Below, in pieces: positions 1 through 64,000 of a stretch of DNA of 64,000 nt (positions are counted from its first letter, which is position 1; the number at the start of each line of letters is the position of its first letter). The position numbers and the translations under genes were made by a program. The stretch is from Amoebophrya sp. A120 (Eukaryota > Protista > Dinoflagellata). The notes under the pieces were generated by a model. It had not been told where the DNA came from. It searched no databases and saw only the letters and a list, made by a program, of their open reading frames with translations. Location: assembly GCA_905178155.1 (NCBI GenBank), contig CAJINV010000004.1, positions 11,081,655 through 11,145,654 on the forward strand, given 5' to 3'.

Positions 1-3000
1 ACACGCCGATCAGAAGCGACATGACAAAGACGGCCCCCAGCATCCGGCCCGAGGAAGTCCGTGGCGACATCTCGTCGTTGAGTTCGCCCTGGATCGTAGC
101 GCTATGCGAAACGTAGGTCGGAGCGATGGCGATGATGTTGAAGATCTGGAGTCGTGTGGAAAAGAATTTGCAATTCATTGTACCGTTTGGCGCATGTTGT
201 ATCTATCAACAGGAAGTGTACTATCACGCATGATGTGTGTGGAAAAGTTTGTAAGAACGAGACGACCATACGACTGCGCGTAGAAATGACCAAGAAGATC
301 TATTCTCAATCAATCTAGGGCTTTCTACCAGCATCCAATTGGACAAGACAAATTGTCCTTCGTGCAGCCATATCCTGTGCAAAAGTATCGCACTCGTATT
401 GCAATCATGAATCACAAATCTTTCTCTTAAGGGAAATCAGCATTGCAAATTTTATCCCTCATGCTGCGGGAATTTGTAATGCATTTATACGAGTGCGATA
501 CTTTTTCTTTTGCAACTCATAAGCCACACCTTCATTGGAGTTCGGTACAATTGCAGCGGGAAGCAGCACTTGCACCCGGTGGCGAAAAAGAGCAGGAAGA
601 GAAAGAGCACGATCCCGAAAATGGTCAGGCAAAACAATCCGAGAAACCGCACGAACTGCACCGCCGGGGCTGCGCTATAGACGGTCAGCTTTCTCCCGAT
701 GAAAGGGACCTTACTTGATGTTGTTTCTTGAGGATTCATTTGGTACGGCTGGTGCGTTGTCGTAGCACTACTACTTGGAGATGATGGCACTAGTATCGGC
801 GGTTTCACGTCCCCCGCAACCCCAGCGACCGTTTGCCACTTGGTCGCGCAGGCACTGGGATAGGCCTCGGCGGCGACACAGGTGGCAACTAAATCTCTTG
901 CGAAGTACAGGCCCCATGTCTGGTCGTCCATCCTCCGGACCGACATGTGCAGCAAGTCCGGCTCGTAGGCGCTCCAGTTCCGTTCGACGGACGACGCGGT
1001 TTGTCCACCCGCGGTGCCGGACCCCGACCCCGCGGGCAGGTTTTCCCCAGCCGCCTGGCCGCCGAGACAGCCGTGGTTTTCGGAAACGAAGACCTTTCCC
1101 GCTTCCTCTCCCGTCCCCTGTTTCATCAGACACCGCTGCTCAATGGAGCTGATCTTGTCGAAGCGCTGCGTCCAGTAGGCCAGTTGCTCGGACCTCTTTT
1201 CCTGCTGCGAAAGCTGCAGGAGAGCTGCAGCGAGGAAGTCGTAACCATTGATCAGGGCGGCTTTGAAAGGGCTAGTACTGGTCCCCTCCTGCTGGTCGTG
1301 GAATTGTTCAGTAGCTTGATCTTCTGGCTGCTCTTGCTGCGAAGAACCCACAACAGCCCCGCCCTCTCGTCGATCACTGCTGCTGCTGCTCGGTGCTACT
1401 GCTACAACTGGTGCGTTTGTTGCTTCTGGCGACTGCGCGCCACCAGATGACCCTCCTCGCTCGCGTCGCGCGTACTTCGGGGAATGCAGCAGGTACTCTT
1501 TCACGGAGTACAGTACTCTCTTTGCCGGGCGAACCACAATTTCGTCGAGTTTGACAAGCATGTGGCGCAGCGGGGAAAAAGCTGTTTTTTCGTGCGTGAA
1601 CGCGGAATCACCGTCTTCCTCCGTTGCGTCCGCCAGTGCTTCGTTGCCAACGAGGACCTGCTGCGCTATTTGCCGGTCTTTTCGTCGTGGGGCCCAGCCT
1701 CCCTCTCGTCGGAGGAGGCCCCAACCGCGCACCGGGGGACGGGTGTCAACAACTACTGGCTCCTCGTGAAGACCTTCTTCGTTCTTCTCGTAATTGCTGG
1801 CAACTGATGTTACTGCAGCAGTACTTGCTACACCCGGTACTGTAGGTATTACCGCTGCACCTGCAGCATTAGGGAAACCACTTGCTCCAGCTCCTCCGTC
1901 CAACTTGCGAGCAGAGGTTGTTGTACCAGCGGCCTCTTCCTGCAAGAAAGACGGCGGAAGCAAAGAAGGGGTCGGAACAGTACCTAAGCCATCGGACGTG
2001 AATTGCATGGCGGATGTAATTGTTCTCGGCGGCATTGATCCTGCTACCGCTGTACCTGCAGGGGGTGGGGGCGCAGCTCCCGTCGTACCTGGTGGAGTAG
2101 GTGCAGCGGTTGTTGGCGTTGAGGCCGCTATGCCAGCAGTTGGCGCTCCCAACGCTACTTGTGCGGGTGGAGCAGTAGGAGCAATGGCTTGTGGTTGTTG
2201 AGGAAGAGGCTGCTGCTGCGGCTGTGCCGGAGCAGTACTAGGTGCGCTGGCGCCTGGTGCCTGTACGATCACCGTTGTGCCACCAGGAGCAGCGGCCGTT
2301 GTTACAAATGGAGTAGATGGAGAGGGTTGTTGTACGAGTTGTGAAGATGATGGCGGTTGCTGCGGAGGAAAAGTAGCTGCTCCTGTCGCAGGTGAAAAAA
2401 GTTGCTGCTGTTGCGCTGCTGGTTGCACCACCACCGGCGTTGCTGCAAGTTGCTCCACCGCTCCGACAGGACGGAATGACGGCTGTCCAACTTGGTTCGC
2501 CTGTGTCGGTGTCCCTGCACCTGGCGGAGCTGGAAGTGCGGAGGCTGACACGGAAGGCAACTGAGGTGTCGAGATTTGTGAACTTGCTGCTCCTGCGCCT
2601 TGTTGTAATTGCAGCGGTGAACTGCTGGCTGCGGTGGGAGGTGCGCCAGAAGCTAGCGGTGCTCCAGGCTGCGCTGCCGCTGCTCCAAGAACACCACCCT
2701 CGGTTTTGGTTTGCGCCTTGGCGTCGGGAGCAGCTGTAGGGGGCTTTATTATCTCCTCCCCGGGAAGGACGTTTGCATTTTCCTCTGAAGGAGGTGTCGC
2801 CGACGTCGGACCACTTCCCGCCATCACACCTGCTGGCTGTAGTTTTTCCTCCTCCGGTGGGACGATAATTTTCTCCGAATCTATCGCTTCCGAAGAACCT
2901 CTTCCCGAACGGTCCACCTGATCCTCCGCTGCTTCCATTGCTTGTCTGGCAAGAAACTCTTGATTTTTGTCCGGCGGTACCACGGGGCCGCTAGGCGTGT

Positions 3001-5522
3001 CTAGAGGAACTGGGTCGGTGGTTTTTGGCAGAGTGCTTGTTTCTGACTGATGCTGAACACCGGCTGGAGATGTGGTTCCTGGCCCACCCGCACCTCCGGG
3101 TCGGACTGGTCCTCCCTGCTGCTGCGGTGCACCAGACGAGGCCGTAGCGGTAATCGCAGCTCCGGGCACCGCGACTTTCTGGTCCTCGGGCAGTGGCTGT
3201 AAATACGCTCTTTCGTCCCGGGCGTTTTCGTAGGCCAGGCGGTAATTCTTGAAGTCGCGGTCAAGTCCGAGGATTTGGACCGTGAGCAGAAATTCCGGCG
3301 GTTTTAGGGCTTCGAAAACACCGAGCCGCTTCGGAAAGACTTGGTCATTCATCCATAGGGCATCCAGCGTCGTGAGAACCACAATAGCAAAGGAGACGGC
3401 AAAGAAGGCGTAGTACCTGAAGATAGAAGTGCAACCGAGTGACCATAACCATTAACAAGATAGAGATGAAGTTGTGGAGTCAATGAATTATTTCATAAAA
3501 AAACAGAGAATTTGAAATTCAGATGCCTGCATCATGATGAAACACGTAAGTACGTACTACAGCAAACAATACAACACACTGATGTAGCACACATCAACAT
3601 CATCACACCAAAAATATTATCATCCTGATCCTCATCGTTGATGTTTATCAAAAAGAAAAAGAATACAGTCCCGCCGCCGTCCTGCGGTTCCACTTCACAA
3701 AATTCTCGTCCTCTGCTGAAAGCACCAGTGAACTCTTCCACACCTGCGATGCGCGGTTGTTGTTGCGCCTAGGAAAAGCCAGTGCTCGTTGCAGGTAACT
3801 TTCCGCCGACTCTATGCGATCCAGCTCATTATACTCGAAGGTGACTTTCGGAGAGGTAGCCTCCGTCGTGGAAGGGTTCGGCGAGGAGAGGGACGCCCCT
3901 GAAACGGCGTTTCCAACTTCAAATCGCGACTCCCCGGCAGTCGACCGTTTGTTTGTAGCCCCTCTCATCTCCTGTTCCTTCGTTAGGATTTTTCTCTCCG
4001 CTGTTCCTGCTTGCAGGTTTCGATTGTTCTGTCGTCCTCGGTCGACACGCTTTTGCGCTTCCGCCTGTGTCGTCTTCTGCGTAACAATACCGGCGTCCAG
4101 TACCCGCTGCGCCACTTGGGCCTGCGTAATTTTTTGCGTCATGAAGGCGTCGTCGTCGTACTCATCGCTGCTGTACGCGGATTGTTGCGCGTGGTCCTCC
4201 GGAACTTCGTCTTCCTCTCTTCGCAGGATACCCTGTAAAACCCGCCCAGCGGTCTGTCCGTGTCCCGTCGCTGTCTGCATGTTCGTCCCACCAGCAGTTG
4301 TCGTAGCTGAATTAATACCTGGAGCTTGCTTCGGCCGCACCCACGACGATGCTCCATCAACATGCTGTGCCGCATCTACTCGTTCCGTGGCACTGGCACT
4401 TGCGCTTGAGGTTGTCGTCACGTCTTCTGGGACGGGTGGATTATCCGGCTGGGTGTGCTCGTAGAACTGTGGGCGGCCAGCGCGGGAGGACGACGGGAAA
4501 GAACTTGCCACTGGCTCAACATCGTTCTGGTCCCCGAGGACTCCTGTAGTCATATGGTGGACCGCCGACGGTCCCTCCGGCCTCGGCTGGTGCTGCGCCA
4601 CGGCAGGTGCGGACATGCGTCTGCTAGCCTCTTCTTCGGCTGCGCGAAGTGTTGCGTCGCGATCGAAAAACGTGTTATTATATCCCTCGCCAGGCAGTGT
4701 GGTGTTCCGCCCGGTCATGCGCGGAACAGGATACGAGGAAAAGGAAGAACTGTTAGTGCCTGCGGCTCCTGCTGCTTCAGAAACAGTGGAAGCAGCAGCT
4801 TTAGTACTTCGCGCGATGCCGATTGACGGCGAAGCCGCTGGCGGTTGCGGGGCTGGACTTGTTGCGGCGGGTGTTGTAGCACTGGGGTTGTAGCGGTTTA
4901 CGTTTACGGAGTTTTGTTCGACCTCTTGTTCGGTATCGTCATCGTTATCATCTCTTCTCGGCGGTAGGGAGGCCTCCGGGGCTGATTCTTCTTCCCCGCT
5001 CGGGGCACGATGAACATCAAGACCTGCAATTTTCTCCTCCTGCGCAGAGAGTTGTCGAGGCTCCAGCTCCGGTTGTCGTCCACCCTCTGGCCTTGACTCT
5101 GCTGTTGGCTTTTGATTTTCTTCGTACACGTTCAAACCGCCCTGAATGATCCCATAGACGCCCCCGAGAAGTTCTTTGTCGGAGCCTTGCGAGGCGTCCA
5201 ACGTGGGCGCAACAGTAGCGGTGGTGTGCATCAACGTTTGTTGTAGCTGGTCAGTTGTGTGGTTTTCCGCTGCTGGTCCTGTTTCTGGTATTGGCACAGG
5301 CAGCACTGCAGAAGGGGGCACGATTTGGGCCGTCAGTTCTTCTGCGGCTGCTGTAGTCGCCGGAAAGATGGTAGCGCCGAGGCTGGACGGATGGTTCGTG
5401 GTGTTTCCAGCGTCATCCGGTGTGGCACCAGGTCTGTTGGCGGCGCCACCTTGTTCCGACGAACCGGAGCCGCTCCACTCAAGCAGATTCATCGCCTCGT
5501 GATCTGAAGCGGGAGCGGCCAT
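1..5522 (-). CDS. Large low-complexity membrane protein, multi-exon, probably running off the left edge
   Basis: ORFs 3648-5522 and 485-3382 join in frame across GT-AG intron 3417-3666 (..TAAGL|YYAFFAVSFAIVV.., hydrophobic). Second TM-like stretch FLGLFCLTIFGIVLFLFLLFF. Removing element 371-521 gives KVW|LHEGQFV (ORF 224-415). Possible further exon below ~101. Confidence 0.6.
371..521. mobile_element. TIR introner, family A (151 bp), TSD AGCCA
   Basis: Left end TATCCTGTGCAAAAGTATCGCACTCGTA, right end TACGAGTGCGATACTTTT..TTGCAACTCATA. AGCCA at 366-370 and 522-526. Confidence 0.9.
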
Positions 5523-6458
5523 CTTCAGATTATTTCGGCAGGGACGAGCACGAGGAGAGGGTGTACTGATCGGTATTCAAGCTTACTTCTCTGTCCTCGT
5601 CTTCCTGCAACAGCATGCAACTTCAGCTTCACATACTAGGACGATACGACTGGTGGCACAAGGACGAGAAACACCAGGATTGGTGACAGTCAGAGACATT
5701 AGACACGCCACGCAAAAAGAATCTTCTCTCAGGTTCATCGATCGACAAAACCATCATTCAGAATCGACGTTTTGGTACAGTTTATTTCCACAAAACGCAC
5801 AATCAAGCGAGCACACGACGACGACAAGCACAACACTTACAAACACAACTCATCTCACTCTAAGCCAAAAACGTCCCTCGTTTGCAAAACATCAACTCAC
5901 TCTCAACTTATCTATCACATATCATCCCTCTCAGGCAACCACATCCTCAGGCTGTGCGACCACGACACATCGCTCTGGTTTTAGTCTTGCATATACGAGC
6001 TTTTTCAGCGCATCGTCGTCGTCCAAGCAGCCCCATCTTCTGGAGGCAATCATGCGCTTTCACCGTATTCGGCCTCCGTTCGAAGCAAAGTACGGTTTAG
6101 GCATCGAGCTTGTACTAGCTTCGATCTTCTTGGCAAATCTACAGAGTTCATTTAAGAAGGTTCGGCATCGACTAGCCCGTCTCTCTGATCCGATTTCGAA
6201 AAAGTGTTTGCGTTCCATCTGGTATTAGCTCTTGGTCTTGGTGGCGTCTTGCACGATCCTACAACATAACTGCTACTGCATTTCGTTCTGTGCGTACGCT
6301 AGACTAATCAAGTAGATACTTTAGATTTATCAATATAAATATAAATATATCGCATTCATTTTCTGTAATTTTTTTGGTTTGTTTCGTGCATTGATGAAAA
6401 GCCTCTGCCATCCTCTAGTTGTAATGGTTCAACGTTGTTCGTCAACATTTTACATTTC

Positions 6459-7595
6459 TCACTTTCCTCCCTTCGTCTTCAACTGCTGTACCAATGCCTC
6501 CGCTTTTTCCCGCCGCTCGCGCTCTTCCTGCAGTTGCTTTTCCAACGGGGCCAGCAGCTTGGTCACCTCCTGCTCGACCACGGAGCGAATTTCTTCCTGA
6601 AACTGTGCCTCGCCCGCGCTGCCCGCCATCTCACTCGCCGCTCCGGACCTGTCGGTAGATGTAGAATTTGATTTTGAGGTTTTTCTTTTCGAGTCAGATT
6701 TTTAACAAAGAAAATGCAAATAATGAGACGTAAGGTCGTCGTGCATAGTTGTTGTACTTGAACATACTGATGCATCACCAGCATGAGCATCATCATGAAG
6801 ACCATGACCATTTTTATAACAATGGCAATATGAAGATGAACTACTACTACATCATCCTCATTGAACAAAAAGAATCGAAAAAAAACACTACTCCGGATTA
6901 AAGCTTCCCCGCCATCGGGAACTGCTCGCCCTTCCGCTGCGCGCCCCGTTGCTCTTCGCGGCGGGAGCGGCGTTTTTGTCGATGTTTGCGATGGACCGCA
7001 ACAACTGATCTTGCGTCAACGCAGGTGCGGTACTTTTTCCACCTTCCTTCGCCCTGAAACGCGAAGAACTGCTCTTCCTCGAACGGAAGGAACTACTGGC
7101 CACCGATTCCGACGCCTTCAGCCCCAGCGGACCTCCGAGGGTCTCCTTCCCGGCCGGACGCACCGCCACACTGCTAGCTGCACTGGAACCAGCGGGGACC
7201 GGTTTGTTTGCGTTATTTCGTGGCAAGTACATCGGTTTATTCGTGCTATTCACCGTCTCTTTCGTATTCTGCCTGGTACTCTTTTCCTCGTACCACTCCG
7301 CCGGGAGCGGCTGGCCCTTGAGCATGGAGTTTCCCTTTGGTCCCGGCGGTCCGGGGGGCGTGCTGTGGTTCAGCCCGCCGGGGAGCCAGGCGCGCTTGGA
7401 TTTGTCAATCGGCGCGTAGGTGGGTTTGGACACCGCAGCCACGTTCGCGGCGACGAAATTGCTGGTCATGGTGGTGTTCTTGGAGTTCGCCTGAGACTTC
7501 GACTGTTTGTACAGCGCTTTTTCCGCGGACTCTTTCTCCTTCTGCACCCGCTTTTGCCAGAAGGCATTCATCTGGATCGGGTTGGTGCGATGCAT
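6459..7595 (-). CDS. Hypothetical basic protein with C-terminal coiled coil (2 exons)
   Basis: MHRTNPIQMNAFWQKRVQKEKE.. joins across a GT-AG intron (~6648-6891) to ..EEIRSVVEQEVTKLLAPLEKQLQEERERREKAEALVQQLKTKGGK*. Confidence 0.6.
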
Positions 7596-8186
7596 TTTCG
7601 AAGAAAGAAGTTGCAGCTCTAGGGTTTTTGTCGTCAATTCAGAAGTACGACACCGCAAGGTTGCTTAGTACTGAAAAAAGCTAGTACTGAAAACCAGCGA
7701 GCAAGATTTTTTAGTATCAAGAACGGCAACAAGAAAGGTCTTTTCGTTTTCAGACAAAAGGAAAAGCGAAAGGTCTCACTTTCATCCACCTTGTCAATCG
7801 GTTTATCTTCGCTCCGCCCTCCAACCACAACACGATAGCAAAGGCAGCCTCAATCTCACTCATTTCAGAAACTACTCGACGACGACGAAGACACTCGACG
7901 ACGACGCAGATCCCCCTGCCGAACGCGCACGAACAGACAGAAACGTCAGTGCAAATGCGTTTGAGATTTCTGTCGACCACTCGAACAAGCACGAGCTTAT
8001 CATGGAAGTCCTCAACACGGTTTATGTCGTGAATCAATGTCAATGTCAACAATCCGTGTCGCTTTACAAAACAAGGTCGTCCTTGTGTGGCCGCGTTAGA
8101 AAAGTGTCGTTTGATTTGCTTCATGTTCATCACCCTGAATGAGTTCTAGAAACAAGCTCAGGCACGGCGAGATCGAGAACTTGCAT

Positions 8187-10580
8187 CTACTGCGGGAATA
8201 ATTTGTCCGCGGTAGGTGCTACTTCTTGTTCGTTTTTCTCACCGTCGTTCTTTGCCTCGGTTGCCCGCCGTCGCGGAGAGCGACTGCGGGAACGCCGATT
8301 GTGACACAAACCACCACCATCATTAGCCATAGCAGCTGTCGTGTCGTTCATGATCTCGTTGCCTCTAGTTTCTTTATTTTCGTTCTCCAACGGGACGGAG
8401 TGCTTGGTGCTTCTAGTGCGGTCTACTTCGTACAAGCCTTCGATGTACCCGGGGCGGTCTGTTCGGTGTTTCACGTTGTCTCCCGTGAACTGCTGTTGAA
8501 ATTTCACGTATTGCCGCAACGGCCGAATCACTGTGTTATACGCCGTCACTTTTGATGTTTCCCCTCTCTTCACAAAGCTCGGCTGCCGGATTCTCTTGGA
8601 AATCTCGTCATTCCACTTGTCCAAGAACAACGCCAGCGCTTCCGCGGTCGAGTGCCCGAGAATGATCGGCGGAGGGGACGAATTAAAGTCATGGCTAGTG
8701 GTACAACTAGTACCAACAGTCGAGGAAGATGACGACGAAGTCGAAGCAGTCGCTTGTAATACATTGACAGCTGTTGGTGCAGCACCACCACCAGCACAAC
8801 CAGGCTTCTTCATCTTCAAAATCTCTGGCTTTCGCACCAGAAAGGCCGGCGCGGGAAGCGGTACGGCGGTCATTCCCTCCCGGTCCGAGGCCAGCGTGAC
8901 GCGGAGGATTTTTTTGGGAAAGCTCACCTCCATATGGAAGCGTCAGGTTTGAAATCCTCAAAGTTGAAACAATTTGTAATGCGTAAAATGCGACACAAAA
9001 AGTGACTCTATTGCAGAGGACCCATGGGAGGCAGATTATAGTCCTGGCAAGGGTCAAAAGTTGGACTGCTAACTAGCATGACAGAAGGCAGCTCTTTTGC
9101 CCAAAACCGCATGACAGACTCGCTTCCAGGTCCGGGAAAATTTGTCATGCGCCGACTACAAACTGTAGGTCTAACTGGTATCCGTTTTATGCATGACAAA
9201 CTATTTCAACTTTGACGATTTCAAACCTGACACATCCATACTCCATCTCCTCTGCGTACTTCCAAGTGGCGTATGCAGTGCAAAAGTATCGTACTCGTAG
9301 TAATTGGAATTGCAGTTATGCAATACAAATCTCGTTCTTAAGGCAAATCAGCATGAGAAATTCCAGTTGTCTTGCTGAGAAAATTTGTCATGCAATTTAT
9401 ACTAGTACGATGCTCTTGCAATGCATATGGCGTCCAAAACGACTAAATAGCGGTAGTACTTCCCCTTCACATCATTCGGGGGAGATAAATTTTCGTACCA
9501 CGACTCAGAATCTTCACCGTCCAACATCCGGGGAGAACTTCTACCAGTTTCGTTCGGAGAGGAGGCGGCGGTGCTGCTTGCCGCCGGAGTTCTAGCTTGT
9601 TGTTGGGTCGTTGTTAATTTCTCATCTGCTGCAGGAGCTCCTGCTCTTTGGATCTGCTTATTGCTCGTAGTTTCATGTTGAAAATTATGCGCGAAGACTT
9701 GATGTTTCGCCTTTATTTCTTCTCTATTCTCCTTTCTTTTCAATTTCATGGTCTTCTTGTCCCGTGGTGAGAGCCACAAAATCTGTCCTGGTAATTCCGA
9801 AATGTCCGCGGTCGGGGTGACTTCGGGGTTCTCCGTCTCGTCTTCGCACGAAGAGCTGCGCAAACCCATTTTCGCTCTCCGGACTGCGCGGATTACTTCA
9901 TCGGGGCTCGTTCCTTTGGAGGCGTTTTCCGCCCGTCGAATCGATTCGTCCTGATCTTCGAAAACTTCTTTGACCGTGAGTGCCTCTTTCGACGGAAAAA
10001 GCAACAAAGTCTTTTCCGGGTCCACCCGCAACTTCCGCTTCAGCTCATCACTCCAGCGCCGCCCCTTCACGATTTCGATCCGGTCTAAACACTTGGACAG
10101 GAAGTAGTCGGTTTTGTGTTTCTGCTTCTGCTCCTGGGGATGCTGCAGGACGATGATTTTCGTGAAGCTAGGGATCTTCAGTTTCTGCTCCGGCAACCAG
10201 GGACAGAGACACACGGTTTGTGGTCGGTCACACTTACCGCAGATTTGGCGCTTGTTTTTACTAGGTGCAGCGGCTCCTGTGCACGTGCTCGAGCTCGTCG
10301 CAGAAGGTGGTGCTGGATCATTTTTACCTGTATTAGCCGGCTCATCTTCCTGGTCTGTTCGTGTTTGTTGTACTTGGAGGGGTCGTTCTGATATGTCAGT
10401 GTGGCGTTCGTCTGAGGTGGATAACGTCGCAGCTCCTTGCTGTATCTCCGTTTTTGGTTGCGATTGAGGCTGTATTTGTTGCGGTTGCCGACCTTCTTCA
10501 TCTTTTTTGCTGTCGGCAGCCATCGCGTCATGCAGCCTTGCTCCGTTGATAGTTATTTCATGACTATCTTGCGCGCTCAT
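8187..10580 (-). CDS. DTWD2: DTW-domain tRNA-uridine aminocarboxypropyltransferase (DTWD2/TapT-like)
   Basis: CxxCxRPxxxCLC zinc motif and LQHPQE. After removing two TIR elements: VLDATWKYAEEMEVSF (DxTW motif), then FLVRKP and STAEAL. Confidence 0.85.
8933..9240. mobile_element. TIR introner, family B (308 bp), TSD CTCCA
   Basis: ~50-bp imperfect TIR TATGGAAGCGTCAGGTTTGAAATCCTCAAAGTTGAAA / TTTCAACTTTGACGATTTCAAACCTGACACATCCATA. CTCCA at 8928-8932 and 9241-9245. Confidence 0.92.
9272..9427. mobile_element. TIR introner, family A (156 bp), TSD TGGCG
   Basis: TATGCAGTGCAAAAG...CTCTTGCAATGCATA. TGGCG at 9267-9271 and 9428-9432. Splits the D-A-T-W motif. Confidence 0.92.
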
Positions 10581-11135
10581 TTTTGGTCTTGCTAAAGGAA
10601 AAGGACGCGTAATCGCTACATTTGAATGTAGTGTCAGATGTCAACCTGTTTTCATAAGTTTCTACTATACTTTCTTCTACATGATTGGCCTAACCGTTTT
10701 ACTCACTCTGCCTGTGCTTGGATCGTGCGAATGGGATCATTGGAACGGAAAAATAGACGCAATTGACCGGGGAAGCCGGGAACCGAATAACCGATGGATC
10801 TTCTCTGTTTACTTTTTGATCTTCCAGAATCTCTGGTTGCTTTTGGAGCTTGATCATTACTAACTCGAGGGTTTCTTGGGCTGTCTGGCCTCGTTCCTGC
10901 TACATGGACACTACTACATGCACGTGGTTTATGATCTGTATGCGCTGACACTGTTTCCATATCCACTCGGTGATCCACCATATCTATGAACAGAACAAAT
11001 TGATCTTTTCTTTGCGCAGGCAATAAATACATCAGGTGCAGCTCTTCTCGTCCTGACTGATTTGATTTGCGTAGTATTTATATCCTTCTCTGATCTTTTT
11101 CCAAGTCCAACAGGCAGGTCAGGAACAGGATGTAG

Positions 11136-11930
11136 CTGCCTCTGTAGATGAAGGTTGCGAAGACGAAAAAACGCCTCTAGCGCTTTAGTCCTATACCAAG
11201 GGGAAAAACACAGGAAAGGGGGAAAATTCAAAATTTTGCCATGCCTCATTTTTGAAAGAGGTGAGAACCACACGCATGCGCATGGCCTTGGTGATTTGCG
11301 ACGGAATCGTAAACGCCAAAAAACCGCGCGCAACATATCAAGAGGCGCTCGACGTAGAAGGCCTGCCCCCGGGCCTGTCTACAATTTGAAAACGCCCGCG
11401 CTTCGTTTTAACATCACTGCCGGGCCCCAGGCGGCGCCGGGCTCCGGGCCAGGGGGCCGGCGCCATTTCCCAAAGCCCCAGGCCATGCCCAGCACGAGCA
11501 GAATCTGGCTCGGGCGCTACCGCTTGGGGTGGCCAAAAATTTCTGGCCATTCCAGTGGATTTGTAACGCGACCTGAGTGCCCCGGTTTTCGGCCAAAAAA
11601 CGGCCTTGCTGAAGTTGGGATGTTTTTGCTGGCCCTTGCCTGAGGGGGGTGGCCCCAAGGATACCCCCCCCCATTCCCGTGAATTTGTATCGCACCTGTT
11701 TACCTTGATTTCTGGCCCATCTCGGGCCTCCGCTTTTTCCCGGTTTTGGCCCCTCTCCCAAACCCCTCCCCCTGTCCATTCCCGTGAATTTGTACTAGAG
11801 CAGAAGCAGTCTCACATTACAAAAGCAAAACGCAGTCTGAACATACCGGAATTGAGTCCCTGTAGATGAAGGTTGCGAAGACTGCCTCTGTAGATGAAGG
11901 TTGCGAAGACGAAAAAACGCCTCCAGCGCT
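11136..11930. repeat. ~700-bp GC-rich insert flanked by 49-bp direct repeats
   Basis: CTGCCTCTGTAGATGAAGGTTGCGAAGACGAAAAAACGCCTC(T/C)AGCGCT at 11136-11184 and 11882-11930, with a partial third copy at 11860-11882. Internal CCATTCC(C/A)GTG(A/G)ATTTGTA at 11547, 11671 and 11776. Confidence 0.75.
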
Positions 11931-11978
11931 AGAGCCCTAGCTGCCGTTCCTGCCAGAAAAACCCAAGTTGTAGAGCTC

Positions 11979-14900
11979 TCAGCCAGCACCTCCCCCGGCT
12001 GCACTTCTGAACGCGGCCAGCGCCGTCAAGACCTCCTCCCACCCGGTCTCCGTTTCTTGGTTGGCGCTCTCCGTTGCAAGCCTCTCCGTCGCAAGCAACA
12101 GCTGCTCTGCTCCCTCGTGGTCCGACTCCGCCACTTGATCCAGGATCGACAAAGCGATTTCTTGGAGGTCCAAAGGGTCCGGACGACACGCTAGCTCGCG
12201 CAACAGTTCCTGCTTCACCTGAACGGCATCCTCCGGCGCAGGGATTGCCCTCACCTGGGCCTTCCAGAACTCCGTGGACAAAGCGTGGTGATCAACAGTG
12301 GCGTGTTGGTGTTGCCCACCTGGTGCAGCAGGTGCCCTGTGGTGTTTGTCGATAAAATCTGCCTGTAACAGGTCCAACAGCCTTCGAAGGAAAGTTGCCC
12401 GGATCGAGGTGTATTTCTTCCCGAGGGTTTTACTAGTAGGCTTGTTTGGAAGATTTTCGCTCGCCGTTGTACCAACGTCCGCCGAAGACGACTGCAGATA
12501 GGAATTCGTCCCTTTATTCGACGAAGAAAGTGCACTGAGTGCGATTCCAAACCGCTTCAACGCTTTCGCACCCTTAGTGTTTTCTTGGTCCGCAGTGTAG
12601 TTTTCAGACGCCGCTGCAATCACATCTTGCAAGAACGCATCGACGCTTTGTTCATCTTCATCTTCAGTCGTGGGGCCGCCGGATCTCAACATCGTTGTAC
12701 TAAAAGCAGCGGCGCTCCCGGTCGACGCACGACCTGGTCCTGTTGCAACCTGCAGCTTCGCCGCGCAGACCATCCTCGCCAAATCCTGCCAGGACCACTT
12801 GTCCATCGTGATCGAGCGTACGAAACTGGTGTGCACCCCCAGCGACCGGTGCACGCCCGCGCAATTGAGGCAGAGAAAGACGCCGTGCGTCAGGCTCGCC
12901 CAGGACACCGAACTGTCCATCCTGGTGCAGTCCGCGCACTTGTGATTGTCCGTTTTCTCCCGCAGTTTGGTGAACAACTCCTGCAGAAACCCGCTATCCT
13001 GGTACAGGTGGTGACGGAGGGATTTTCTTACGGGATCTTCCCTCAGTACTGGCGTGCTACAGGAGTTCGAGCTCGAGTTGTCTTGGCGTGCATGATGTTG
13101 TACTATTTGTTCCGCGGGTGATGCGGGTTCAGACGCCGAGCTGTCGTCATCGTTCCAAGCCAAAATGGCGTTCGCTTTCGTACCGCCGGTGCCTGTGGGT
13201 GTAGTCCTGGCTGGTGGCGTACTAAGGGGAAAATTTCACAAATACAAATATCTGCAAAAATTGATGCTTAAAGGACAAAACTGCAGAGAAGCAGGCGCTC
13301 AGTGTTATGCTTTTCAGCAATTCAGGCCCTGTCGGGCATCCTTGGGAGGGGCGCCAGAGCATTCATCTCAGGCGGTCGCCATTTAACCCGACCAAAGTCG
13401 CACCAGCGCGGGCCGCCTAGCAGGGCGGCACTAGGGCTCTTGGGGCCGCGCCAGGGTGCCCGGAATTCCGGCGCCATGCGGCGCATGCGGAGGCAGTAAT
13501 AGGCCGCGGCGAATCGCCGAAAGGCGAAAATCGCATCAAAATGACGCAGAAAAATGCTCGCGGGCGACTTCTCCGGCAGGGGTCGCCGGACCCCCCTGCC
13601 TTTTCATTTGTGGAAAGTTTCCAAGCGGGAATTGGGAATTTGGCTGTTCCGAAGGGCCCCAGATCTTGGGGTCTCCGGAGGGGTCGGGTCTGTTCATTTG
13701 TGAAAAGTTTCCGAGTGGGAATAGCGTTTTTTTGCTCCAATCACGAGCTAAACGACAAACCGCATCGGCGGACTCGACGAAAAGGAAAGGCAGCAGCCTT
13801 CTGATTTTGTTGTTGAAGTATATGCATGCTCGTGGTCGTCCGGTATGGCTTCCAGCGACGCCAAACCCTCCGGACCTTGCCGGACAGAAGAACGCCGCGC
13901 GCTGTTGCTGTGCTGCTGTTCGACTCACCGGCGTTGCGTTTCGCAGACCCTGGACCCCCTCCCAGCAGCCCTGAAGCCTCTAAGGACCAATTTTTGCAGA
14001 TATTTGTATTTGTGAAATTTTCCACTCAGTATGGCGGTACAAGTATTGAAGCGGCTTTGTTGATGTCCTTGTCTACCTCGTAATCAACATGATCCGGCTG
14101 CAGATTCACTTCCTTCGGAGTAGAACCGGCCTGGTGACGAGAAGTCAAATTTATGCCCTCTAGTTGTACTGCGCCCGTGGTCACGGCGACTTTTTCCGCG
14201 AGCCCAACCTGCCCTAGAACTGCGGTGACCTGCGCAAACACCTTATCGACGGTTGCGGCAACGAATTTCTGACTGACTGTCTTGTTCGCTGACAGACCAA
14301 GCAGCTCTTCCCCGCCCCGCGCTTGCGAAATTTGCGCCGCTGCGGGGAACAGTTCTTTCGTGGTGAAGTCGAGAAACTGCACTAACTGCCTGTATAACTG
14401 CCGCCTTTTCACTGCGATCCGGTTCTTCAACCCCTCCAAATCACTCCCGTGCACGTGCGAAAAGTGGTCTTTCGCCTGGTGGACCAAGGCGAGTAGGTTG
14501 CACTGCACCATCTTCTGATCGGTTTTCGCGATCAGCTTCTCCATCGCCTCGTCGATTTGCTGCGTGAAAGATTGCGCAATGTAGTTCTCCTGGCCGGACT
14601 GCTTGGAAACCTGGAGGGCGAGGGACTTTTCTTCCGTGTCGAGGAAAGCCAGCTTCAAGTCGATCTCCTCTAAACGCTGTAGAAGTTGCTTTTTTTCGGA
14701 GTCGAGTTGTATTCGCTGCGTGCGCAGCTCGTCCAGCTTCGCTATCGCGGCCGTGCCCTGGTCATGAATGTCGTTGACGACCTGGATTTTGTTTGTACAA
14801 TAAAGAAAAGTGGGATTCATCGCATTTTTATGTGCTGGATCTTCATCATGAGTGACATCTACATCAGGAGCATGATACAGAACGGCTATATCAATCTAGG

Positions 14901-17900
14901 TACACATTTTTGGATAGACACAGCCTTATCATCTCCTCCCACTTAGTACCTCTTTTCTCCGTCGCTCCAAATCCGCCTGGCTGAGGCTCAATTTCTTCAC
15001 GATGGCGTCTGTCTCCGCCATGTTCTTGGTCAGGGATTCCACCATGCTCGAGCTTTCCACCACCGCAGCCTTCCCTTTTTTCCGAACGTTTTCCGTTCGC
15101 GCTTGGAGTTTCAGGACCATCGTCAACAGCAACAGCAACTTGTCCTGTGCAAAAGTATCGCACTCGTATAAATGCAAATGTTCGCTCGTTGTGGATCGGC
15201 TCTGCCGACCGGGTAACCCATCGCCTCACATACAAAGGACCGACATAGGCGAACCCCGTTGCGGGACATACAAATTGGCCGAACGGAAGGGCCCTAAGCG
15301 CTACATACATAGTTCACCCTAAGCGCCTACCACTTCGGTCGGGACTGAGTCTACCTGGTCCTGGGGGTCTACAGCGCACTAGCCCTCTGCTAGCATAAAC
15401 AGATTGGGCTCTACAAACTGATCTAACTTCTTGCAACAGTAAGGCCATCACAGAGGTGCGCTAAAACGGGTTCGGGGCGCTCCGTACGGAAGGGAGCCTT
15501 TCGACGCGGCGTACACGAGGCAAATCTTGTTCCCGAGGCAAATCAGCATTACAAATTTTATTCCTCATGCTACGGAAATTTGTAATGCATTTATACGAGT
15601 ACGGTACTTTTACAGTTCATACAACTGCTCCACGGACCTCGCGCACGCAGCGAGTTTCGTCACCCAGTTGTCTTCGTGCAGTCTCCTTTGCAGCAACAGC
15701 TTTCTGGACACGGTTTGCGCCCGCTCCGCGTTTCGTAAATCCTTCTGATCAGTCACGGTCTGCTCGAGCAGGGGCAGGACCAAGTCCCGCACCAGCAACG
15801 CGAACGTCGTATCTTCTACCCCATACTCCCTATGAATCACGCTGTTTTTCGACCGATCGTCCGCGTTGAGCAGAGTGGAAGAGAAAAAGATCCCGCTGCT
15901 CCTCGTGCGCGAGAACAAACCTGGGCTCTGGTCGTCCCCAGAAACGAGGTTCATGTATTGCGGAAGGTTCTGAATCTGCACCGACCCCGGGCCGGAGAGC
16001 TCGGGAAATTGCGAAGATGATGATCCTGCTGTAGAAGACCCGTTGCTCTTAACGTTACTGCTGGTGGAGCCACCACCTCCGGAATAATTTCCGGATGATC
16101 CATTCGTGATTGCAGCAGGGTTGGTCGAGGAGCTTGAGCCTCCTTTTTGGTGATAGTACCTCGACGACGCGTTTGGGAGATTTTCACTGTTGTACTGATC
16201 TCCACTGTAGCTCCTGCCCCTACTTCCGCCCGCGACAGCGGAAGAAGACAACAGTTTTTGCGGACTGCCGTCCTGATTCACGTTCGATCCCACTGAGCTG
16301 CAAATTTCGCTCAGTCGCATCTCTAAGGTTTTGATTTCCTTCTCGACCAGCGGTGCATCGCGCTGACGCAGCAAGGTGCAGGTTTGGCCGGTGCCACCAG
16401 CGGGGGCCCCACCAGCCGCACCCTTATTTCCACCTTGCAGCTCCACCGCAAAAGCCGCTGAAAAGTCGATCACGCCTAAATGGTCTTGCTCCGAGTCCTT
16501 CAGCCAGGAAAGAACCTGCACTGCCTGCTTGGTTTGCTGCAAAGCCTCTAGCAGAACGCCGTTCAGTCTGTTCGTCCGGAGCGTCAATTCGAAAAACTCC
16601 AGGCACGTCTGGAGAAATTCGGGCGGGTAGTTGCTGCTTTTCTGCTCCAGAACTGCCGGAAAATGGTCCTCCTGGACCAGTAGCTGCGCTTCGAGGTTAA
16701 CAGCTTCTTTCTCACGATCAGGAGCTGCAACCGTCATACTCGAAGCTGCCGTCGTGGTGCTTTCTGTCGTGTCGTCTTCAAAAGGCGAAGAGCTGGACGG
16801 TCTCGCGGGGACTCCTTCTTTCAACGTCTCCGCGCTTCGAGGGTGGTTCTTGATGTTTCCAGAGGAGTGAAGATCATCTTCTTCGCTGTACGTCCGTCGC
16901 CTGTCTCTACTACCGGTTGAGGATGACCCGGCGGCGCTTGTGGACGACAAAACGCTGTCCCCGAATGGGTTACTGGAATTTGCGCTATCTCCAAAGATAT
17001 CACTTCGTCGATCCCTTCCAGGCGACCAGGCTGAGGGGTTTCCGGTTTGCTTTTGCATTTGCTGTGCCTGTGCCGTGGCAGTCGCATGAATTTTTTCACC
17101 AGCTGGTCCCACCTCCACTGGTCCGGCGTCTGCACTTCTCGTCGGCACCTCCGCCTTTTGTTCGTCTGTCGGTGACCGCCGCGTCGGCGTGGGCACGAAA
17201 AAACCGCCGTCCGTTGCGTCCGTGCTTGTGATCACAGCTGCTCCGGTGGAAGAAAAACTGGCAACGTCCGCAGTCGGAGAGACCATGTCTCCGAGCGGCG
17301 GTTTCGGTGGCGCTTTCAACTGCACCGCACGCGCCGCGGGTGCGAAAACAGAACTGGATGTTGATGAAGCTGGAGTAGCGGACAGTTTCTTCACCGTGAT
17401 TCCACTTGTCGTGGACATCCCGTTCGGTCCCGGTGGCGGTGGTGGGGACAGCCTCGCCGTTCCCGCACCACTTAAAGCTCCTGCTCCACTTCCTGACGCG
17501 GCCCCAGCGACAGCGGTCCTTTCCGCGTCTAGGCCAGCAATGTGGGAGAATAAAAACTCTATCGCCTGCGTCCGTAGCAGAATCTGCCGAAAGCTGAAAA
17601 TCTTCTTGGGTTGCAGTTTGTCATGGATCGCAAAGGCGGGCTGATCGATCAGTTGCTGGGCGAGGTGAAGCTGCAATGCGCGATAGCTGGAAGCCGATCC
17701 AGATGGAGATGATCCCGCATCATCAATCTGATTGTTCTTCTTCGAAACGATGCCAAGCAATTGGTGGCTTACCGCGCTGGCCGCCAGGTCCTCCGCCGGT
17801 CGGACCAAGGACGCAATCCACTTCCTGAGCAGATTCTGCGCCGCAGCCAGGTCGTGGTGCGGCTGCTTCGCCGCCTCGGAGACCAGTGCCTCCTCCAACT

Positions 17901-18120
17901 CCGAGGCGATTTGCGGGTAGCGCTCGAAGGGCAGACGGTACTGGCGAGAGGAAACATACGATGCATTTCCACCATGATGATCTTGCTGGCTCGGCGTGCT
18001 GCCTCCTTGGATTGAGATCGCCGTGCGGTCAAGATGAAGAACTGCAGGAGTGTCGGCAACGCCCCCCTGGCGATTTTGTGGGTTCCCCGAGCCGCCGAGA
18101 GTTGAAACGAGCCAATCCAT
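11979..18120 (-). CDS. Large coiled-coil protein with a C-terminal-half ArfGAP domain (4 exons)
   Basis: ArfGAP motif CADC..WASLTHGVFLCLNCAGVHRSLGVHTSFVRSITMDKW. ORFs 15610-18309, 14929-15177, 14026-14820 and 11979-13163 join in frame via element 15141-15621, GT-AG intron 14782-14949 and element 13220-14031. Confidence 0.8.
13220..14031. mobile_element. Long GC-rich TIR introner (812 bp), TAC...GTA termini, TSD TGGCG
   Basis: ~50-bp TIR TACTAAGGGGAAAATTTCACAAATACAAATATCTGCAAAAATTG vs reverse complement TACTGAGTGGAAAATTTCACAAATACAAATATCTGCAAAAATTG. TGGCG at 13215-13219 and 14032-14036. Join gives LVPP|PARTT. Confidence 0.92.
15141..15621. mobile_element. TIR introner, family A, with a nested 340-bp insert, TSD CAACT
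   Basis: TGTCCTGTGCAAAAGTATCG...CGGTACTTTTACAGTTCATA. CAACT at 15136-15140 and 15622-15626. Join gives VEQL|LLLLTMV. Confidence 0.88.
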
Positions 18121-18565
18121 TTTCTGCTTACGAAACGCTTTGCGCTGAATGCTCACAAGGACTTGGAAGGCGAAATCGAAGCTTCCTGCAGTAGATCTTC
18201 TGAAGCGATAAAAGAAGTTGAAGACTACGCCGTTCCTGCCGTCGTTGCAAGAACGAACCTTGAGACGAATAGGTACGGTATGTTGGTCAGGCCTCTCCTT
18301 GGTACACAAATACAGCGAACACTAACGATCAAAATGTAGCTGAGCGTCAAGAAAATGGAGACGACCGGAGGCACGACGTCCAAGGCGCTTGATGCTTCGA
18401 TTTGAATGTTGAACTTTGCTTGGAATGTGATGCAAAAAATGTTGTCGTGAGATTGTGTCGCTATGTGTATGTGCTTGCTCGAGAAACACGTAAGAGTTCG
18501 AGGTCAAGCGAAACCAGTGAAAGAAGTGTGTCAACAGACGCCTTGCAAGGGCTTTTCCTTTTCAT

Positions 18566-20197
18566 CTATTTCTTCCCTCCCCGCTTCCTCGAGAGCGCGT
18601 CTTCGTAGAAGGGTTTGATCGGCCTCTGCACGGGTTCCGTGAAGACGTGGTCCGCCGCAAGTTCGTAGTTCCTATCGCTGTCAGGCGCATTTCTTGCACC
18701 GCATTGCAAGAAGCGGGCTGGTCGTGCTGGCGCCGCACGAGTTGTTGTGCCAGTGCTGGCCATTGCTGCGAGGCGAGGAAGAGAACAAAAAGCGTCCTCA
18801 TCGCTACGATCACCTTCGCGTTTGATGATGTTCTGCAACGGCACATCTACTTCCGGTGATGTTACATCCCTTGGTGCTGTTGGTGACGCTCGTTGTACTT
18901 GTGATACTGCATCGAAGCTACGTCGGCTAGGGGCGGTGGCAAAGGCAATTTGATCTTCTACCAAAATGTGCTGCTCCGGCACCTGTTCTTGGTCAAGAGA
19001 AATAACGTCGACCGGCTCGGGGAGTGGCTGCTCTTCGTCATTCTGATTCATGCGGTCCTCACGCCCGAGAGTTGGTAGTCTTGTCCTCACACACGACACA
19101 TACGGATACGCTTCCTCATCGTCCATTAGCAAGATGCTACTACTCGCACCATGCTCAGCCTCATTAGCACCGGTCGCAGCTCCTGTGAATATTTCTGCCC
19201 TTCCGATTGCCATGTCCTTCTCCTCCTGCACAATCTTTTGAAAAAATCCCTTCCCCACGATAAAGCACTCCGGGGAACTTGCACGACTGGCCCTCGGTTT
19301 GCAAATCACCACTTCGGCGAAATGCCGTTTCATCAACCGCACCACCGCGTTCTCGTTTTCCGGCCCCCGGAAAAGCTTGGCGATGAAGTTGGCGCCGGGT
19401 TTCAGGGTTTTGATTGCGACGTTCAGGGAGGCTTTGATGAGAAGGTGTTGCACATACTCGTCAAAGTCGTGGATCAAAGTGACATCTGGCGCGCCGTCCA
19501 TAACCAACAGGTCGGCCTTGCCGACGTGGAGGAGATTTTTGGCATCTTCTTCACTGTTGGTGGTGGTTTCGCTTCCGTCGCGGTGTTCAGCTGTCCGGTA
19601 CATTGCTTGTTCGTTTTCTTCTATCCGCCTCTTTTTGTTCACTTCCTCGTTTTTTCGTCCGTTGTCAATGTCCATTGGTGCTACGATACTGCCGGAGCAC
19701 GGGCCCGTCGGTTTTATTTCTGCACTCGCAGCACTAGCTGCTCCTGCTCTTCCATTCTGGAATGTCGCAATTGCCTCAGAAATTTGTTCACAGAGAAAGT
19801 CCGTCCTGGTAATGTCCCCGTAGAGGTAAGTGACCTTCTGCCGAAGCTCCGCCGTATCCAGATTCATCGCCTGTAAATCGACAGCAATGACTTGATCAAA
19901 ATACTTGGCCAAGACCTGGGTCCAGCTCCCGGGAGCGGCACAAAGGTCGATCACCACGCGGTGCCGCTTAGGTCGTATATTATTTTCAACGTCGGAGTTC
20001 CAAATATCAACATGCCGGACTTCTGCTGCATCAGGAGCATGAGGCTTCCCGCACTCCTCGGACGACCTCGAGTTCGTCTCAAACAAGTTACAGGTCTCGT
20101 TGACTTGAAGAAGCTTGAACGCCGACCTTGCCCGCAGACCCTGCTCTTTCGCCATGCGATAGTAGATATCGCGGCGGTCCTTCGTGGTTTTGCCCAT
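18566..20197 (-). CDS. TRM7: tRNA (cytidine32/guanosine34-2'-O)-methyltransferase, FtsJ/Trm7 family
   Basis: MGKTTKDRRDIYYRMAKEQGLRARSAFKLLQ, VIDLCAAPGSWTQVL, DGAPDVTLIHDFDEY, FIAKLFRG, KPRASRASSPECFIV. Single ORF with long insertions. Confidence 0.92.
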   Translation of the reverse strand: MGKTTKDRRDIYYRMAKEQGLRARSAFKLLQVNETCNLFETNSRSSEECGKPHAPDAAEVRHVDIWNSDVENNIRPKRHRVVIDLCAAPGSWTQVLAKYFDQVIAVDLQAMNLDTAELRQKVTYLYGDITRTDFLCEQISEAIATFQNGRAGAASAASAEIKPTGPCSGSIVAPMDIDNGRKNEEVNKKRRIEENEQAMYRTAEHRDGSETTTNSEEDAKNLLHVGKADLLVMDGAPDVTLIHDFDEYVQHLLIKASLNVAIKTLKPGANFIAKLFRGPENENAVVRLMKRHFAEVVICKPRASRASSPECFIVGKGFFQKIVQEEKDMAIGRAEIFTGAATGANEAEHGASSSILLMDDEEAYPYVSCVRTRLPTLGREDRMNQNDEEQPLPEPVDVISLDQEQVPEQHILVEDQIAFATAPSRRSFDAVSQVQRASPTAPRDVTSPEVDVPLQNIIKREGDRSDEDAFCSLPRLAAMASTGTTTRAAPARPARFLQCGARNAPDSDRNYELAADHVFTEPVQRPIKPFYEDALSRKRGGKK

Positions 20198-21350
20198 CCT
20201 TTTTGTGATGTGAGAGATGGTTAATATCACGGAACTTTCAATCAATACGGGGGCCAAGGATAAGGAAGAATGTACGCATCAAGAACTTCTAGGCGAGCCG
20301 CAGCCAGCGACGCTAAAAGCAACCTTTATCCATCCGACATATTGAATTTCCTTGCGATCTCGAAATCACTGGATACGCTTACGAATTTCGACAACTTCAT
20401 ACTTCAAGTTTGTCTGCGACATCATGGTATGCTCTTTCATTCCTCTTCGTCCTTTTATCGCAGACCAAGTCCCCCACCTCCAAAAGTGTAAGTGCTTAAT
20501 ATAAAAAGATAAAGAACCTCTAGATTTTCATTTATAATTTCAATTTCTGTCGCATTGTCATTGAATGAAGAACCTTCCAACTACACTCGGATCAAAAAGT
20601 GATCGAAGCGAAACTACAGCGACTGGGACGGTGACCGGACTACTTCTTTGTTCATGAAGCAACCACTTTCATCATGGATCGTGAGTGTGCTTCGTTTATG
20701 TTTCGTGATCTGAAAACTGCGATCGTGATCATTTTCGGACTAGTATTGTTCGGTTGAATTTGATCGGGGGCAGGAGAAAACTTTCTCTGGTGTTCGTATT
20801 CTTCTCCTGCGCATGCAGAGACCGGCGACTGCTTTCGAAGGTTTTATTATTTTTTTGTTCATTCCCAAAAGATCAAAATCCATTTTTGACGTATACAGTG
20901 TGAGTTTGTGCATTTTGGTTTTCATTCGCGACGAAACAAGAATTGAGAATTCAAGTTTTATTGCGAATTAATTTCATGAAAGGAACGTTGGGTTGTGCTT
21001 TGTCGTGCTCGTTGTTAAACTTTGACAGAGTGTTGCAGAAAGATGATATCGATTTCTTCATAACCACGTAAGCAAAGCTCAATCTGCTGTAAAAAAAACT
21101 GTATTCTCTGGATTGCAAAAAGTAATTTCAAATTGGTTAATGTAGCTACATGCTGGAAAGACAGAGTACATAATTTTGATTCATTGCGAAAAAGAAAAAC
21201 GCTAAAGGTGAAAGTCGTTTGTCTCGTACTACCTTTATCAGGTTCTTGATGATGATTAGTTCACCGAGCGGGGCTCGGCACAACTCCCTCCTCCGACACG
21301 CTCTTGTATTTTTTTTCGGAAAATACCTACGATCCTTCGTAGTTGTCGCC

Positions 21351-24300
21351 TCACACCCCTTCAAAAGCGTTCCACTCTGTGTTTGATTCTGGTCCCCAGA
21401 ATTTCTCCGGATCCTCGTGCTTCGTGCCGAAGCTCCCACTTGCAGCGGAGGACGTATTAATATTAAACTCGTTATCGTCCTCGACGTACGCGTACGGTAC
21501 CTGCACGGACATGCCGCTGCACATTCTGCGCGTTCTCGCCCGCTGTTCCTTAGAGCTTGGACACCTGTTAGAACAACAGCGCGCGGATATTGTGCGGATT
21601 TGGGTCCCTGGTGGCCCGCCCCGGGTGGCCCGCCCCTGGCTGGCCCGCCCCTGGCTGGCCCGCCCCTGGCTGGCCCACCCCTGGTTGCCCCACCGGCCCC
21701 TGGCCCAACCCTGGCCGCCCACCCTCCCCTGGCCCTCCTCTGGCCCACCCCTGCCCCACCGACCCCGGGCCCACCCTCCCCTGGCTCGCCCTCCCCTGCC
21801 CCACCGACCCCTGGCCCACCCCTGCGGCCCCTCCCCCAGTCCCTCCCCAAGCCCTTCCCCGACCGGGGCCATAGCAGCCTGGAAGGCCCCCCCGGAGGTT
21901 CCAGGGCAAGGAGGCCCGCCAGCTCCCAAAGCGGACGCGCCTTTGATGATCGCCGCGGATGGGCCATAGCAGCCTGCTAAAGCCCCCCGAGGGCACTTGG
22001 CAAGGCGCCAATCCCGATCGGGTACTCGATTCGCGGACTCGGCGGAGGGGGTCCGCGGATTTGTCGAAAGGGGGTCCGCGGATTTGTCGAAAAGCGGGTC
22101 CGCGGATTTGTCGCGGATTTGTACCAAAAAATCCGCGCCCGCACGCTATGGTGGATTTTTTGGGTCAGGAAACGGGCGCCACAAATCGTGCCTGTCCAAC
22201 AAATCCGCGGGGCCTTTTTTTTGGCCAGTCCGCGAACACTTTTTTGCCTCCTTGACGAAGGACTCCCAAGACGGAGGCTTGGCCAGGAAGTCCTGTCCAA
22301 CGAACCTTCCAGGGCTGAAGGCTCCTGGCCACTGCTACAGGTGAGTACCACCAACTCCGCAGTCTTGGGAGTCTGTCCCCGGCACCTGGCCTCCATGCCA
22401 GACAGACTCGCAAGGCCAAGGCGGAGGCGTGATTCCCAAGGCTGCAACGAAAAAATGGGCCGACCACCCACGAGCAATCGGCCAACATGCATGGGGCCAG
22501 GCCAGGCGTTTGCCGGGGTCGGCCGCGATCAGGGGTCGGAACGGGGTCCCCACCCCCCCGCCCCTGGCCGACCCTCCCCTAGCCCATCCCCGGCGCACCC
22601 CTGGCCTTGGGCGAGGGGCTGGGGGTCGGCAAGAGAGATCGACCGCGACGAGAGAAAAACTGTCGCACGTTTTCCATTTGAGTCATAATATCCGCACAAT
22701 ATCCGCGGCCGGGATTTCTAACTACCGTCCAAGCCGTAAGCTGTTCCTCGAGCCAGCCTGGCAGTGCCGCGTCAAACTCCAGCCAATTGACAGTCAAAAC
22801 CTCGTCCTCCACATCCAAGTCTCGGATCGCCCCAATCAGCCACAGTGCCTGTTCTCGCGTCAACAGCCCCGCGGCACTGGAACAGCGGTAGCGGCACTTG
22901 CTGTGGGTTTTCGGCTGTAGGCGATTGATTTCAACCGGATGGTCGTACAGGGAAGCCGGGTTGCAGCTCATATGATCTGGCGCTTCTTCCAAAACCGGAG
23001 CTGCGGACAATGCGGCGTTGACACGGTGGTCAAAAAGTTTCCGGATATCGACGCTCTTAGTTTTTGTGTCCTCGACTTGAGGTGGCGGTGGTCCCGCTGA
23101 GCCAGATGGTGCAGCAGGTGCAGAAGCAGCAGCTTTTTGTTCTTGCGAAGATGACCCACTGTTGTTGACACTGTAACTGTATTGATGAGAATTTCCTACC
23201 AGTAGGTACTCTCGCAGGAAGGTTAGCAACGCGTCAAAATTCACGAAGCTGCGGCCGGACTTTTTTGTACTACTGCGCAGGCTGGAATGCTTGCCGGACG
23301 AAGCAGCTGCGCTTTCCACAGACGATGATGTGGCAGCATCATCTATAGACGCAGATGAGGACACCGCGCGAGAAGAGCCCGCCCAGGACGGAAAGCGCAT
23401 GTTGCCAAGGAAGTTGGACAGGAGGCCGCGGCCGAAATAAGTCGGAGGTTTCAGAAAACTGTTCTTTGCAGAACAAATTTGATCCCTTCTAGTACACGAC
23501 GACCGCCTTTCAACATGTGGTCCATAATTCGCGGGGCCTTTTTCCGCGGCGTCTGCCGTCGGCGATCGGGGCGCGGCTTCTGACATGGGGGTTTTCGGGA
23601 AAGAATAACTACTATCACCTCCATCGGCGGTGGACTCGGAGACCACGATCATGCGCCGCAGCGGCCAGCGCTCTCGTCTTTGCTCGCTAATGATGTCCCG
23701 AAAGTCCGTCCTCGGGTAACGTCGCAAATCAAACGAAGAGCTAATGCAGTGACGCAGCAGGGAAGAAGATCTGGCGGATTTATCGTTATCAACATGATCT
23801 TCGACGTACGGATCGCATTCCGGCGGACAGTCGGTGTAGCTGTGATACGGTGTCGTGGCACTCGCACTACTTGTGCTTGTCGTAGGTGTTGCAACGTCCT
23901 CGTCTCGTGCGGTCTTGTAAGGTTCTGTTCCTGTTCGTTGACTTTGCAAGAATCTATCTTGTTCAGGAGGGCCCGCCCCCTGGTCGACGTCAACATCTAC
24001 ATCTGTGGTAGAGGTTGAAGTAGAAGATGAGTCCTTGGTTCTAGATGTGCTGGGCAGCATCATCCTGAATCGAAGCGGGCCGCCTTCGCGCTCAAATTGA
24101 AATTGATCAGTGACTGAAGTCCCCGGGCCGGCAACATCAGGATTGGTTGTGCTCGTATTAGATCGAAATGTGTGCAGCTTTGCTCGGTCGTGCTTGAAGA
24201 TGGCATCACCAGGAGTACAAGAATAGGGAATCGTCTGCGCCGGTGCGGCATGCAGAAACTTCCCGGCCAAGGCGTGCGCGTCTCGGGAGGTCAGCGGCGT

Positions 24301-24519
24301 CGGATAGGAGAAATTCGGGAGGGCCGCGCGCCACTGCGGACACCGAATCATGACAGACACGTCCGGCTCCAAAAATGGATCAATCATCGCGTTCGCGGGT
24401 CTAGTTCCCAGGAAGCGCGAGAGGCGGCGATGGACTGTGCGACCCTCCACAAGGCCCCCGGGGAAGAACGCAGCGGTCAGGTACGCGAGCGTTTTCGTGT
24501 GGTTCCACCTCATCTTCAT
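21351..24519 (-). CDS. Putative secreted low-complexity protein interrupted near its 3' end by the 1.1-kb element
   Basis: Signal-peptide-like MKMRWNHTKTLAYLTAAFFPGGLVEG. The ORF runs into the TIR at 22703. An open downstream frame ARCCSNRCPSS..WNAFEGV lies left of the element. Confidence 0.5.
21586..22703. mobile_element. 1.1-kb GC-rich TIR element of a different class (GATATTGTGCGGAT termini, CG/CGCG flanks)
   Basis: GCGGATATTGTGCGGAT (21583-21599) is the exact reverse complement of ATCCGCACAATATCCGC (22690-22706). Internal 15-bp CCCCTGGCTGGCCCG tandem units and GTCCGCGGATTTGTCG repeats. Confidence 0.8.
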
Positions 24520-25779
24520 CTTCTTTTGTTTTCGGGATAAGCAGAAATGAAAAAGTAGTAAGAAAGTATGGAGAAGATACGATACACAACTCGAAATTTC
24601 AAGCAAGACACAGAATCTATCTTGCCGTTGCGGCAGATCGGGACGTCCTTGTCAATGATTCCCAGCTATAATCGTGGTGTTTGTTGCAAGAACTGGCTCA
24701 CATAAGATCATCTCTGTGGTCATTTTTCATTTAGCTGCAACAATCTGAGTTGTGATAACCAGCACGATCTACTGCTCCAAGACTACATTGCCTTTCTTGG
24801 CTTCATGCGCACGCGGCAAAAACAAGTTACTCTTTTTTACTTCAAGAACTTACGGATCTATGCAATGGGAAGCGGAAACGAAGCGTAAGGAAAATGAAAA
24901 GTGGAAATCAAAAAAAATAAAATAGAAAGTGATCCGAATTTTGCTGCGGAACCCCAGAAAGACGCACTGCTTTTCGCGGGCTCGTCCGTTTTGGAGGACG
25001 ACCAAATCGCGTCTGTAGTAACCACTGCCTCGCGCTTTTTTCGCGTATCATAGTTTTTCATAGTCATGGATACCGTCGCCGCGTCGTCGCTCTTTACGCG
25101 TGTTCTGTTGATATCAGCTTTATTACCTTGAGGCAATAATTTTGCAAGGGACCAAGACGAGGACCTACTAATACAAGTATTCATGGTTCTGGCTCCTGCG
25201 CCTCTCTCTTACTAGTTTTCTAATTTTTTTCTATTGAGCCACTAGCAGTTTGTCGCCGCTGGTTGTGCGTTCAGTGTTATTAATTTCAGCACTCGCACTT
25301 GTGATTGTCTTTGAGGGGGGAAACCAAAACCCAAAAGTTAAATGGCTCTGTAATTATTTTCAATAGAGTACGTCTGGAATACTTTCGGAGGGAATGGATA
25401 TTCATATTGACACTTTGAACCTGAAGCAAAATAAGCCTGGCATCAAGTCTCAAGAAGTTCGAAACCACTTTTTTGTACATTTTGTTTTTGATTTCGTCTG
25501 CGTCTGTCATAATGCGCTTTCTCCATATACAGAGTTCGTGCGTTGTAAGGGTATCAAGTTTCTAACCATCGGCGCCGTGAACTTCATCGCAATTCATCGC
25601 AAGAATTTATTTGGTAACCTGCTCGTTATCGTGTGTCGTAATCGTTTTCAAGAATTTTACAAATCACTCAAACCCGCTACTTTATTGTATATTTTTTTTT
25701 GCTGCTCAACAGCACCAACCCCTAGTACGTCGTCTTTGTAAATAGAATGAAACCCCTCTTATAAATGAATTTATCAATA

Positions 25780-28580
25780 CTAGTTCGCCGGACGGCAAAC
25801 GCTGTTTTTTGCATCCGCTTTTTCGGCGGCCTTGATTGCGTGCTTGGGCATCGGCTTGAGCACTTTGAAGGAACACATCAGCGTCTCGTCAACCTTCATC
25901 ATGGCTGCCGCGTTGTCGATATGGATCTGTCAGGATTGAAATCGTCAAAGTTGAAAGATTTGCCATGCATAAAAATGGATGAAAGTTGCGGCCCAGTTTC
26001 CGAGCGGCGCATGACAAATTTGGGTAGAGCCGACATCCAGTTTGTCATGCTGTTTGGGTAAGGAAGACGCCTGCTGTCATGCTACTTTAGCAGCTCAGTT
26101 TCTACCCCTCAACAGGCTTACAATCTGCCTCACTTGCCTACTCTGAAAGACAGGCACTCTGAGGGCTGCACTTTATGCATGACAAACTATTTCAACTTTG
26201 ACGATTTCAAACCTGACGCTTCCATAGTCGAATTCGTCGCAGTAATTCGGTGCGGAAAACAGCGTGATCAGTTATCAAATGTAAAAATGTCTGGGTCTGG
26301 AAATTTGTGATGCTAAAATGTGACTCCTGGGCGCACTGCAATACGAAGCCAAGCATGACAAGTTTTTGAGCTGCTCTTGTGTTTCATTTTCCGCATGGCA
26401 AATTGCGTTTCTGCATAACAGACAAGAGGCCCTTTTCGTGCTCCTGCATCACAGATTTATGAGTCATGCCAGACAAGCATAACAAACTTGCATTCTTCCA
26501 GACCCAGACATTTTTACATTTGATATCAGTTGCCGTTTCGCAAAAAACTCGTAACCATCCTCAACCACTTGGTGTGCACGGCAAATCAAATCCAATTCGT
26601 GCTTCCGGACAAAGGCCTGCACCACGTCCGGTCCAAAAATGTAACTAACCCCTCGGTCGTTTTCGGCGAAGCCGGAAATAGTCGTGTCCGGATCCGCCCA
26701 CAGCAGGTCGCACAGCACGCCCTGGTCCGGGACGTCCGTGGGTCGGACAAAGTTCTTCAAGTCGTCCAAAGAGTGGATGTGGGGAGAAAGTTATGCAAGA
26801 AAAAAACTGTGTAAGTGTAACTCTGTAATGCAGAACAGGCAACAGAGTTACACCTGTCATGCCAGACAGCCATGATCTCCTCTCTTCATGTGTATTTTCC
26901 CTTACAAGCAACGCATGACAAGGTTTCTCTGTCATGTAGAGCAAATTTGTGATGCCGTCAGCCAAAGAAAGTTACACTAACACGGTTTTTTTCTTGGATA
27001 AAAGTCCTCCGTGAATGCAGAGAATCTTCTCGTCTATCACCGCCGCCATCGGTAAACAGTTGAACATGTCGCAAAAATGTTTCCACAGCTTCACGTTGTA
27101 GCGCCGCTTATGGACGAGGGGAACGAATTCTTTTACCGTACACACAACCAACCATCGTATCAAATCATTCTGGCGAGTAAATTGCAAACAACTGGGAATA
27201 AAGTATAGACGATGATATCAAAAGAGTATCTTATCACGTTCATGATGCAGTGAGTAACATGTTCATCATCATGATGTGTAGATGCTTGTAAGTACTTGTC
27301 CGGTAAAAAATTCCCCCAGCGTATCGCTTGCAGTCGTCGTAGAACCCGTAGATCCTGGTAATCCCCGCGCACTCGTGGTTTCCACGGAGCGTAAAGAAAT
27401 TCTCGCTGTACTTCAACTTGTAGCACATCAGGAGCAGCATCACTTCAATCGACTGCCTCCCACGGTCGACGTAGTCTCCGAGGCAGAGGTAGTTGCACTC
27501 CGGTGGATATTATGCACTGCAAAAGTATCGCACTCGTATACAGCGTGCATTACAAATTTCCTCAGCATGAGAAATAAAATTTGTAATGCTGATTTACCTT
27601 ATCATCATCTAACTGCACTGGGCGAAAAAGATTTGTAATGCATGACTACAATACGAATATGATACTTTTGCAGAAGGTAGATATCCTCCGGTGTCGAAGA
27701 AGCGGAGCAGGTCGAAGTACTGCCCGTGAATGTCGTATGGGAGCGTCAGGATTGAAATCGACAAAGTTGAAATAATTTCTCATGCATAAATTGCAAGGCA
27801 TGAAGCGCCTCTCTTGCAGGGATGGCAAGTGAGGCCGACTGTCAGCCTGTTTGGGGTCTGCGTCTGCGATACGATAGAGCTGCTGAAGTAGCATGACAAA
27901 AGTCGCCTTCTGTCCCTAAACAGCATGACAAGCTGGATTTAGAGGGTGCGGAAATTTGTCATGCACCACTTGAAAATTGGGCTTCCTGCATTGCAAGTTC
28001 TTTCAACTTTGTCGATTTCAATCCTGACACTCCCATATGTCGCCCAGAATGTTCAGTGGCGCCTCCAACTCCAGGAAAACGGGCTGGGCGAGGAGCACCA
28101 ACCGCGTGGCGTTCAGCATATGGGATTCTCAAGCGTTACAATCTCAACTGTTACATGAATTTGTCATGCCAAACCGACCGAAACCACAAACGCAACCCAT
28201 AGGGCACCTTTCCGCAGATGGTCAGGCCACCGGGTCGCATGCAAAATTACAATCAGAATTGACACGATCACGCTGCTTCGCATGACAAATTCTCGAAGAG
28301 CCAAACAGGCTTAGAATCTGCGCCGAATCTGTCATGCAATACGCGCAAGGCCGCCCCTTTGGCTTTTAGTTTTGCCGTTCTTGCATCGATAAAAATCCAT
28401 GTAACAGTTGAGGATGTAACGTTTGAGAACGCCATACAGCAGCTTCTTGATCTCGGATTCCGTCAGAATCACGCTCGCAATGTTCTGCCGCGCCTGGTAC
28501 TTGCTCTTGGTATTGCGGACCTCAAGCAGGGTCGTGATATGCTTGTCCAGCTCCTCATCCGTTATGTTCTGGCCCTCCAT
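25780..28580 (-). CDS. PP1: Serine/threonine protein phosphatase PP1 catalytic subunit (8 exons, 7 non-canonical introns)
   Basis: Reconstructed motifs [77 protein letters not shown]. Confidence 0.95.
25920..26226. mobile_element. TIR introner, family B (307 bp), TSD GTCGA
   Basis: TATGGATCTGTCAGGATTGAAATCG...CGATTTCAAACCTGACGCTTCCATA. GTCGA at 25915-25919 and 26227-26231. Join EFD|NAAAMM. Confidence 0.93.
26273..26525. mobile_element. TIR introner, family D (253 bp), TSD TCAGT
   Basis: TIR TATCAAATGTAAAAATGTCTGGGTCTGGAA. TCAGT at 26268-26272 and 26526-26530. Join RQL|ITLFSAPNY. Confidence 0.93.
26792..27000. mobile_element. TIR introner (209 bp), TSD AAAGT
   Basis: TATGCAAGAAAAAAACTGTGTAAGTGTAACT / AGTTACACTAACACGGTTTTTTTCTTGGATA. 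AAAGT at 26787-26791 and 27001-27005. Join HGGL|SP. Confidence 0.93.
27109..27323. mobile_element. Decayed TIR introner (215 bp), TSD CCGCT/TCGCT
   Basis: TATGGACGAGGGGAA..TTTTACCG / CGGTAAAAAATTCCCCCAGCGTA. One TSD mismatch. Join CKR|RYNVKLW. Confidence 0.8.
27511..27679. mobile_element. TIR introner, family A (169 bp), TSD GATAT
   Basis: TATGCACTGCAAAAGTATC...GATACTTTTGCAGAAGGTA. GATAT at 27506-27510 and 27680-27684. Join GGY|PPECNYL. Confidence 0.92.
27736..28037. mobile_element. TIR introner, family B (302 bp), TSD TGTCG
   Basis: TATGGGAGCGTCAGGATTGAAATCGACAAAGTTGAAA / TTTCAACTTTGTCGATTTCAATCCTGACACTCCCATA. TGTCG at 27731-27735 and 28038-28042. Splits GD|IHG. Confidence 0.93.
28119..28436. 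mobile_element. TIR introner, family C (318 bp), TSD CAGCA
   Basis: TATGGGATTCTCAAGCGTTACAATCTCAACTGTTACATG / CATGTAACAGTTGAGGATGTAACGTTTGAGAACGCCATA. CAGCA at 28114-28118 and 28437-28441. Join KKLL|[11 protein letters not shown]. Confidence 0.92.
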
Positions 28581-31018
28581 AGTGTTGGCTATGGAGGAGG
28601 GAAACAAAGATTTGATCTTATTCATGAAACACGAACAAAACCCTAGGTTGATTGTTGTAATTAGAGGAAATTCAAATTCAATCGAACGAGAAGAACAACA
28701 TGCTCATGATGTCGAACAACAACCTGATTCGTGATCACATACTTTCATTTTCACTCGCTGCAAAGTAAAAAAATCAGTGGCTCGCTGGAAGTCTTGCTTT
28801 TGCTCTGCGGCAACGGACGTTGTTAGCTTCATCCTGCTGGTCGCGTTTTTTTCTTTCAAAAACGGATGAAGACGAAGACCCGCTGCTGCTGCTCTATTAC
28901 TGCAATTATGTGCCAGTGCAGCTACTTTAAAATCTAATCATTTTCTATTACTTTCAGTCCCAGTCACAACCACAAGCAACAATTCGAACTCGAACGCGTA
29001 TCTTCAAAAGTCAGCGACCAGTTCAAGGTAAGGGAACAACACTCTCGTCACACGTCAACCTCACATGTCCTCGACTCACAATACTTACAACAGCACTCCT
29101 CGTACCAGGAGGTGTGGTGTGTGAACAAAAAAAGACCCAAGGCCTCCCTCTTCGCTTGTATTTTTCGCGATTGGATTTCTAGTTTATCAAATTCTCTTCC
29201 TTCTCAATCTCATCATGCGTAGGTATAAATGCGTTGTTCGACCGTTGGTCGTAGCAATGATGCATCGATCAGCGTCATTCGATCTCGATGTCACCATGGG
29301 ATGCTTGGACCAAGCAAGCACCAAGCAGCTTGGTGCTTGCTTTCTAAAAGTAAAACATCATTATGCGTCATGAAAAATAATAAATGCAGCAGCGTCAAAG
29401 AATTCAATTCAAGTGAGCGGTGGGGCGGCACGAAAATTTCGATCATGGGAGAAGTAGAAGGTCAGCCATACTATCGCAGCGAATCGACAATACAGCACAA
29501 CTACAAGAACAAATTTCAAAAACGTCGTCCGGTGCAAACCTATTGAGCAGCAAACTATTAGGCTCTACTCACTATAAGGGAAAAAATAGCGGACAGAGTT
29601 TGGAGTAGAGGTATTTTCAGCCGGGAGCAGGAAGTAAATGTTGAAAGATTTCTCGTCGAAAACTCTAACTCGTCGCGGCGCAGTGACATGCTTTACCCGA
29701 TTTTTTCTTTGACGACTTTAAACAAAAACGACTACATTCAGAGATCAACATTGTCAAAATAGTGGCGGATGAAAAGTAGTAGAAGTCGTGTGCCAAAATA
29801 AAGTGACGAGAATTCAATACAACGTGTGCCCATTTAGCGCACCCCGCTGCACTGCTTTCCGTTCTTCTGGCAGCGCTTCTTTTCATCGACTTTTGGTAAC
29901 AATTTGTATTTGACGTGTGTTGTAGTCAGGTTTTCTGTTTCCTTTGATGTCTTCGTACAAGTTTAGTTATCTTCTCGACAAACTCATAATCGCTAATTTG
30001 CTATATCCTGTTTTTGCTTGTCATCATCATGCAAGGGCAGTTTAGAATTTCAGTGTCGAATTACAGCAAAGTTGTGACCAAATTTTTCTCACTGCACGTT
30101 CAAACTTCTCAAGTGGTGCGTGAGTGGCGATTGCGATTGCAATGGTCGAAAAAAAAAATATTAATAAAGGAATGCGAATTCATACACCAAACCGATGGTC
30201 TTCACACCGGTGCCCGGCCATTGAGTACAGGCACTGGTATTGGAATCGGTATGGCAGAATGCACCTCCTACTGCAATCATTCAGTTCATACATGTAAAAA
30301 AATGCAAAAAAGTAAATTTCAAAGAAGATCCACGAGCAGGACGAGTAAGAAGCAGACGGCTATTTGCACGAGCGCGATGAAGAAGTGCGGCAGGAGGCGG
30401 GTTCTTCCAGAAACCTGGATAACGATATCGGTAAACGGTTTTACATACATAGGTAGCTACGGGCCACTTTAATGTGACAGAAAACTCCATTTGTTCGGTA
30501 AAGCCACAGCGTCGTACTTGACGGGATTGATAGTGCGCTGGTCTCTCGTCACGTAACGTGGGAATCCGTAGTGGTCGAGCAGTCGCGATCGTGGTAGCAC
30601 GGTGTTCCTTTATTTACGGCCAAAACCAATTTACACGTAGAAGTGAAGGCGGCGGAAAGGCAAAGAAACAAGAAGATGCAACGGATGATGCTGATGCAAT
30701 CGTGTCGCTGCTGCTGAAAGGAATCGAAACAAAGTTGCAGTACAGAGAGGCACGGTCCGCAAAGAAAGTGGTATTCAGCAATTTGGTGCTGCGCAACAAA
30801 AAGCAAGGTATTCCTCTTGGTCTGATGAAGAAGTAATATTGTTCATCGGTCTGAGGGCGACAAAACTGTTTCGTGGTGCAGTGTTCAGGCCCGTCGGTAG
30901 TTGAGTCTTCACGCAGTCGCAGTCTCCGGTCTTGATCTTCATCATTAAGTGTAGGCACTGGTGTTCATCTTGTCCGACATGTCGACACTGCTGTATGATC
31001 AACATCAAGCTCTGTAGT

Positions 31019-34000
31019 TTAGCAAGGCGACGCAGCAGTGCTGGTGTTCGATGTGGAGACGTCCCCGGCTCCCTGCTGCGGCGTTTTTCCACTGGTGTCA
31101 TCGTCTTCAAAATCGTCCGCACTGTTCTCCTCCACCACGGGCGAGCATGTGTTCCGGGACCAGGACCGGCGATTGCTGTAGCGCGAGGTGTAGGAACGAG
31201 AAGAGCTACCGATGCGGTTGCTTTGGTTTTGGTTTTGCCCAGAACTGTTGCGCGTCGGGGTCGACACTGCGCACTGGTTATTTGAAATTGATGCTCCTGT
31301 CGACGCAAGAAGCTGCTGCATCACGTCGCAGCTCGTGCTGGTTACATTGCCGTGCTCGTCCTCTCCGTCATTATCCAGCGGACTGTCATCTTCTTGCTGC
31401 ACGAACTGGCTTAATTGTGGGTGTAAAGCCACCACTTCCTTCGTCCAATCCCGCAACGCGCGGCGCCAGACCTCACAGAGAAATTTCCACTTCCGGCGAG
31501 GCATCGTGGCGCTCGGATCGGGGCAAGCGGTCTTCGTAATGTCCACAGAGGTCACGGAAAGGCCCTGCGAGGATAAAAGGTCGTTTTCAAAAGATAAAGC
31601 AATCTGGTACAGGTATTAGAAAACATAAACAAGTGCATTACTAGTGTTTTAATGATTTGTGCACGTGACAGAACAAAAACATTTAGCGTGCTTCCCCATG
31701 TGAAAGATGCGCACCATCACGTAGCAAATATACCCGTGCTTCGGCCTGCGTCTTGACCTCGACAAACTCGCGGTAGGGACGGAAGCCTTTGAGTTTCTCC
31801 ACCTCTTCTTATGAGAGTGCACAACTCCCTCTCCCCCTCATCTGAAGGGCATAAGCAGCAACACAAGTGCTGGCATAACTTATGCCCTAATTTGTAATGC
31901 AAAAGCTGCGTTTACTTATGCCGCATAAGTAAACGCAGCTTTTGCATTACAAATTCACGACCGATTCTAGTTCTGTTTCGGCTTCCGAAGCCTGTCATGC
32001 AAGAAGTGCCAAAGACAAGAATACGGGTGCATATGGATTTGGTATTTTGCATGATGAATGAGGTTGAGTGCGAGGGTGAGCTGTGCATTGTCATAGTTCT
32101 TCCCGTCGCTGCACCACTTCCTCGCCTTCCTTTGGAGCGCGCTGTTGGGCTGTGGTGATTAATTTGTCTTCGTGTGTCATGCGATTACACAAAAAAAAAC
32201 AAAAACGCGCAAGTATTTCTGCTGAATAAAGTGCTGCTCGTGCACCATCGACTCCATTGCTCGGCGACCGGACCAGACAAAAGAACAGCTCACAAATTAC
32301 AACATCGACATCCACCAGAATGAAACTTTTGCAAGTACGTTTCCGGACGGTCGGCTGGCTGTTGTAGCCACCAGAGGCGTTGGCGCCCGAAGACTGCGGA
32401 ATGCCGGGGTTCGAACCTCCAAAGTGATACCACCCACGATAGTCGTAGCTGTTGTTGTACAGTGAAAATTTACAACAATAAAGATAAACTACATTGCTTT
32501 CGATTTGACTTTGAGAACTTCTCGCACTGAAGCTTTTTTTTGCTCAAGGAATCTTGTTGATGCGACATCGAGGAACTGAGAACCAACGAGCAAGTACTTC
32601 GCCCGGCGGTCCGATCTGCCACGACTCCCAATTGGGGGCCGGCTGGACGTGTACGGGAAGGGCTTGGCTGACCTTGCAGGCGTCCGAGGTGCTGCCCAGT
32701 GGCCGCTCGTCGTGTGGTCAGCAGCGTTGTTCTGCCTTGGGCCACGCGTGCTTGTCGTCCGTACGGACCCGTTGGTGATTCGGGTGGTGCTAGGGTGGAG
32801 CGCTGCTCGGTCGACATCCAGCTGGTCGTCCATGACAGGAGAACTCCCTGGCTCCTGCAGCTCCGAGTTCGCGGCAGCGGCTTCTCGTGCAACATTTGCC
32901 GGCGATGAAGTAGCAATCGACAGGTCGTGGTCTTGTTCTTGCCCTGGATTTAGCCCCTTTCCGCCCCCGCGTAGCCCCTGCAGCGCGAACCGTTTGCCCT
33001 TGCCTTTGCCGACGCGTCGGCCCTTCAAAAATCCGGCGGCGAAGCTGCTGTAGTCCAGTCCATTCGGCGTTGGGGTACTTGGGGCGCCCATCTGCGTTGT
33101 TTCATCATCATCAAGTTCAAAATCAAGTGTCTTATTTGTGGTGGGAATCATGCGAATAAATCTGACCTGTCAACAACTGAAGTGGTTGAAATGTAGTTAC
33201 AGCTTCCGCTTCGTCCGTAAACATGATGCATGGCAAGGGCACGGCAACGTAGTTGTCCTTTGAAATTGAAATCATTCATCAAGAAAAAAATGCCATCACT
33301 TTCTCGTACCTGGGTGTAACCTTGGTAGCCGCCGCCCATGGGGTTGTACTGCTGCGGAGCGTACATGGGTTGATACATCATTCCGGAGCTGCCACTCGGC
33401 ACAGCGGATGGCGTAGAAGCGGAGCTTGTGGAGTACCTGAGAGAACGTTGTGTCACCAACATCACGCCCACGCAAGAATTAATACGCAACTAATGGATAA
33501 AATCGAACTAAGTACTACATGTAGAACATACTCAAAAGCATTCGCCGAGCAGGCAGGTCAGGCGCACCATCAAACAGCACATGGCTCTAATTTGAGCGTT
33601 ATAGAATTGGGCGTTACATCAGTATGACCAGAATTGGGTTGTGTTCCAAGAAGTACTCGATATAAATCCTGGAGTTTATTTACCACTGCCCCTGTTGCGC
33701 CGCCAGCGGGTTCGCGAACAAGTAGTGTTGCGGGGCGGCGGCGGCGGGCGTTGCTCCGGTCGATGTGGTCGTTGTTGTACCACTCATGCTGGAGGACGCC
33801 TGCTTTTTCCGCGGTTTGGTCAGACGAGTAGAACCAGGTGCGTTTGGATTTGCGTTGTTCCGAGTTGTACTTGTTCGGACTCCTCCCGATTGCTGGCCAG
33901 AAGTAGACGCCTGCTGCGGCCCCCCGACCACTTCCGCTTGGTAGGCTCGCACCTGACGGATACGATAGGAATGCACAGTGAGAAGTACTTCTGACATTAC

Positions 34001-36090
34001 ATGTTGCTGTGCCACGAAAAAGCACAGGTTCTTCGTGGAGAGCAAGAGCATCGATTCAATTGCACCTACTGCAAGGACAAGGTAAAAAAGCACGACATAC
34101 ATCAGAATGTGATGGGTATAGTTACCTCCTTGTCCACCTCATCCAATATCGATGCTCCCGAGCAGCGCCTGGGTTCCGGCTCGTCTTGCATGCGACCGGC
34201 TGCGGAAGCCCGGGACGAGAGTAGCTCGTCGTGGTCACCAAGCATCAGCTCCTGCGCAGCGGGAGAGGTCTTGTACAGCATATCTCGCATGGTCGGACAC
34301 TCCGGAACCTGCACACGAGTAGCTGTTGCACTGCCGTTTCCCCCCGCAAGTAGTCCTAGTCCGCCGGAATTTTGCGGCGACTGCCCGACCGTACTGGTCG
34401 TACTCGCCGTGGGAGGCGAGGGCCGGGGCACCTCCCGTCGCGGCGGAGGGGTGGTGGCCGCAGACAATTGGGAGATGGGGCTCGGGCGCGGGGGTTTGTT
34501 TGCGATTGTCGTTTTTATCTGCTGTTGCTGAAGATTCTGGTGCTGCGCCGCTGCTGCAGTTGTACTACAACCGGTCGTAGTAGAAGCAGTCACGCTTGTC
34601 GACGTCGCACCAGCATTCTGCTTCACAACCTGCGGCTGCTGCTTCTTCGCCGCGGAAGTGTTCGACATTCCAGACGCAGTACGCACCATGATTGCGCTGT
34701 TGCGGGCGCTCTTCGGCTGCAGGTTCGTGGAGGTGGAACGGCTGCGTGCGGCTTTCAACGTTTTTTGTGACTGCGACGTGCCAAGGATCGGGAACTGCTG
34801 CGCGGCCAGGGAATTCGCTGGAACCGTCGCGGGAGCGTAGGTCGGGGCTGTAAGTGCAGTTGGGTTCGATGTCGTCGGACGGTCGTCGTGTGTTGCTATC
34901 TTTTGAACAAGCCCTAAGCCTAACAGGGCGAGGAAAATGATCAGGAGGACTACTAGCAGTTAGTAGCAAGAAGACAACTACCTCGTGGTTTTACAACCAT
35001 CTGAATGATCACATCAAGATTTTCTTCTACGTATCTATTGATACTATAGGATTTTGAGTTACTTTTTTTTGTCGTACAAACATTTCAATTGAATGTCATT
35101 GAATACTGCTCCGCGCACTGGTTAGCGGCTGGTTGAGCAGCATGTTGGACACGTATTGTGGGTCGACCAGAGCGTTCCCTTTGCTGTCGTACGACAGATT
35201 TTGCAGGGGGACAAAGACTATCAAAAGCAAATATGTCTGGGTCTGGAAGAATGGAAGTTTGTCATGCTTGTCTGACATCACTCTCAAGTCTGTCATGCAG
35301 ATTACCCAAAAGCCCTATTTTTCTCTCATGCGGAAGCTCACTTTGTCATGCAGAAAAGCCAAGACTGTAGCACCTCCAAAATTTGTCATGCTTGCCAGTC
35401 AATTGAGGCGTCCTCGTCGTTCTGAACCAGCATCACAAGTTTCCAGACCCAGACATTTTTACAGTTGATAAAGACCGGCACCACCACCCCGGGCTGCATG
35501 ATGTTCACCACCGGAATGCCCTCTTGCTCCGACGATATGCTGTGCAAAAGTATCGTACTCGTACTAATCGCATTCATGCATTACAAATCTTGCTGTCAAG
35601 GTAAATCCGCATTACAAATTTTCTTTCTCATGCTGAGGAAATTTGTCATGCACTTATACGAGTACGATACTTTTGCAATGCATAGACGAGTCCTTCTGAT
35701 CTCCTTTGTTCTTATTTCCTGGTTCTTGTGCTCCTTGTCCTTGTTCCTGCTGCTGCTTCCCTGTAGTTGCGCCGGAAGAGGTCGCGGCGCCAGTGGCCGC
35801 GATGGAGGTTTTAATATTGGTACAACTTCCAGACGAGGAAGACTGTCCAACATCCACCGCAGTAGAAGTAGCAGCAGCCGCTGCAGCTGCGTTTGCGGCG
35901 GCCATTTCCGTGGCTTTTGATTTGTCTCCCGTTGGCATTTCCAAACCGCTCACGAGCGGTGCCACATCCTTTTCGGATGGAACAAACGGCTGCATGACGG
36001 GCAGAGAAGGACGACACCTAGGTTTCCAGTTTAGTAGACCATCGATAATGATCGAAGATTCGATTGCTTCAGCGTCTTCGGCGAGCTCAT
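31019..36090 (-). CDS. Multi-exon low-complexity protein with a C-terminal histone stem-loop-binding (SLBP)-like domain
   Basis: Reconstructed QRREEQVEKLKGFRPYREFVEV...CPDPSATMPRRKWKFLCEVWRRALRDW resembles the SLBP RNA-binding domain (RRxKQI..K...Y..Y / P.P....RR.W....K.WRR.LH.W). Several upstream junctions were checked in frame. Linkage of all exons into one gene is inferred. Confidence 0.55.
31810..32095. mobile_element. TIR introner (286 bp), TSD CTTCT/GTTCT
   Basis: TATGAGAGTGCACAACTC / GAGCTGTGCATTGTCATA. Flanks at 31805-31809 and 32096-32100. Join RREE|(Q/E)VEKLK. Confidence 0.85.
35219..35470. mobile_element. TIR introner, family D (252 bp), TSD AAGAC
   Basis: TATCAAAAGCAAATATGTCTGGGTCTGGAA / TTCCAGACCCAGACATTTTTACAGTTGATA. 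AAGAC at 35214-35218 and 35471-35475. Join VPVF|VPLQ. Confidence 0.92.
35536..35684. mobile_element. TIR introner, family A (149 bp), TSD GACGA
   Basis: TATGCTGTGCAAAAGTATCGTACTCGTA / TACGAGTACGATACTTTTGCAATGCATA. GACGA at 35531-35535 and 35685-35689. Join KDSS|EQEG. Confidence 0.93.
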
Positions 36091-38019
36091 GAGTTCAGTA
36101 TCAGTGTCGATTTCTATTTCATCGGAATGAGAATAATTTGCTAGCTGTGCGCAAGAGCTTCCAGTTCCAAAGCCAAACGTCTGCGTCTCGGCCTCGTGTC
36201 ATCATCCTGTCATGGTTTTGACTACACGTCATCTTAAGTTTCAAAAAGCAGCCACAGTACCTGCTCCCGATAGAACCCCGCTGCAAAGTTGCTTCGACAG
36301 ATTTCTCTTTAGCGGCGTCTTCAAATATCTGACACACAAAAAATGGCTCTCCGAGTAAATGTGTGCGGGGCGAGGTATTTACGATGACCGTATCGGTATC
36401 ACAAATTGAAGTATTTTTCGCGTCGTCGACTCAACCTGTTTCTACTGGTCGTGATAGCGTGGAGGTCTAAGCGCCGCGGTTGCAGAAGATCGCCAGAACA
36501 GCTTGACTGTGGTAAAAATGGGGCGCACGTCCGGGCACTTGCGTGGTCGTTAGATTTTTAGAGATATGCAGGTTCAGAAAGCGCGTCACATTTTGGCCCA
36601 GGACGAAGGTTGTGCGCGACTCCTCCGTGTGCTAGCGCGCGAAAACAAAGTCGCAGGATGAGTTTTTTGACCTGCGCAGCTACACTTCTACAATTGCACC
36701 TGAGTTGTCAGGGCCGCTTGTTCTCTCGCTGGCTTCTTTTATGTACTAATAGGTACTTAGTGTGAAAGGAGTGTAGAGAGGTATTAGGCTGGTTTACGTT
36801 TAGAGATAGGGACAGCTGTAGGACAAAAACAAGTTGAAAGTCAAGGTTCCAGTATGTACGTCTTCCACCACTACTTCCACCAGCACCACAGGATACAGAT
36901 TATAATCGTAATGTCTCTGTGAGAGAAGGACAATGACAAGAACAATGTACTGACGCTATTGCTGAGACAAGAAAAAACCAAATCTTGTTGCCAACATCTT
37001 TCGTCTGACTGTTCTATATTCCAACACGACTACCTAGCCATACCATCGCTTTAGCATTGTGTCCTCTAGCCTTATGGTTAATATGCTTTGAAATTAGAAG
37101 ACAAGCGTAGCTACAACTACATTCACTGACGTAGAAAATGTAAGTAAATGTCTTCTAAATCTTCATCCATCAAACGGAAACGTCTATTTATATGTGCCAT
37201 ATTACCATTACGTACGGCCGTTTACAAATTTTCACTCTCGCTCATTCGTGAGAGCCAGCACTACAGTGTCCTTACCGTGCAAAGGACCCTGTAGTGCCAG
37301 GGCGACTTTGATGAATCCTTTTTCGTCCACCTTAGCAGCAGCAGAGTCTGCACAACTTTGTCTTTGTCAACGCCACAAATTAACAGCAAATATCCTCGAA
37401 ACGCACACATGACGAAACAGAAGAACAACAACGATGCGCCGGTTTACAAACCGGAGAACAAATAAATCACGTGGCCATCGAGCTGCCCTTCCAGGAAAAC
37501 GCTGTCTGCTTCATGAGCACTAACAGACCGGATCTCACAAGAGAACGCTAACGCTTTCTCGTTGTCGTTCTTGCTGGACACAATGGCTGGCCCGTTTCTT
37601 CTTTGCTTCATTCGTGGTCAAAGTGAATCACAAATGGAAATTCTAGAGATCGTGGTCGTCGTGAACGTGATGTGGAACACCTCCCGCCAGGTCACTCATT
37701 GCCTTCTTTCTGAACAAATAAAAATGAACCCATAAGCGCCTGGTACTCCACAATACCGGTCGCGGCACCGCTTCCTTGACACGATCAACCGGCACCATGA
37801 CCCGGGCGGCCAAAAGCTGCGTTTTCCTTGGGCGGCACGCGGTGGGACCAACACCACAAACGCGCGCCCGCCGGTGCCCCTGGACGAATGGTTGCGTGCC
37901 TCGGGAACAAACAGGCCGACGAGGGGATGGGCAGCCCGGCCGCAGGCCCACGACGGCAAGCCCCCCCGCGGCGAGGAAAAGCCGACGGGAGTTTATTGGT
38001 TCCCCGGCTGCCGGTCCAG

Positions 38020-38600
38020 TCTACTCTATATAATACTATGCGGCGCGCAGGCGCCAAGAAAGAACGGCCGCAACGCTACCGGGCCGCCGGGCCTGGCCCT
38101 CCAGGCCGGAAGCGGGAGCATGCGGCCGGGCCGCCGCCCCAGCGGTCCGCTCGGGGGGCGCCCCGCCCCCCTCACCACCCAGGGACAGGCGGAGGCCCCC
38201 CAGCCGGAACGACGCCCGCGCTGGCAATCAGGGCCATGCGGGAGGGCGTCAAAATAAAAACAAAAACGCGCCGGGTCGGCAATTGCCTTTCCCTTCCGTG
38301 CCTGTCCTACATTCCCGCGAGGGCGCCCGCGCTCTTCTTGGAGGGTCGCCGGCCTGCTTCACCTGTTGCAGACGACTCTTGCTGCGAGGCTGCTGCCACC
38401 GGCCAGCCTGCTGCCCGAGGAGATTCCCGACCGCCCTCTTGCCATCCGCCGGGAGTGCCTCAAATGCGAACGGCTCGGCCAGGAGCAGGAACGCTGACCC
38501 ACACACGGCGACGCTGTTGGTACAGAAGCCGAAGCCCACCGGGACGCGCCACCTGGCCCTGCGTATGCTACAGAAAGCAACAGGGTGGGCGCAGCTTAGT
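38020..38600 (+). mobile_element. Possible non-autonomous Helitron-like GC-rich element (intergenic)
   Basis: Starts TCTACTCTATATAATAC. Ends with an imperfect hairpin CCCTG..TGCT..AGCA..CAGGG followed by GCAGCTTAGT. No TIR or TSD. The termini are not fully canonical. Confidence 0.3.
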
Positions 38601-39282
38601 TTGCGGGTGCGCTTCGGGCGCGCCCATTTGTCCAAAACAAAAACACAACGAGTGAAGAGATAACTCCCCTTTTCTCCTGCTATTGGCGAGTTTGGGTTTG
38701 GGAATATTCGTACACTCAATCACATTCACTCTCTCTCGCAACAAAAAGTCTTCTTGTACGCTCTTGTGCTGTGTCGCATTTCATGCCCATGGTTCACCTC
38801 GTTTCGTTTTCGTGCCACTCGGGCTCGTTCTTTGTGCCGCTGAGTTATCGCTTCGTCATCGTCCTCTCGTCATCAAGAAGTCTCCACTTTCATACTCTTC
38901 TCGTACGTAGAAGTGACAATTTCGGAAACGGCCCTTCGGTTCGCACATTCAGCACCAGGTCAATGTCGCCGGCGCCGAAGCGATCATTTTCAACTTTATC
39001 GGTACCACATAGCAAAAGAACACTTGGAATCTTTCATGCCAACGCGAAAACAGATGAACGATATGTACGCATAGTCGTTCGACGTAGGTGTGGCAACCGT
39101 CGTTTCGTTATTTTGTAAAATTCGCGCTAAAAAGATTTCAATGAGGAGGTGAGCGCAAGCGATTCTTTTTGTTGGGTCGCCATCTCGTCAGTGACAGTGT
39201 CGAGTTTCTACTCGACATTGAGCTATAGTTCTTGTTGGCGTTGGCATCATGTTGACGAGCTTACGAAATGAATCGCCAGCCA

Positions 39283-41079
39283 CTATCTCCTCAACCCCGG
39301 TCTGTTCCCCTGCCCGGCGTTTTTGGGTTTCACCTCCGCTTCTTCCACCCGGTGCAGGAAGATTTTCCGGGGTATGTTCGTGAAGTTGTGCTCGTGGCCC
39401 TTGCTCCAGTCGTAGCTGCAAGCGTAGGCGAACAGCTGCCCGGTGGGGTTGAACGCGGTCGCGGTAATGGGCGCGCCGACGGCGTTGAACTGTTTTAGGC
39501 GCTGCCGGTTGTCCTTGTCCCAGAAAGTGAAGACGCCTGACATGGATAGGGTGTTTGAATTCGGTGTCGCGATGAGGTCACAAGCACTCAGGAAAAAAAA
39601 AGGTTCAAAATCTAGTCAAAAATGCACGAATCAAAATCACAATTCAAATTCATGGCGTCGCCATCCAGGAACAGCAGAGTCATGCATTCGAAAAAAATCT
39701 CGATACCATCGCTGCCTGCTGTTGAGAAGGTCCCATATGATGGGTGAAAGGCGATGCTGTTCACGGCGTATATCTCATCGTTGTTCCTGTTTAACAAATG
39801 TTAAAGTTAATGTTTATGCTAGTGGTTGGGAAGCAGAATCCGAAGGCAAAACCCAAGATGCTTACTTTACAGACTCATTCTGCAACCAGAAACGACCATG
39901 AAAATTTTTGCAACAAAAAGGAGGAATTCTTCAGTTTCACGCTTTATACCTGTGGCACTTGAACGCGAAGTTTTTGTCTGTCTGCTGGACGTAGGCGATC
40001 GAGCACCTCCCTTCTATGCTTCCAACGGCATACCCTGTCTTGTCCGGGAACGCGGCGACGCATCGTGTCTGCATCTTCAACGCGGTCTCACCGGCTTTTG
40101 CGGGTTGCGTGCTGTTCTTGATGTTGTTGAGGTCGTAGCATAGGAGCTTTCGCTCCGCGGTGCCGACCACAAGCAACGGAAATTGCAGGTCCATGCTGTA
40201 GACCCGCTCGGGAAGGTCAAGTGACGCTGCTGGCTGCGTGCTCTGACCTGTGGGAGTGTTCTTGGAAATTGAACCCATTACCATTTCCATGTATGCTGAT
40301 GTGGATGTGATGTCTGACAATATACTTAGATAACTCCACCAATTTGGCACTTTCTTCGCAAAAAAATGAAATACAAATAAGTGAAAGCCAAATTATCAAA
40401 GCTGATACCTGTCCAGAACTTGATCGTTCTGTCCCAGGAGCCTGATATGAGCATTTTCAGCTCGTCGCACCAGAAGACCTCCTTGACCGGCGCGTTGTGT
40501 TGCCCGATGATCTGCTCTTGGTTGTTCTGCAGATTTCGCATCTTAATTTTGTTGTCGCACCCGCCGGAGAAGAGTATTGTCCCGTCTTTCGAGAACCCAC
40601 AGCACAAAACCGGTCCGTCGTGCTGGTATTGCAACACCGGGTTCGCCTGCACTTGGAGCTGGGCCGCGGTGGCACCAATGCCACCCTGCTGCATGGTCAC
40701 GCTCCACACGCGGATCTGAACGATCATGATTTTTGGGGAGGTTGACAATATTTATATTCGGGTACTATCATGGAAGACTAGGTAAGAAATGCAGGCATCG
40801 GCATGCGCATGTATCTGTGACCACTATGCTATCTATGACCATCACTTTCTAAGTAAGTCTAAGAGGTTTTTTCCATAAAAAGCAACATTTGCCAGACCAG
40901 TCGCCTAAGCCTTTCAAACAGTATGATTGTAGAAGTACTGATCTATCCCAGCTCCCCACAGCGAGTGCATTTTGACAGGACCAGGACAGACACGAAATCC
41001 CGTCTTCGGGTGGGTTTGGCACTTCGATGTCGCCATTCGGGTTGCCGGCGTCTACCTGCGGTTGCCCACCGCCGAACAT
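39283..41079 (-). CDS. RAE1: mRNA export factor RAE1/Gle2 (WD40), 5 exons
   Basis: PPEDGISCLSWS, LPERVYSMD, LKMQTRCVAAFPD..GYAVGSIEGRC, FAFKCHR, IYAVNSIAFHPSYGTFSTAGSDG, FAYACSYDWSKG. GT-AG introns 40716-40938, 40248-40408, 39787-39949, 39537-39706. Confidence 0.93.
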
Positions 41080-42162
41080 GATGGGTCTTTCTGGGAAGAA
41101 CAAGAACCTCTACTCAGAGTTGGAACTGGTATTCGTGGTTGTCCCTCGCTCGTCGGTGGTGGATCGACTTCTTCTTCAGTGAAAACTCGGGTCGCTGCTG
41201 GTCTTCGCGTGTCGGTGTCGCCATGGGATGTTCTTTTACTTTTATTCACTCGATAATGATAAACTTCTAGGTAAAAATTTCAGCCAGTTAACTTTGAATT
41301 TCTGAGGAAAAAAGCGAATGGGATCTAGCTGTAGAAGGCCGTCGCTGTATGAATAAACCGTAGCCAGGTATTCTGACAAAACCTCAGAAACAGAAGCACG
41401 ATTCTGTGATGAAATGAAAGGAGCCCTGTTGACAGATTCGATATTGGAATAAAAGGTTGCTACTCTGGAATCGCTATTGCAGCTTCGCTTCTACTAAAAA
41501 ACATATCAAATCCGCACAGTTTCATCAGCGCTAGTTTTTCATTTCAGTAAATCGAATTATCAGAAATAAATCAGCTCGCGCGACAATTCTAGCGCGAAAC
41601 TTATGAATCGACATCGCAAAAATGGATCGGTACGCAGTGCGTAGTCGGTTTCTCATGAACTGCGGTCTTTCTTGTCTCTGTTTCTGAACTTCTTTTGGGG
41701 CCTGGCGTTATTTGGAACGCCACGTCGGACACGCCCAGCAGCAAAGACGAAGTCCTCCAGCAAGAACGAAGTCGAGTTTAAGGAAAAGAGGTTGATCTTG
41801 ACGTTCGATCAGCCACTGACGGCAATTTTGTTCGCGATTTGCTGAACGACAAAATAATGAAACGCGGTTTTGAAGCAGCAAAAGAACACTCTGCGAAAGG
41901 TTTGCTGGCGACAAAATGCGAAAGGTTCGACAGCCGCGGGGGCCAGTCGACGTCACGGCGCAGAGCGATGATCTTATTCTGATGTTTTCCTCTCTCTATC
42001 TCAGCCTCGGGTAGCTCACCACGATGGACGTAAGTAGTCTTCAGCAGCGCACAGAAAAAAAGTTCGATTGGGAAAAAATCGTGAATAATGTGAAATAGTT
42101 TTGCACGAAGCTGCGAATGTTGACAGCAGACAGTCCGCAAGATAAGCGTCATCACAACCACG

Positions 42163-44485
42163 CTATGCGGACAGAACTGTGTCCAGCATTCCCAGTAATG
42201 GTCGCAAGGTCTTTTCCTGGAGAGACAATTCCCGGCCAACTTTGTCGCGGAGAAGGTTGATAACCTGCATTATCCTTTCGTTTTCCGCCACAACGGCGCC
42301 GTTCGCGTCTACCACCGCGTGAAATAGGCTCACTATCAATCGCCGGAAGGTCACGGCCTCTTGCACGTCGATGACCCGGAGGACCCACTGCAAAATATCC
42401 TGAGTAAAAACGTACCCACACCAGAGTTGTCATGCAAATCTGCATGCCAAAAAAGTTTGTCATGTGGAGCGCCATGAGAGGCATTTTCTAGTCGTCCTTT
42501 GGAATTTGTGATGCTACAATCCGCATGATATACTGGATCTGTGATGCTGCTGAACTAAGTACCTAAACAGGATTACAGCACGAGGAGAAACTTGTCATGC
42601 CAAACGACCAGAGCTGGGTGATTTGTCTAGCAGATTCCCCATCTTGACTCTGGTGTGGGGAAGTTGCTTCAAATGATACAAAACCTGCAAGCACACCGTC
42701 TCCGGGAGGTTTTGGACCGCTTGGTGCAGCGCTGATCGGGACTCCAGTTCGTCCAAAAAGGACAAGGCGTAGCTCAAATTTGTGTTCTTCACGATCGCAA
42801 TCTCCAGGGCTTTTCTGTACTGGAAGTTCTTCAATGCGCTTTCCACCTGGTTCAGCTTTTGCTTTTTCAACTGAATCACTTCGGTCACCGATCCGTCCTT
42901 CTCGATGTCCGGGACTGGTTGCTCCGCGCCGCGCTTGTAGTACCTGGCGGTTAACGGCAACCCCCTTCCGGGGGCTTTGTTTTTGATGATCTTCCGCTTC
43001 TGATCCCCCTGCTTGCCGTTGTTGTTTAAATTCTTTTTCCGGACGCACCAGCTTCCGTTCTGCTGCGCGGTCGCGATCAGGTCGTCGGTGAAGAATTTTC
43101 CGAGTCGGACCGCTGTGGTGTCGTTGTTGTAGGTGAAGAGCGGTGTGTAGTCCGCGCTGTCCCACACCCGGTTGGTGCCGTCGAGGGAGGAGGAAAGGAG
43201 GTAGCGGCCGGAGGGGCTGACGTCCACATGACTCAAATCTTTCGTGTGGTGCTGACCGCCGAAAGTTGCGACGACGGCTGATGTGGAAGTTGTTCATAGG
43301 ACGATCGTTTGATAGCGTTCTTTATTTCAGCAAAAGACTCATTTGACATCAACATGATGATCCCAATCGCATTTATTTCACCTTGTGGTTGCGACCACAG
43401 TTCTTGTTATCAAGCTTACAAGGCTGGTTCACATTCTTCAAGCGGTTTGTAGTTTTCAGACCCAAAAGACAATTGATTGCCGTAATTTCTACCTGTGTCC
43501 GAGCTCATCCTTACGTCGAAAACCCGCATGTTGGTCCCCGCTGAGGCGACAAACATGGTGCTGCCGGGGTAGAACTGGACGCAGCTCACCGGATCCAAAG
43601 ACGTAGTTCCAGCCTCGCTATTCCCGTAGCTGTAACTGCCCACACACCCGTTATTGTTTCCTCCTGCTGATGTTGAACTCGATTGTCCGGAAGTACTAGC
43701 TGTTCGCGCATTAGAATTGGACACCCGGCTGTCCCAGATTTTGCAAATTCCCTCCGCACCGCCCGTGAGCCAAATGTTACTCTGGTCGGGGCTGGGGCAG
43801 AGCGCCTGCACGAAATCGGCGTGCGCGTGGTTCCACGTCATGATGGACCCGGTTCCGGTGGAGGAAGTGATGTCGTAAAGGCGCAAGGTTCTGTCCTTCC
43901 CGCCAGACAAAATTTGGGTTTTGTTAGTGGAAAAGCCGCAACACGTTGGGGTATTCGTGTGGCCCCGGAGACGACGAAGGACGCTGTTAGGCGGAGGTAT
44001 GGAGTTGTCACATGCAAAAACCAAACGATCATGACCGGAACAATTAGACCAAAAAGTTGGACGAGCAATTACATCCACATCTCCAACAATAACAAACTGA
44101 ATCGTCAAAAGCTATAGAAGAATTGACGTATTTATGAAAATCTGTACCTTCCCTCGCTCCATTCTATCACTGCGAGCGAGCCTCCTGCCTCGCCTGCGAC
44201 GAGCAGTTTCCCGTCGTCCCTCGCGTGCATGCAGGTTGTGAAGTCCTTGAACTTGTTGATCTGCAGCACTTGCTCTTTCGTCCGCAAACTCCAAAAGGAG
44301 ATCTTGGTTGAGTGCGCAACGGCGAACTGTCCCTTCTCCGCATTGTAGGCCAGGCCGGTCACCTCGCTGTCTTCCTTGTTTTCCACTCGTTTTCGATAGT
44401 TCGCAAATTCGCTGCCCGTTTCGGAGGAGGCGTGCAGTGCCTTGGCACCGGGCCGGTACAGTTGCTGCAGCCGAACGAATTCCAT
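42163..44485 (-). CDS. UTP15: U3 snoRNA-associated protein 15 (WD40 + UTP15 C-terminal domain)
   Basis: KFKD..RDDGKLLVAGE, LRRLRGH, HADFVQ, LKNFQYRKAL, ELESRSALHQAV, KVGRELSLQE..LLGMLD. GT-AG introns 43984-44147 and 43278-43492, plus element 42396-42678. Confidence 0.85.
42396..42678. mobile_element. TIR introner (283 bp), TSD CAAAA
   Basis: TATCCTGAGT..CCCACACCAGAGT / ACTCTGGTGTGGG..CAAATGATA. CAAAA at 42391-42395 and 42679-42683. Join LQVL|QWVLRV. Confidence 0.88.
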
Positions 44486-45253
44486 TTCTTCTGTGAGCAA
44501 AGAAAGACTAAGCTGATGTGTAGTTTTATTTTGGTAAAGCGATAAGCTAAGTCAAACTACCCGGGTCGCGAGTAGGAAGTTTTCGTGAAAAGCCGGAGCT
44601 GCTACACTTCTAGGCTACAACCGATTCATGCATCAGTAAAGAACGCAGAGGTAAAGAAAGACGTGTTAATGCACTTGATTGGAACTGAAGACAGCGCCAT
44701 CTCGAATGAAACAATTTTTGCCTATGTCGAGCCTACTAGCCTTGGCTTCCTGTTCATGTGAATAAAGGGAAAAGAAAGGATAACGTGGCTGCACGTAGTA
44801 TTTCTACCTCCTGGAGTATCGTTTCACATCAACTTGATGAACTTGCTCCTGATCACCTTGGCGGAAGAAAATCTTTTTGGCAACATACCTCATCGTAAAG
44901 ATCAAGACCAAGATCCATCATCAGGAAACGAGAGGAGCTCAACTACAATCTTTCGAAAAGATCCACGTTGTTTTTTCGCAATGATCTCAATTTTTTGGTT
45001 CCGGATCGGTGAGGCGGGAACAACATCGACAAAAGGACGTAGTCACACGTTCTTGTTTCTCTTTATTGTGCAACGAGAAGTGGCTGCGGTCGTTGTCCGT
45101 CATGACTAGGATCCAAGCGAAACTAACTGCTGCAAGGTTTTATGTGACATGACAAATATATGAACTTGAACAGAACTTCATCGTTAGACGGAGGATCGAG
45201 GCAGTTTTTGAAATAGGTTTACCACACAAAACCGAGCTTGTGACGATTTGAAA

Positions 45254-45344
45254 TTTCAGATCCTCATTTCATTCGGCGCATTTTTTCCGATCCTCGTTTT
45301 ATTCGACACATTTTTTCAGATCCTCGACTCGTTTATTTCGACGC
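45254..45344. repeat. Intergenic tandem repeat, ~30-bp unit x3
   Basis: Three degenerate copies of TTTTTTCAGATCCTCGTTTTATTCGACACA. Confidence 0.7.
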
Positions 45345-47131
45345 TCGAATGGGAATGACATTCATTCAGATTCATCCGCAACAGCTTTCAGTTTCACCGC
45401 AGCAGCACAAGTGCGGCGCTCGACAAATCTTCATTTGCCGGAATTCTTGAAAAAATGTTGAAATCGACTTGTTCTCGATGTCAACATTGGGGCTGTGAAT
45501 CAAAATTGTTGTACTTCACAGGCACCACAGAAAATGAATGAAGAGACATTTTTCGCAGGCAAAAATCTTCGAACAACTATATCGTCTTTCATCTATCTAC
45601 AAAACGGAAACAAGTACACAAACACGAAAGCATTACCAGTACTAAAACTAACATAGTCCAACTCCAAGAGCAAGAACATATATCCATCGACGCACTCGAG
45701 TTTGGCTTCTATCCAGCTGTGCTATAGGTCTATTTTTCTCTCCGGGACGGAGCAGAGCCCCCCTTTCCTTACGGCTTTTGCGTACCGATTTCGGGCCGAG
45801 ACGCAGACGGATGCGGGCGGTCCGTGGCGAATCGACTTGGGTGAAAGCTCCCAGCCTTCATCTGCCAAACTAGAAAAACTCCGAGGTCAGCGGGCGCAGT
45901 TCATTTTTGTGCGGGGTTCGCTAAACCTACGAACGGCGCCAGCACATGCACAAGTTTTCAATCTTGTTCTTGCTCGTGTTCCTCAAAACTTGCTGCTAAA
46001 TCTAACAACATGAAACACGACATCGTAAAGAATCAATGAAACGTACATATACCACAGTAGATCTAAAACATATAAACACTATCAACAACATCAAAAGCCG
46101 AGAGACAGAGACACCACATGCACTACTAGACTGACAGAGGTCAGCGAGGGCGAACTCGGTCGAGATATAACCCCCAGCTTCTGACACAAAATTGTAGAAC
46201 CTATGTATCAGGCACAGGAACTTCTGATATTCTATAGATAGTTAATAATAATATTGGTGACACATCATACAGGTGCCGCGTATTGGCTCAATTTCAGCTC
46301 GGTGCGTCGGTCCTGGATAGGGAAGAAGAGCGAGAAGGCTTCACTTGATAAAACTTGATCAAAAACGACAGACATGCGAAAAGATCCTCTCTAACCTCAC
46401 TACAGCACATAGGACAATTTATTGTCTCCTGTCTGGGCCTCATTACCGATCAAGATGATTGAATTACCAGCCGATGACACTTCGATTGCGCCTGCTGTGC
46501 TCGTCTGATGGCGCACTTTTGAGTCTTCTACCAGAAAAAACCGAGCCAGAATACGGAAAATGACTTTTCCGTACCTATGTTACAACTGGGGACATTCTGC
46601 GGTCAGAACAAATGTGATGTTACTTACCCAGAAGTTAGGAACGGGTTGAAAAGAGATGATCAAAATCATATATTCGTCTTTGTGTCTTTTATACTTGAGG
46701 TCGCGTTTATCGTCAGTGACAGCATCCAGCTATCAACACCTACCGCTGAACCTAAAGTAGAAGTTTCAATTTATCAAGTCAGCAGTGGTATACGATAATT
46801 TTTAGAATAGATTATATAGCTTTAGTGCTAGGTACTATGGCTGACATGGTAAATTTAAATGTCTCAACCATGATACATGTAGTCGTAAATCTTCTCGCGC
46901 GTGTCTTTATGTTTTCATCTTTTGAAGTGGCGATACTTGTACACGACAAAATTATCGCGCTCCTTCGGTTTCTATACATTTTGATTCTTCTGCTCGTCGT
47001 CGTTCAAAACAAAATTTCAAGTTCGCCAGTTGTTACGCATTGTGCAGTATATCAAGCGCGTCGCTGTGATGGCGGGGAAAATGTAAGGCAGCGCCCATCC
47101 TTAGATATGCATATCATGCTTGCAAAATTTC

Positions 47132-48604
47132 TCATTTTCTACGACAAGGACCCCGCTTGGCTTTATTTGAAACGCCTCTGTCCTCCTTCGAGCCGCCAAC
47201 GGCTAAAACCTCATCGCGTATCGTGAGCTCCGCAGCGAGCCGGGCACTTATCATGTCCACGTCGATGTCATCCTGTTGATCATGCTGCAACATGTCACTA
47301 GTTGCAGTTGTTGGGGCTGCATGATGGCCTCGACCTACGTTATCACGAGCTTCAGCAGCAGCGGCAGCTTGCTCAACAGAACCTCCATCCCCCGTCGAGG
47401 GAGGATGCGAGTCCTTCGGCACTGCTACTAGACACGGCGCTCCGATAGGTGCCTCAGGTTGGCTCGCGAATGTAGAAAGGATGAAGAAGGCGGATGAAGA
47501 AGGCGGAGACCTCCGACGCTCTATCGCCCCGCCAAGTTGGAAGTAGGGCGGCGCCTGTCCATCTCCTGCGAAAGCCACATCCTTGTCGTGCCGCGGGGGC
47601 CCCGGAGCAGGTGCAGGAAGTTCGCGTGGTGTCATAGTCATCTTAGCATCGGGGGAAGAGAGTGAAACGTGCTCATGCTTCGCGATCATCTTAGCATCGG
47701 GGGAATAGAAAACATGCTCTTGCTTCGCGATCATCTTCAAAGTGTCAGCCGGATTACATGACCCTCGCATCATGATCGGCGCACTGCGGGAACTGGATGT
47801 GCTCGGAGTCGCTTCGCTATCTGATCCGACATTCGCACACCTGCGCCTGCCGGGGGGAGCAGAACCAAAAGCAAAACTGAAAGGCGACATTACACACCCT
47901 TCCCCTTGATGTCGACAAGTAGGTTGGTATGGCTCCACTCGTCCCGTAGCGCTGTGGTCAGGTCCTGCTGCGAAGAAAGACGTGGCGATCTTCGCTTGAA
48001 CGGTTGACGATGAAGCAGGAGGCACTGACAATGAGGTGAACGCTCCACAAGACGAAGCTGGTGGTTCTGTTTTTACTCCGTTTCTAGCTGGACTAGTAAT
48101 TGGTATCGCTTTAGCATCTGGACAAGGACGCGCAGGCGGAGAAGGTGTGCGGCTTTTCGGCAGCAAGGCCAATGTTGCAGGTAAGCCGGTTCCGGCTCGT
48201 CCCAAGTAATTCGCACTCGCAGACGACGGTCGCTCCGCCCGGTTGCCGGGCAGGTGGGATCTTTCAAAGTTATCATCCCCATAGTCCCACACCGAGTGCA
48301 TCGGCAACGAGCCCAACATGCTGCGTTTCCGCAGATCTAGTCTCGGCGTTCGGGATTTCGAGCGGCTGCGTGTCGCGGCGTAGTGCTGGATGTGTCGGAG
48401 GTCTAGGTGCAGGACCGGTGGCAGCGAGCGGACGCGCACGCGACGCAGCCGACCGCGACCACTCGCATGATTCATAGAGGCGGACGCTACTTCGTGTGGC
48501 GACGATGCGTCTGGGCGAAGGCCAGAAGCGACAGCAGCTATTACCGAAAACGCCCAGTTCACAAAAAGGGTGAGCAAGCACCTTCCTCCTGCCAGGTTCA
48601 ACAT
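47132..48604 (-). CDS. Hypothetical protein with hydrophobic N-terminus and internal duplication
   Basis: ~490-codon ORF. LLTLFVNWAFSVIAAVASG leader. Tandem KMIAKQEHVFYSPDA/KMIAKHEHVSLSSPDA repeat. Confidence 0.5.
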   Translation of the reverse strand: MLNLAGGRCLLTLFVNWAFSVIAAVASGLRPDASSPHEVASASMNHASGRGRLRRVRVRSLPPVLHLDLRHIQHYAATRSRSKSRTPRLDLRKRSMLGSLPMHSVWDYGDDNFERSHLPGNRAERPSSASANYLGRAGTGLPATLALLPKSRTPSPPARPCPDAKAIPITSPARNGVKTEPPASSCGAFTSLSVPPASSSTVQAKIATSFFAAGPDHSATGRVEPYQPTCRHQGEGCVMSPFSFAFGSAPPGRRRCANVGSDSEATPSTSSSRSAPIMMRGSCNPADTLKMIAKQEHVFYSPDAKMIAKHEHVSLSSPDAKMTMTPRELPAPAPGPPRHDKDVAFAGDGQAPPYFQLGGAIERRRSPPSSSAFFILSTFASQPEAPIGAPCLVAVPKDSHPPSTGDGGSVEQAAAAAEARDNVGRGHHAAPTTATSDMLQHDQQDDIDVDMISARLAAELTIRDEVLAVGGSKEDRGVSNKAKRGPCRRK

Positions 48605-49090
48605 TGGTAGCTGGGGGTGTGGCCACAAGAAAACAATGCAGAGCCACAAGAAAACAAAAAACTCTTCTGCCGCTGCAGAAATGTAAATCTAATGTGTCAG
48701 AGCGGGAAAATTTTAGAAAGAACTCATAACTCTATGATCTCGTAAGTATTATCTTATTTCCTTTTTTGATTCAAAATCAGACATTTACATTTTCAACTCC
48801 TTAAACCGACTTGATCGCTGCACAGCAGGACCCACCGGAATACCTGGACAAGTGGGCAAACATGAGATCCAACACCTTCAACAGAGCCGCGGAATTGAAC
48901 AACTCGCGACATTGTTCGCGTGGTGGCTGTGCGTTCCCGAAAGTCAGAACAACGCTGTCAATGCGCATCAATATTATGGTGCAGAGTAAAATTATCCGCA
49001 CCTGAAGACGTGCTTGATGGGTCATTCATAGGTTGCTTCGTTCCACAGGTCAATTTCAATGCTGCACCAAACTTACTTATTGCGTATTCA

Positions 49091-49778
49091 TCATTGAATC
49101 ACATCTTTCAGAAGCGACGCAAATGCCGAAGATGTGGTGCCACTACTACTATAGTTTTCAAGCAGATCGTCAACGTCACCAAAAGTTTCGCGTTCCGTGT
49201 CAAATTGTTCTTGACGCTTTCGCTTTTTTTCTGTTTGTTTCGTTTTCTCGGTCTTCTGTTCATCATCTTCAACCGCCCCGCCCGTCTGAACATTTTCCTT
49301 TTTCTTTTTCCGTTCCAATTTCCTTTGCAGTTTTCTTTCGCGCTTGTTCTTCTCAAACTCCACGCGCGCGCCCGCTGACACGGAATCGTACCCAAGATTT
49401 TTCCTCTTCGCTATTGGCGCCGGGGCGTTCTGCTTCCGTCGCTTTTGGACTGCGCACTCCGCTCTCGCTTCCTCGATCTGCTTTGCCGTCTTCTTGAGCT
49501 CCTGTGGGTGTAGCGCGAATTAAAAATTTTGTTGTCTTTCAAAACCTATTTTATTATATATCCTTCTTCATGTCAGAATGAAAGTTTGACGGATGAATTC
49601 AGTTTCTCTTCCTTGCACGACAATGGCGATCATGCTCTTTGTGTAAGTAAACATATCAGCAACAAAATTTCTATCTACTAAGTGTAAGTACCTTTTCCGC
49701 CTGTTTTTGTCGCTTTTCCTGGATATCCTTGAGTGAGACCTTGTTGGTCTTCACCTTTCCCAACCTCTTTCGCTTCAT
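49091..49778 (-). CDS. Small Lys/Glu-rich hypothetical protein (2+ exons)
   Basis: MKRKRLGKVKTNKVSLKDIQEKRQK exon and EKNKRERKLQRKLERKKKK exon separated by an AT-rich intron ending CACAG at 49502. Splice phase is ambiguous. Confidence 0.4.
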
Positions 49779-50518
49779 GATTGAGAGTAGGAAGATTCAA
49801 GGAACGATATGTCGCTAGTAACTACAAGTGAGAACCACCAGACTCTGAATGTTGATGTTCTGCATCGACGGGGGACGAGAGAAAATCAGCCTTTGAAGCT
49901 CCAAAATGCCACGAAATATATAGGCTTGTGCACTTTATTGCTTCTATCTATCACTTTTACATGTCGCTGTGGAAAAGAAATTTCATGTTTTCACGTTCAC
50001 CGCTTTCGTTCCTGGAGAGCTTCCTCCTCCAAGAGGTTACACTTTCAAGTGCAACAAAGCGCTTTCAAGAACTCTTTGGCAGCGCCCGAATTATAAACAA
50101 ACTACTCAAGGAGCGACCGCTTAATCGACTTCTAGAACTACTCTACTGGAAGATCGCTTAGCTTTGAATCTGTGTGTGATCCTGATTGATGTCGATCTCG
50201 TTGAGTGGTAGGATTTGAAAATCATGCTCGAACTCAGCACCTCTAAACGCTCCTAGTCCTGTTGACGAGACGCGGAGCAGATACTTAGAAATTTCTGATC
50301 TTACTCGTGTGCGGCGGATCTTGGTTCTCTGGTTCTCGGAAGAACATTTTTGCAGAAAGAATTCGGTTCGGATCAAATCTTCGTTACGCCGTGAACGAAA
50401 CGCGACCAATTTTATGCCGGGTTGTATTAGAAACTGATTGCAGTATCATTTCTGCCCCTCGCTAAGCGTGAGAGCCGATGCCGAATTATCATGATCTTGT
50501 CCTACCGTGCTCTTCATT

Positions 50519-53500
50519 CTAGTCACTATCCGATGAAGATGCTTCATTTTTCTGCGCCATCTTTTTAATGCTGCGTCCGAATGCTGTGATTTTCTTGATC
50601 ATCATACCATTTGCGCTTGTGCTCGTCGCTGTACGACCTGTGGTGCTACTGCCACTTCTCTCCTGCTCCACCTCGGGATAATAATTGTACCCTCGACCCG
50701 TCCCAGAAAATAGAACAGCTTCTTCTGCAAACGGCTCATCCTGCGAGAAGAATCTTTTCCGCGCTGGCCGGGCGTCTTCAGGTGGTCGTGAGGTTTCTTG
50801 GTATACTGTCTCTTCGTCCGCAAAGATGTTCTTGACCACGTCGTGGTTTCTGTTCTGAATCTGATCCTGCTGCACATTATTTTTGCCCTTCAATATCACC
50901 ATCGTCGTAGGACTCGCACTCGGACTGCTGGACGCAGGGTTTAAAATTCGAGACTTTGGCTGAGCTATCGTCACCGACGGCGATGTTGACGCGGATGAGG
51001 AACCGGCTTTGGCTTTGGAGGTCCTGGTTCCGGGTTGCTGAGTGGGCACCGCTGGCTTCCGAGGCAAGGGCTGTACAGCTCCTTGTGCTACAACTCCCAC
51101 GCGTTTCATATTCGCCCCAGTTCGCGAGCTGGAACTGCCCCCTCTCGCGCTCGGACCTCCGGCCGAAGAGGACACGGCGGTCCGCACCGAATCTCCTGCC
51201 CGCAAAGGTGAAGCCAGCTGCTCCGCTCTACGCCTCTGCATCGCGCTTGGGCGGTTTGATTCACTCAAATGGGGGGCGAGGTCGGTTGTCACCATGTGAT
51301 GCTGTACAGGCGAACCAGGACCAGCTTCTTGCTGATTCATTTGAGCTGCAACAGCACCGGCTACGACCTTCGGCGCAGCGAGCCGGCTTGCTTTCACAGC
51401 TGGAACACCAAGATGAACACTGGCATTTTTACTACTTCCAGGACCACGCTGCGCAGCACTTGTTCTACTACCCCTGGATAAATAGTTGGAACGCTCGTTG
51501 CGCGCCTGCGCGAGGTGTTGCTCGATTTCCGCCTTCTCCTCGGAAATCATGCCGCGCAGCTCGTCCGCGACATTGACGTAAGTTTCCCCCGCATCCTTGA
51601 TATCCGTATGCAGCTTGTTTTCTTCGTATTCCTTCTCTTCGAACAATCTTTTCTCTTCCAAGCCTGTCACTGCGGTCGATTTGGCGTCGCTGATGATCTT
51701 CTCTAGCTGCCGCAGTTCCTTCTCGTCCGTTATAGCTTTGGCTCCAGGAGAAGAAACATCTTGTGGGGATGTGGATGAACCGAGCAAAGCCAAAGGTTTC
51801 TTCTTGTCCGGCGAAAGACTCCTTTCGAACCGCGCGGTCGCGATTGCCTGCTGCGCAATGTCCGCTGCAGTGGGGAGAGGAAGCTGCAACAGCGGTGGAG
51901 CTGCTCCTGATGTTGTGCTGGCCTCGCCGGCCACAGCGGCCTGGTCCGCTGCTTGGTCTTTCTGCATTTCGGCGTAGTATCAAATGCAAAAGTGTCTGGG
52001 TCTGGAAGCGTGCAAGGTTTGTCATGCACATTTTGCATGACTCCTGATGTCTGCGATGCATGCCCTAGCATCACAGACCTTGCGAGGGCTTTCTGATGCC
52101 GATACCGCATGAGAAATGCCCTCTCGCCGTGGCCAAAACCAGACCTCTTTTGCTGTTCATGCAATACAGATTTTTGGATAATGCAGACGCAGCATCACAA
52201 GTTGCATTGTTCAAGACCCAGACATTTTTACATTTGATACGTAGAGCCGATCGGCCACGACCACCGCCGACGTCTGCATAGTGTGCTCCTGTTGTGAAGA
52301 CGGCAAAATAAACTCTGTATCGTTTTTGATGCCCCCCGGAGCCAGAACATCAAAGATATCTTGGTCCTGCTGGTCTTGCAGCATTTTCTGGGCCACCATG
52401 TCACACACCCTGCCCGCGCGGTCGTGCAGAGAGAGAATGATGTCGCTGTACTTTAAGTGGCGTTTCTTCAGTTTTTCGTACTTTTCCTGCAATTTGTCGT
52501 ACCCCCCGCCCAAACGGATCTTCAGCTCGTCCCGCTCCCGCTTCATGATCTCAAAGGACTGCTTGTACTTTTGCAGCTGGATAGTTTGCTTGCGCATGTT
52601 CTCCACCTCCGCTTCCAGCACGATGCGCTGATCGCGTTCTTCATCTAGATCCCGGTTCAGCCGCTGCAAGTGCAACTTGAGCCCCTTATCATACGGAAAA
52701 GCACGACGACGACGCCCGTATTACCAGAGAAACAAAAAGATGAACTTGGCAATGATCTATGATGCCTTTATTTAGCGAACAATCTTTTACTTTTTTTTAG
52801 TGACTCTACAAACTTGAAAAAAAATGCTGCACAATCAACGAACTGTCTATGCTTTTTCTGCTACAATGGGTGATGTCAGTAAGTACTTTCCTGTGTGATA
52901 GCCCTTCACCTGTGCCGGCGCCTCGCTTGTTCCATCAGGTAGAAGAAGGTCTTCATCTTCATCCCCATCGTCCTCGCCTACTGTCTCGCGTAATCTCGAG
53001 GACTTCAGCGTCCCCTTCGCTCCAGGCAGGTCGGAGCTCTGCTGCGCACTGCTCCGCTTCAGCCGGTCGCTGTTCTGCTTGGCTAGTGATCTGGGCGTGG
53101 TCAGCTTTTCCCGGACAACGGCTTTATCGGCGGGCGCGTCGTGCTGCTCTTCGGCCCTGATGAAATTAAGCATTTGTTTTGACCACATTTTTATTTTGGA
53201 CCTTATGTTGACATTATTCAACTGGTTAATGTCGAAAGTTTTGCTCGCATCTCTGAGTGCGCCAATTTTGCGCACGACCGAACCAACGCAGCAGGAGCAG
53301 CAAGCGCATATTTATATACCCAACGCTAACGCAGCAGATGAAAGCGGCTATACTTATTACAAATTCATACTTTTTTGCCAACTCCGCAATGTTCTTCGAG
53401 ATCGTGGAGATCTTTCCTCGCAAGTCGCTCCGCTCGGAGTTCATACGCGGCACGCCAGGCTTTCGCGGTTGCTGCTGTCTTTTGCTCACCCCTGCTCGGG

Positions 53501-55400
53501 CGGATAATGGGCCAGCATCGACGCCGGGTCCTGCTCGCGCTGCTCCACCTGCAAATGTCCCCGTCTCCGCCCTGCCCCCGCCCACAGGCATTTTGGTGGT
53601 TCTGCTATCCCTACCGTCGCTACCAGCTGTCGACGTAAAAGACGATGTGGTGCGGGTGACCCTTACACCAGTATCTTGCTCCATCGCCGCAGGTTGATTC
53701 ATGCGGCTGAACTGCAACTTGGGAATGATGGACCGGTCGCTCGACGATGTCGTACTTCTGACCGCATTGTTGCGCCGGCTCGCGCTCGCGGCGGCACTCG
53801 CATTGCTTTGCGCTGCCGGTATTGAGCTCGCTCGTACTTGAAACTGCACGGTGGAGCCGGAACGCGGCTCCTGGGCTTGTTGCCCCACCTCCTGACGACT
53901 CGTACTAGTTTCGCCGGGCGTCGTCCTGCCAGCAGGTGCTTGTAGTTGTTGGGATGAATCGGCGAACATTGCCGCTGCAGTGTTAGGCGAAATGACCGTC
54001 TGCACACTTTCCTTGGAGTTGTTCGGCTTTATCGCTCCGTCGGCTCTACTCGCCTGTTCTTCGTCTTTCTCTTTGCTCAACTTCCGCAGCAGTTCGCTCG
54101 GGCGCCAAGACTGCGGCCCCGATGTGGTTCCACTTCGACTTCCAGGAGACTTGCTTGCGGAATCATAGCGATGACCCGAAGTACTCGTGGTCTCAGCAAC
54201 TGGTACCCCTGCTCCTCCCTCACGATTGGACGCCGACGTCGAGCCCCCTACTTTCAGAGCGGAAATGGACTTCCGTTGATTCAGTACGTGGTGGGGCAGC
54301 GTGTGCTGGTGTTCGTTCAGCGCGTCCAGCACATGCGCGACGCTCTGCTGTTTTTTGGAGGAGCCTCTCGCTCGCAAAATCTCGTCCCGGTCCTCATCAG
54401 GATAATAGAAGAGGTTGTAGAGGGAAGAAGAAGAAGAAGAACCTTTCTTGTTCCTTATCCTACTTCTCGGAGATGCGAGCACGGGCCTCCCAGAAGTCGT
54501 CCTCGGGCGGCCGAGATAGTCGTAGCGCTGCGCGATCCGGCTTCTGCTCGGGGTTCCACCGGGCGTGGAAAAGGCAGCTCGGGTGGGCATCCGCCGGCTG
54601 CGGGAAGAGCCGGGCGTCGAAGTAGTATCATGATTCATTTTGTGCCTTGTTGTTGAAAACAACAAGCCGCTTGATCGCAGCGTGCTGCTCCACCTGCGCG
54701 CCGCTTCGTGCAGAAGCACGTCGTGCTTCGACGTGTGGCCCGTCTGCTCATCTGCAAATGGCTGCGGGTCATTTGCGGTGAGATTGTACTTCTTCGCGCC
54801 ATTCTTAGAAGTATAGCCGCCTGCAGTTTTATTTACAACGCTGCTGGGCCGCGAAGCCGCAGCGAGCTGCAGTCGGTCGCCATCGGAGAGCGACCGCCAG
54901 CGCCTGATCAGTGGGTCCTCGCGCACATAAGACAGTTGCCCTGCTGATGGCGAGCGCGATCGGGACGAAGTCGCTTTGTGGTTACCAGTAACTCTAACTT
55001 GTTCATCCCCCCACGCTCTTGCGGCACTCCGATCCCCATGTTGTCCTGGTGCCGCCACAGGCCTGCGGCGCGCGATAAGCTGATAGGAGTTAGCGTTCTT
55101 CTGCAGCTCTTGTGAAGTTGTAGCAGCGCCTCCATCGTGAAGGGCGTAACTGGCGTTTTGGGCTTGTAACCGCACGATGTTCCCGTCATCCAAGCTGTCC
55201 ACGATGATTTCCTCGACCGCAGTGTCGTGGTCATCAGCGTACTGTAATTGATGATCATCAGCTGCTCCATGTTCATCCGGAAGATCCTCGTCCCTGTCGT
55301 CGCAAAAGATCGCTGGAGCCGGCCCGAGCCCGTAGGCCTCCGGATCGTGGCCGTGGGATTCAAAGATTTGAGCAAGAAAAGGGTCTTCTACGGTGGCCAT
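50519..55400 (-). CDS. Large low-complexity coiled-coil protein (4 exons)
   Basis: ORFs 53226-55451, 52847-53275, 52211-52675 and 50519-51967 join via two GT-AG introns and element 51978-52239 (DRLY|AEMQKD). Confidence 0.65.
51978..52239. mobile_element. TIR introner, family D (262 bp), TSD CGTAG
   Basis: TATCAAATGCAAAAGTGTCTGGGTCT / AGACCCAGACATTTTTACATTTGATA. CGTAG at 51973-51977 and 52240-52244. Confidence 0.92.
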
Positions 55401-56657
55401 TTTGGATTGGATTTTTGTTTGGAAGAGGGCGAGTCTGTGGTCGTTTCTCAAGAATCATATTCTTGTCTGGAAGGGCCTAACCACAACACCAAGAGCCCCT
55501 GCTCTACTTTCTCTCGGACGATGATCGACTTGGCAAGGAGCAAAATACTCGCAAAATCGTACTTGATAACCAATCAAACATTTTTTCGAGTAAGGACGCA
55601 GAGCCACAAGAAAGTTTTTACGTGCACTAGTCTGCATGCTAAAAACCGCACGGACAATGGTTTATTAAAATCGCATCACTCAATCGGTGTCTGTGTCGTA
55701 TCAATGCCCACCACCTCCGGACATTTGTAGCAAGCTGGTTGTACCCCTGCTTTTCCTTTTCGTTCTTGACCAGGATAACATAACAACACCTGAGTTCCGG
55801 GACGAAAGTGAGGTCGTAGGAGAACGCCGGTAATTGAGAGCCAACCAATGCAGTAACAATACTACGTAATACGGCTTTCTCTCTAGTCCTATTTCTTTTA
55901 GTTTTTCTTTTTTCGTAGCTGGTCGTACTTGTGTGCACACTTTGGTGAGTTCAATTATTCGCCACAGGGGTACTGTTGTTGTCGCTCTCGCTTTGCGCCA
56001 ATAAATGTAAGTGAGTATTCTGGTAGGCGCTGTCGCCTCAGAGTGTCCTTTTGCGAACTTGTAATCTTATTAGTGCCTGGATCGGCGGGATTCTATCATT
56101 TACTGCTTTTGACTGAAACGACATCGCTGCTGAAGAGGACGAAGATGGCGAAGCTCGCGCTGAAAAGAAGAAGATGGAGATTGATCCTGCAGACCTCTTA
56201 TTACCTTCTTTGAAGAGAAAGCTGTACATCGGCATCTTCACGAACCACTCGCTTGACAGGGTAAAGGCGCAAGTTGTACTCAACCATGGTCGGACTGCTG
56301 CGCCCCCCGGGCACGATATGGACGCTGTCTCTTGTCTACTTGTGTAGCGAAGTGGAAACTATGGATGCTCGAAGTTGAGCTCCTGCTCCACAATATCGTC
56401 AAAAGCTGTTTTTATCTATTGTCTCTGTTGGAGCTCGACTGCAGAAAGTTGCGTCGGCTTTGAAGCTATCGAATTTAAAAACTATGCTCGAAGATTTTTC
56501 GCTGTATTTTACCTTGTGTAAAAAACTAAAAACTATGCTTGAGAGCTTAAAAAAGCAGAAAGTCTATCGATATCGTTAGACCACGACTCCTTGACACTAT
56601 AGGAATTTGAAAAAATCGTGTTCATTCGCCGAGTCGTGGTCGACGCCCACCGGATCA

Positions 56658-59600
56658 CTAGATCTGGATTTTTCCGTTATCGTCCCCCTGTACGCTGGGC
56701 CCGACCTGCAGCAGTTCCGCGCAGATCTCCTTTATCCTGGGCTCTGTCACTTTGCCACTGATTTCCTGCAGGCTTGCGGCGAGTTTAGTTTGGAAATCGT
56801 ATTTCAGCGAGACACTGGAGTCGTAGAGCACGTTTCCCATCCCGACCAGAACCTGTAGGTGAGGACGAGAAGAATGCTGTGCAGCTTGGCATCTTTTTCA
56901 CATGCAACAGCAGGAGTACAACGACGGACAACAACATCTTACTACAGATAAAAAAACAAGTGGAGGTATCACTATGGTGCGCATAGTGTACGATACCCTA
57001 TATAGCGCTTCGAAGTCCTCCGCCACCGTTCCGTTTTGCAGAACTTTGCCCGCATATAGTTTCAGCAAATCCAGCATTTCTGACCTTCCCTTTAGCTCTT
57101 TTCGGTCCGCAAACACCATCGTCAGGTTCATCAGGGTCGTCGCGAGGCTCACGCGGACTAACTTATGCCAATCGACTTTGTCTCCTGAGATATGCATCGC
57201 AAAAGTAGTATCAAGTCGCACGAATTCGCTACAAGAAATTAAATGTTGACGAGAAACTTTTCTATAATATAAGGAAGAGATGATGATGTGGACTCTCCTG
57301 CCATGCAGATGCAGTTGAAGACGTCGGCAACTCAAGTTTTATTGTCCTCATGCCAGACTGCAAGTCGAGGTTGTACTATGTACGAGTCCGATATTTCTAA
57401 ATTCACTTTTGCGTTGGATATGAGGAACTCGCTATCAGCTCCCCAATCGCTTCCAGCAAATACCCTCGTTTGTCGAACAGCACCGCCCTTGCCGTGAAAC
57501 TCGCAAACACGTTCGCCAGCCACCGCGCGCAGCTGATGCCCAGAGGGGATTTCAAGTTCGTTTTCAGCGTTTTCAGAATGAATGCGATGTAGCTGTAGCC
57601 GCGGTCGGTGCCCTTGAAGATGTCGGCTGAGTCCGGGTGGAGGAGGTACAGTATCCTGTACAAAAGTATCGCACTCGTAGTAATTGCAGTCATGCATTAC
57701 AAATTTTTTTCTCAAGGCCGATCCGCATGACAAATTTTATTTCTCATGCTGGGCTAATTTGTAATGCAATTTCTATACTAGTACGATGCTTTTGCAATTC
57801 ATATACAGGCGCCAAACGTCCACGACCGGAAAGAGTTTCTCCTCGGGCCAGCTGCCGCACTTCTTCCAGATTAAATCCCGTTCCACGGGGCGAAAGGACT
57901 TGGACTTGTTCTGCACTTTTCCCATGCCCTCGTTGAAGTGGTCGAGCTCGATCGAGTCCATGCGCTTTTCCGTGTCGTCTTCTGCGAACTCGCCGTTAAA
58001 CTCGAGGATCTTGCCCTTGGCGGCGTCTAACCTGTGGTCGTGTGAAGGGTAAAAATTATGTGCGTAATTTGACCAAAGTGAAAGTACATGACGGAGAAGG
58101 AGTTGACAAAAACATTTTTACATTTTTGGAGGAGAAGGGTAAGTATACTTCTCGCGCATGCTCTTCGTACAAAACAAAGTTGAAATAGGATGCATCAGCC
58201 TAGCTAGTAGAACAATTCAGTAGTACTTCCCCTGGTCAAAGAAAAGCGGCTGGTCCACGGGAAAGTGCTTCATTTTCGGCTTTCCCGAACTACTTGCCGA
58301 CGGGGTCGGTGCCGACGTAGGTGCTGCGGGTCTACTGCTTGGTTGACTCCTACTATTTGAGCCTCCGGCCGCGCTCGCACCCGCAGCGCCTCCAAGGGTT
58401 GGGGCGGAACTGTTTGTGCCGGTTTGTTGACGCAAGAAGGCGGTGATCTGTTCTATCATGGACTTGTGAATGTTCTCCCTGGCGCAAAACTTCTCGGCGG
58501 TGACTAACTGGTTATCACCCTCATTGTAGGGAAGTTTGGCAGTTTTCCCGCCCTCGCCCACCTCAACGTCAAAGACGTAGTCGTAGCCTTGCTTGGGGAA
58601 GAATTGGTCGCCTTCGTACTCCGTTTTGGGCTTTCCGGTGACCTCGCCGATTAAGTCCCACTGAACACCGTTCCAGCTGTACGCGTGGATGGTCCGCCCG
58701 GTCTTAAACATCTTGATCTCGCCCTGATGTAGTAAGTAGTAAGTACTTGTAGTGGTTTTGAAAAAAGTATCGCCGCTTCTGTATACTGGAGTTCTTATCG
58801 TCGGCATTTACATTTTCCTTCATTTGGAATCTACCAATCATGCCAAAAAAGTTAGTACGTTTTTCTTCCCTCTCACACTGCCCATTTCCGACACATCCTG
58901 CACCCCGTCCAGCGGTACCCCGGCGCCCTGCTTACTTGCTTCCGCGGCGGCCGACACCGCGTCGCTATTTTGCCTCGACCTCAAGTCGTCCGATGCGAAT
59001 CGCACCGGGTCCGTGGTCCATATCCGGACGATGCCGTCCGCGCAGGCGGTGACCACATCGCCGTTCGGGAGCGTGGACACGCCCCAGATCGTGTTGGAGT
59101 GCAGGATGGACTGCAGGCACTGAGAGTTGTCCAAATTCCACACCTTTAGCAGCCTGTCGTCACTGCCGCTGTAGAGTAACTTGTTCCGCTCCGTTGTCGC
59201 GGTATTTTCCGAAAGCGCGAGGTCGAAAATGAAGCTCTCGTGCCCGCTCAACTGGGCCATCTCCAGCCCATCCAACGTCCAAAACTTTATCTGGGAATCG
59301 TTGCTGCAGGAGACCAGGGAGGTGGAGTCGGTGTTGAACAATATTCTGCGCACGATGTCCGTGTGCCCCTCCAGCGTGGTCTTGGGCTGGTCCGCGCCAT
59401 TTTGGAATATCTTTATCTTCGCGTCCTGGGAACCTGAATATATATGTAGTAAATTCACTTTGATGATCAACAACGATCATACTAAAAAGATCACGTACTG
59501 AAGCTGTATTATGTGGTAACAAGGCGTGTAAATCGCGTAGTGGTGCGCAACTTTTTTGGGCGGGACCACCCAATTTTCAATTCAGAGTTTAAGCGTCAAA

Positions 59601-61036
59601 GACCCTGCTCGTTCAAAGATGTAGTTTCAGGTAGTAGACAACTAAGAACCACATCACCTGTCGCGATCTCCCCGGTAGGTAGCAAGCAGAGCGTAACTGC
59701 GTGTGTCCCGGCGTCGATTTTCCGGACCATGCCGCCCGTCAAAATGTCCCACACGCGACACGTCCCGTCCCAGGAGCCGGAATACAGGTGCGCTTGCTGC
59801 TCGACTAAACTGCACACCGCGCCTATTGAGAGGAAAAATCCCCCCTCCCCATATTGAAAAGGCATGTTTCCGAAAATTTGTGTTGCTGATTTGAGCCTTA
59901 ATTCCACCTGATATCCGTAGGCCTCGTTGGGGGTCCCTCACCCCCAACACGCCGAACTTCCTCCTTCCACACGCAGCGTCGGAGGGGTCGCACGTAGCCC
60001 TGTTGCTGATTTGAGGTCGCAAATCACAGTTGTTTTGCAAGAAGACAAGGGCAGAAGCTTCCGCCCCATTATGGAAGCGATTTGTCATGCTGTTGGGCCT
60101 AAAGGCGAGCCGCTTGCCATGCTGAACAACTAGACGCATGCGCCCCTACCTAGCCTGGGGATCTGACCGCAGTGCTTTCCTGCAATACAAAGCTGATTTG
60201 TGTACTCAAATCCAGCATCAGAAATTTCGTTTTGATATGGGGAGGGGGTATTTTTCTTTTTGATAGCGCCTTCGTGGCCCTGGAACGTCAGCATGCGGGT
60301 GCCAGATATAACCTGCTCAGGTGTTACAATCTCAAACGTTACAATAGAATCTGGAATTTGTGTCGCATGATGAGCATGACAGACTCGCACAGCGTTCCAC
60401 CTTTTGCAATACAAATTTCGCCAGATTATAGTGCGGATTGGGCCGCCAGAACTTGTCATGCGCAATCCTGTGGGAGTAGGCTAGGTCATGCACTCTTGCA
60501 TGACAGATTGCCATATTCTATTGTAACGTTTGAGATTGTAACAGCTGAGCGCGTTATACCAGAGTCGAGGTCGATCTTGAAGATGGTTTTTTCCTTGCCG
60601 CCCGTGTAGAAATACTTGTCCTTAATGTCGGCCGAGTCGCATATGGCGTACACGAAGTCGGAATGGTGGTGGAGCCTGAGTAGTACATATTTTTGAACCT
60701 TCTAGTACTAGTAAGTACTTACCTGCCAGTAGCATGCTGCTGCCAGAAGTGAAGCCGGCAACCATTCAGCTCGTTGGATTTTAGTATGATAAAAGAAATT
60801 TTCTCGGTGTCAACAAGAATGCGCGGTTTTTGTCATCAATAAATTCGATTCTCCTACCTCTTGTCCAGGTCGAAGTGCTTGACACTTTTTCCATCTTCCC
60901 CTAGCACAGGCTTGAACAAGCACACCAGCGCGTCGACGCCGCCAGTCGCAATGAAACCGTTCTTCAGCACACAGATACACCGCACGGCCTTCTCGTGGCC
61001 CTGCAGCTCCTGGCAGAGCTCCAGGTCGGCGTTCAT
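56658..61036 (-). CDS. PLAA: Phospholipase A2-activating protein / Doa1 / Ufd3 (WD40-PFU-PUL), 10 exons
   Basis: WD40 repeats (GHEKAVR, GHEGAVCSL, SGSWDGT, GHTDIVR). PFU YDYVFDVEV..KLPYN. PUL EALYRVLVGMGNVL. GT-AG introns 60676-60857, 59434-59657, 58724-58858, 58032-58226, 56853-56996, plus four TIR elements. Confidence 0.93.
57191..57420. mobile_element. Decayed TIR introner (230 bp), TSD TGAGA/TGAGG
   Basis: TATGCATCGCAAAAGT / ACTTTTGCGTTGGATA. Flanks at 57186-57190 and 57421-57425. Join ASSS|GDKVDW. Confidence 0.82.
57652..57803. mobile_element. TIR introner, family A (152 bp), TSD TACAG
   Basis: TATCCTGTACAAAAGTATCG...CGATGCTTTTGCAATTCATA. TACAG at 57647-57651 and 57804-57808. Join WRLY|LLHP. 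Confidence 0.92.
59824..60265. mobile_element. TIR introner (442 bp), TSD GCGCC
   Basis: TATTGAGAGGAAAAATCCCCCCTCCCCATAT / ATATGGGGAGGGGGTATTTTTCTTTTTGATA. GCGCC at 59819-59823 and 60266-60270. Join GHEGA|VCSL. Confidence 0.92.
60307..60558. mobile_element. TIR introner, family C-like (252 bp), TSD CCAGA
   Basis: TATAACCTGCTCAGGTGTTACAATCTCAAACGTTACAATAGAAT / ATTCTATTGTAACGTTTGAGATTGTAACAGCTGAGCGCGTTATA. CCAGA at 60302-60306 and 60559-60563. Join LDSG|TRMLTFQGH. Confidence 0.93.
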
Positions 61037-62019
61037 TCTATCTTCGACTTTTTACTTTAATACAACACTGAATCTGAATTACATGAGCAGCGGTGCTGCG
61101 ATTCACTATTCATTGGGCTGCGGGTAGTTCTTGTGCCCATAGTTCTACTTCTACATAGTATCGGGGAAAAGTAAGTTTTGAACGGGGAAAGGCTAAGGCA
61201 ACGGAGTGGCATTACATTTGTATAATTCAACATAAAGACCACGACGGGGTTGTCGGTGTAGTACATGTACTTCAAGTTCAAGATGAATCAGAATCACCAC
61301 ATAATTAGAAAGTACTATCGGATCTTCCGTATCAATCGGGGACCACGATAATCGACAAGTGGAGTGAGTCTGAGAAAGGTTCAAGTTAAAAAAGGGAAAT
61401 CACAATTGTCGGTTTTGTTCAACATCCAGCGACCAGGACCACAAAACCACGTCCTCGAGCTCGAAGCTGCTAGTAGTAGTACTATCGGCGAATAAAGAAT
61501 ACCTGCACCAAAACGGCACGAATGAAGCATTTTTTTTTTGGTTTGATCACCATTTGCTGATGTAGTTTCCTAGTTGTAGTATATCACGATGTTGGGCTGT
61601 GCAGCGAGGACCGGGAAGATCTTCAAAAATCCTGTATCACTGTTTTTGCTGAGGTCGCCCTTGCTTTGCTCTGCGTCTGAGAACTGTGTCGAGGTTGTAG
61701 ATCAAAAGTAGAACTACTCTACACTAAAAACCACTTGCTTTGAATAAAGACACCACTGATGAACACACGCGAGGACACATAGATGATTGCAACAGCAGCG
61801 ACACACAGACACAATGGAGGACGCCAGATTGTGGTTTATATCTGCTGGCAACCATCAAAAAGCAGCACAATCACAAACAAGGATATGTATGTGATTGATA
61901 GGAGTGCGAAACTACTTACGGGGAAAGTCACTGTGCGACGTAAATCGTGCTCTTATGCTTTGACGATTCGGCACAGTTATATTTGCTTTTGAAACTTTAT
62001 TTCGTGAGTTGTACCAGCT

Positions 62020-63606
62020 TCATCCAACCTGCATAGGCTGCGGCCCGCCCGGTCCTCTTCCAGTTCCGCCTGTTGTGGTCTCCCTTCTGGGCGCGGAAAT
62101 TTCTCCTCCTGGTTGTTGATCGTCCCTGAGCCCGATCCTCCACTCCTCCACGGGAAACAAACGTTTCAAGATTTTCCGCAAGTTATCCCCCTCTTCCGCC
62201 GCAAAGTTCTGCACGCTCTGCTGCTGAAACCCCGTGCTCAGGGCGTGGCACAGTAGGGGCCGCCCCTTCGGCTTAAACTGTTGCAAATTCTCCTCGCAGG
62301 GCGTCAAATAGATCCGCAACGCGGTGTGTATCGCGGGTTGCTGCTCCATGTCAATATCTGGGAACAAATGTTGCAGTTGTTCAAACGCGCCCGGCTCGTC
62401 GAGTTTGCGTCTCTTACTGTTGGGAAAAATGCCTCCAGTACTGTCCTGCTGATAAAGAAGATGTTGAGCAGCAGACGAAGAAACGGCTCCTGATGTTTTC
62501 GTTTTCAATTGCACCACCCTCGCTAACACCGCGACCAGGAATACGCTCGCCGCACAGCCGGCAGCATCGTTCTGGGCGACTGCGGCTAAAGCGGGGACGG
62601 AGAAGCGGTACTGGTGTAAGTGGTCAGTGACTGTTTGCTTCCCGTGGCTCCGTTGCTTTTGATTCTGCAAAAAGCTTTGCAGCGCCCGAAAAGCCAACTC
62701 CGCCTCGTCCTGCAGGGACGTACTGCTCGCTCCGCCAGTGGTTGCGCGGACATATTTGGCAATCAACTCCCGCGGGTCTTCGTTGGTTTTCATATTTCCG
62801 ATCAGAAGTTGACTTCCAGCTGCACTTGTTCCCGCCGCGATTTCCCGTAGCAACTCCGGCGCCGCCTTCTCGAACTTCTTGTGCGCGGCCTCAATGTCCT
62901 TCTGCTCGACACCGAAGGTCAAATTTCGCTCGTGCAGAAAATTGACGATCTGCTTGATTCCCACCGGCTCCTGCAACCGCGCTTGTGCGGCACACAGGAT
63001 GAAAATCAGATCCGCATCCGTGAAGCCTCGCGTGCGGAAAATCGTTTTTGGCGGCTGGTTTCCTGGCTGATTCAAGAACATCGACGTGCTGGAGCTCGAG
63101 CCTCCACCCGCTCCAGAAGTAGTACTGATCCCGACCCCTGCACCCAAGTTGTTGCCGCTCACGCCCTCCTCGGCCCCGGTGTAGAGACTGTGGACAATGC
63201 GCATGCACTCGTCCAGGCTCCTTTCGTCCCGTTTCAGCGTGTTCACGAGGAACTTCCGCAAGTGCTTAAAAATCTTGCCGAGCGCCTGGTCCTGCTGGTC
63301 CATCAGGGTGGACGCGTTTTGGCTCGCGGCGTACAGTGCCTTGCCCACGGCGGACCCCATGCTACCCATCATCTGCGTCTGGATCTGGGACCCGTGCGAC
63401 AGGTAGGGATTCATTTTCACCTTGGCCGCGCGCTGGTTCTTTTCCGGCTCGTCCTTGAACGACCGCCACTCCGCTGCGTCGGTGACGATCTTGTTCTGAA
63501 GAACGAGACCGCAGGACCGGCAGACCACCAGCCCCTCGGTGTAGTCGACGCGGATGTTGTCGGACCCGCAATACAGGCAGGAGGAAAACCCCACGCCCTC
63601 GGACAT
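62020..63606 (-). CDS. Transcription initiation factor IIB-like protein
   Basis: Zinc ribbon CLYCGSDN..DYTEGLVVCRSCGLVL followed by the B-reader EWRSF. Divergent cyclin-fold region. Single ORF. Confidence 0.8.
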   Translation of the reverse strand: MSEGVGFSSCLYCGSDNIRVDYTEGLVVCRSCGLVLQNKIVTDAAEWRSFKDEPEKNQRAAKVKMNPYLSHGSQIQTQMMGSMGSAVGKALYAASQNASTLMDQQDQALGKIFKHLRKFLVNTLKRDERSLDECMRIVHSLYTGAEEGVSGNNLGAGVGISTTSGAGGGSSSSTSMFLNQPGNQPPKTIFRTRGFTDADLIFILCAAQARLQEPVGIKQIVNFLHERNLTFGVEQKDIEAAHKKFEKAAPELLREIAAGTSAAGSQLLIGNMKTNEDPRELIAKYVRATTGGASSTSLQDEAELAFRALQSFLQNQKQRSHGKQTVTDHLHQYRFSVPALAAVAQNDAAGCAASVFLVAVLARVVQLKTKTSGAVSSSAAQHLLYQQDSTGGIFPNSKRRKLDEPGAFEQLQHLFPDIDMEQQPAIHTALRIYLTPCEENLQQFKPKGRPLLCHALSTGFQQQSVQNFAAEEGDNLRKILKRLFPVEEWRIGLRDDQQPGGEISAPRRETTTGGTGRGPGGPQPMQVG

Positions 63607-64000
63607 AGTTTCTGTGCTAGGGTTTGCAGCTTACGCTTAAGTGCAATGTGTCATTGAAGTACTGGGCGCCGAAGTGCTGCTCGGTGTCGATCGCAACCAC
63701 CAGCGGAACAGCTACCACTTCTCAATGAATCGGTTTACTCAAAATAAAACTTTATTTCGTAAATCCAAACTATGAAAACCGAATCGCAACACAGAGATTC
63801 ACGACATCAAGATCAATGGAATAAAAATATTCAAACAAATACTTACGGCGTCGCTGTGGATGAAGTGGCTGTGAGTTGGGAAACGTAAATCGAATTACGA
63901 CACCACAAATAGCACTAGAGCAGCACGTCGCAAAAGCAACGAGCGCAGGACAAGAACTAACGGATCCATCTTCGTGGTCAAGTTGACGCTCACCTTCATC

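What the first reader, a model, noticed from the sequence alone, without database searches (positions are those of the whole stretch)
371..60558. 21 exon-inserted TIR elements that must be removed as non-GT-AG introns, all following one rule: TAY...RTA ends plus a 5-bp TSD
Seen: 21 elements (371, 8933, 9272, 13220, 15141, 25920, 26273, 26792, 27109, 27511, 27736, 28119, 31810, 35219, 35536, 42396, 51978, 57191, 57652, 59824, 60307) from many unrelated TIR sequences. Each starts TAT/TAC (one TGT), ends ATA/GTA and is flanked by a 5-bp direct repeat with no sequence preference (18 perfect, 3 with one mismatch). In every case deleting the element plus one repeat restores the frame, including essential motifs. 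Sliding the junction through each repeat never gives GT-AG; only 59824 allows GC-AG. I found no intact copy between genes. Known: non-canonical introner elements with inverted/direct repeats are reported in Amoebophrya, and structure-defined nonconventional introns occur in euglenids; the removal mechanism is unresolved as far as I know. Inference: a non-U2-type precise-excision system, either RNA-level (hairpin-guided) or DNA-level (like ciliate IES excision), reads a terminal stem plus a fixed 5-nt offset.
Basis: partly seen in the sequence, partly recalled or inferred. Interest (0 to 1): 0.92.

Follow-up and report, generated by a model that had tools for sequence, protein, structure and literature searches.

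The report
Known hairpin introners of Amoebophrya
Small hairpin-shaped jumping elements sit inside 22 coding spots of this marine parasite's DNA and are missing from its RNA where that could be checked; they are the already published non-canonical "introner" introns of Amoebophrya, likely cut out of the RNA inside their 5-base flanking repeat by machinery that is still unidentified.

Summary
Observation confirmed, but already published for this genome. The window is Amoebophrya sp. A120: a public A120 PP1 protein equals my seven-element excision, 345 of 345 residues. All 21 elements are real; a 22nd lies at 52687. Farhat 2021 described these introner elements (TAT-starting inverted repeats, short direct repeats, U1 not found), and Gozashti 2025 lists one family as Ginger-like, 5-bp TSD, TA/TA ends. 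RNA contig lengths fit removal of element plus one repeat for 3 elements, piece ends fit 2 more; DNA contigs hold the unexcised form. Added here: the 5-bp repeat is strict (85 of 100 perfect in a second assembly); no cut register shows splice signals; both orientations occur; the repeat copy next to the hairpin carries the A/T allele in 13 of 15 mismatches, suggesting a cut inside the repeat; an internal GCAT(G/T)ACA motif is shared across families (18 of 22; 227 of 237). The enzyme is untested; a modified spliceosome is slightly favoured over a separate machine. The scan noted similar elements earlier in another dinoflagellate. Verdict: already known; interest 0.33.

The parts
371..521 (-). 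Introner, family F1, 151 nt, TSD AGCCA/AGCCA; in a 1023-codon ORF without Pfam hit
8933..9240 (-). Introner, family F2, 308 nt, TSD CTCCA; DTW-domain gene
9272..9427 (-). Introner, F1, 156 nt, TSD TGGCG; DTW-domain gene
13220..14031 (-). Introner, 812 nt, TAC/GTA ends, TSD TGGCG; ArfGAP-domain gene; size matches the 808-811 nt A120 families fam38/fam196 of Gozashti 2025 (sequence identity not tested)
15141..15621 (-). Introner, F1 with enlarged interior, 481 nt, one end TGT, TSD CAACT
25920..26226 (-). Introner, F2, TSD GTCGA; PP1 gene; RNA contig piece ends at 25914, next to the repeat
26273..26525 (-). Introner, F3, TSD TCAGT; PP1 gene
26792..27000 (-). Introner, TSD AAAGT; PP1 gene (IHGGLS|P)
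27109..27323 (-). Introner, bulged TIR, TSD CCGCT/TCGCT (synonymous mismatch); PP1 gene; spanned whole by one DNA contig
27511..27679 (-). Introner, F1, TSD GATAT; PP1 gene
27736..28037 (-). Introner, F2, TSD TGTCG; splits the PP1 metal-binding motif GDI|HG
28119..28436 (-). Introner, F4, TSD CAGCA; PP1 gene
25783..28625 (-). Host gene: PP1 catalytic subunit, 345 aa, all seven introns are introners; identical to the public A120 protein P0051
31810..32095 (-). Introner, TSD CTTCT/GTTCT (Q/E mismatch); RNA contig length fits removal of 291 nt; public protein P0162 has E, i.e. the downstream repeat base
35219..35470 (-). Introner, F3, TSD AAGAC; RNA contig length fits removal
35536..35684 (-). 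Introner, F1, TSD GACGA; RNA contig length fits removal
42396..42678 (-). Introner, TSD CAAAA; UTP15 gene; RNA contig piece ends at 42679, at the TIR
51978..52239 (-). Introner, F3, TSD CGTAG; long ORF without Pfam hit
52687..52900 (-).
57191..57420 (-). Introner, TSD TGAGA/TGAGG (S/F mismatch); PLAA/Ufd3 gene, PUL region
57652..57803 (-). Introner, F1, TSD TACAG; PLAA gene; orthologues align without gap
59824..60265 (-). Introner, TSD GCGCC, one register reads GC-AG; PLAA WD40 region
60307..60558 (-). Introner, F4, TSD CCAGA; PLAA WD40 region

Best explanation
These are the published introner elements of Amoebophrya sp. A120: short elements with TAY...RTA inverted ends and a 5-bp flanking repeat, likely inserted by an integrase-type (Ginger/IS3EU-like) transposase, present in the DNA and absent with one repeat copy from the RNA where checked, and likely removed from the pre-mRNA by a modified spliceosome that is guided by the predicted end-to-end hairpin and likely cuts inside the 5-nt repeat. 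Shown: structure, strict repeat length, frame restoration, absence from RNA for 5 elements, lack of splice dinucleotides in any register. Inferred: transposase origin of the ends and the repeat (about 0.85); RNA-level removal for all (about 0.92); hairpin as the signal (about 0.75); cut at 1-4 nt into the repeat, perhaps at a sliding position (about 0.6); catalyst a U2/U5/U6 spliceosome with lost or divergent U1 (about 0.5). Because the repeat is duplicated, any in-register cut inside it yields the original coding sequence, which is why insertions in essential exons are tolerated.
For: Identity: P0051 (A120) equals the 7-element excision 345/345; P0162 (A120) matches 400 of 400 modelled residues across 35536 and 35219; Farhat describes A120 IRs starting TAT, DRs of 3-5 nt, 29,850 repeats. 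RNA: one 5454-nt contig of run X3 lacks GT-AG introns and its gaps of 498 and 236 nt are matched exactly by exon models that remove 35536, 35219 and 31810 each with one repeat; pieces end at 25914 and 42679. DNA: contigs of run X1 run through 14 element ends at 41-44x with no break at the junction. Second assembly: 85 of 100 TIR-defined elements have a perfect 5-bp repeat, 0 of 100 at 6-10 bp; 158 of 202 look coding after removing one repeat against 85-99 of 202 for frame-shifting controls. Any GT-AG register in only 10 of 159. Both orientations occur, 59:40, so the signal is symmetric. First terminal pair has probability 0.6 or more in 17 of 22 folds. Register: TIR-adjacent repeat base is the A/T allele in 13 of 15 informative outer mismatches, p=0.007; P0162 carries the downstream base at 31810. 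Spliceosome: 83 of 89 proteins and U2, U4, U5, U6 found, U1 RNA not found in A120, while an Amoebophrya with GT-AG introns has U1.
Against: No junction sequence was read base by base from RNA; 17 of 22 elements have no RNA evidence of my own. X3 is RNA by inference (it lacks GT-AG introns), X1 may be the sample the window came from, and contigs drop rare variants, so rare DNA excision is not excluded. The terminal TAT is not better conserved than the rest of the TIR (2 of 291 against 24 of 1940 rare variants); 4 of 22 elements are not predicted to form the terminal helix; folds had no shuffle control. The A/T asymmetry could come from repair at transposon ends; middle repeat positions give no direction (3:3 and 3:3). 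The public proteins are gene models, not reads. No base enrichment at any cut position, including G before TAT (42 against 46.6 expected), which is hard for a spliceosome. Farhat found no transposase in A120 and I found none. 44 of 202 elements in the second assembly were not coding-like by my crude model (right strand in 19 of 22 window cases).
Confidence: 0.5

Rival explanations
1. A separate, non-spliceosomal RNA machine (structure-specific endonuclease plus ligase or a dedicated protein complex), as proposed for euglenid nonconventional introns, recognises the hairpin and perhaps the shared GCAT(G/T)ACA motif and cuts at a set distance from the stem.
For: No splice dinucleotide at any register; orientation does not matter; a long stem would hide the bases a spliceosome reads (inference); Euglena introns depend on a 3-bp terminal pairing with fixed spacers and are reported as circles; internal motif in 18 of 22 and 227 of 237 elements.
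Against: No such enzyme was sought or found; U1 RNA is undetected just in the strains with these introns, which points to change in the spliceosome; the motif lies on both strands at many positions and is absent from 4 of 22 elements, so it may be a DNA-level transposition site.
Confidence: 0.36
2. The elements are cut out of the DNA before transcription, like ciliate IESs.
For: Precise loss of element plus one repeat is what a transposase with homology-directed rejoining could give; only one DNA run was examined.
Against: DNA contigs hold the unexcised junctions at the same depth as flanks, one spanning 27109 whole; a single nucleus without a separate germline would lose the elements for good (established knowledge); copies have aged in place (3.9% mismatch per repeat position).
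Confidence: 0.04
3. The apparent splicing is a reverse-transcriptase jump across a hairpin between direct repeats, and the genes are really broken or read otherwise.
For: Hairpin plus direct repeat is the classic substrate for template switching (recalled); all RNA evidence, mine and published, is cDNA.
Against: Retention stops the frame in 22 of 22, seven times in a PP1 that is 79-80% identical to orthologues and gap-free at all seven junctions; over 60% of A120 introns are of non-canonical type.
Confidence: 0.03
4. Ordinary splicing at nearby GT/GC-AG sites removes most of each element.
For: Frame-keeping GT/GC-AG pairs exist within 40 nt of both ends for 22 of 22.
Against: They would add or delete residues in invariant PP1 and PLAA motifs, where orthologues align without gaps; RNA contig lengths fit exact removal.
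Confidence: 0.01

Closest known systems
Introner elements / non-canonical introns of Amoebophrya sp. A120 (Farhat et al. 2021, PMC7789003; read: abstract, sections 5, 10, 11, 12, 16, passages, supplement part 3 and legends)
   Same: Same organism, same elements: IR starting TAT then about seven variable bases then A's, short direct repeats at the borders (5 bp in the Fig. S19 example), mean length about 240 nt, no consistent splice dinucleotides.
   Different: The paper gives DRs as 3-5 nt, variable, and leaves the border unknown; here the repeat is strictly 5 bp when measured from the TIR, the cut is narrowed to inside it, and a shared internal motif is noted. Figures were not visible to me.
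A120 introner families of Gozashti et al. 2025 (PMC12130899; read: passages, and 22 of the 58 A120 rows of supplement file 8)
   Same: TIR DNA families of 149, 252, 305, 808-811 nt match sizes here; fam38 is annotated 'Ginger, 5-bp TSD, TA/TA termini'.
   Different: Most families I saw are 'TIR DNA, Unknown' with automated TSD 2-5; the 5-bp TA/TA rule is not extended to all. 36 rows and supplement files 13-14 not seen.
IS3EU/GingerRoot DNA transposons (PMC10045372, PMC12730594; passages read)
   Same: TA..TA ends; fungal IS3EU end TAYGG..CCRTA, as in 8933, 25920, 27736, 28119; TIRs over 30 bp.
   Different: TSD usually 6 bp there, 5 bp here; no transposase seen here.
Euglenid nonconventional introns (Nomura et al. 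2025, PMC12501133: abstract, passages, section 8; review PMC11282704: passages)
   Same: No GT-AG, paired ends, direct repeats that make borders slidable, likely MITE origin.
   Different: Motif CDG/CHG with 3-nt and 5-6-nt spacers and a purine at the exon start; here TAT/ATA with spacers that sum to 5 and no exon-base preference; unrelated lineage.
Canonical introners of Micromonas and Aureococcus (review PMC11282704, passages)
   Same: TIR plus TSD elements that become introns on insertion.
   Different: They carry or co-opt GT/GC and AG; these do not.

Membership tests
Amoebophrya A120 introner elements | Genome is A120 | tested here: met
   two public A120 proteins 100% identical; GC 51.2%
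Amoebophrya A120 introner elements | Terminal IR starting TAT, variable bases, then A run | tested here: met
   position counts
Amoebophrya A120 introner elements | Short direct repeat at exon borders | tested here: met
   18 perfect and 4 one-mismatch 5-bp repeats of 22
Amoebophrya A120 introner elements | Removed from transcripts at non-GT-AG borders | tested here: met
   5 of 22 by RNA contigs; 10 of 22 absent from public protein models
Amoebophrya A120 introner elements | Repeated in the genome | tested here: met
   families in window; element depth in the DNA run thousands of times flank depth
IS3EU/GingerRoot superfamily | TA..TA (TAY..RTA) termini | tested here: met
IS3EU/GingerRoot superfamily | 6-bp TSD | tested here: not met
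   0 of 100 and 0 of 237 perfect at 6 bp; 5 bp throughout
IS3EU/GingerRoot superfamily | Autonomous partner with IS3/IS481-like DDE transposase | not testable with these tools
   no genome held; records behind loci not searchable; ORFs of 13220 listed only
U2-type spliceosomal intron | GT/GC donor and AG acceptor | tested here: not met
   GT-AG 0 of 22, GC-AG 1 of 22; any GT-AG register 10 of 159
U2-type spliceosomal intron | Branch point and lariat | not testable with these tools
   GCATGAC resembles a branch core but lies on both strands at many distances
Euglenid nonconventional intron | N3CDG...CHG N5-6|R code | tested here: not met
   ends are TAY...RTA; no purine bias after the repeat
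Euglenid nonconventional intron | Excised as full-length circle | not testable with these tools
   needs RNase R or circle sequencing
Ciliate-type IES | Absent from the transcribed DNA | tested here: inconclusive
   unexcised form at full depth in one DNA run; contigs cannot show rare alleles

The most novel reading that the evidence does not exclude
Amoebophrya A120 has a second, non-spliceosomal splicing system: a protein bound to the GCAT(G/T)ACAAAT motif shared by otherwise different transposon families, together with the end-to-end hairpin, excises any 5-bp-TSD transposon from mRNA in either orientation with a sliding cut inside the duplication, making exons immune to this transposon class; it arose independently of the euglenid system.
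Probability: 0.2. Interest if true: 0.85.

Novelty: already known. Interest (0 to 1): 0.33.

Why it matters
The elements were published for this genome in 2021, so the discovery is not new. How tens of thousands of introns without splice signals are removed precisely is still open in the papers I could search. The single rule (TAY...RTA plus exactly 5 bp), the mismatched repeats that act as natural markers of the cut position, and the shared internal motif turn that question into specific tests that existing RNA-seq can partly answer.

Tried and rejected
No whole genome was held. No listed holder was on record as RNA; raw RNA runs X10 and X11 laid only 92 and 221 partial reads on element pieces, none on the genes, so they say nothing. 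The joints table was filled by repeat cross-matches of the DNA run and showed no RNA joint. My prior idea that the cut lies one base before TAT, giving a GTATG-like donor, got no support from base composition (G 42 against 46.6 expected); codon-phase bias (72/47/40, p=0.005) is compatible with it but is not seen in the 22 window elements (8/8/6) and depends on my frame calls. Codon-likelihood of mismatched repeat alleles was uninformative. Orthologues do not decide S or F at 57191 (variable loop); no A120 PLAA protein was returned. Extra conservation of the terminal TAT: not found. Rfam: 0 matches in the window. A 17-of-25 scan for decayed ends gave noise only. Roy et al. 2023 was not held. 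Literature blanks: IS3EU + Amoebophrya 0 papers; Amoebophrya + GCATGAC 1 paper, on strain AT5, listing only; Amoebophrya + direct RNA + intron + splicing mechanism 0; GingerRoot + introner 1 paper, listing only. Rows dropped before counts: 35 of 237 elements before (21 with over 2 repeat mismatches, 14 with short flanks); 65 more before (uncertain strand); the library was enlarged with perfect-repeat elements, so its 182 of 237 is biased, whereas one search is not.
Full report
Observation. All 21 elements are at the stated starts. Their ends were recovered from inverted-repeat match and flanking repeat; 27109 needed a bulged alignment and ends at 27323. Eighteen have a perfect 5-bp repeat, three one mismatch. 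A motif scan found a 22nd element at 52687-52900, and shuffled windows gave nothing comparable. All host genes are on the minus strand. Removing element plus one repeat opens the host frame in 22 of 22, and keeping it gives a stop inside the element in 22 of 22. No register reads GT-AG; one reads GC-AG and one AT-AC. Fourteen elements belong to four families.

Organism and prior description. A PP1 exon matched a public Amoebophrya sp. A120 protein at 100%, and my excision of all seven elements in that gene gives the same 345 residues. A second A120 protein matches the gene holding 31810, 35219 and 35536. Farhat et al. 2021 (PMC7789003) report over 60% non-canonical introns in A120, inverted repeats starting TAT, direct repeats of 3-5 nt, U1 RNA not detected, and a border that 'remains unknown'. 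Gozashti et al. 2025 list A120 families as TIR DNA and label one 'Ginger, 5-bp TSD, TA/TA termini'. The finding is therefore already known. Figures of both papers and part of the supplements were not visible and may hold more of what I report as added.

RNA or DNA. On 24500-43500, run X1 behaves as DNA of the same strain (flat 41-50x) and its contigs pass 14 element ends without a break at the junction, one spanning 27109 whole. Run X3 lacks GT-AG introns, so it is spliced RNA. Its 5454-nt contig leaves gaps of 498 and 236 nt that are met exactly by exon models removing 35536, 35219 and 31810 with one repeat each, with the remaining borders on GT and AG; two other pieces end at the repeats of 25920 and 42396. 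Contigs drop rare variants and X1 may be the source sample, so rare DNA excision is not excluded. Junction bases were not read from RNA, and 17 elements have no RNA evidence of my own. Orthologues align without a gap at all seven PP1 junctions and at two PLAA junctions; at 60307 two of three have a one-residue gap beside it and 57191 lies in a variable loop.

A larger sample. One TIR, used as an exact pattern, returned 131 loci from metagenome contigs (organism not determined, families shared with the window). Of 100 elements defined by TIR alone, 85 have a perfect 5-bp repeat, 94 at most one mismatch, none a repeat of 6-10 bp. Of 202 usable elements of all families, 158 look coding after removal of one repeat, against 85-99 for frame-shifting controls and 218 of 415 random nearby positions. 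In 159 oriented elements no cut position is enriched for GT or AG beyond composition, and 10 allow GT-AG somewhere. Elements lie in both orientations, 59:40 after removing references.

Where the cut falls. Among 30 elements with one repeat mismatch, 17 are at the outer positions (12 expected, p=0.048), and in 13 of 15 strong/weak cases the copy touching the TIR has A or T (p=0.007). If freed sequence drifts to A/T, as the lower GC of A120 introns suggests (46.5% against 56.3%), both TIR-adjacent bases are intronic and the cut lies 1-4 nt into the repeat. The public model at 31810 carries the downstream base, in agreement. Middle positions give no direction, which would fit a sliding cut or simply small numbers. 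Repair errors at transposon ends are an untested alternative.

What is read. The first terminal pair forms with probability 0.6 or more in 17 of 22 folds; positions 4-7 are often unpaired and a long stem follows. TAT is not better conserved than the rest of the TIR, so its constancy may be the transposase's demand. The ends resemble IS3EU/GingerRoot (TA..TA, TAYGG..CCRTA) but the repeat is 5, not 6, so this works like such an element without passing membership. A motif GCAT(G/T)ACA, often followed by AAT, occurs 46 times in 18 of 22 elements against 0.6 in shuffles and twice outside, and in 227 of 237 elements of the second assembly, across TIR types and on both strands. I did not find it described (sections read). 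It may serve transposition or removal.

Mechanism. Most likely a transposase makes the ends and the 5-bp duplication; the transcript folds end to end; a modified spliceosome, lacking a recognisable U1 RNA, cuts in register inside the duplication and restores the exon (0.5). A separate euglenid-like machine is close behind (0.36). DNA excision, reverse-transcriptase artefact and nearby canonical sites are unlikely. Earlier notes of this scan report similar elements in another dinoflagellate; I did not check them.

Verdict. Real, striking, already published for this genome; the enzyme is unknown. The refinements make the open question easier to test. Novelty: already known. Interest 0.33.

Noticed in passing
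   Followed up: yes
inside 18 of 22 elements; L001-L131: Internal motif GCAT(G/T)ACA(AAT) shared across TIR families, on both strands, 1-5 copies per element.
   Followed up: partly
window 32175-32182 and 61209-61216: The only copies of the motif outside elements, each as a head-to-head pair; the first lies about 30 nt from the AG of a GT-AG intron (32150-32338). Remnant or branch-like site.
   Followed up: no
window 25783-28625: PP1 gene whose seven introns are all introners; A120 has a second PP1 (P0061, 71% identical).
   Followed up: yes
window 31889-31955: Perfect 33-bp palindrome inside element 31810.
   Followed up: no
window 8933-9427: Two elements separated by a micro-exon of about 26 nt; similar TIR-to-TIR neighbours appear often in the DNA run.
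   Followed up: no
window 13220-14031: Longest element, lacks the shared motif; size fits the A120 families said to have integrase-like homology; its ORFs were listed but not searched.
   Followed up: partly
whole window: All genes examined are on the minus strand, as in the co-oriented blocks described for A120; GT-AG donors seen start mostly GTAC or GTAT.
   Followed up: no
L071:372-1484: A call of two elements nested in a third, beside a PP1 paralogue; may be mis-paired ends.
   Followed up: no
run X10 on window 26494-26527: 89 raw RNA reads from another locus keep an F3 element end, so some transcripts in that run retain an element.
   Followed up: no

Follow-up and report, generated by a model that had tools for sequence, protein, structure and literature searches.

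The window analysed here, a stretch of 64,000 nucleotides from Amoebophrya sp. A120, holds the elements listed in Table 1, seven of which lie at a Metallophos phosphatase locus. The carriers of the sequence box described below were MITE-like and about 150-480 bp long; their ends read TAT...ATA, they were flanked by exact 5-bp target site duplications (TSD), and a TAT-N7-AAAA terminal pattern was common to six families. RNA-like contigs omitted exactly the element plus one TSD copy, and the borders of the omitted stretches were non-canonical, without splice consensus, and set only by the stem of the terminal inverted repeats (TIR) and the TSD. At the Metallophos locus, excising the seven elements with one TSD copy each lengthened the longest open frame from 123 to 371 codons. 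The initial annotation had stated that the TIRs do not align between families; distinct TIR families were indeed found, but the TAT start and the 5-bp TSD were common to all, and the constancy of the TSD length together with TAT...ATA termini points to one transposition chemistry.

Table 1. Elements of the window (window coordinates; strand "." in all rows; joints are those of RNA-like contigs)
Family	Position	Length	TSD	Exact boxes	PWM boxes	RNA joint (nt omitted)	Remarks
A	371..521	151 nt	AGCCA (366-370, 522-526)	1	3	365>522 (156 = 151 + 5)	AG..TA ends
B	8933..9240	308 nt	CTCCA	3	5	8927>9241 (313 = 308 + 5)	56-nt TIR, box at its inner end
A	9272..9427	156 nt	TGGCG	1	4	9266>9428 (161 = 156 + 5)	
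F	13220..14031	812 bp	TGGCG	0	0 (>=9 bits)	13214>14032 (817 = 812 + 5; X3, X4)	Starts TAC; 55-nt TIR
A	15141..15621	481 nt	CAACT	2		15135>15622 (486 = 481 + 5)	Long box-free insert; terminus mutated to TGT; its two boxes form hairpin at 15546-15588
B	25920..26226	307 nt	GTCGA	3			Host is Metallophos phosphatase gene, minus strand
D	26273..26525	253 nt	TCAGT	2	5		Perfect 30-nt TIR; PWM boxes one in one direction, four in the other
H	26792..27000	209 nt	AAAGT	2	4		Interrupts Metallophos domain
Decayed	27109..27323	215 nt	CCGCT/TCGCT (4/5)	0	0		Gapped TIR
A	27511..27679	169 nt	GATAT	3			
B	27736..28037	302 nt	TGTCG	3	5		
C	28119..28436	318 nt	CAGCA	2			
J	31806..32096	291 nt				31805>32097 (X3, X4, X6)	Position and length are those of the non-canonical intron, which holds the element (TATGAGAGTGCACAAC...); centre a perfect 33-nt palindrome (31889-31955), box at either outer end
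D	35219..35470	252 nt	AAGAC	4	5	35212>35470 (257 = 252 + 5)	Orientation opposite to D1
A	35536..35684	149 nt	GACGA	3		35530>35685 (154 = 149 + 5)	M1, M2, loop, M3
E	42396..42678	283 nt	CAAAA	3	5		Boxes in single orientation; RNA-like contig pieces start at 42679
D	51978..52239	262 nt	CGTAG	2	7		
Decayed, A-like	57191..57420	~230 nt	TGAGA/TGAGG (4/5)	0	1		Single weak PWM match, at terminus
A	57652..57804	153 nt	TACAG	3			Boxes counted over 57652-57800
G	59824..60265	442 nt	GCGCC	1	5		
C	60307..60558	252 nt	CCAGA	1	5		

By these sequence features the carriers match, and would correspond to, the published introner elements of Amoebophrya sp. A120 (PMC7789003). Excerpts of the two reports describe non-GT-AG borders, hairpin-forming terminal inverted repeats and short direct repeats across exon-intron borders (PMC7789003, Farhat et al. 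2021; PMC12130899, Gozashti et al. 2025), with inverted repeats made of TAT, 7 variable nt and at least three As, an intron length of ~240 nt, many families and co-oriented genes (PMC7789003, PMC12130899), and all of these features were also seen in the window elements. In Dataset sd07, A120 families 148-320 bp long carry the label "TIR DNA, Unknown" (PMC12130899). The published direct repeats are 3-5 nt long, whereas the window duplications were uniformly 5 bp, and the excerpts describe terminal inverted and direct repeats only, while an internal box shared between families is a finding of the window; no description of the box was found in these portions of the literature on Amoebophrya introners.

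Box sequence and restriction to the elements

The box read in 13 letters as GCATNACAAATTT and was present in 2-7 copies, on both strands, in nearly every element of several families. Its full form was GCATNACAAATT(T), 12-13 nt long, with zero information upstream in the logo and unrelated flanks between copies. Exact matches to GCAT[G/T/C]ACAA (GCATBACAA) numbered 41 in the window, on both strands, against 1.82 expected (100 dinucleotide shuffles, sd 1.48, maximum 8), and all 41 fell inside 18 of the 20 delimited elements (5,752 nt, 5.75 kb), where shuffling the letters within elements left 0.14 matches on average and at most 2 (1000 shuffles). The recurrence in both orientations given in the initial annotation thus held, and each site named there was found again within 1-2 nt (474-482, 9142-9150, 9191-9199, 26305-26313, 26353-26361, 28161-28169, 28280-28288, 42592-42600, 52019-52027, 60082-60090 and 60453-60461). 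Its further statements, that the motif was not noticed in the GT-AG introns of RAE1, UTP15 or PLAA and is weak or absent in the 812-bp element and in those at 27109 and 57191, agree with the counts: the 15 canonical GT-AG introns that RNA joints revealed on the minus strand (2,965 nt) had 0 matches, and each of the three elements had 0 exact matches. The ~58 kb of window DNA outside the delimited elements likewise held 0. Motif discovery on elements versus other DNA returned, among 7-9-mers, top words that were all fragments of the box; GCATGACA occurred 32 times within elements and once outside, and a 13-mer PWM at >=9 bits gave 79 matches in 5.6 kb of elements versus 25 in 58 kb outside. The recurrence of the box is therefore real and confined to the elements.

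Box geometry

The box lay where the TIR ends on its inner side, 27-39 nt in from either terminus, symmetrically at both ends in most families, and the outermost boxes of families B, C, D and G were mirror images at the two ends. Read inward, the outermost box was AAATTTGTNATGC, at an offset of 36-39 or 27-28: 20 of 22 ends at 36-37 in B, 7 of 14 at 37-38 in C, 6 of 11 at 38-39 in G, 22 of 52 at 36-37 and another 7 at 28 in D, 9 of 27 at 27 in E, 6 of 14 at 27 in H, and 4 of 9 at 28 in J. The two offset classes lie about one helical turn apart. Family A had the reverse box polarity relative to the terminus, with offsets of 33-34 and 42, and family E had unidirectional boxes at one end only; both sit awkwardly with a transpososome of fixed geometry, although hAT and CACTA subterminal repeats, too, are found in either orientation.

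Of the 54 distances that separate neighbouring box centres in the window, 24 were 28-36 nt, against 7.0 +/- 2.4 at random (0 of 5000 permutations reached 24), and in the non-A families of the window and the additional loci described below 113 of 287 spacings were 28-39 nt and 97 were 48-59 nt, with few between, although these statistics are inflated because the copies of one family are not independent of each other. The preferred repeat spacing was ~31 nt, which is three turns of B-DNA; C (1 of 17) and J (0 of 11) did not show it. Families A, B and H each had a core hairpin whose box centres were separated by 33-34 nt.

Generality and conservation

The sample was extended with 362 kb of related contigs from a metagenome collection, 152 loci fetched with the family A hairpin as bait; those with elements all belonged to one assembly, to which, together with the window, the following counts apply. 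A blind search of the window and the 152 loci, for a perfect 5-bp TSD and TIRs matching at >=16 of 20 positions, gave 222 candidates, 196 of them starting with TAT. Among 182 unique TA...TA elements, 113 did not contain the bait hairpin, and these represented no fewer than nine families by their TIRs (A, B, C, D, E, G, H, J, K); 111 of the 113 contained the exact 9-mer one or more times, and 110 had two or more PWM matches of >=12 bits. When family representatives, one per family, were compared with each other by short-word BLAST, the matches were 10-16 nt long, nearly all of them the box or its parts, and no longer homology was returned. Even copies with the same TIR (B1, B2 and B3; D1-D3) had largely unalignable interiors with boxes in every copy, and the box positions in B2 differed from those in B1 and B3.

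Conservation was assessed in 85 family A copies, using M1, the box copy outside the bait. The major-allele frequency was 0.91 in M1 and 0.90 in the TIR versus 0.65-0.74 in spacers (M1 vs spacers, Mann-Whitney p = 2.7e-5), and the M1-to-spacer difference rate was 0.27-0.40 across all divergence levels; the box was thus about three times as conserved as the spacers and level with the TIR, a signal that constraint at propagation and constraint after insertion would produce alike. Private substitutions per column were 0.62 in M1, 0.50-0.57 in the TIR and ~0.5 in spacers, a pattern of small counts that favours constraint at the level of propagation. Nearest neighbours among the sampled copies were 9-15% diverged.

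Orientation and RNA folding

Relative to the coding strand, 155 boxes were sense and 185 antisense (p = 0.12) in elements with an assignable host strand, 94 of the 182 being left out as unclear, and the asymmetric families inserted both ways (D 9 vs 10, E 2 vs 6). In minimum-energy folds, 38-74% of box nucleotides paired with another box in A, B and J, and the outermost boxes lengthened the terminal stem in B, C, D and G. The nested RNA stems proposed in the initial annotation are thus borne out in A, B and J, which are palindromic, but not in E (3%) and D2 (25%), whose boxes are unidirectional.

Discussion

We propose, with moderate confidence, that the box acts at the DNA level as a subterminal site to which a transposase or an accessory protein binds, rather than as a splicing signal. 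The initial annotation had offered a shared protein site in two forms, either a subterminal repeat for a transposase or the target of a dedicated splicing factor; the former fits the position, spacing, double orientation and conservation of the box, while the latter does not agree with the removal of box-free elements and the orientation unbiased with respect to the coding strand. In the proposed model, the phased subterminal box on double-stranded DNA would serve as a putative docking site, and one candidate protein, probably the transposase itself, would mobilise all of the at least nine TIR-distinct families through the box as a common handle. The family TIRs might then be free to diversify because they would mainly need self-complementarity, which could provide the RNA hairpin joining the intron ends, as proposed in PMC7789003. 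No transposase or integrase was found among the 21 window ORFs, nor among the ORFs of >=220 aa examined in the fetched loci (66 of 88), and no element above 812 bp with TAT...ATA-type ends was found. Excerpts of the earlier work likewise report family-specific inverted repeat motifs and a general transposase as not found (PMC7789003, PMC12130899), and the excerpt of PMC7789003 reports no transposase for strain A120.

The arrangement resembles that of several known transposons. In Ac/Ds (hAT), in En/Spm (CACTA) and in the P element with its internal transposase sites, transposase binding needs a repeated subterminal motif, which is likewise short, set apart from the terminus and repeated within ~30-200 bp of the two ends in both orientations. 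These superfamilies have 8-bp or 3-bp TSDs and other termini, whereas the window elements are small, at 150-320 bp in all, with a 5-bp TSD and TAT...ATA ends, and protein binding to their box is putative. Subterminal repeats are also named for Kat1/hAT (PMC4763223). GingerRoot shares TA...TA termini with the window elements but has a 6-bp TSD and TIRs of 100-150 bp, and Ginger ends in TG...CA, unlike them (PMC6839031). Most LTR elements make a 5-bp TSD (PMC6839031), the short TSDs of retroviral-type integrases are of the same size class as those of the window elements, and A120 is reported to have TIR elements that bear integrase-like ORFs, "family 38" being a TIR element with a Copia/Gypsy-like ORF (PMC12130899); by analogy, a link to integrase-related transposons may be taken as a lead only.

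It is also conceivable, but unlikely, that the box is an inherited module with no present function, in which an ancestral palindromic element gave all families its core hairpin (box, ~17-nt loop, inverted box) by copying, inversion and reshuffling, and the box survived through its multi-copy state and recent amplification. The shared TSD length, TAT terminus and TAT-N7-AAAA pattern do suggest deeply related families, the hairpin recurs in three of them at the same centre distance, the box shows no shortage of private substitutions, and the oldest-looking elements (27109 and 57191) have lost it. However, sequence around the box can no longer be recognised as related between families, whereas the box itself is near-exact, family A conserves it as strongly as the TIR, and its offset from the termini is kept in families with unrelated TIRs, which is not expected of neutral relics.

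A role in RNA, with the box and its complement building stems, or duplex RNA being bound by a factor that marks introner transcripts, seems to us quite improbable. Some element-intrinsic signal must exist, since the borders have no splice consensus; box-box pairing in A, B and J, the longer terminal stems and the lack of the box in the 15 canonical introns would suit such a role, and the excerpted report, in which no U1 snRNA is reported, proposes a mechanism that depends on a hairpin (PMC7789003). Against this, element F is precisely removed although it has no box, and the box-free element at 27109, which lies within the coding domain and whose flanking exons match consecutive Metallophos profile positions (35-74 and 115-190), is probably removed as well, judging from the reading frame. 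As box-free elements are still removed, the box is not needed for removal. The little pairing of E and D2 and the unbiased orientation also speak against an RNA role, and the variable fifth base was complementary in six of nine hairpin pairs, which is not clearly above chance (a manual tally). Moreover, stems form from any complementary sequence, and pairing therefore does not account for the retention of one sequence in all families. Euglenid nonconventional introns likewise have variable non-canonical borders with ends joined by RNA structure, but the excerpts do not present them as families of transposons that are flanked by TSDs and have an internal box in common (PMC3935182, PMC4770533).

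Several eukaryotic proteins that bind DNA or RNA have the core GCATG in their sites. Binding of the box by a host factor for silencing, chromatin or transcription, with the carriers tolerated or favoured, would accord with a strand-agnostic, phased box confined to the elements and with GCATG in its G variant, but is very improbable given that the T and C variants do not contain GCATG, that the 58 kb of non-element DNA, where promoter or intergenic use would be expected, has no copies, and that the fixed offset from the transposon termini points to recognition of the ends.

A Short Box Confined to Introner Elements

The motif GCAT[G/T/C]ACAA was found 41 times on the two strands of the window, against 1.82 matches expected and a maximum of 8 in 100 dinucleotide shuffles, and the matches grouped into ten clusters. 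Every motif position listed in the initial annotation was recovered within 1–2 nt by this exact search. Alignment of the 41 sites extended the motif to GCATNACAAATT(T), with positions 10, 11 and 12 being A, T and T at 33, 32 and 35 of the 41 sites, respectively, and with no information in the 8 nt upstream. We refer to this 13-letter motif, on either strand, as the box, and to the 13-mer box matrix as the PWM.

All 41 exact matches lay in 18 of the 20 delimited elements (5,752 nt), where letter shuffles within elements gave a mean of 0.14 matches, and none lay in the rest of the window. With relaxed matching to the 12 fixed letters, the share of sites inside elements was 15/15 at no mismatch, 35/36 at up to one and 58/64 at up to two. 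The PWM gave 79 matches of at least 9 bits in elements versus 25 in the other 58 kb, with 2–7 matches in every element except element F, the 812-bp element at 13220–14031, which had none. The initial annotation had not noticed the motif in the GT-AG introns of RAE1, UTP15 or PLAA and had called it weak or absent in three elements; accordingly, the 15 canonical introns defined by RNA joints (2,965 nt) contained no match, and no exact box occurred in element F or in the decayed elements at 27109–27323 and 57191–57420. Word enrichment in elements against the rest of the window also bore out the motif, the top 7- to 9-mers all being box fragments, such as GCATGACA with 32 copies inside elements and 1 outside.

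Carrier Elements and Their Removal from RNA

An inverted-repeat scan with inspection of the flanks delimited elements of 149–481 bp, plus the one of 812 bp. They start with TAT and finish with ATA, and have terminal inverted repeats (TIRs) of 19–56 nt with 75–100% complementarity. A 5-bp direct repeat, the target-site duplication (TSD), borders each element on both sides and is perfect except in decayed copies. The element ends pair in minimum-energy folds.

Contigs from runs X3–X6 were compared with window positions 1–20000 and 25500–45499; their RNA nature was guessed and they were treated as RNA. They are read as transcript assemblies because they also skip minus-strand GT-AG introns, and the same contigs that contain element joints skip canonical CT..AC introns. 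Nine element joints had non-GT-AG ends (AG..TA, CT..TA, TG..TA, CA..TA, TT..AG, AA..AT and GA..TA), each non-canonical and with an ambiguity of 5–6 nt, and in all measurable joints the skipped length was that of the element plus one TSD copy (5 nt).

Joints in RNA-like contigs that skip an element, in window positions
Joint	Skipped length (nt)	Element
365>522	156	
8927>9241	313	
9266>9428	161	
13214>14032	817	F
15135>15622	486	
31805>32097	291	
35212>35470	257	
35530>35685	154	

In the family A element at 15141–15621, a GC-richer, box-free stretch of about 360 nt separates the left TIR from the box hairpin; it may be filler or a captured insertion, and the element was skipped precisely in RNA-like contigs despite this stretch. 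All RNA-supported introns, canonical and non-canonical, were on the minus strand, so the 40 kb compared with contigs is taken as one co-oriented gene block. Pfam names could be given to 5 of 17 long ORFs (DTW, ArfGap, FtsJ, TFIIB zinc ribbon and WD40). Two runs of raw RNA from 2026 that bear the same species label (X9 and X10) gave 24 reads in 20 kb, all on 365–396, and thus no information on splicing; the reads matched only 32 nt of a family A TIR, at 95–99%, and then ran into unrelated sequence. As they matched nothing else in the 20 kb, they seem to come from another strain or organism sharing only that piece.

A dense cluster of insertions was observed on the minus strand at 25500–29200, where a Metallophos (PPP-type phosphatase) gene contains seven introner elements in about 2.5 kb: copies B2, D1, H, the decayed 27109 element, A4, B3 and C1. 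Some of its exons are just 41–103 nt, and exons lying between elements align with successive segments of the Metallophos profile (35–74 and 115–190). When the seven elements were deleted with one TSD copy each, the longest minus-strand open stretch rose from 123 to 371 codons. The cluster at 25.9–28.4 kb was therefore rejected as intergenic DNA, as its exons encode the phosphatase.

The Box Is Common to Families With Different Termini

Metagenome contigs were scanned once with a box-loop-box pattern, the family A hairpin used as bait, which fetched 152 loci. A single assembly supplied 147 of them, whose elements belong to the window's families and are 76–92% identical to window copies; the five from other assemblies were isolated palindromes without further boxes and were set aside as chance matches. 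A blind element search of window and loci, requiring a perfect 5-bp TSD and a TIR with at least 16/20 matching, returned 222 candidates, 196 of which start with TAT. Removal of duplicates and non-TA ends left 182 unique TA...TA elements, with 5-bp TSDs of varied sequence. Since 113 of these have no bait hairpin, they are unbiased for the box. At least one exact 9-mer was present in 111 of the 113 (about 98%), and at least two PWM matches of at least 12 bits in 110; the carriers fall in families A, B, C, D, E, G, H, J and K, and the two exceptions were element F and one D-like copy. The recurrence of the box is genuine, far from random, and general.

When one family representative was compared with another by short-word BLAST, the matches were 10–16 nt long and almost all of them the box or pieces of it. 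The flanks of the box are unrelated between families. The initial annotation had described the TIRs as not aligning between families, but they are not wholly unrelated: TAT and a 5-bp TSD are common, and TAT-N7-AAAA occurs in six families (A, D, E, G, H and K), with B, C and J sharing only TAT. Even copies with the same TIR had largely unalignable interiors that still bore the box, and the box placement in copy B2 was unlike that in B1 and B3. Nested insertion was rejected as the origin of the internal hairpins, which have no TAT ends and no TSDs.

Geometry and Constraint

The first box inward from either terminus reads AAATTTGTNATGC at an offset of 36–39 or 27–28 nt in families B, C, D, E, G, H and J, and has the opposite polarity in family A, with offsets of 33–34 and 42. 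The outermost PWM match lies 27–39 nt from each end (33–42 in family A). Adjacent box centres favour about 31–34 nt. Of the 54 centre distances within the window, 24 fell in 28–36 nt versus 7.0 ± 2.4 at random, and 0 of 5000 permutations reached that count; copies of one family are not independent in these statistics. Among non-A families of window and loci, 113 of 287 distances fell in 28–39 nt and 97 in 48–59 nt. The share in 28–36 nt was 60% in H, 56% in A, 47% in B, 43% in E, 38% in G, 30% in K, 25% in D, 6% in C and 0% in J. Family A termini have a box-like sequence at positions 4–16 (GCAnTGCAAAAGT), for example at 35536–35551 and 35669–35684, which scored at least 12 bits in 27 of 162 family A ends. 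As a general trait this resemblance was rejected, since the consensus lines of the other families do not have it.

Conservation was measured in family A, using M1, a box copy outside the bait. Across 85 aligned copies, the major-allele frequency was 0.91 in M1 and 0.90 in the TIR, against 0.65–0.74 in spacers (p = 2.7e-5), and in pairwise comparisons M1 differed 0.27–0.40 times as often as spacers, whatever the divergence level. Private substitutions per column were about equal, with small counts (M1 0.62, TIR 0.50–0.57, spacers about 0.5), which hints that constraint acts on propagating lineages rather than on each inserted copy. The nearest sampled copies were 9–15% apart, and nearest-neighbour pairs did not separate post-insertion constraint from propagation-level constraint. 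Weighed between the even private substitutions and the slow divergence of M1, the explanation that the box is an inherited hairpin module without present function appears unlikely.

A DNA-Level Site or an RNA Signal

Box strand was scored in elements whose deletion restores an open frame on a single strand, which excluded 94 of the 182 elements as unclear. The boxes were sense to the transcript in 155 cases and antisense in 185 (p = 0.12), and the asymmetric families were inserted both ways (D 9 vs 10, E 2 vs 6). The nested RNA stems predicted in the initial annotation were found in part: in minimum-energy RNA folds, box-box pairing involved 38–74% of box nucleotides in A, B and J, and was low in family E (3%) and copy D2 (25%). 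Element F, which is box-free, was skipped precisely in two runs, and the box-free 27109 element lies inside the Metallophos coding domain, its removal being inferred from the reading frame. TSDs showed no sequence preference and no AG|GT.

A splicing signal read on RNA is expected to have a fixed orientation to the transcript, which the box lacks, and to be required for intron removal, which it was not in two box-free elements, the second by inference. Unbiased orientation, poor pairing in E and D2, and box-free removal together argue against a strand-specific RNA signal or a removal requirement, and the results fit a site read on double-stranded DNA. The motif had been interpreted as either a transposase repeat or a splicing-factor site; the former is now better supported, and the latter is disfavoured by orientation and box-free removal. 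A structural or duplex-binding role in RNA, which could draw on the pairing in A, B and J and would have to accommodate E and D2, is rather improbable. A host DNA-binding factor could likewise read a double-stranded site, here one whose exact copies are confined to elements, and we regard this as very unlikely.

A Possible Site for Mobilization

We propose that the box would be a subterminal, phased site for a transposase or accessory protein that mobilizes all families, with family-specific TIRs free to vary so long as they remain self-complementary. To the box as a subterminal site of a mobilization protein we give an even chance. The constancy of the TAT...ATA ends and of the 5-bp TSD suggests a single chemistry. 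The data suggest a division of labour in which TIRs vary if they pair and the box is kept, and such freedom of the TIRs could explain their extreme diversity. A transposase was sought in 21 ORFs of the window and in 66 of the loci's 88 long ORFs, and none was detected. The window together with 362 kb of loci yielded no autonomous or long element; candidates of 1.5–6 kb from the TSD and TIR search were pairings of separate copies, not autonomous elements.

A bolder version, which we consider highly improbable, is that the box and not the TIR defines one large introner superfamily, and that a single trans-acting factor recognizing GCATNACAAATTT in all families mobilizes the DNA and tags elements for spliceosome-independent, hairpin-guided excision. 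If true, it would explain the spread of nearly two thousand TIR 'families' in a genome that has yielded no ordinary transposase, and such tagging would let elements sit in coding exons.

Relation to Known Elements

Introner elements of Amoebophrya sp. A120 are described in the text of PMC7789003 as having non-canonical borders, a terminal hairpin, a short direct repeat of 3–5 nt and co-oriented genes, with inverted repeats of TAT, 7 variable nt and at least 3 As, and a size of about 240 nt. The window elements share the non-GT-AG borders, hairpin inverted repeats, border direct repeat and TAT-N7-A inverted repeat; their direct repeat is a perfect 5 bp, compared with the 3–5 nt given there. Judged by these features, they are probably A120-type introner elements. 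They also resemble MITEs in having TIRs, a fixed-length TSD and many copies at unrelated sites. In the dataset of PMC12130899, as far as available, A120 families are catalogued as 'TIR DNA, Unknown', and A120 TIR elements with Copia/Gypsy-like ORFs are reported (PMC12130899). Integrases of the retroviral type typically generate TSDs of 5 bp, and TA...TA ends occur in the integrase-related GingerRoot elements, whose TSDs are 6 bp (PMC6839031).

Like subterminal transposase-binding repeats, the box is a short motif repeated close to both ends without being the extreme terminus itself, and in family A it is conserved above its internal surroundings. A shared internal box is not mentioned in the available text of PMC7789003 or one text supplement, Figures S19–S25 aside, and 'subterminal', 'internal motif' and 'binding site' do not occur in the available text of PMC12130899. 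Literature on introners with subterminal motifs yielded nothing relevant, judged by title; four box 9-mers appeared, among the matches listed, only in primer or shRNA contexts, and no Rfam family reached threshold in the window. The elements are already published, and the internal box that they share adds a new feature to a known type of element.

In the available parts of PMC7789003 and PMC12130899, two questions stand open for the non-canonical, hairpin-bounded introns of parasitic dinoflagellates, namely how they move and how they are removed, and the 13-nt box offers a handle on both. As an oligo it could bait a binding protein; it could also guide searches for autonomous copies, group 'families' into one superfamily, and be compared, as a variable, with element age and splicing efficiency.

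Other Repeats in the Window

Inverted repeats of 51 nt with 76% complementarity occur at 21549–21599 and 22690–22740, and they enclose a GC-rich array at 21597–21858 in which units of 15 nt and 11 nt (GGCCCGCCCCTGGCT-like) are repeated in tandem. This repeat is of a different kind from the box-bearing elements. A 58-nt direct repeat (11136–11193 and 11882–11939) is 93% identical over copies 746 nt apart and has no RNA-like cover. Because four weak PWM matches (11232, 11557, 11681 and 11814) sit between its copies, 11136–11939 may be a decayed or different element.
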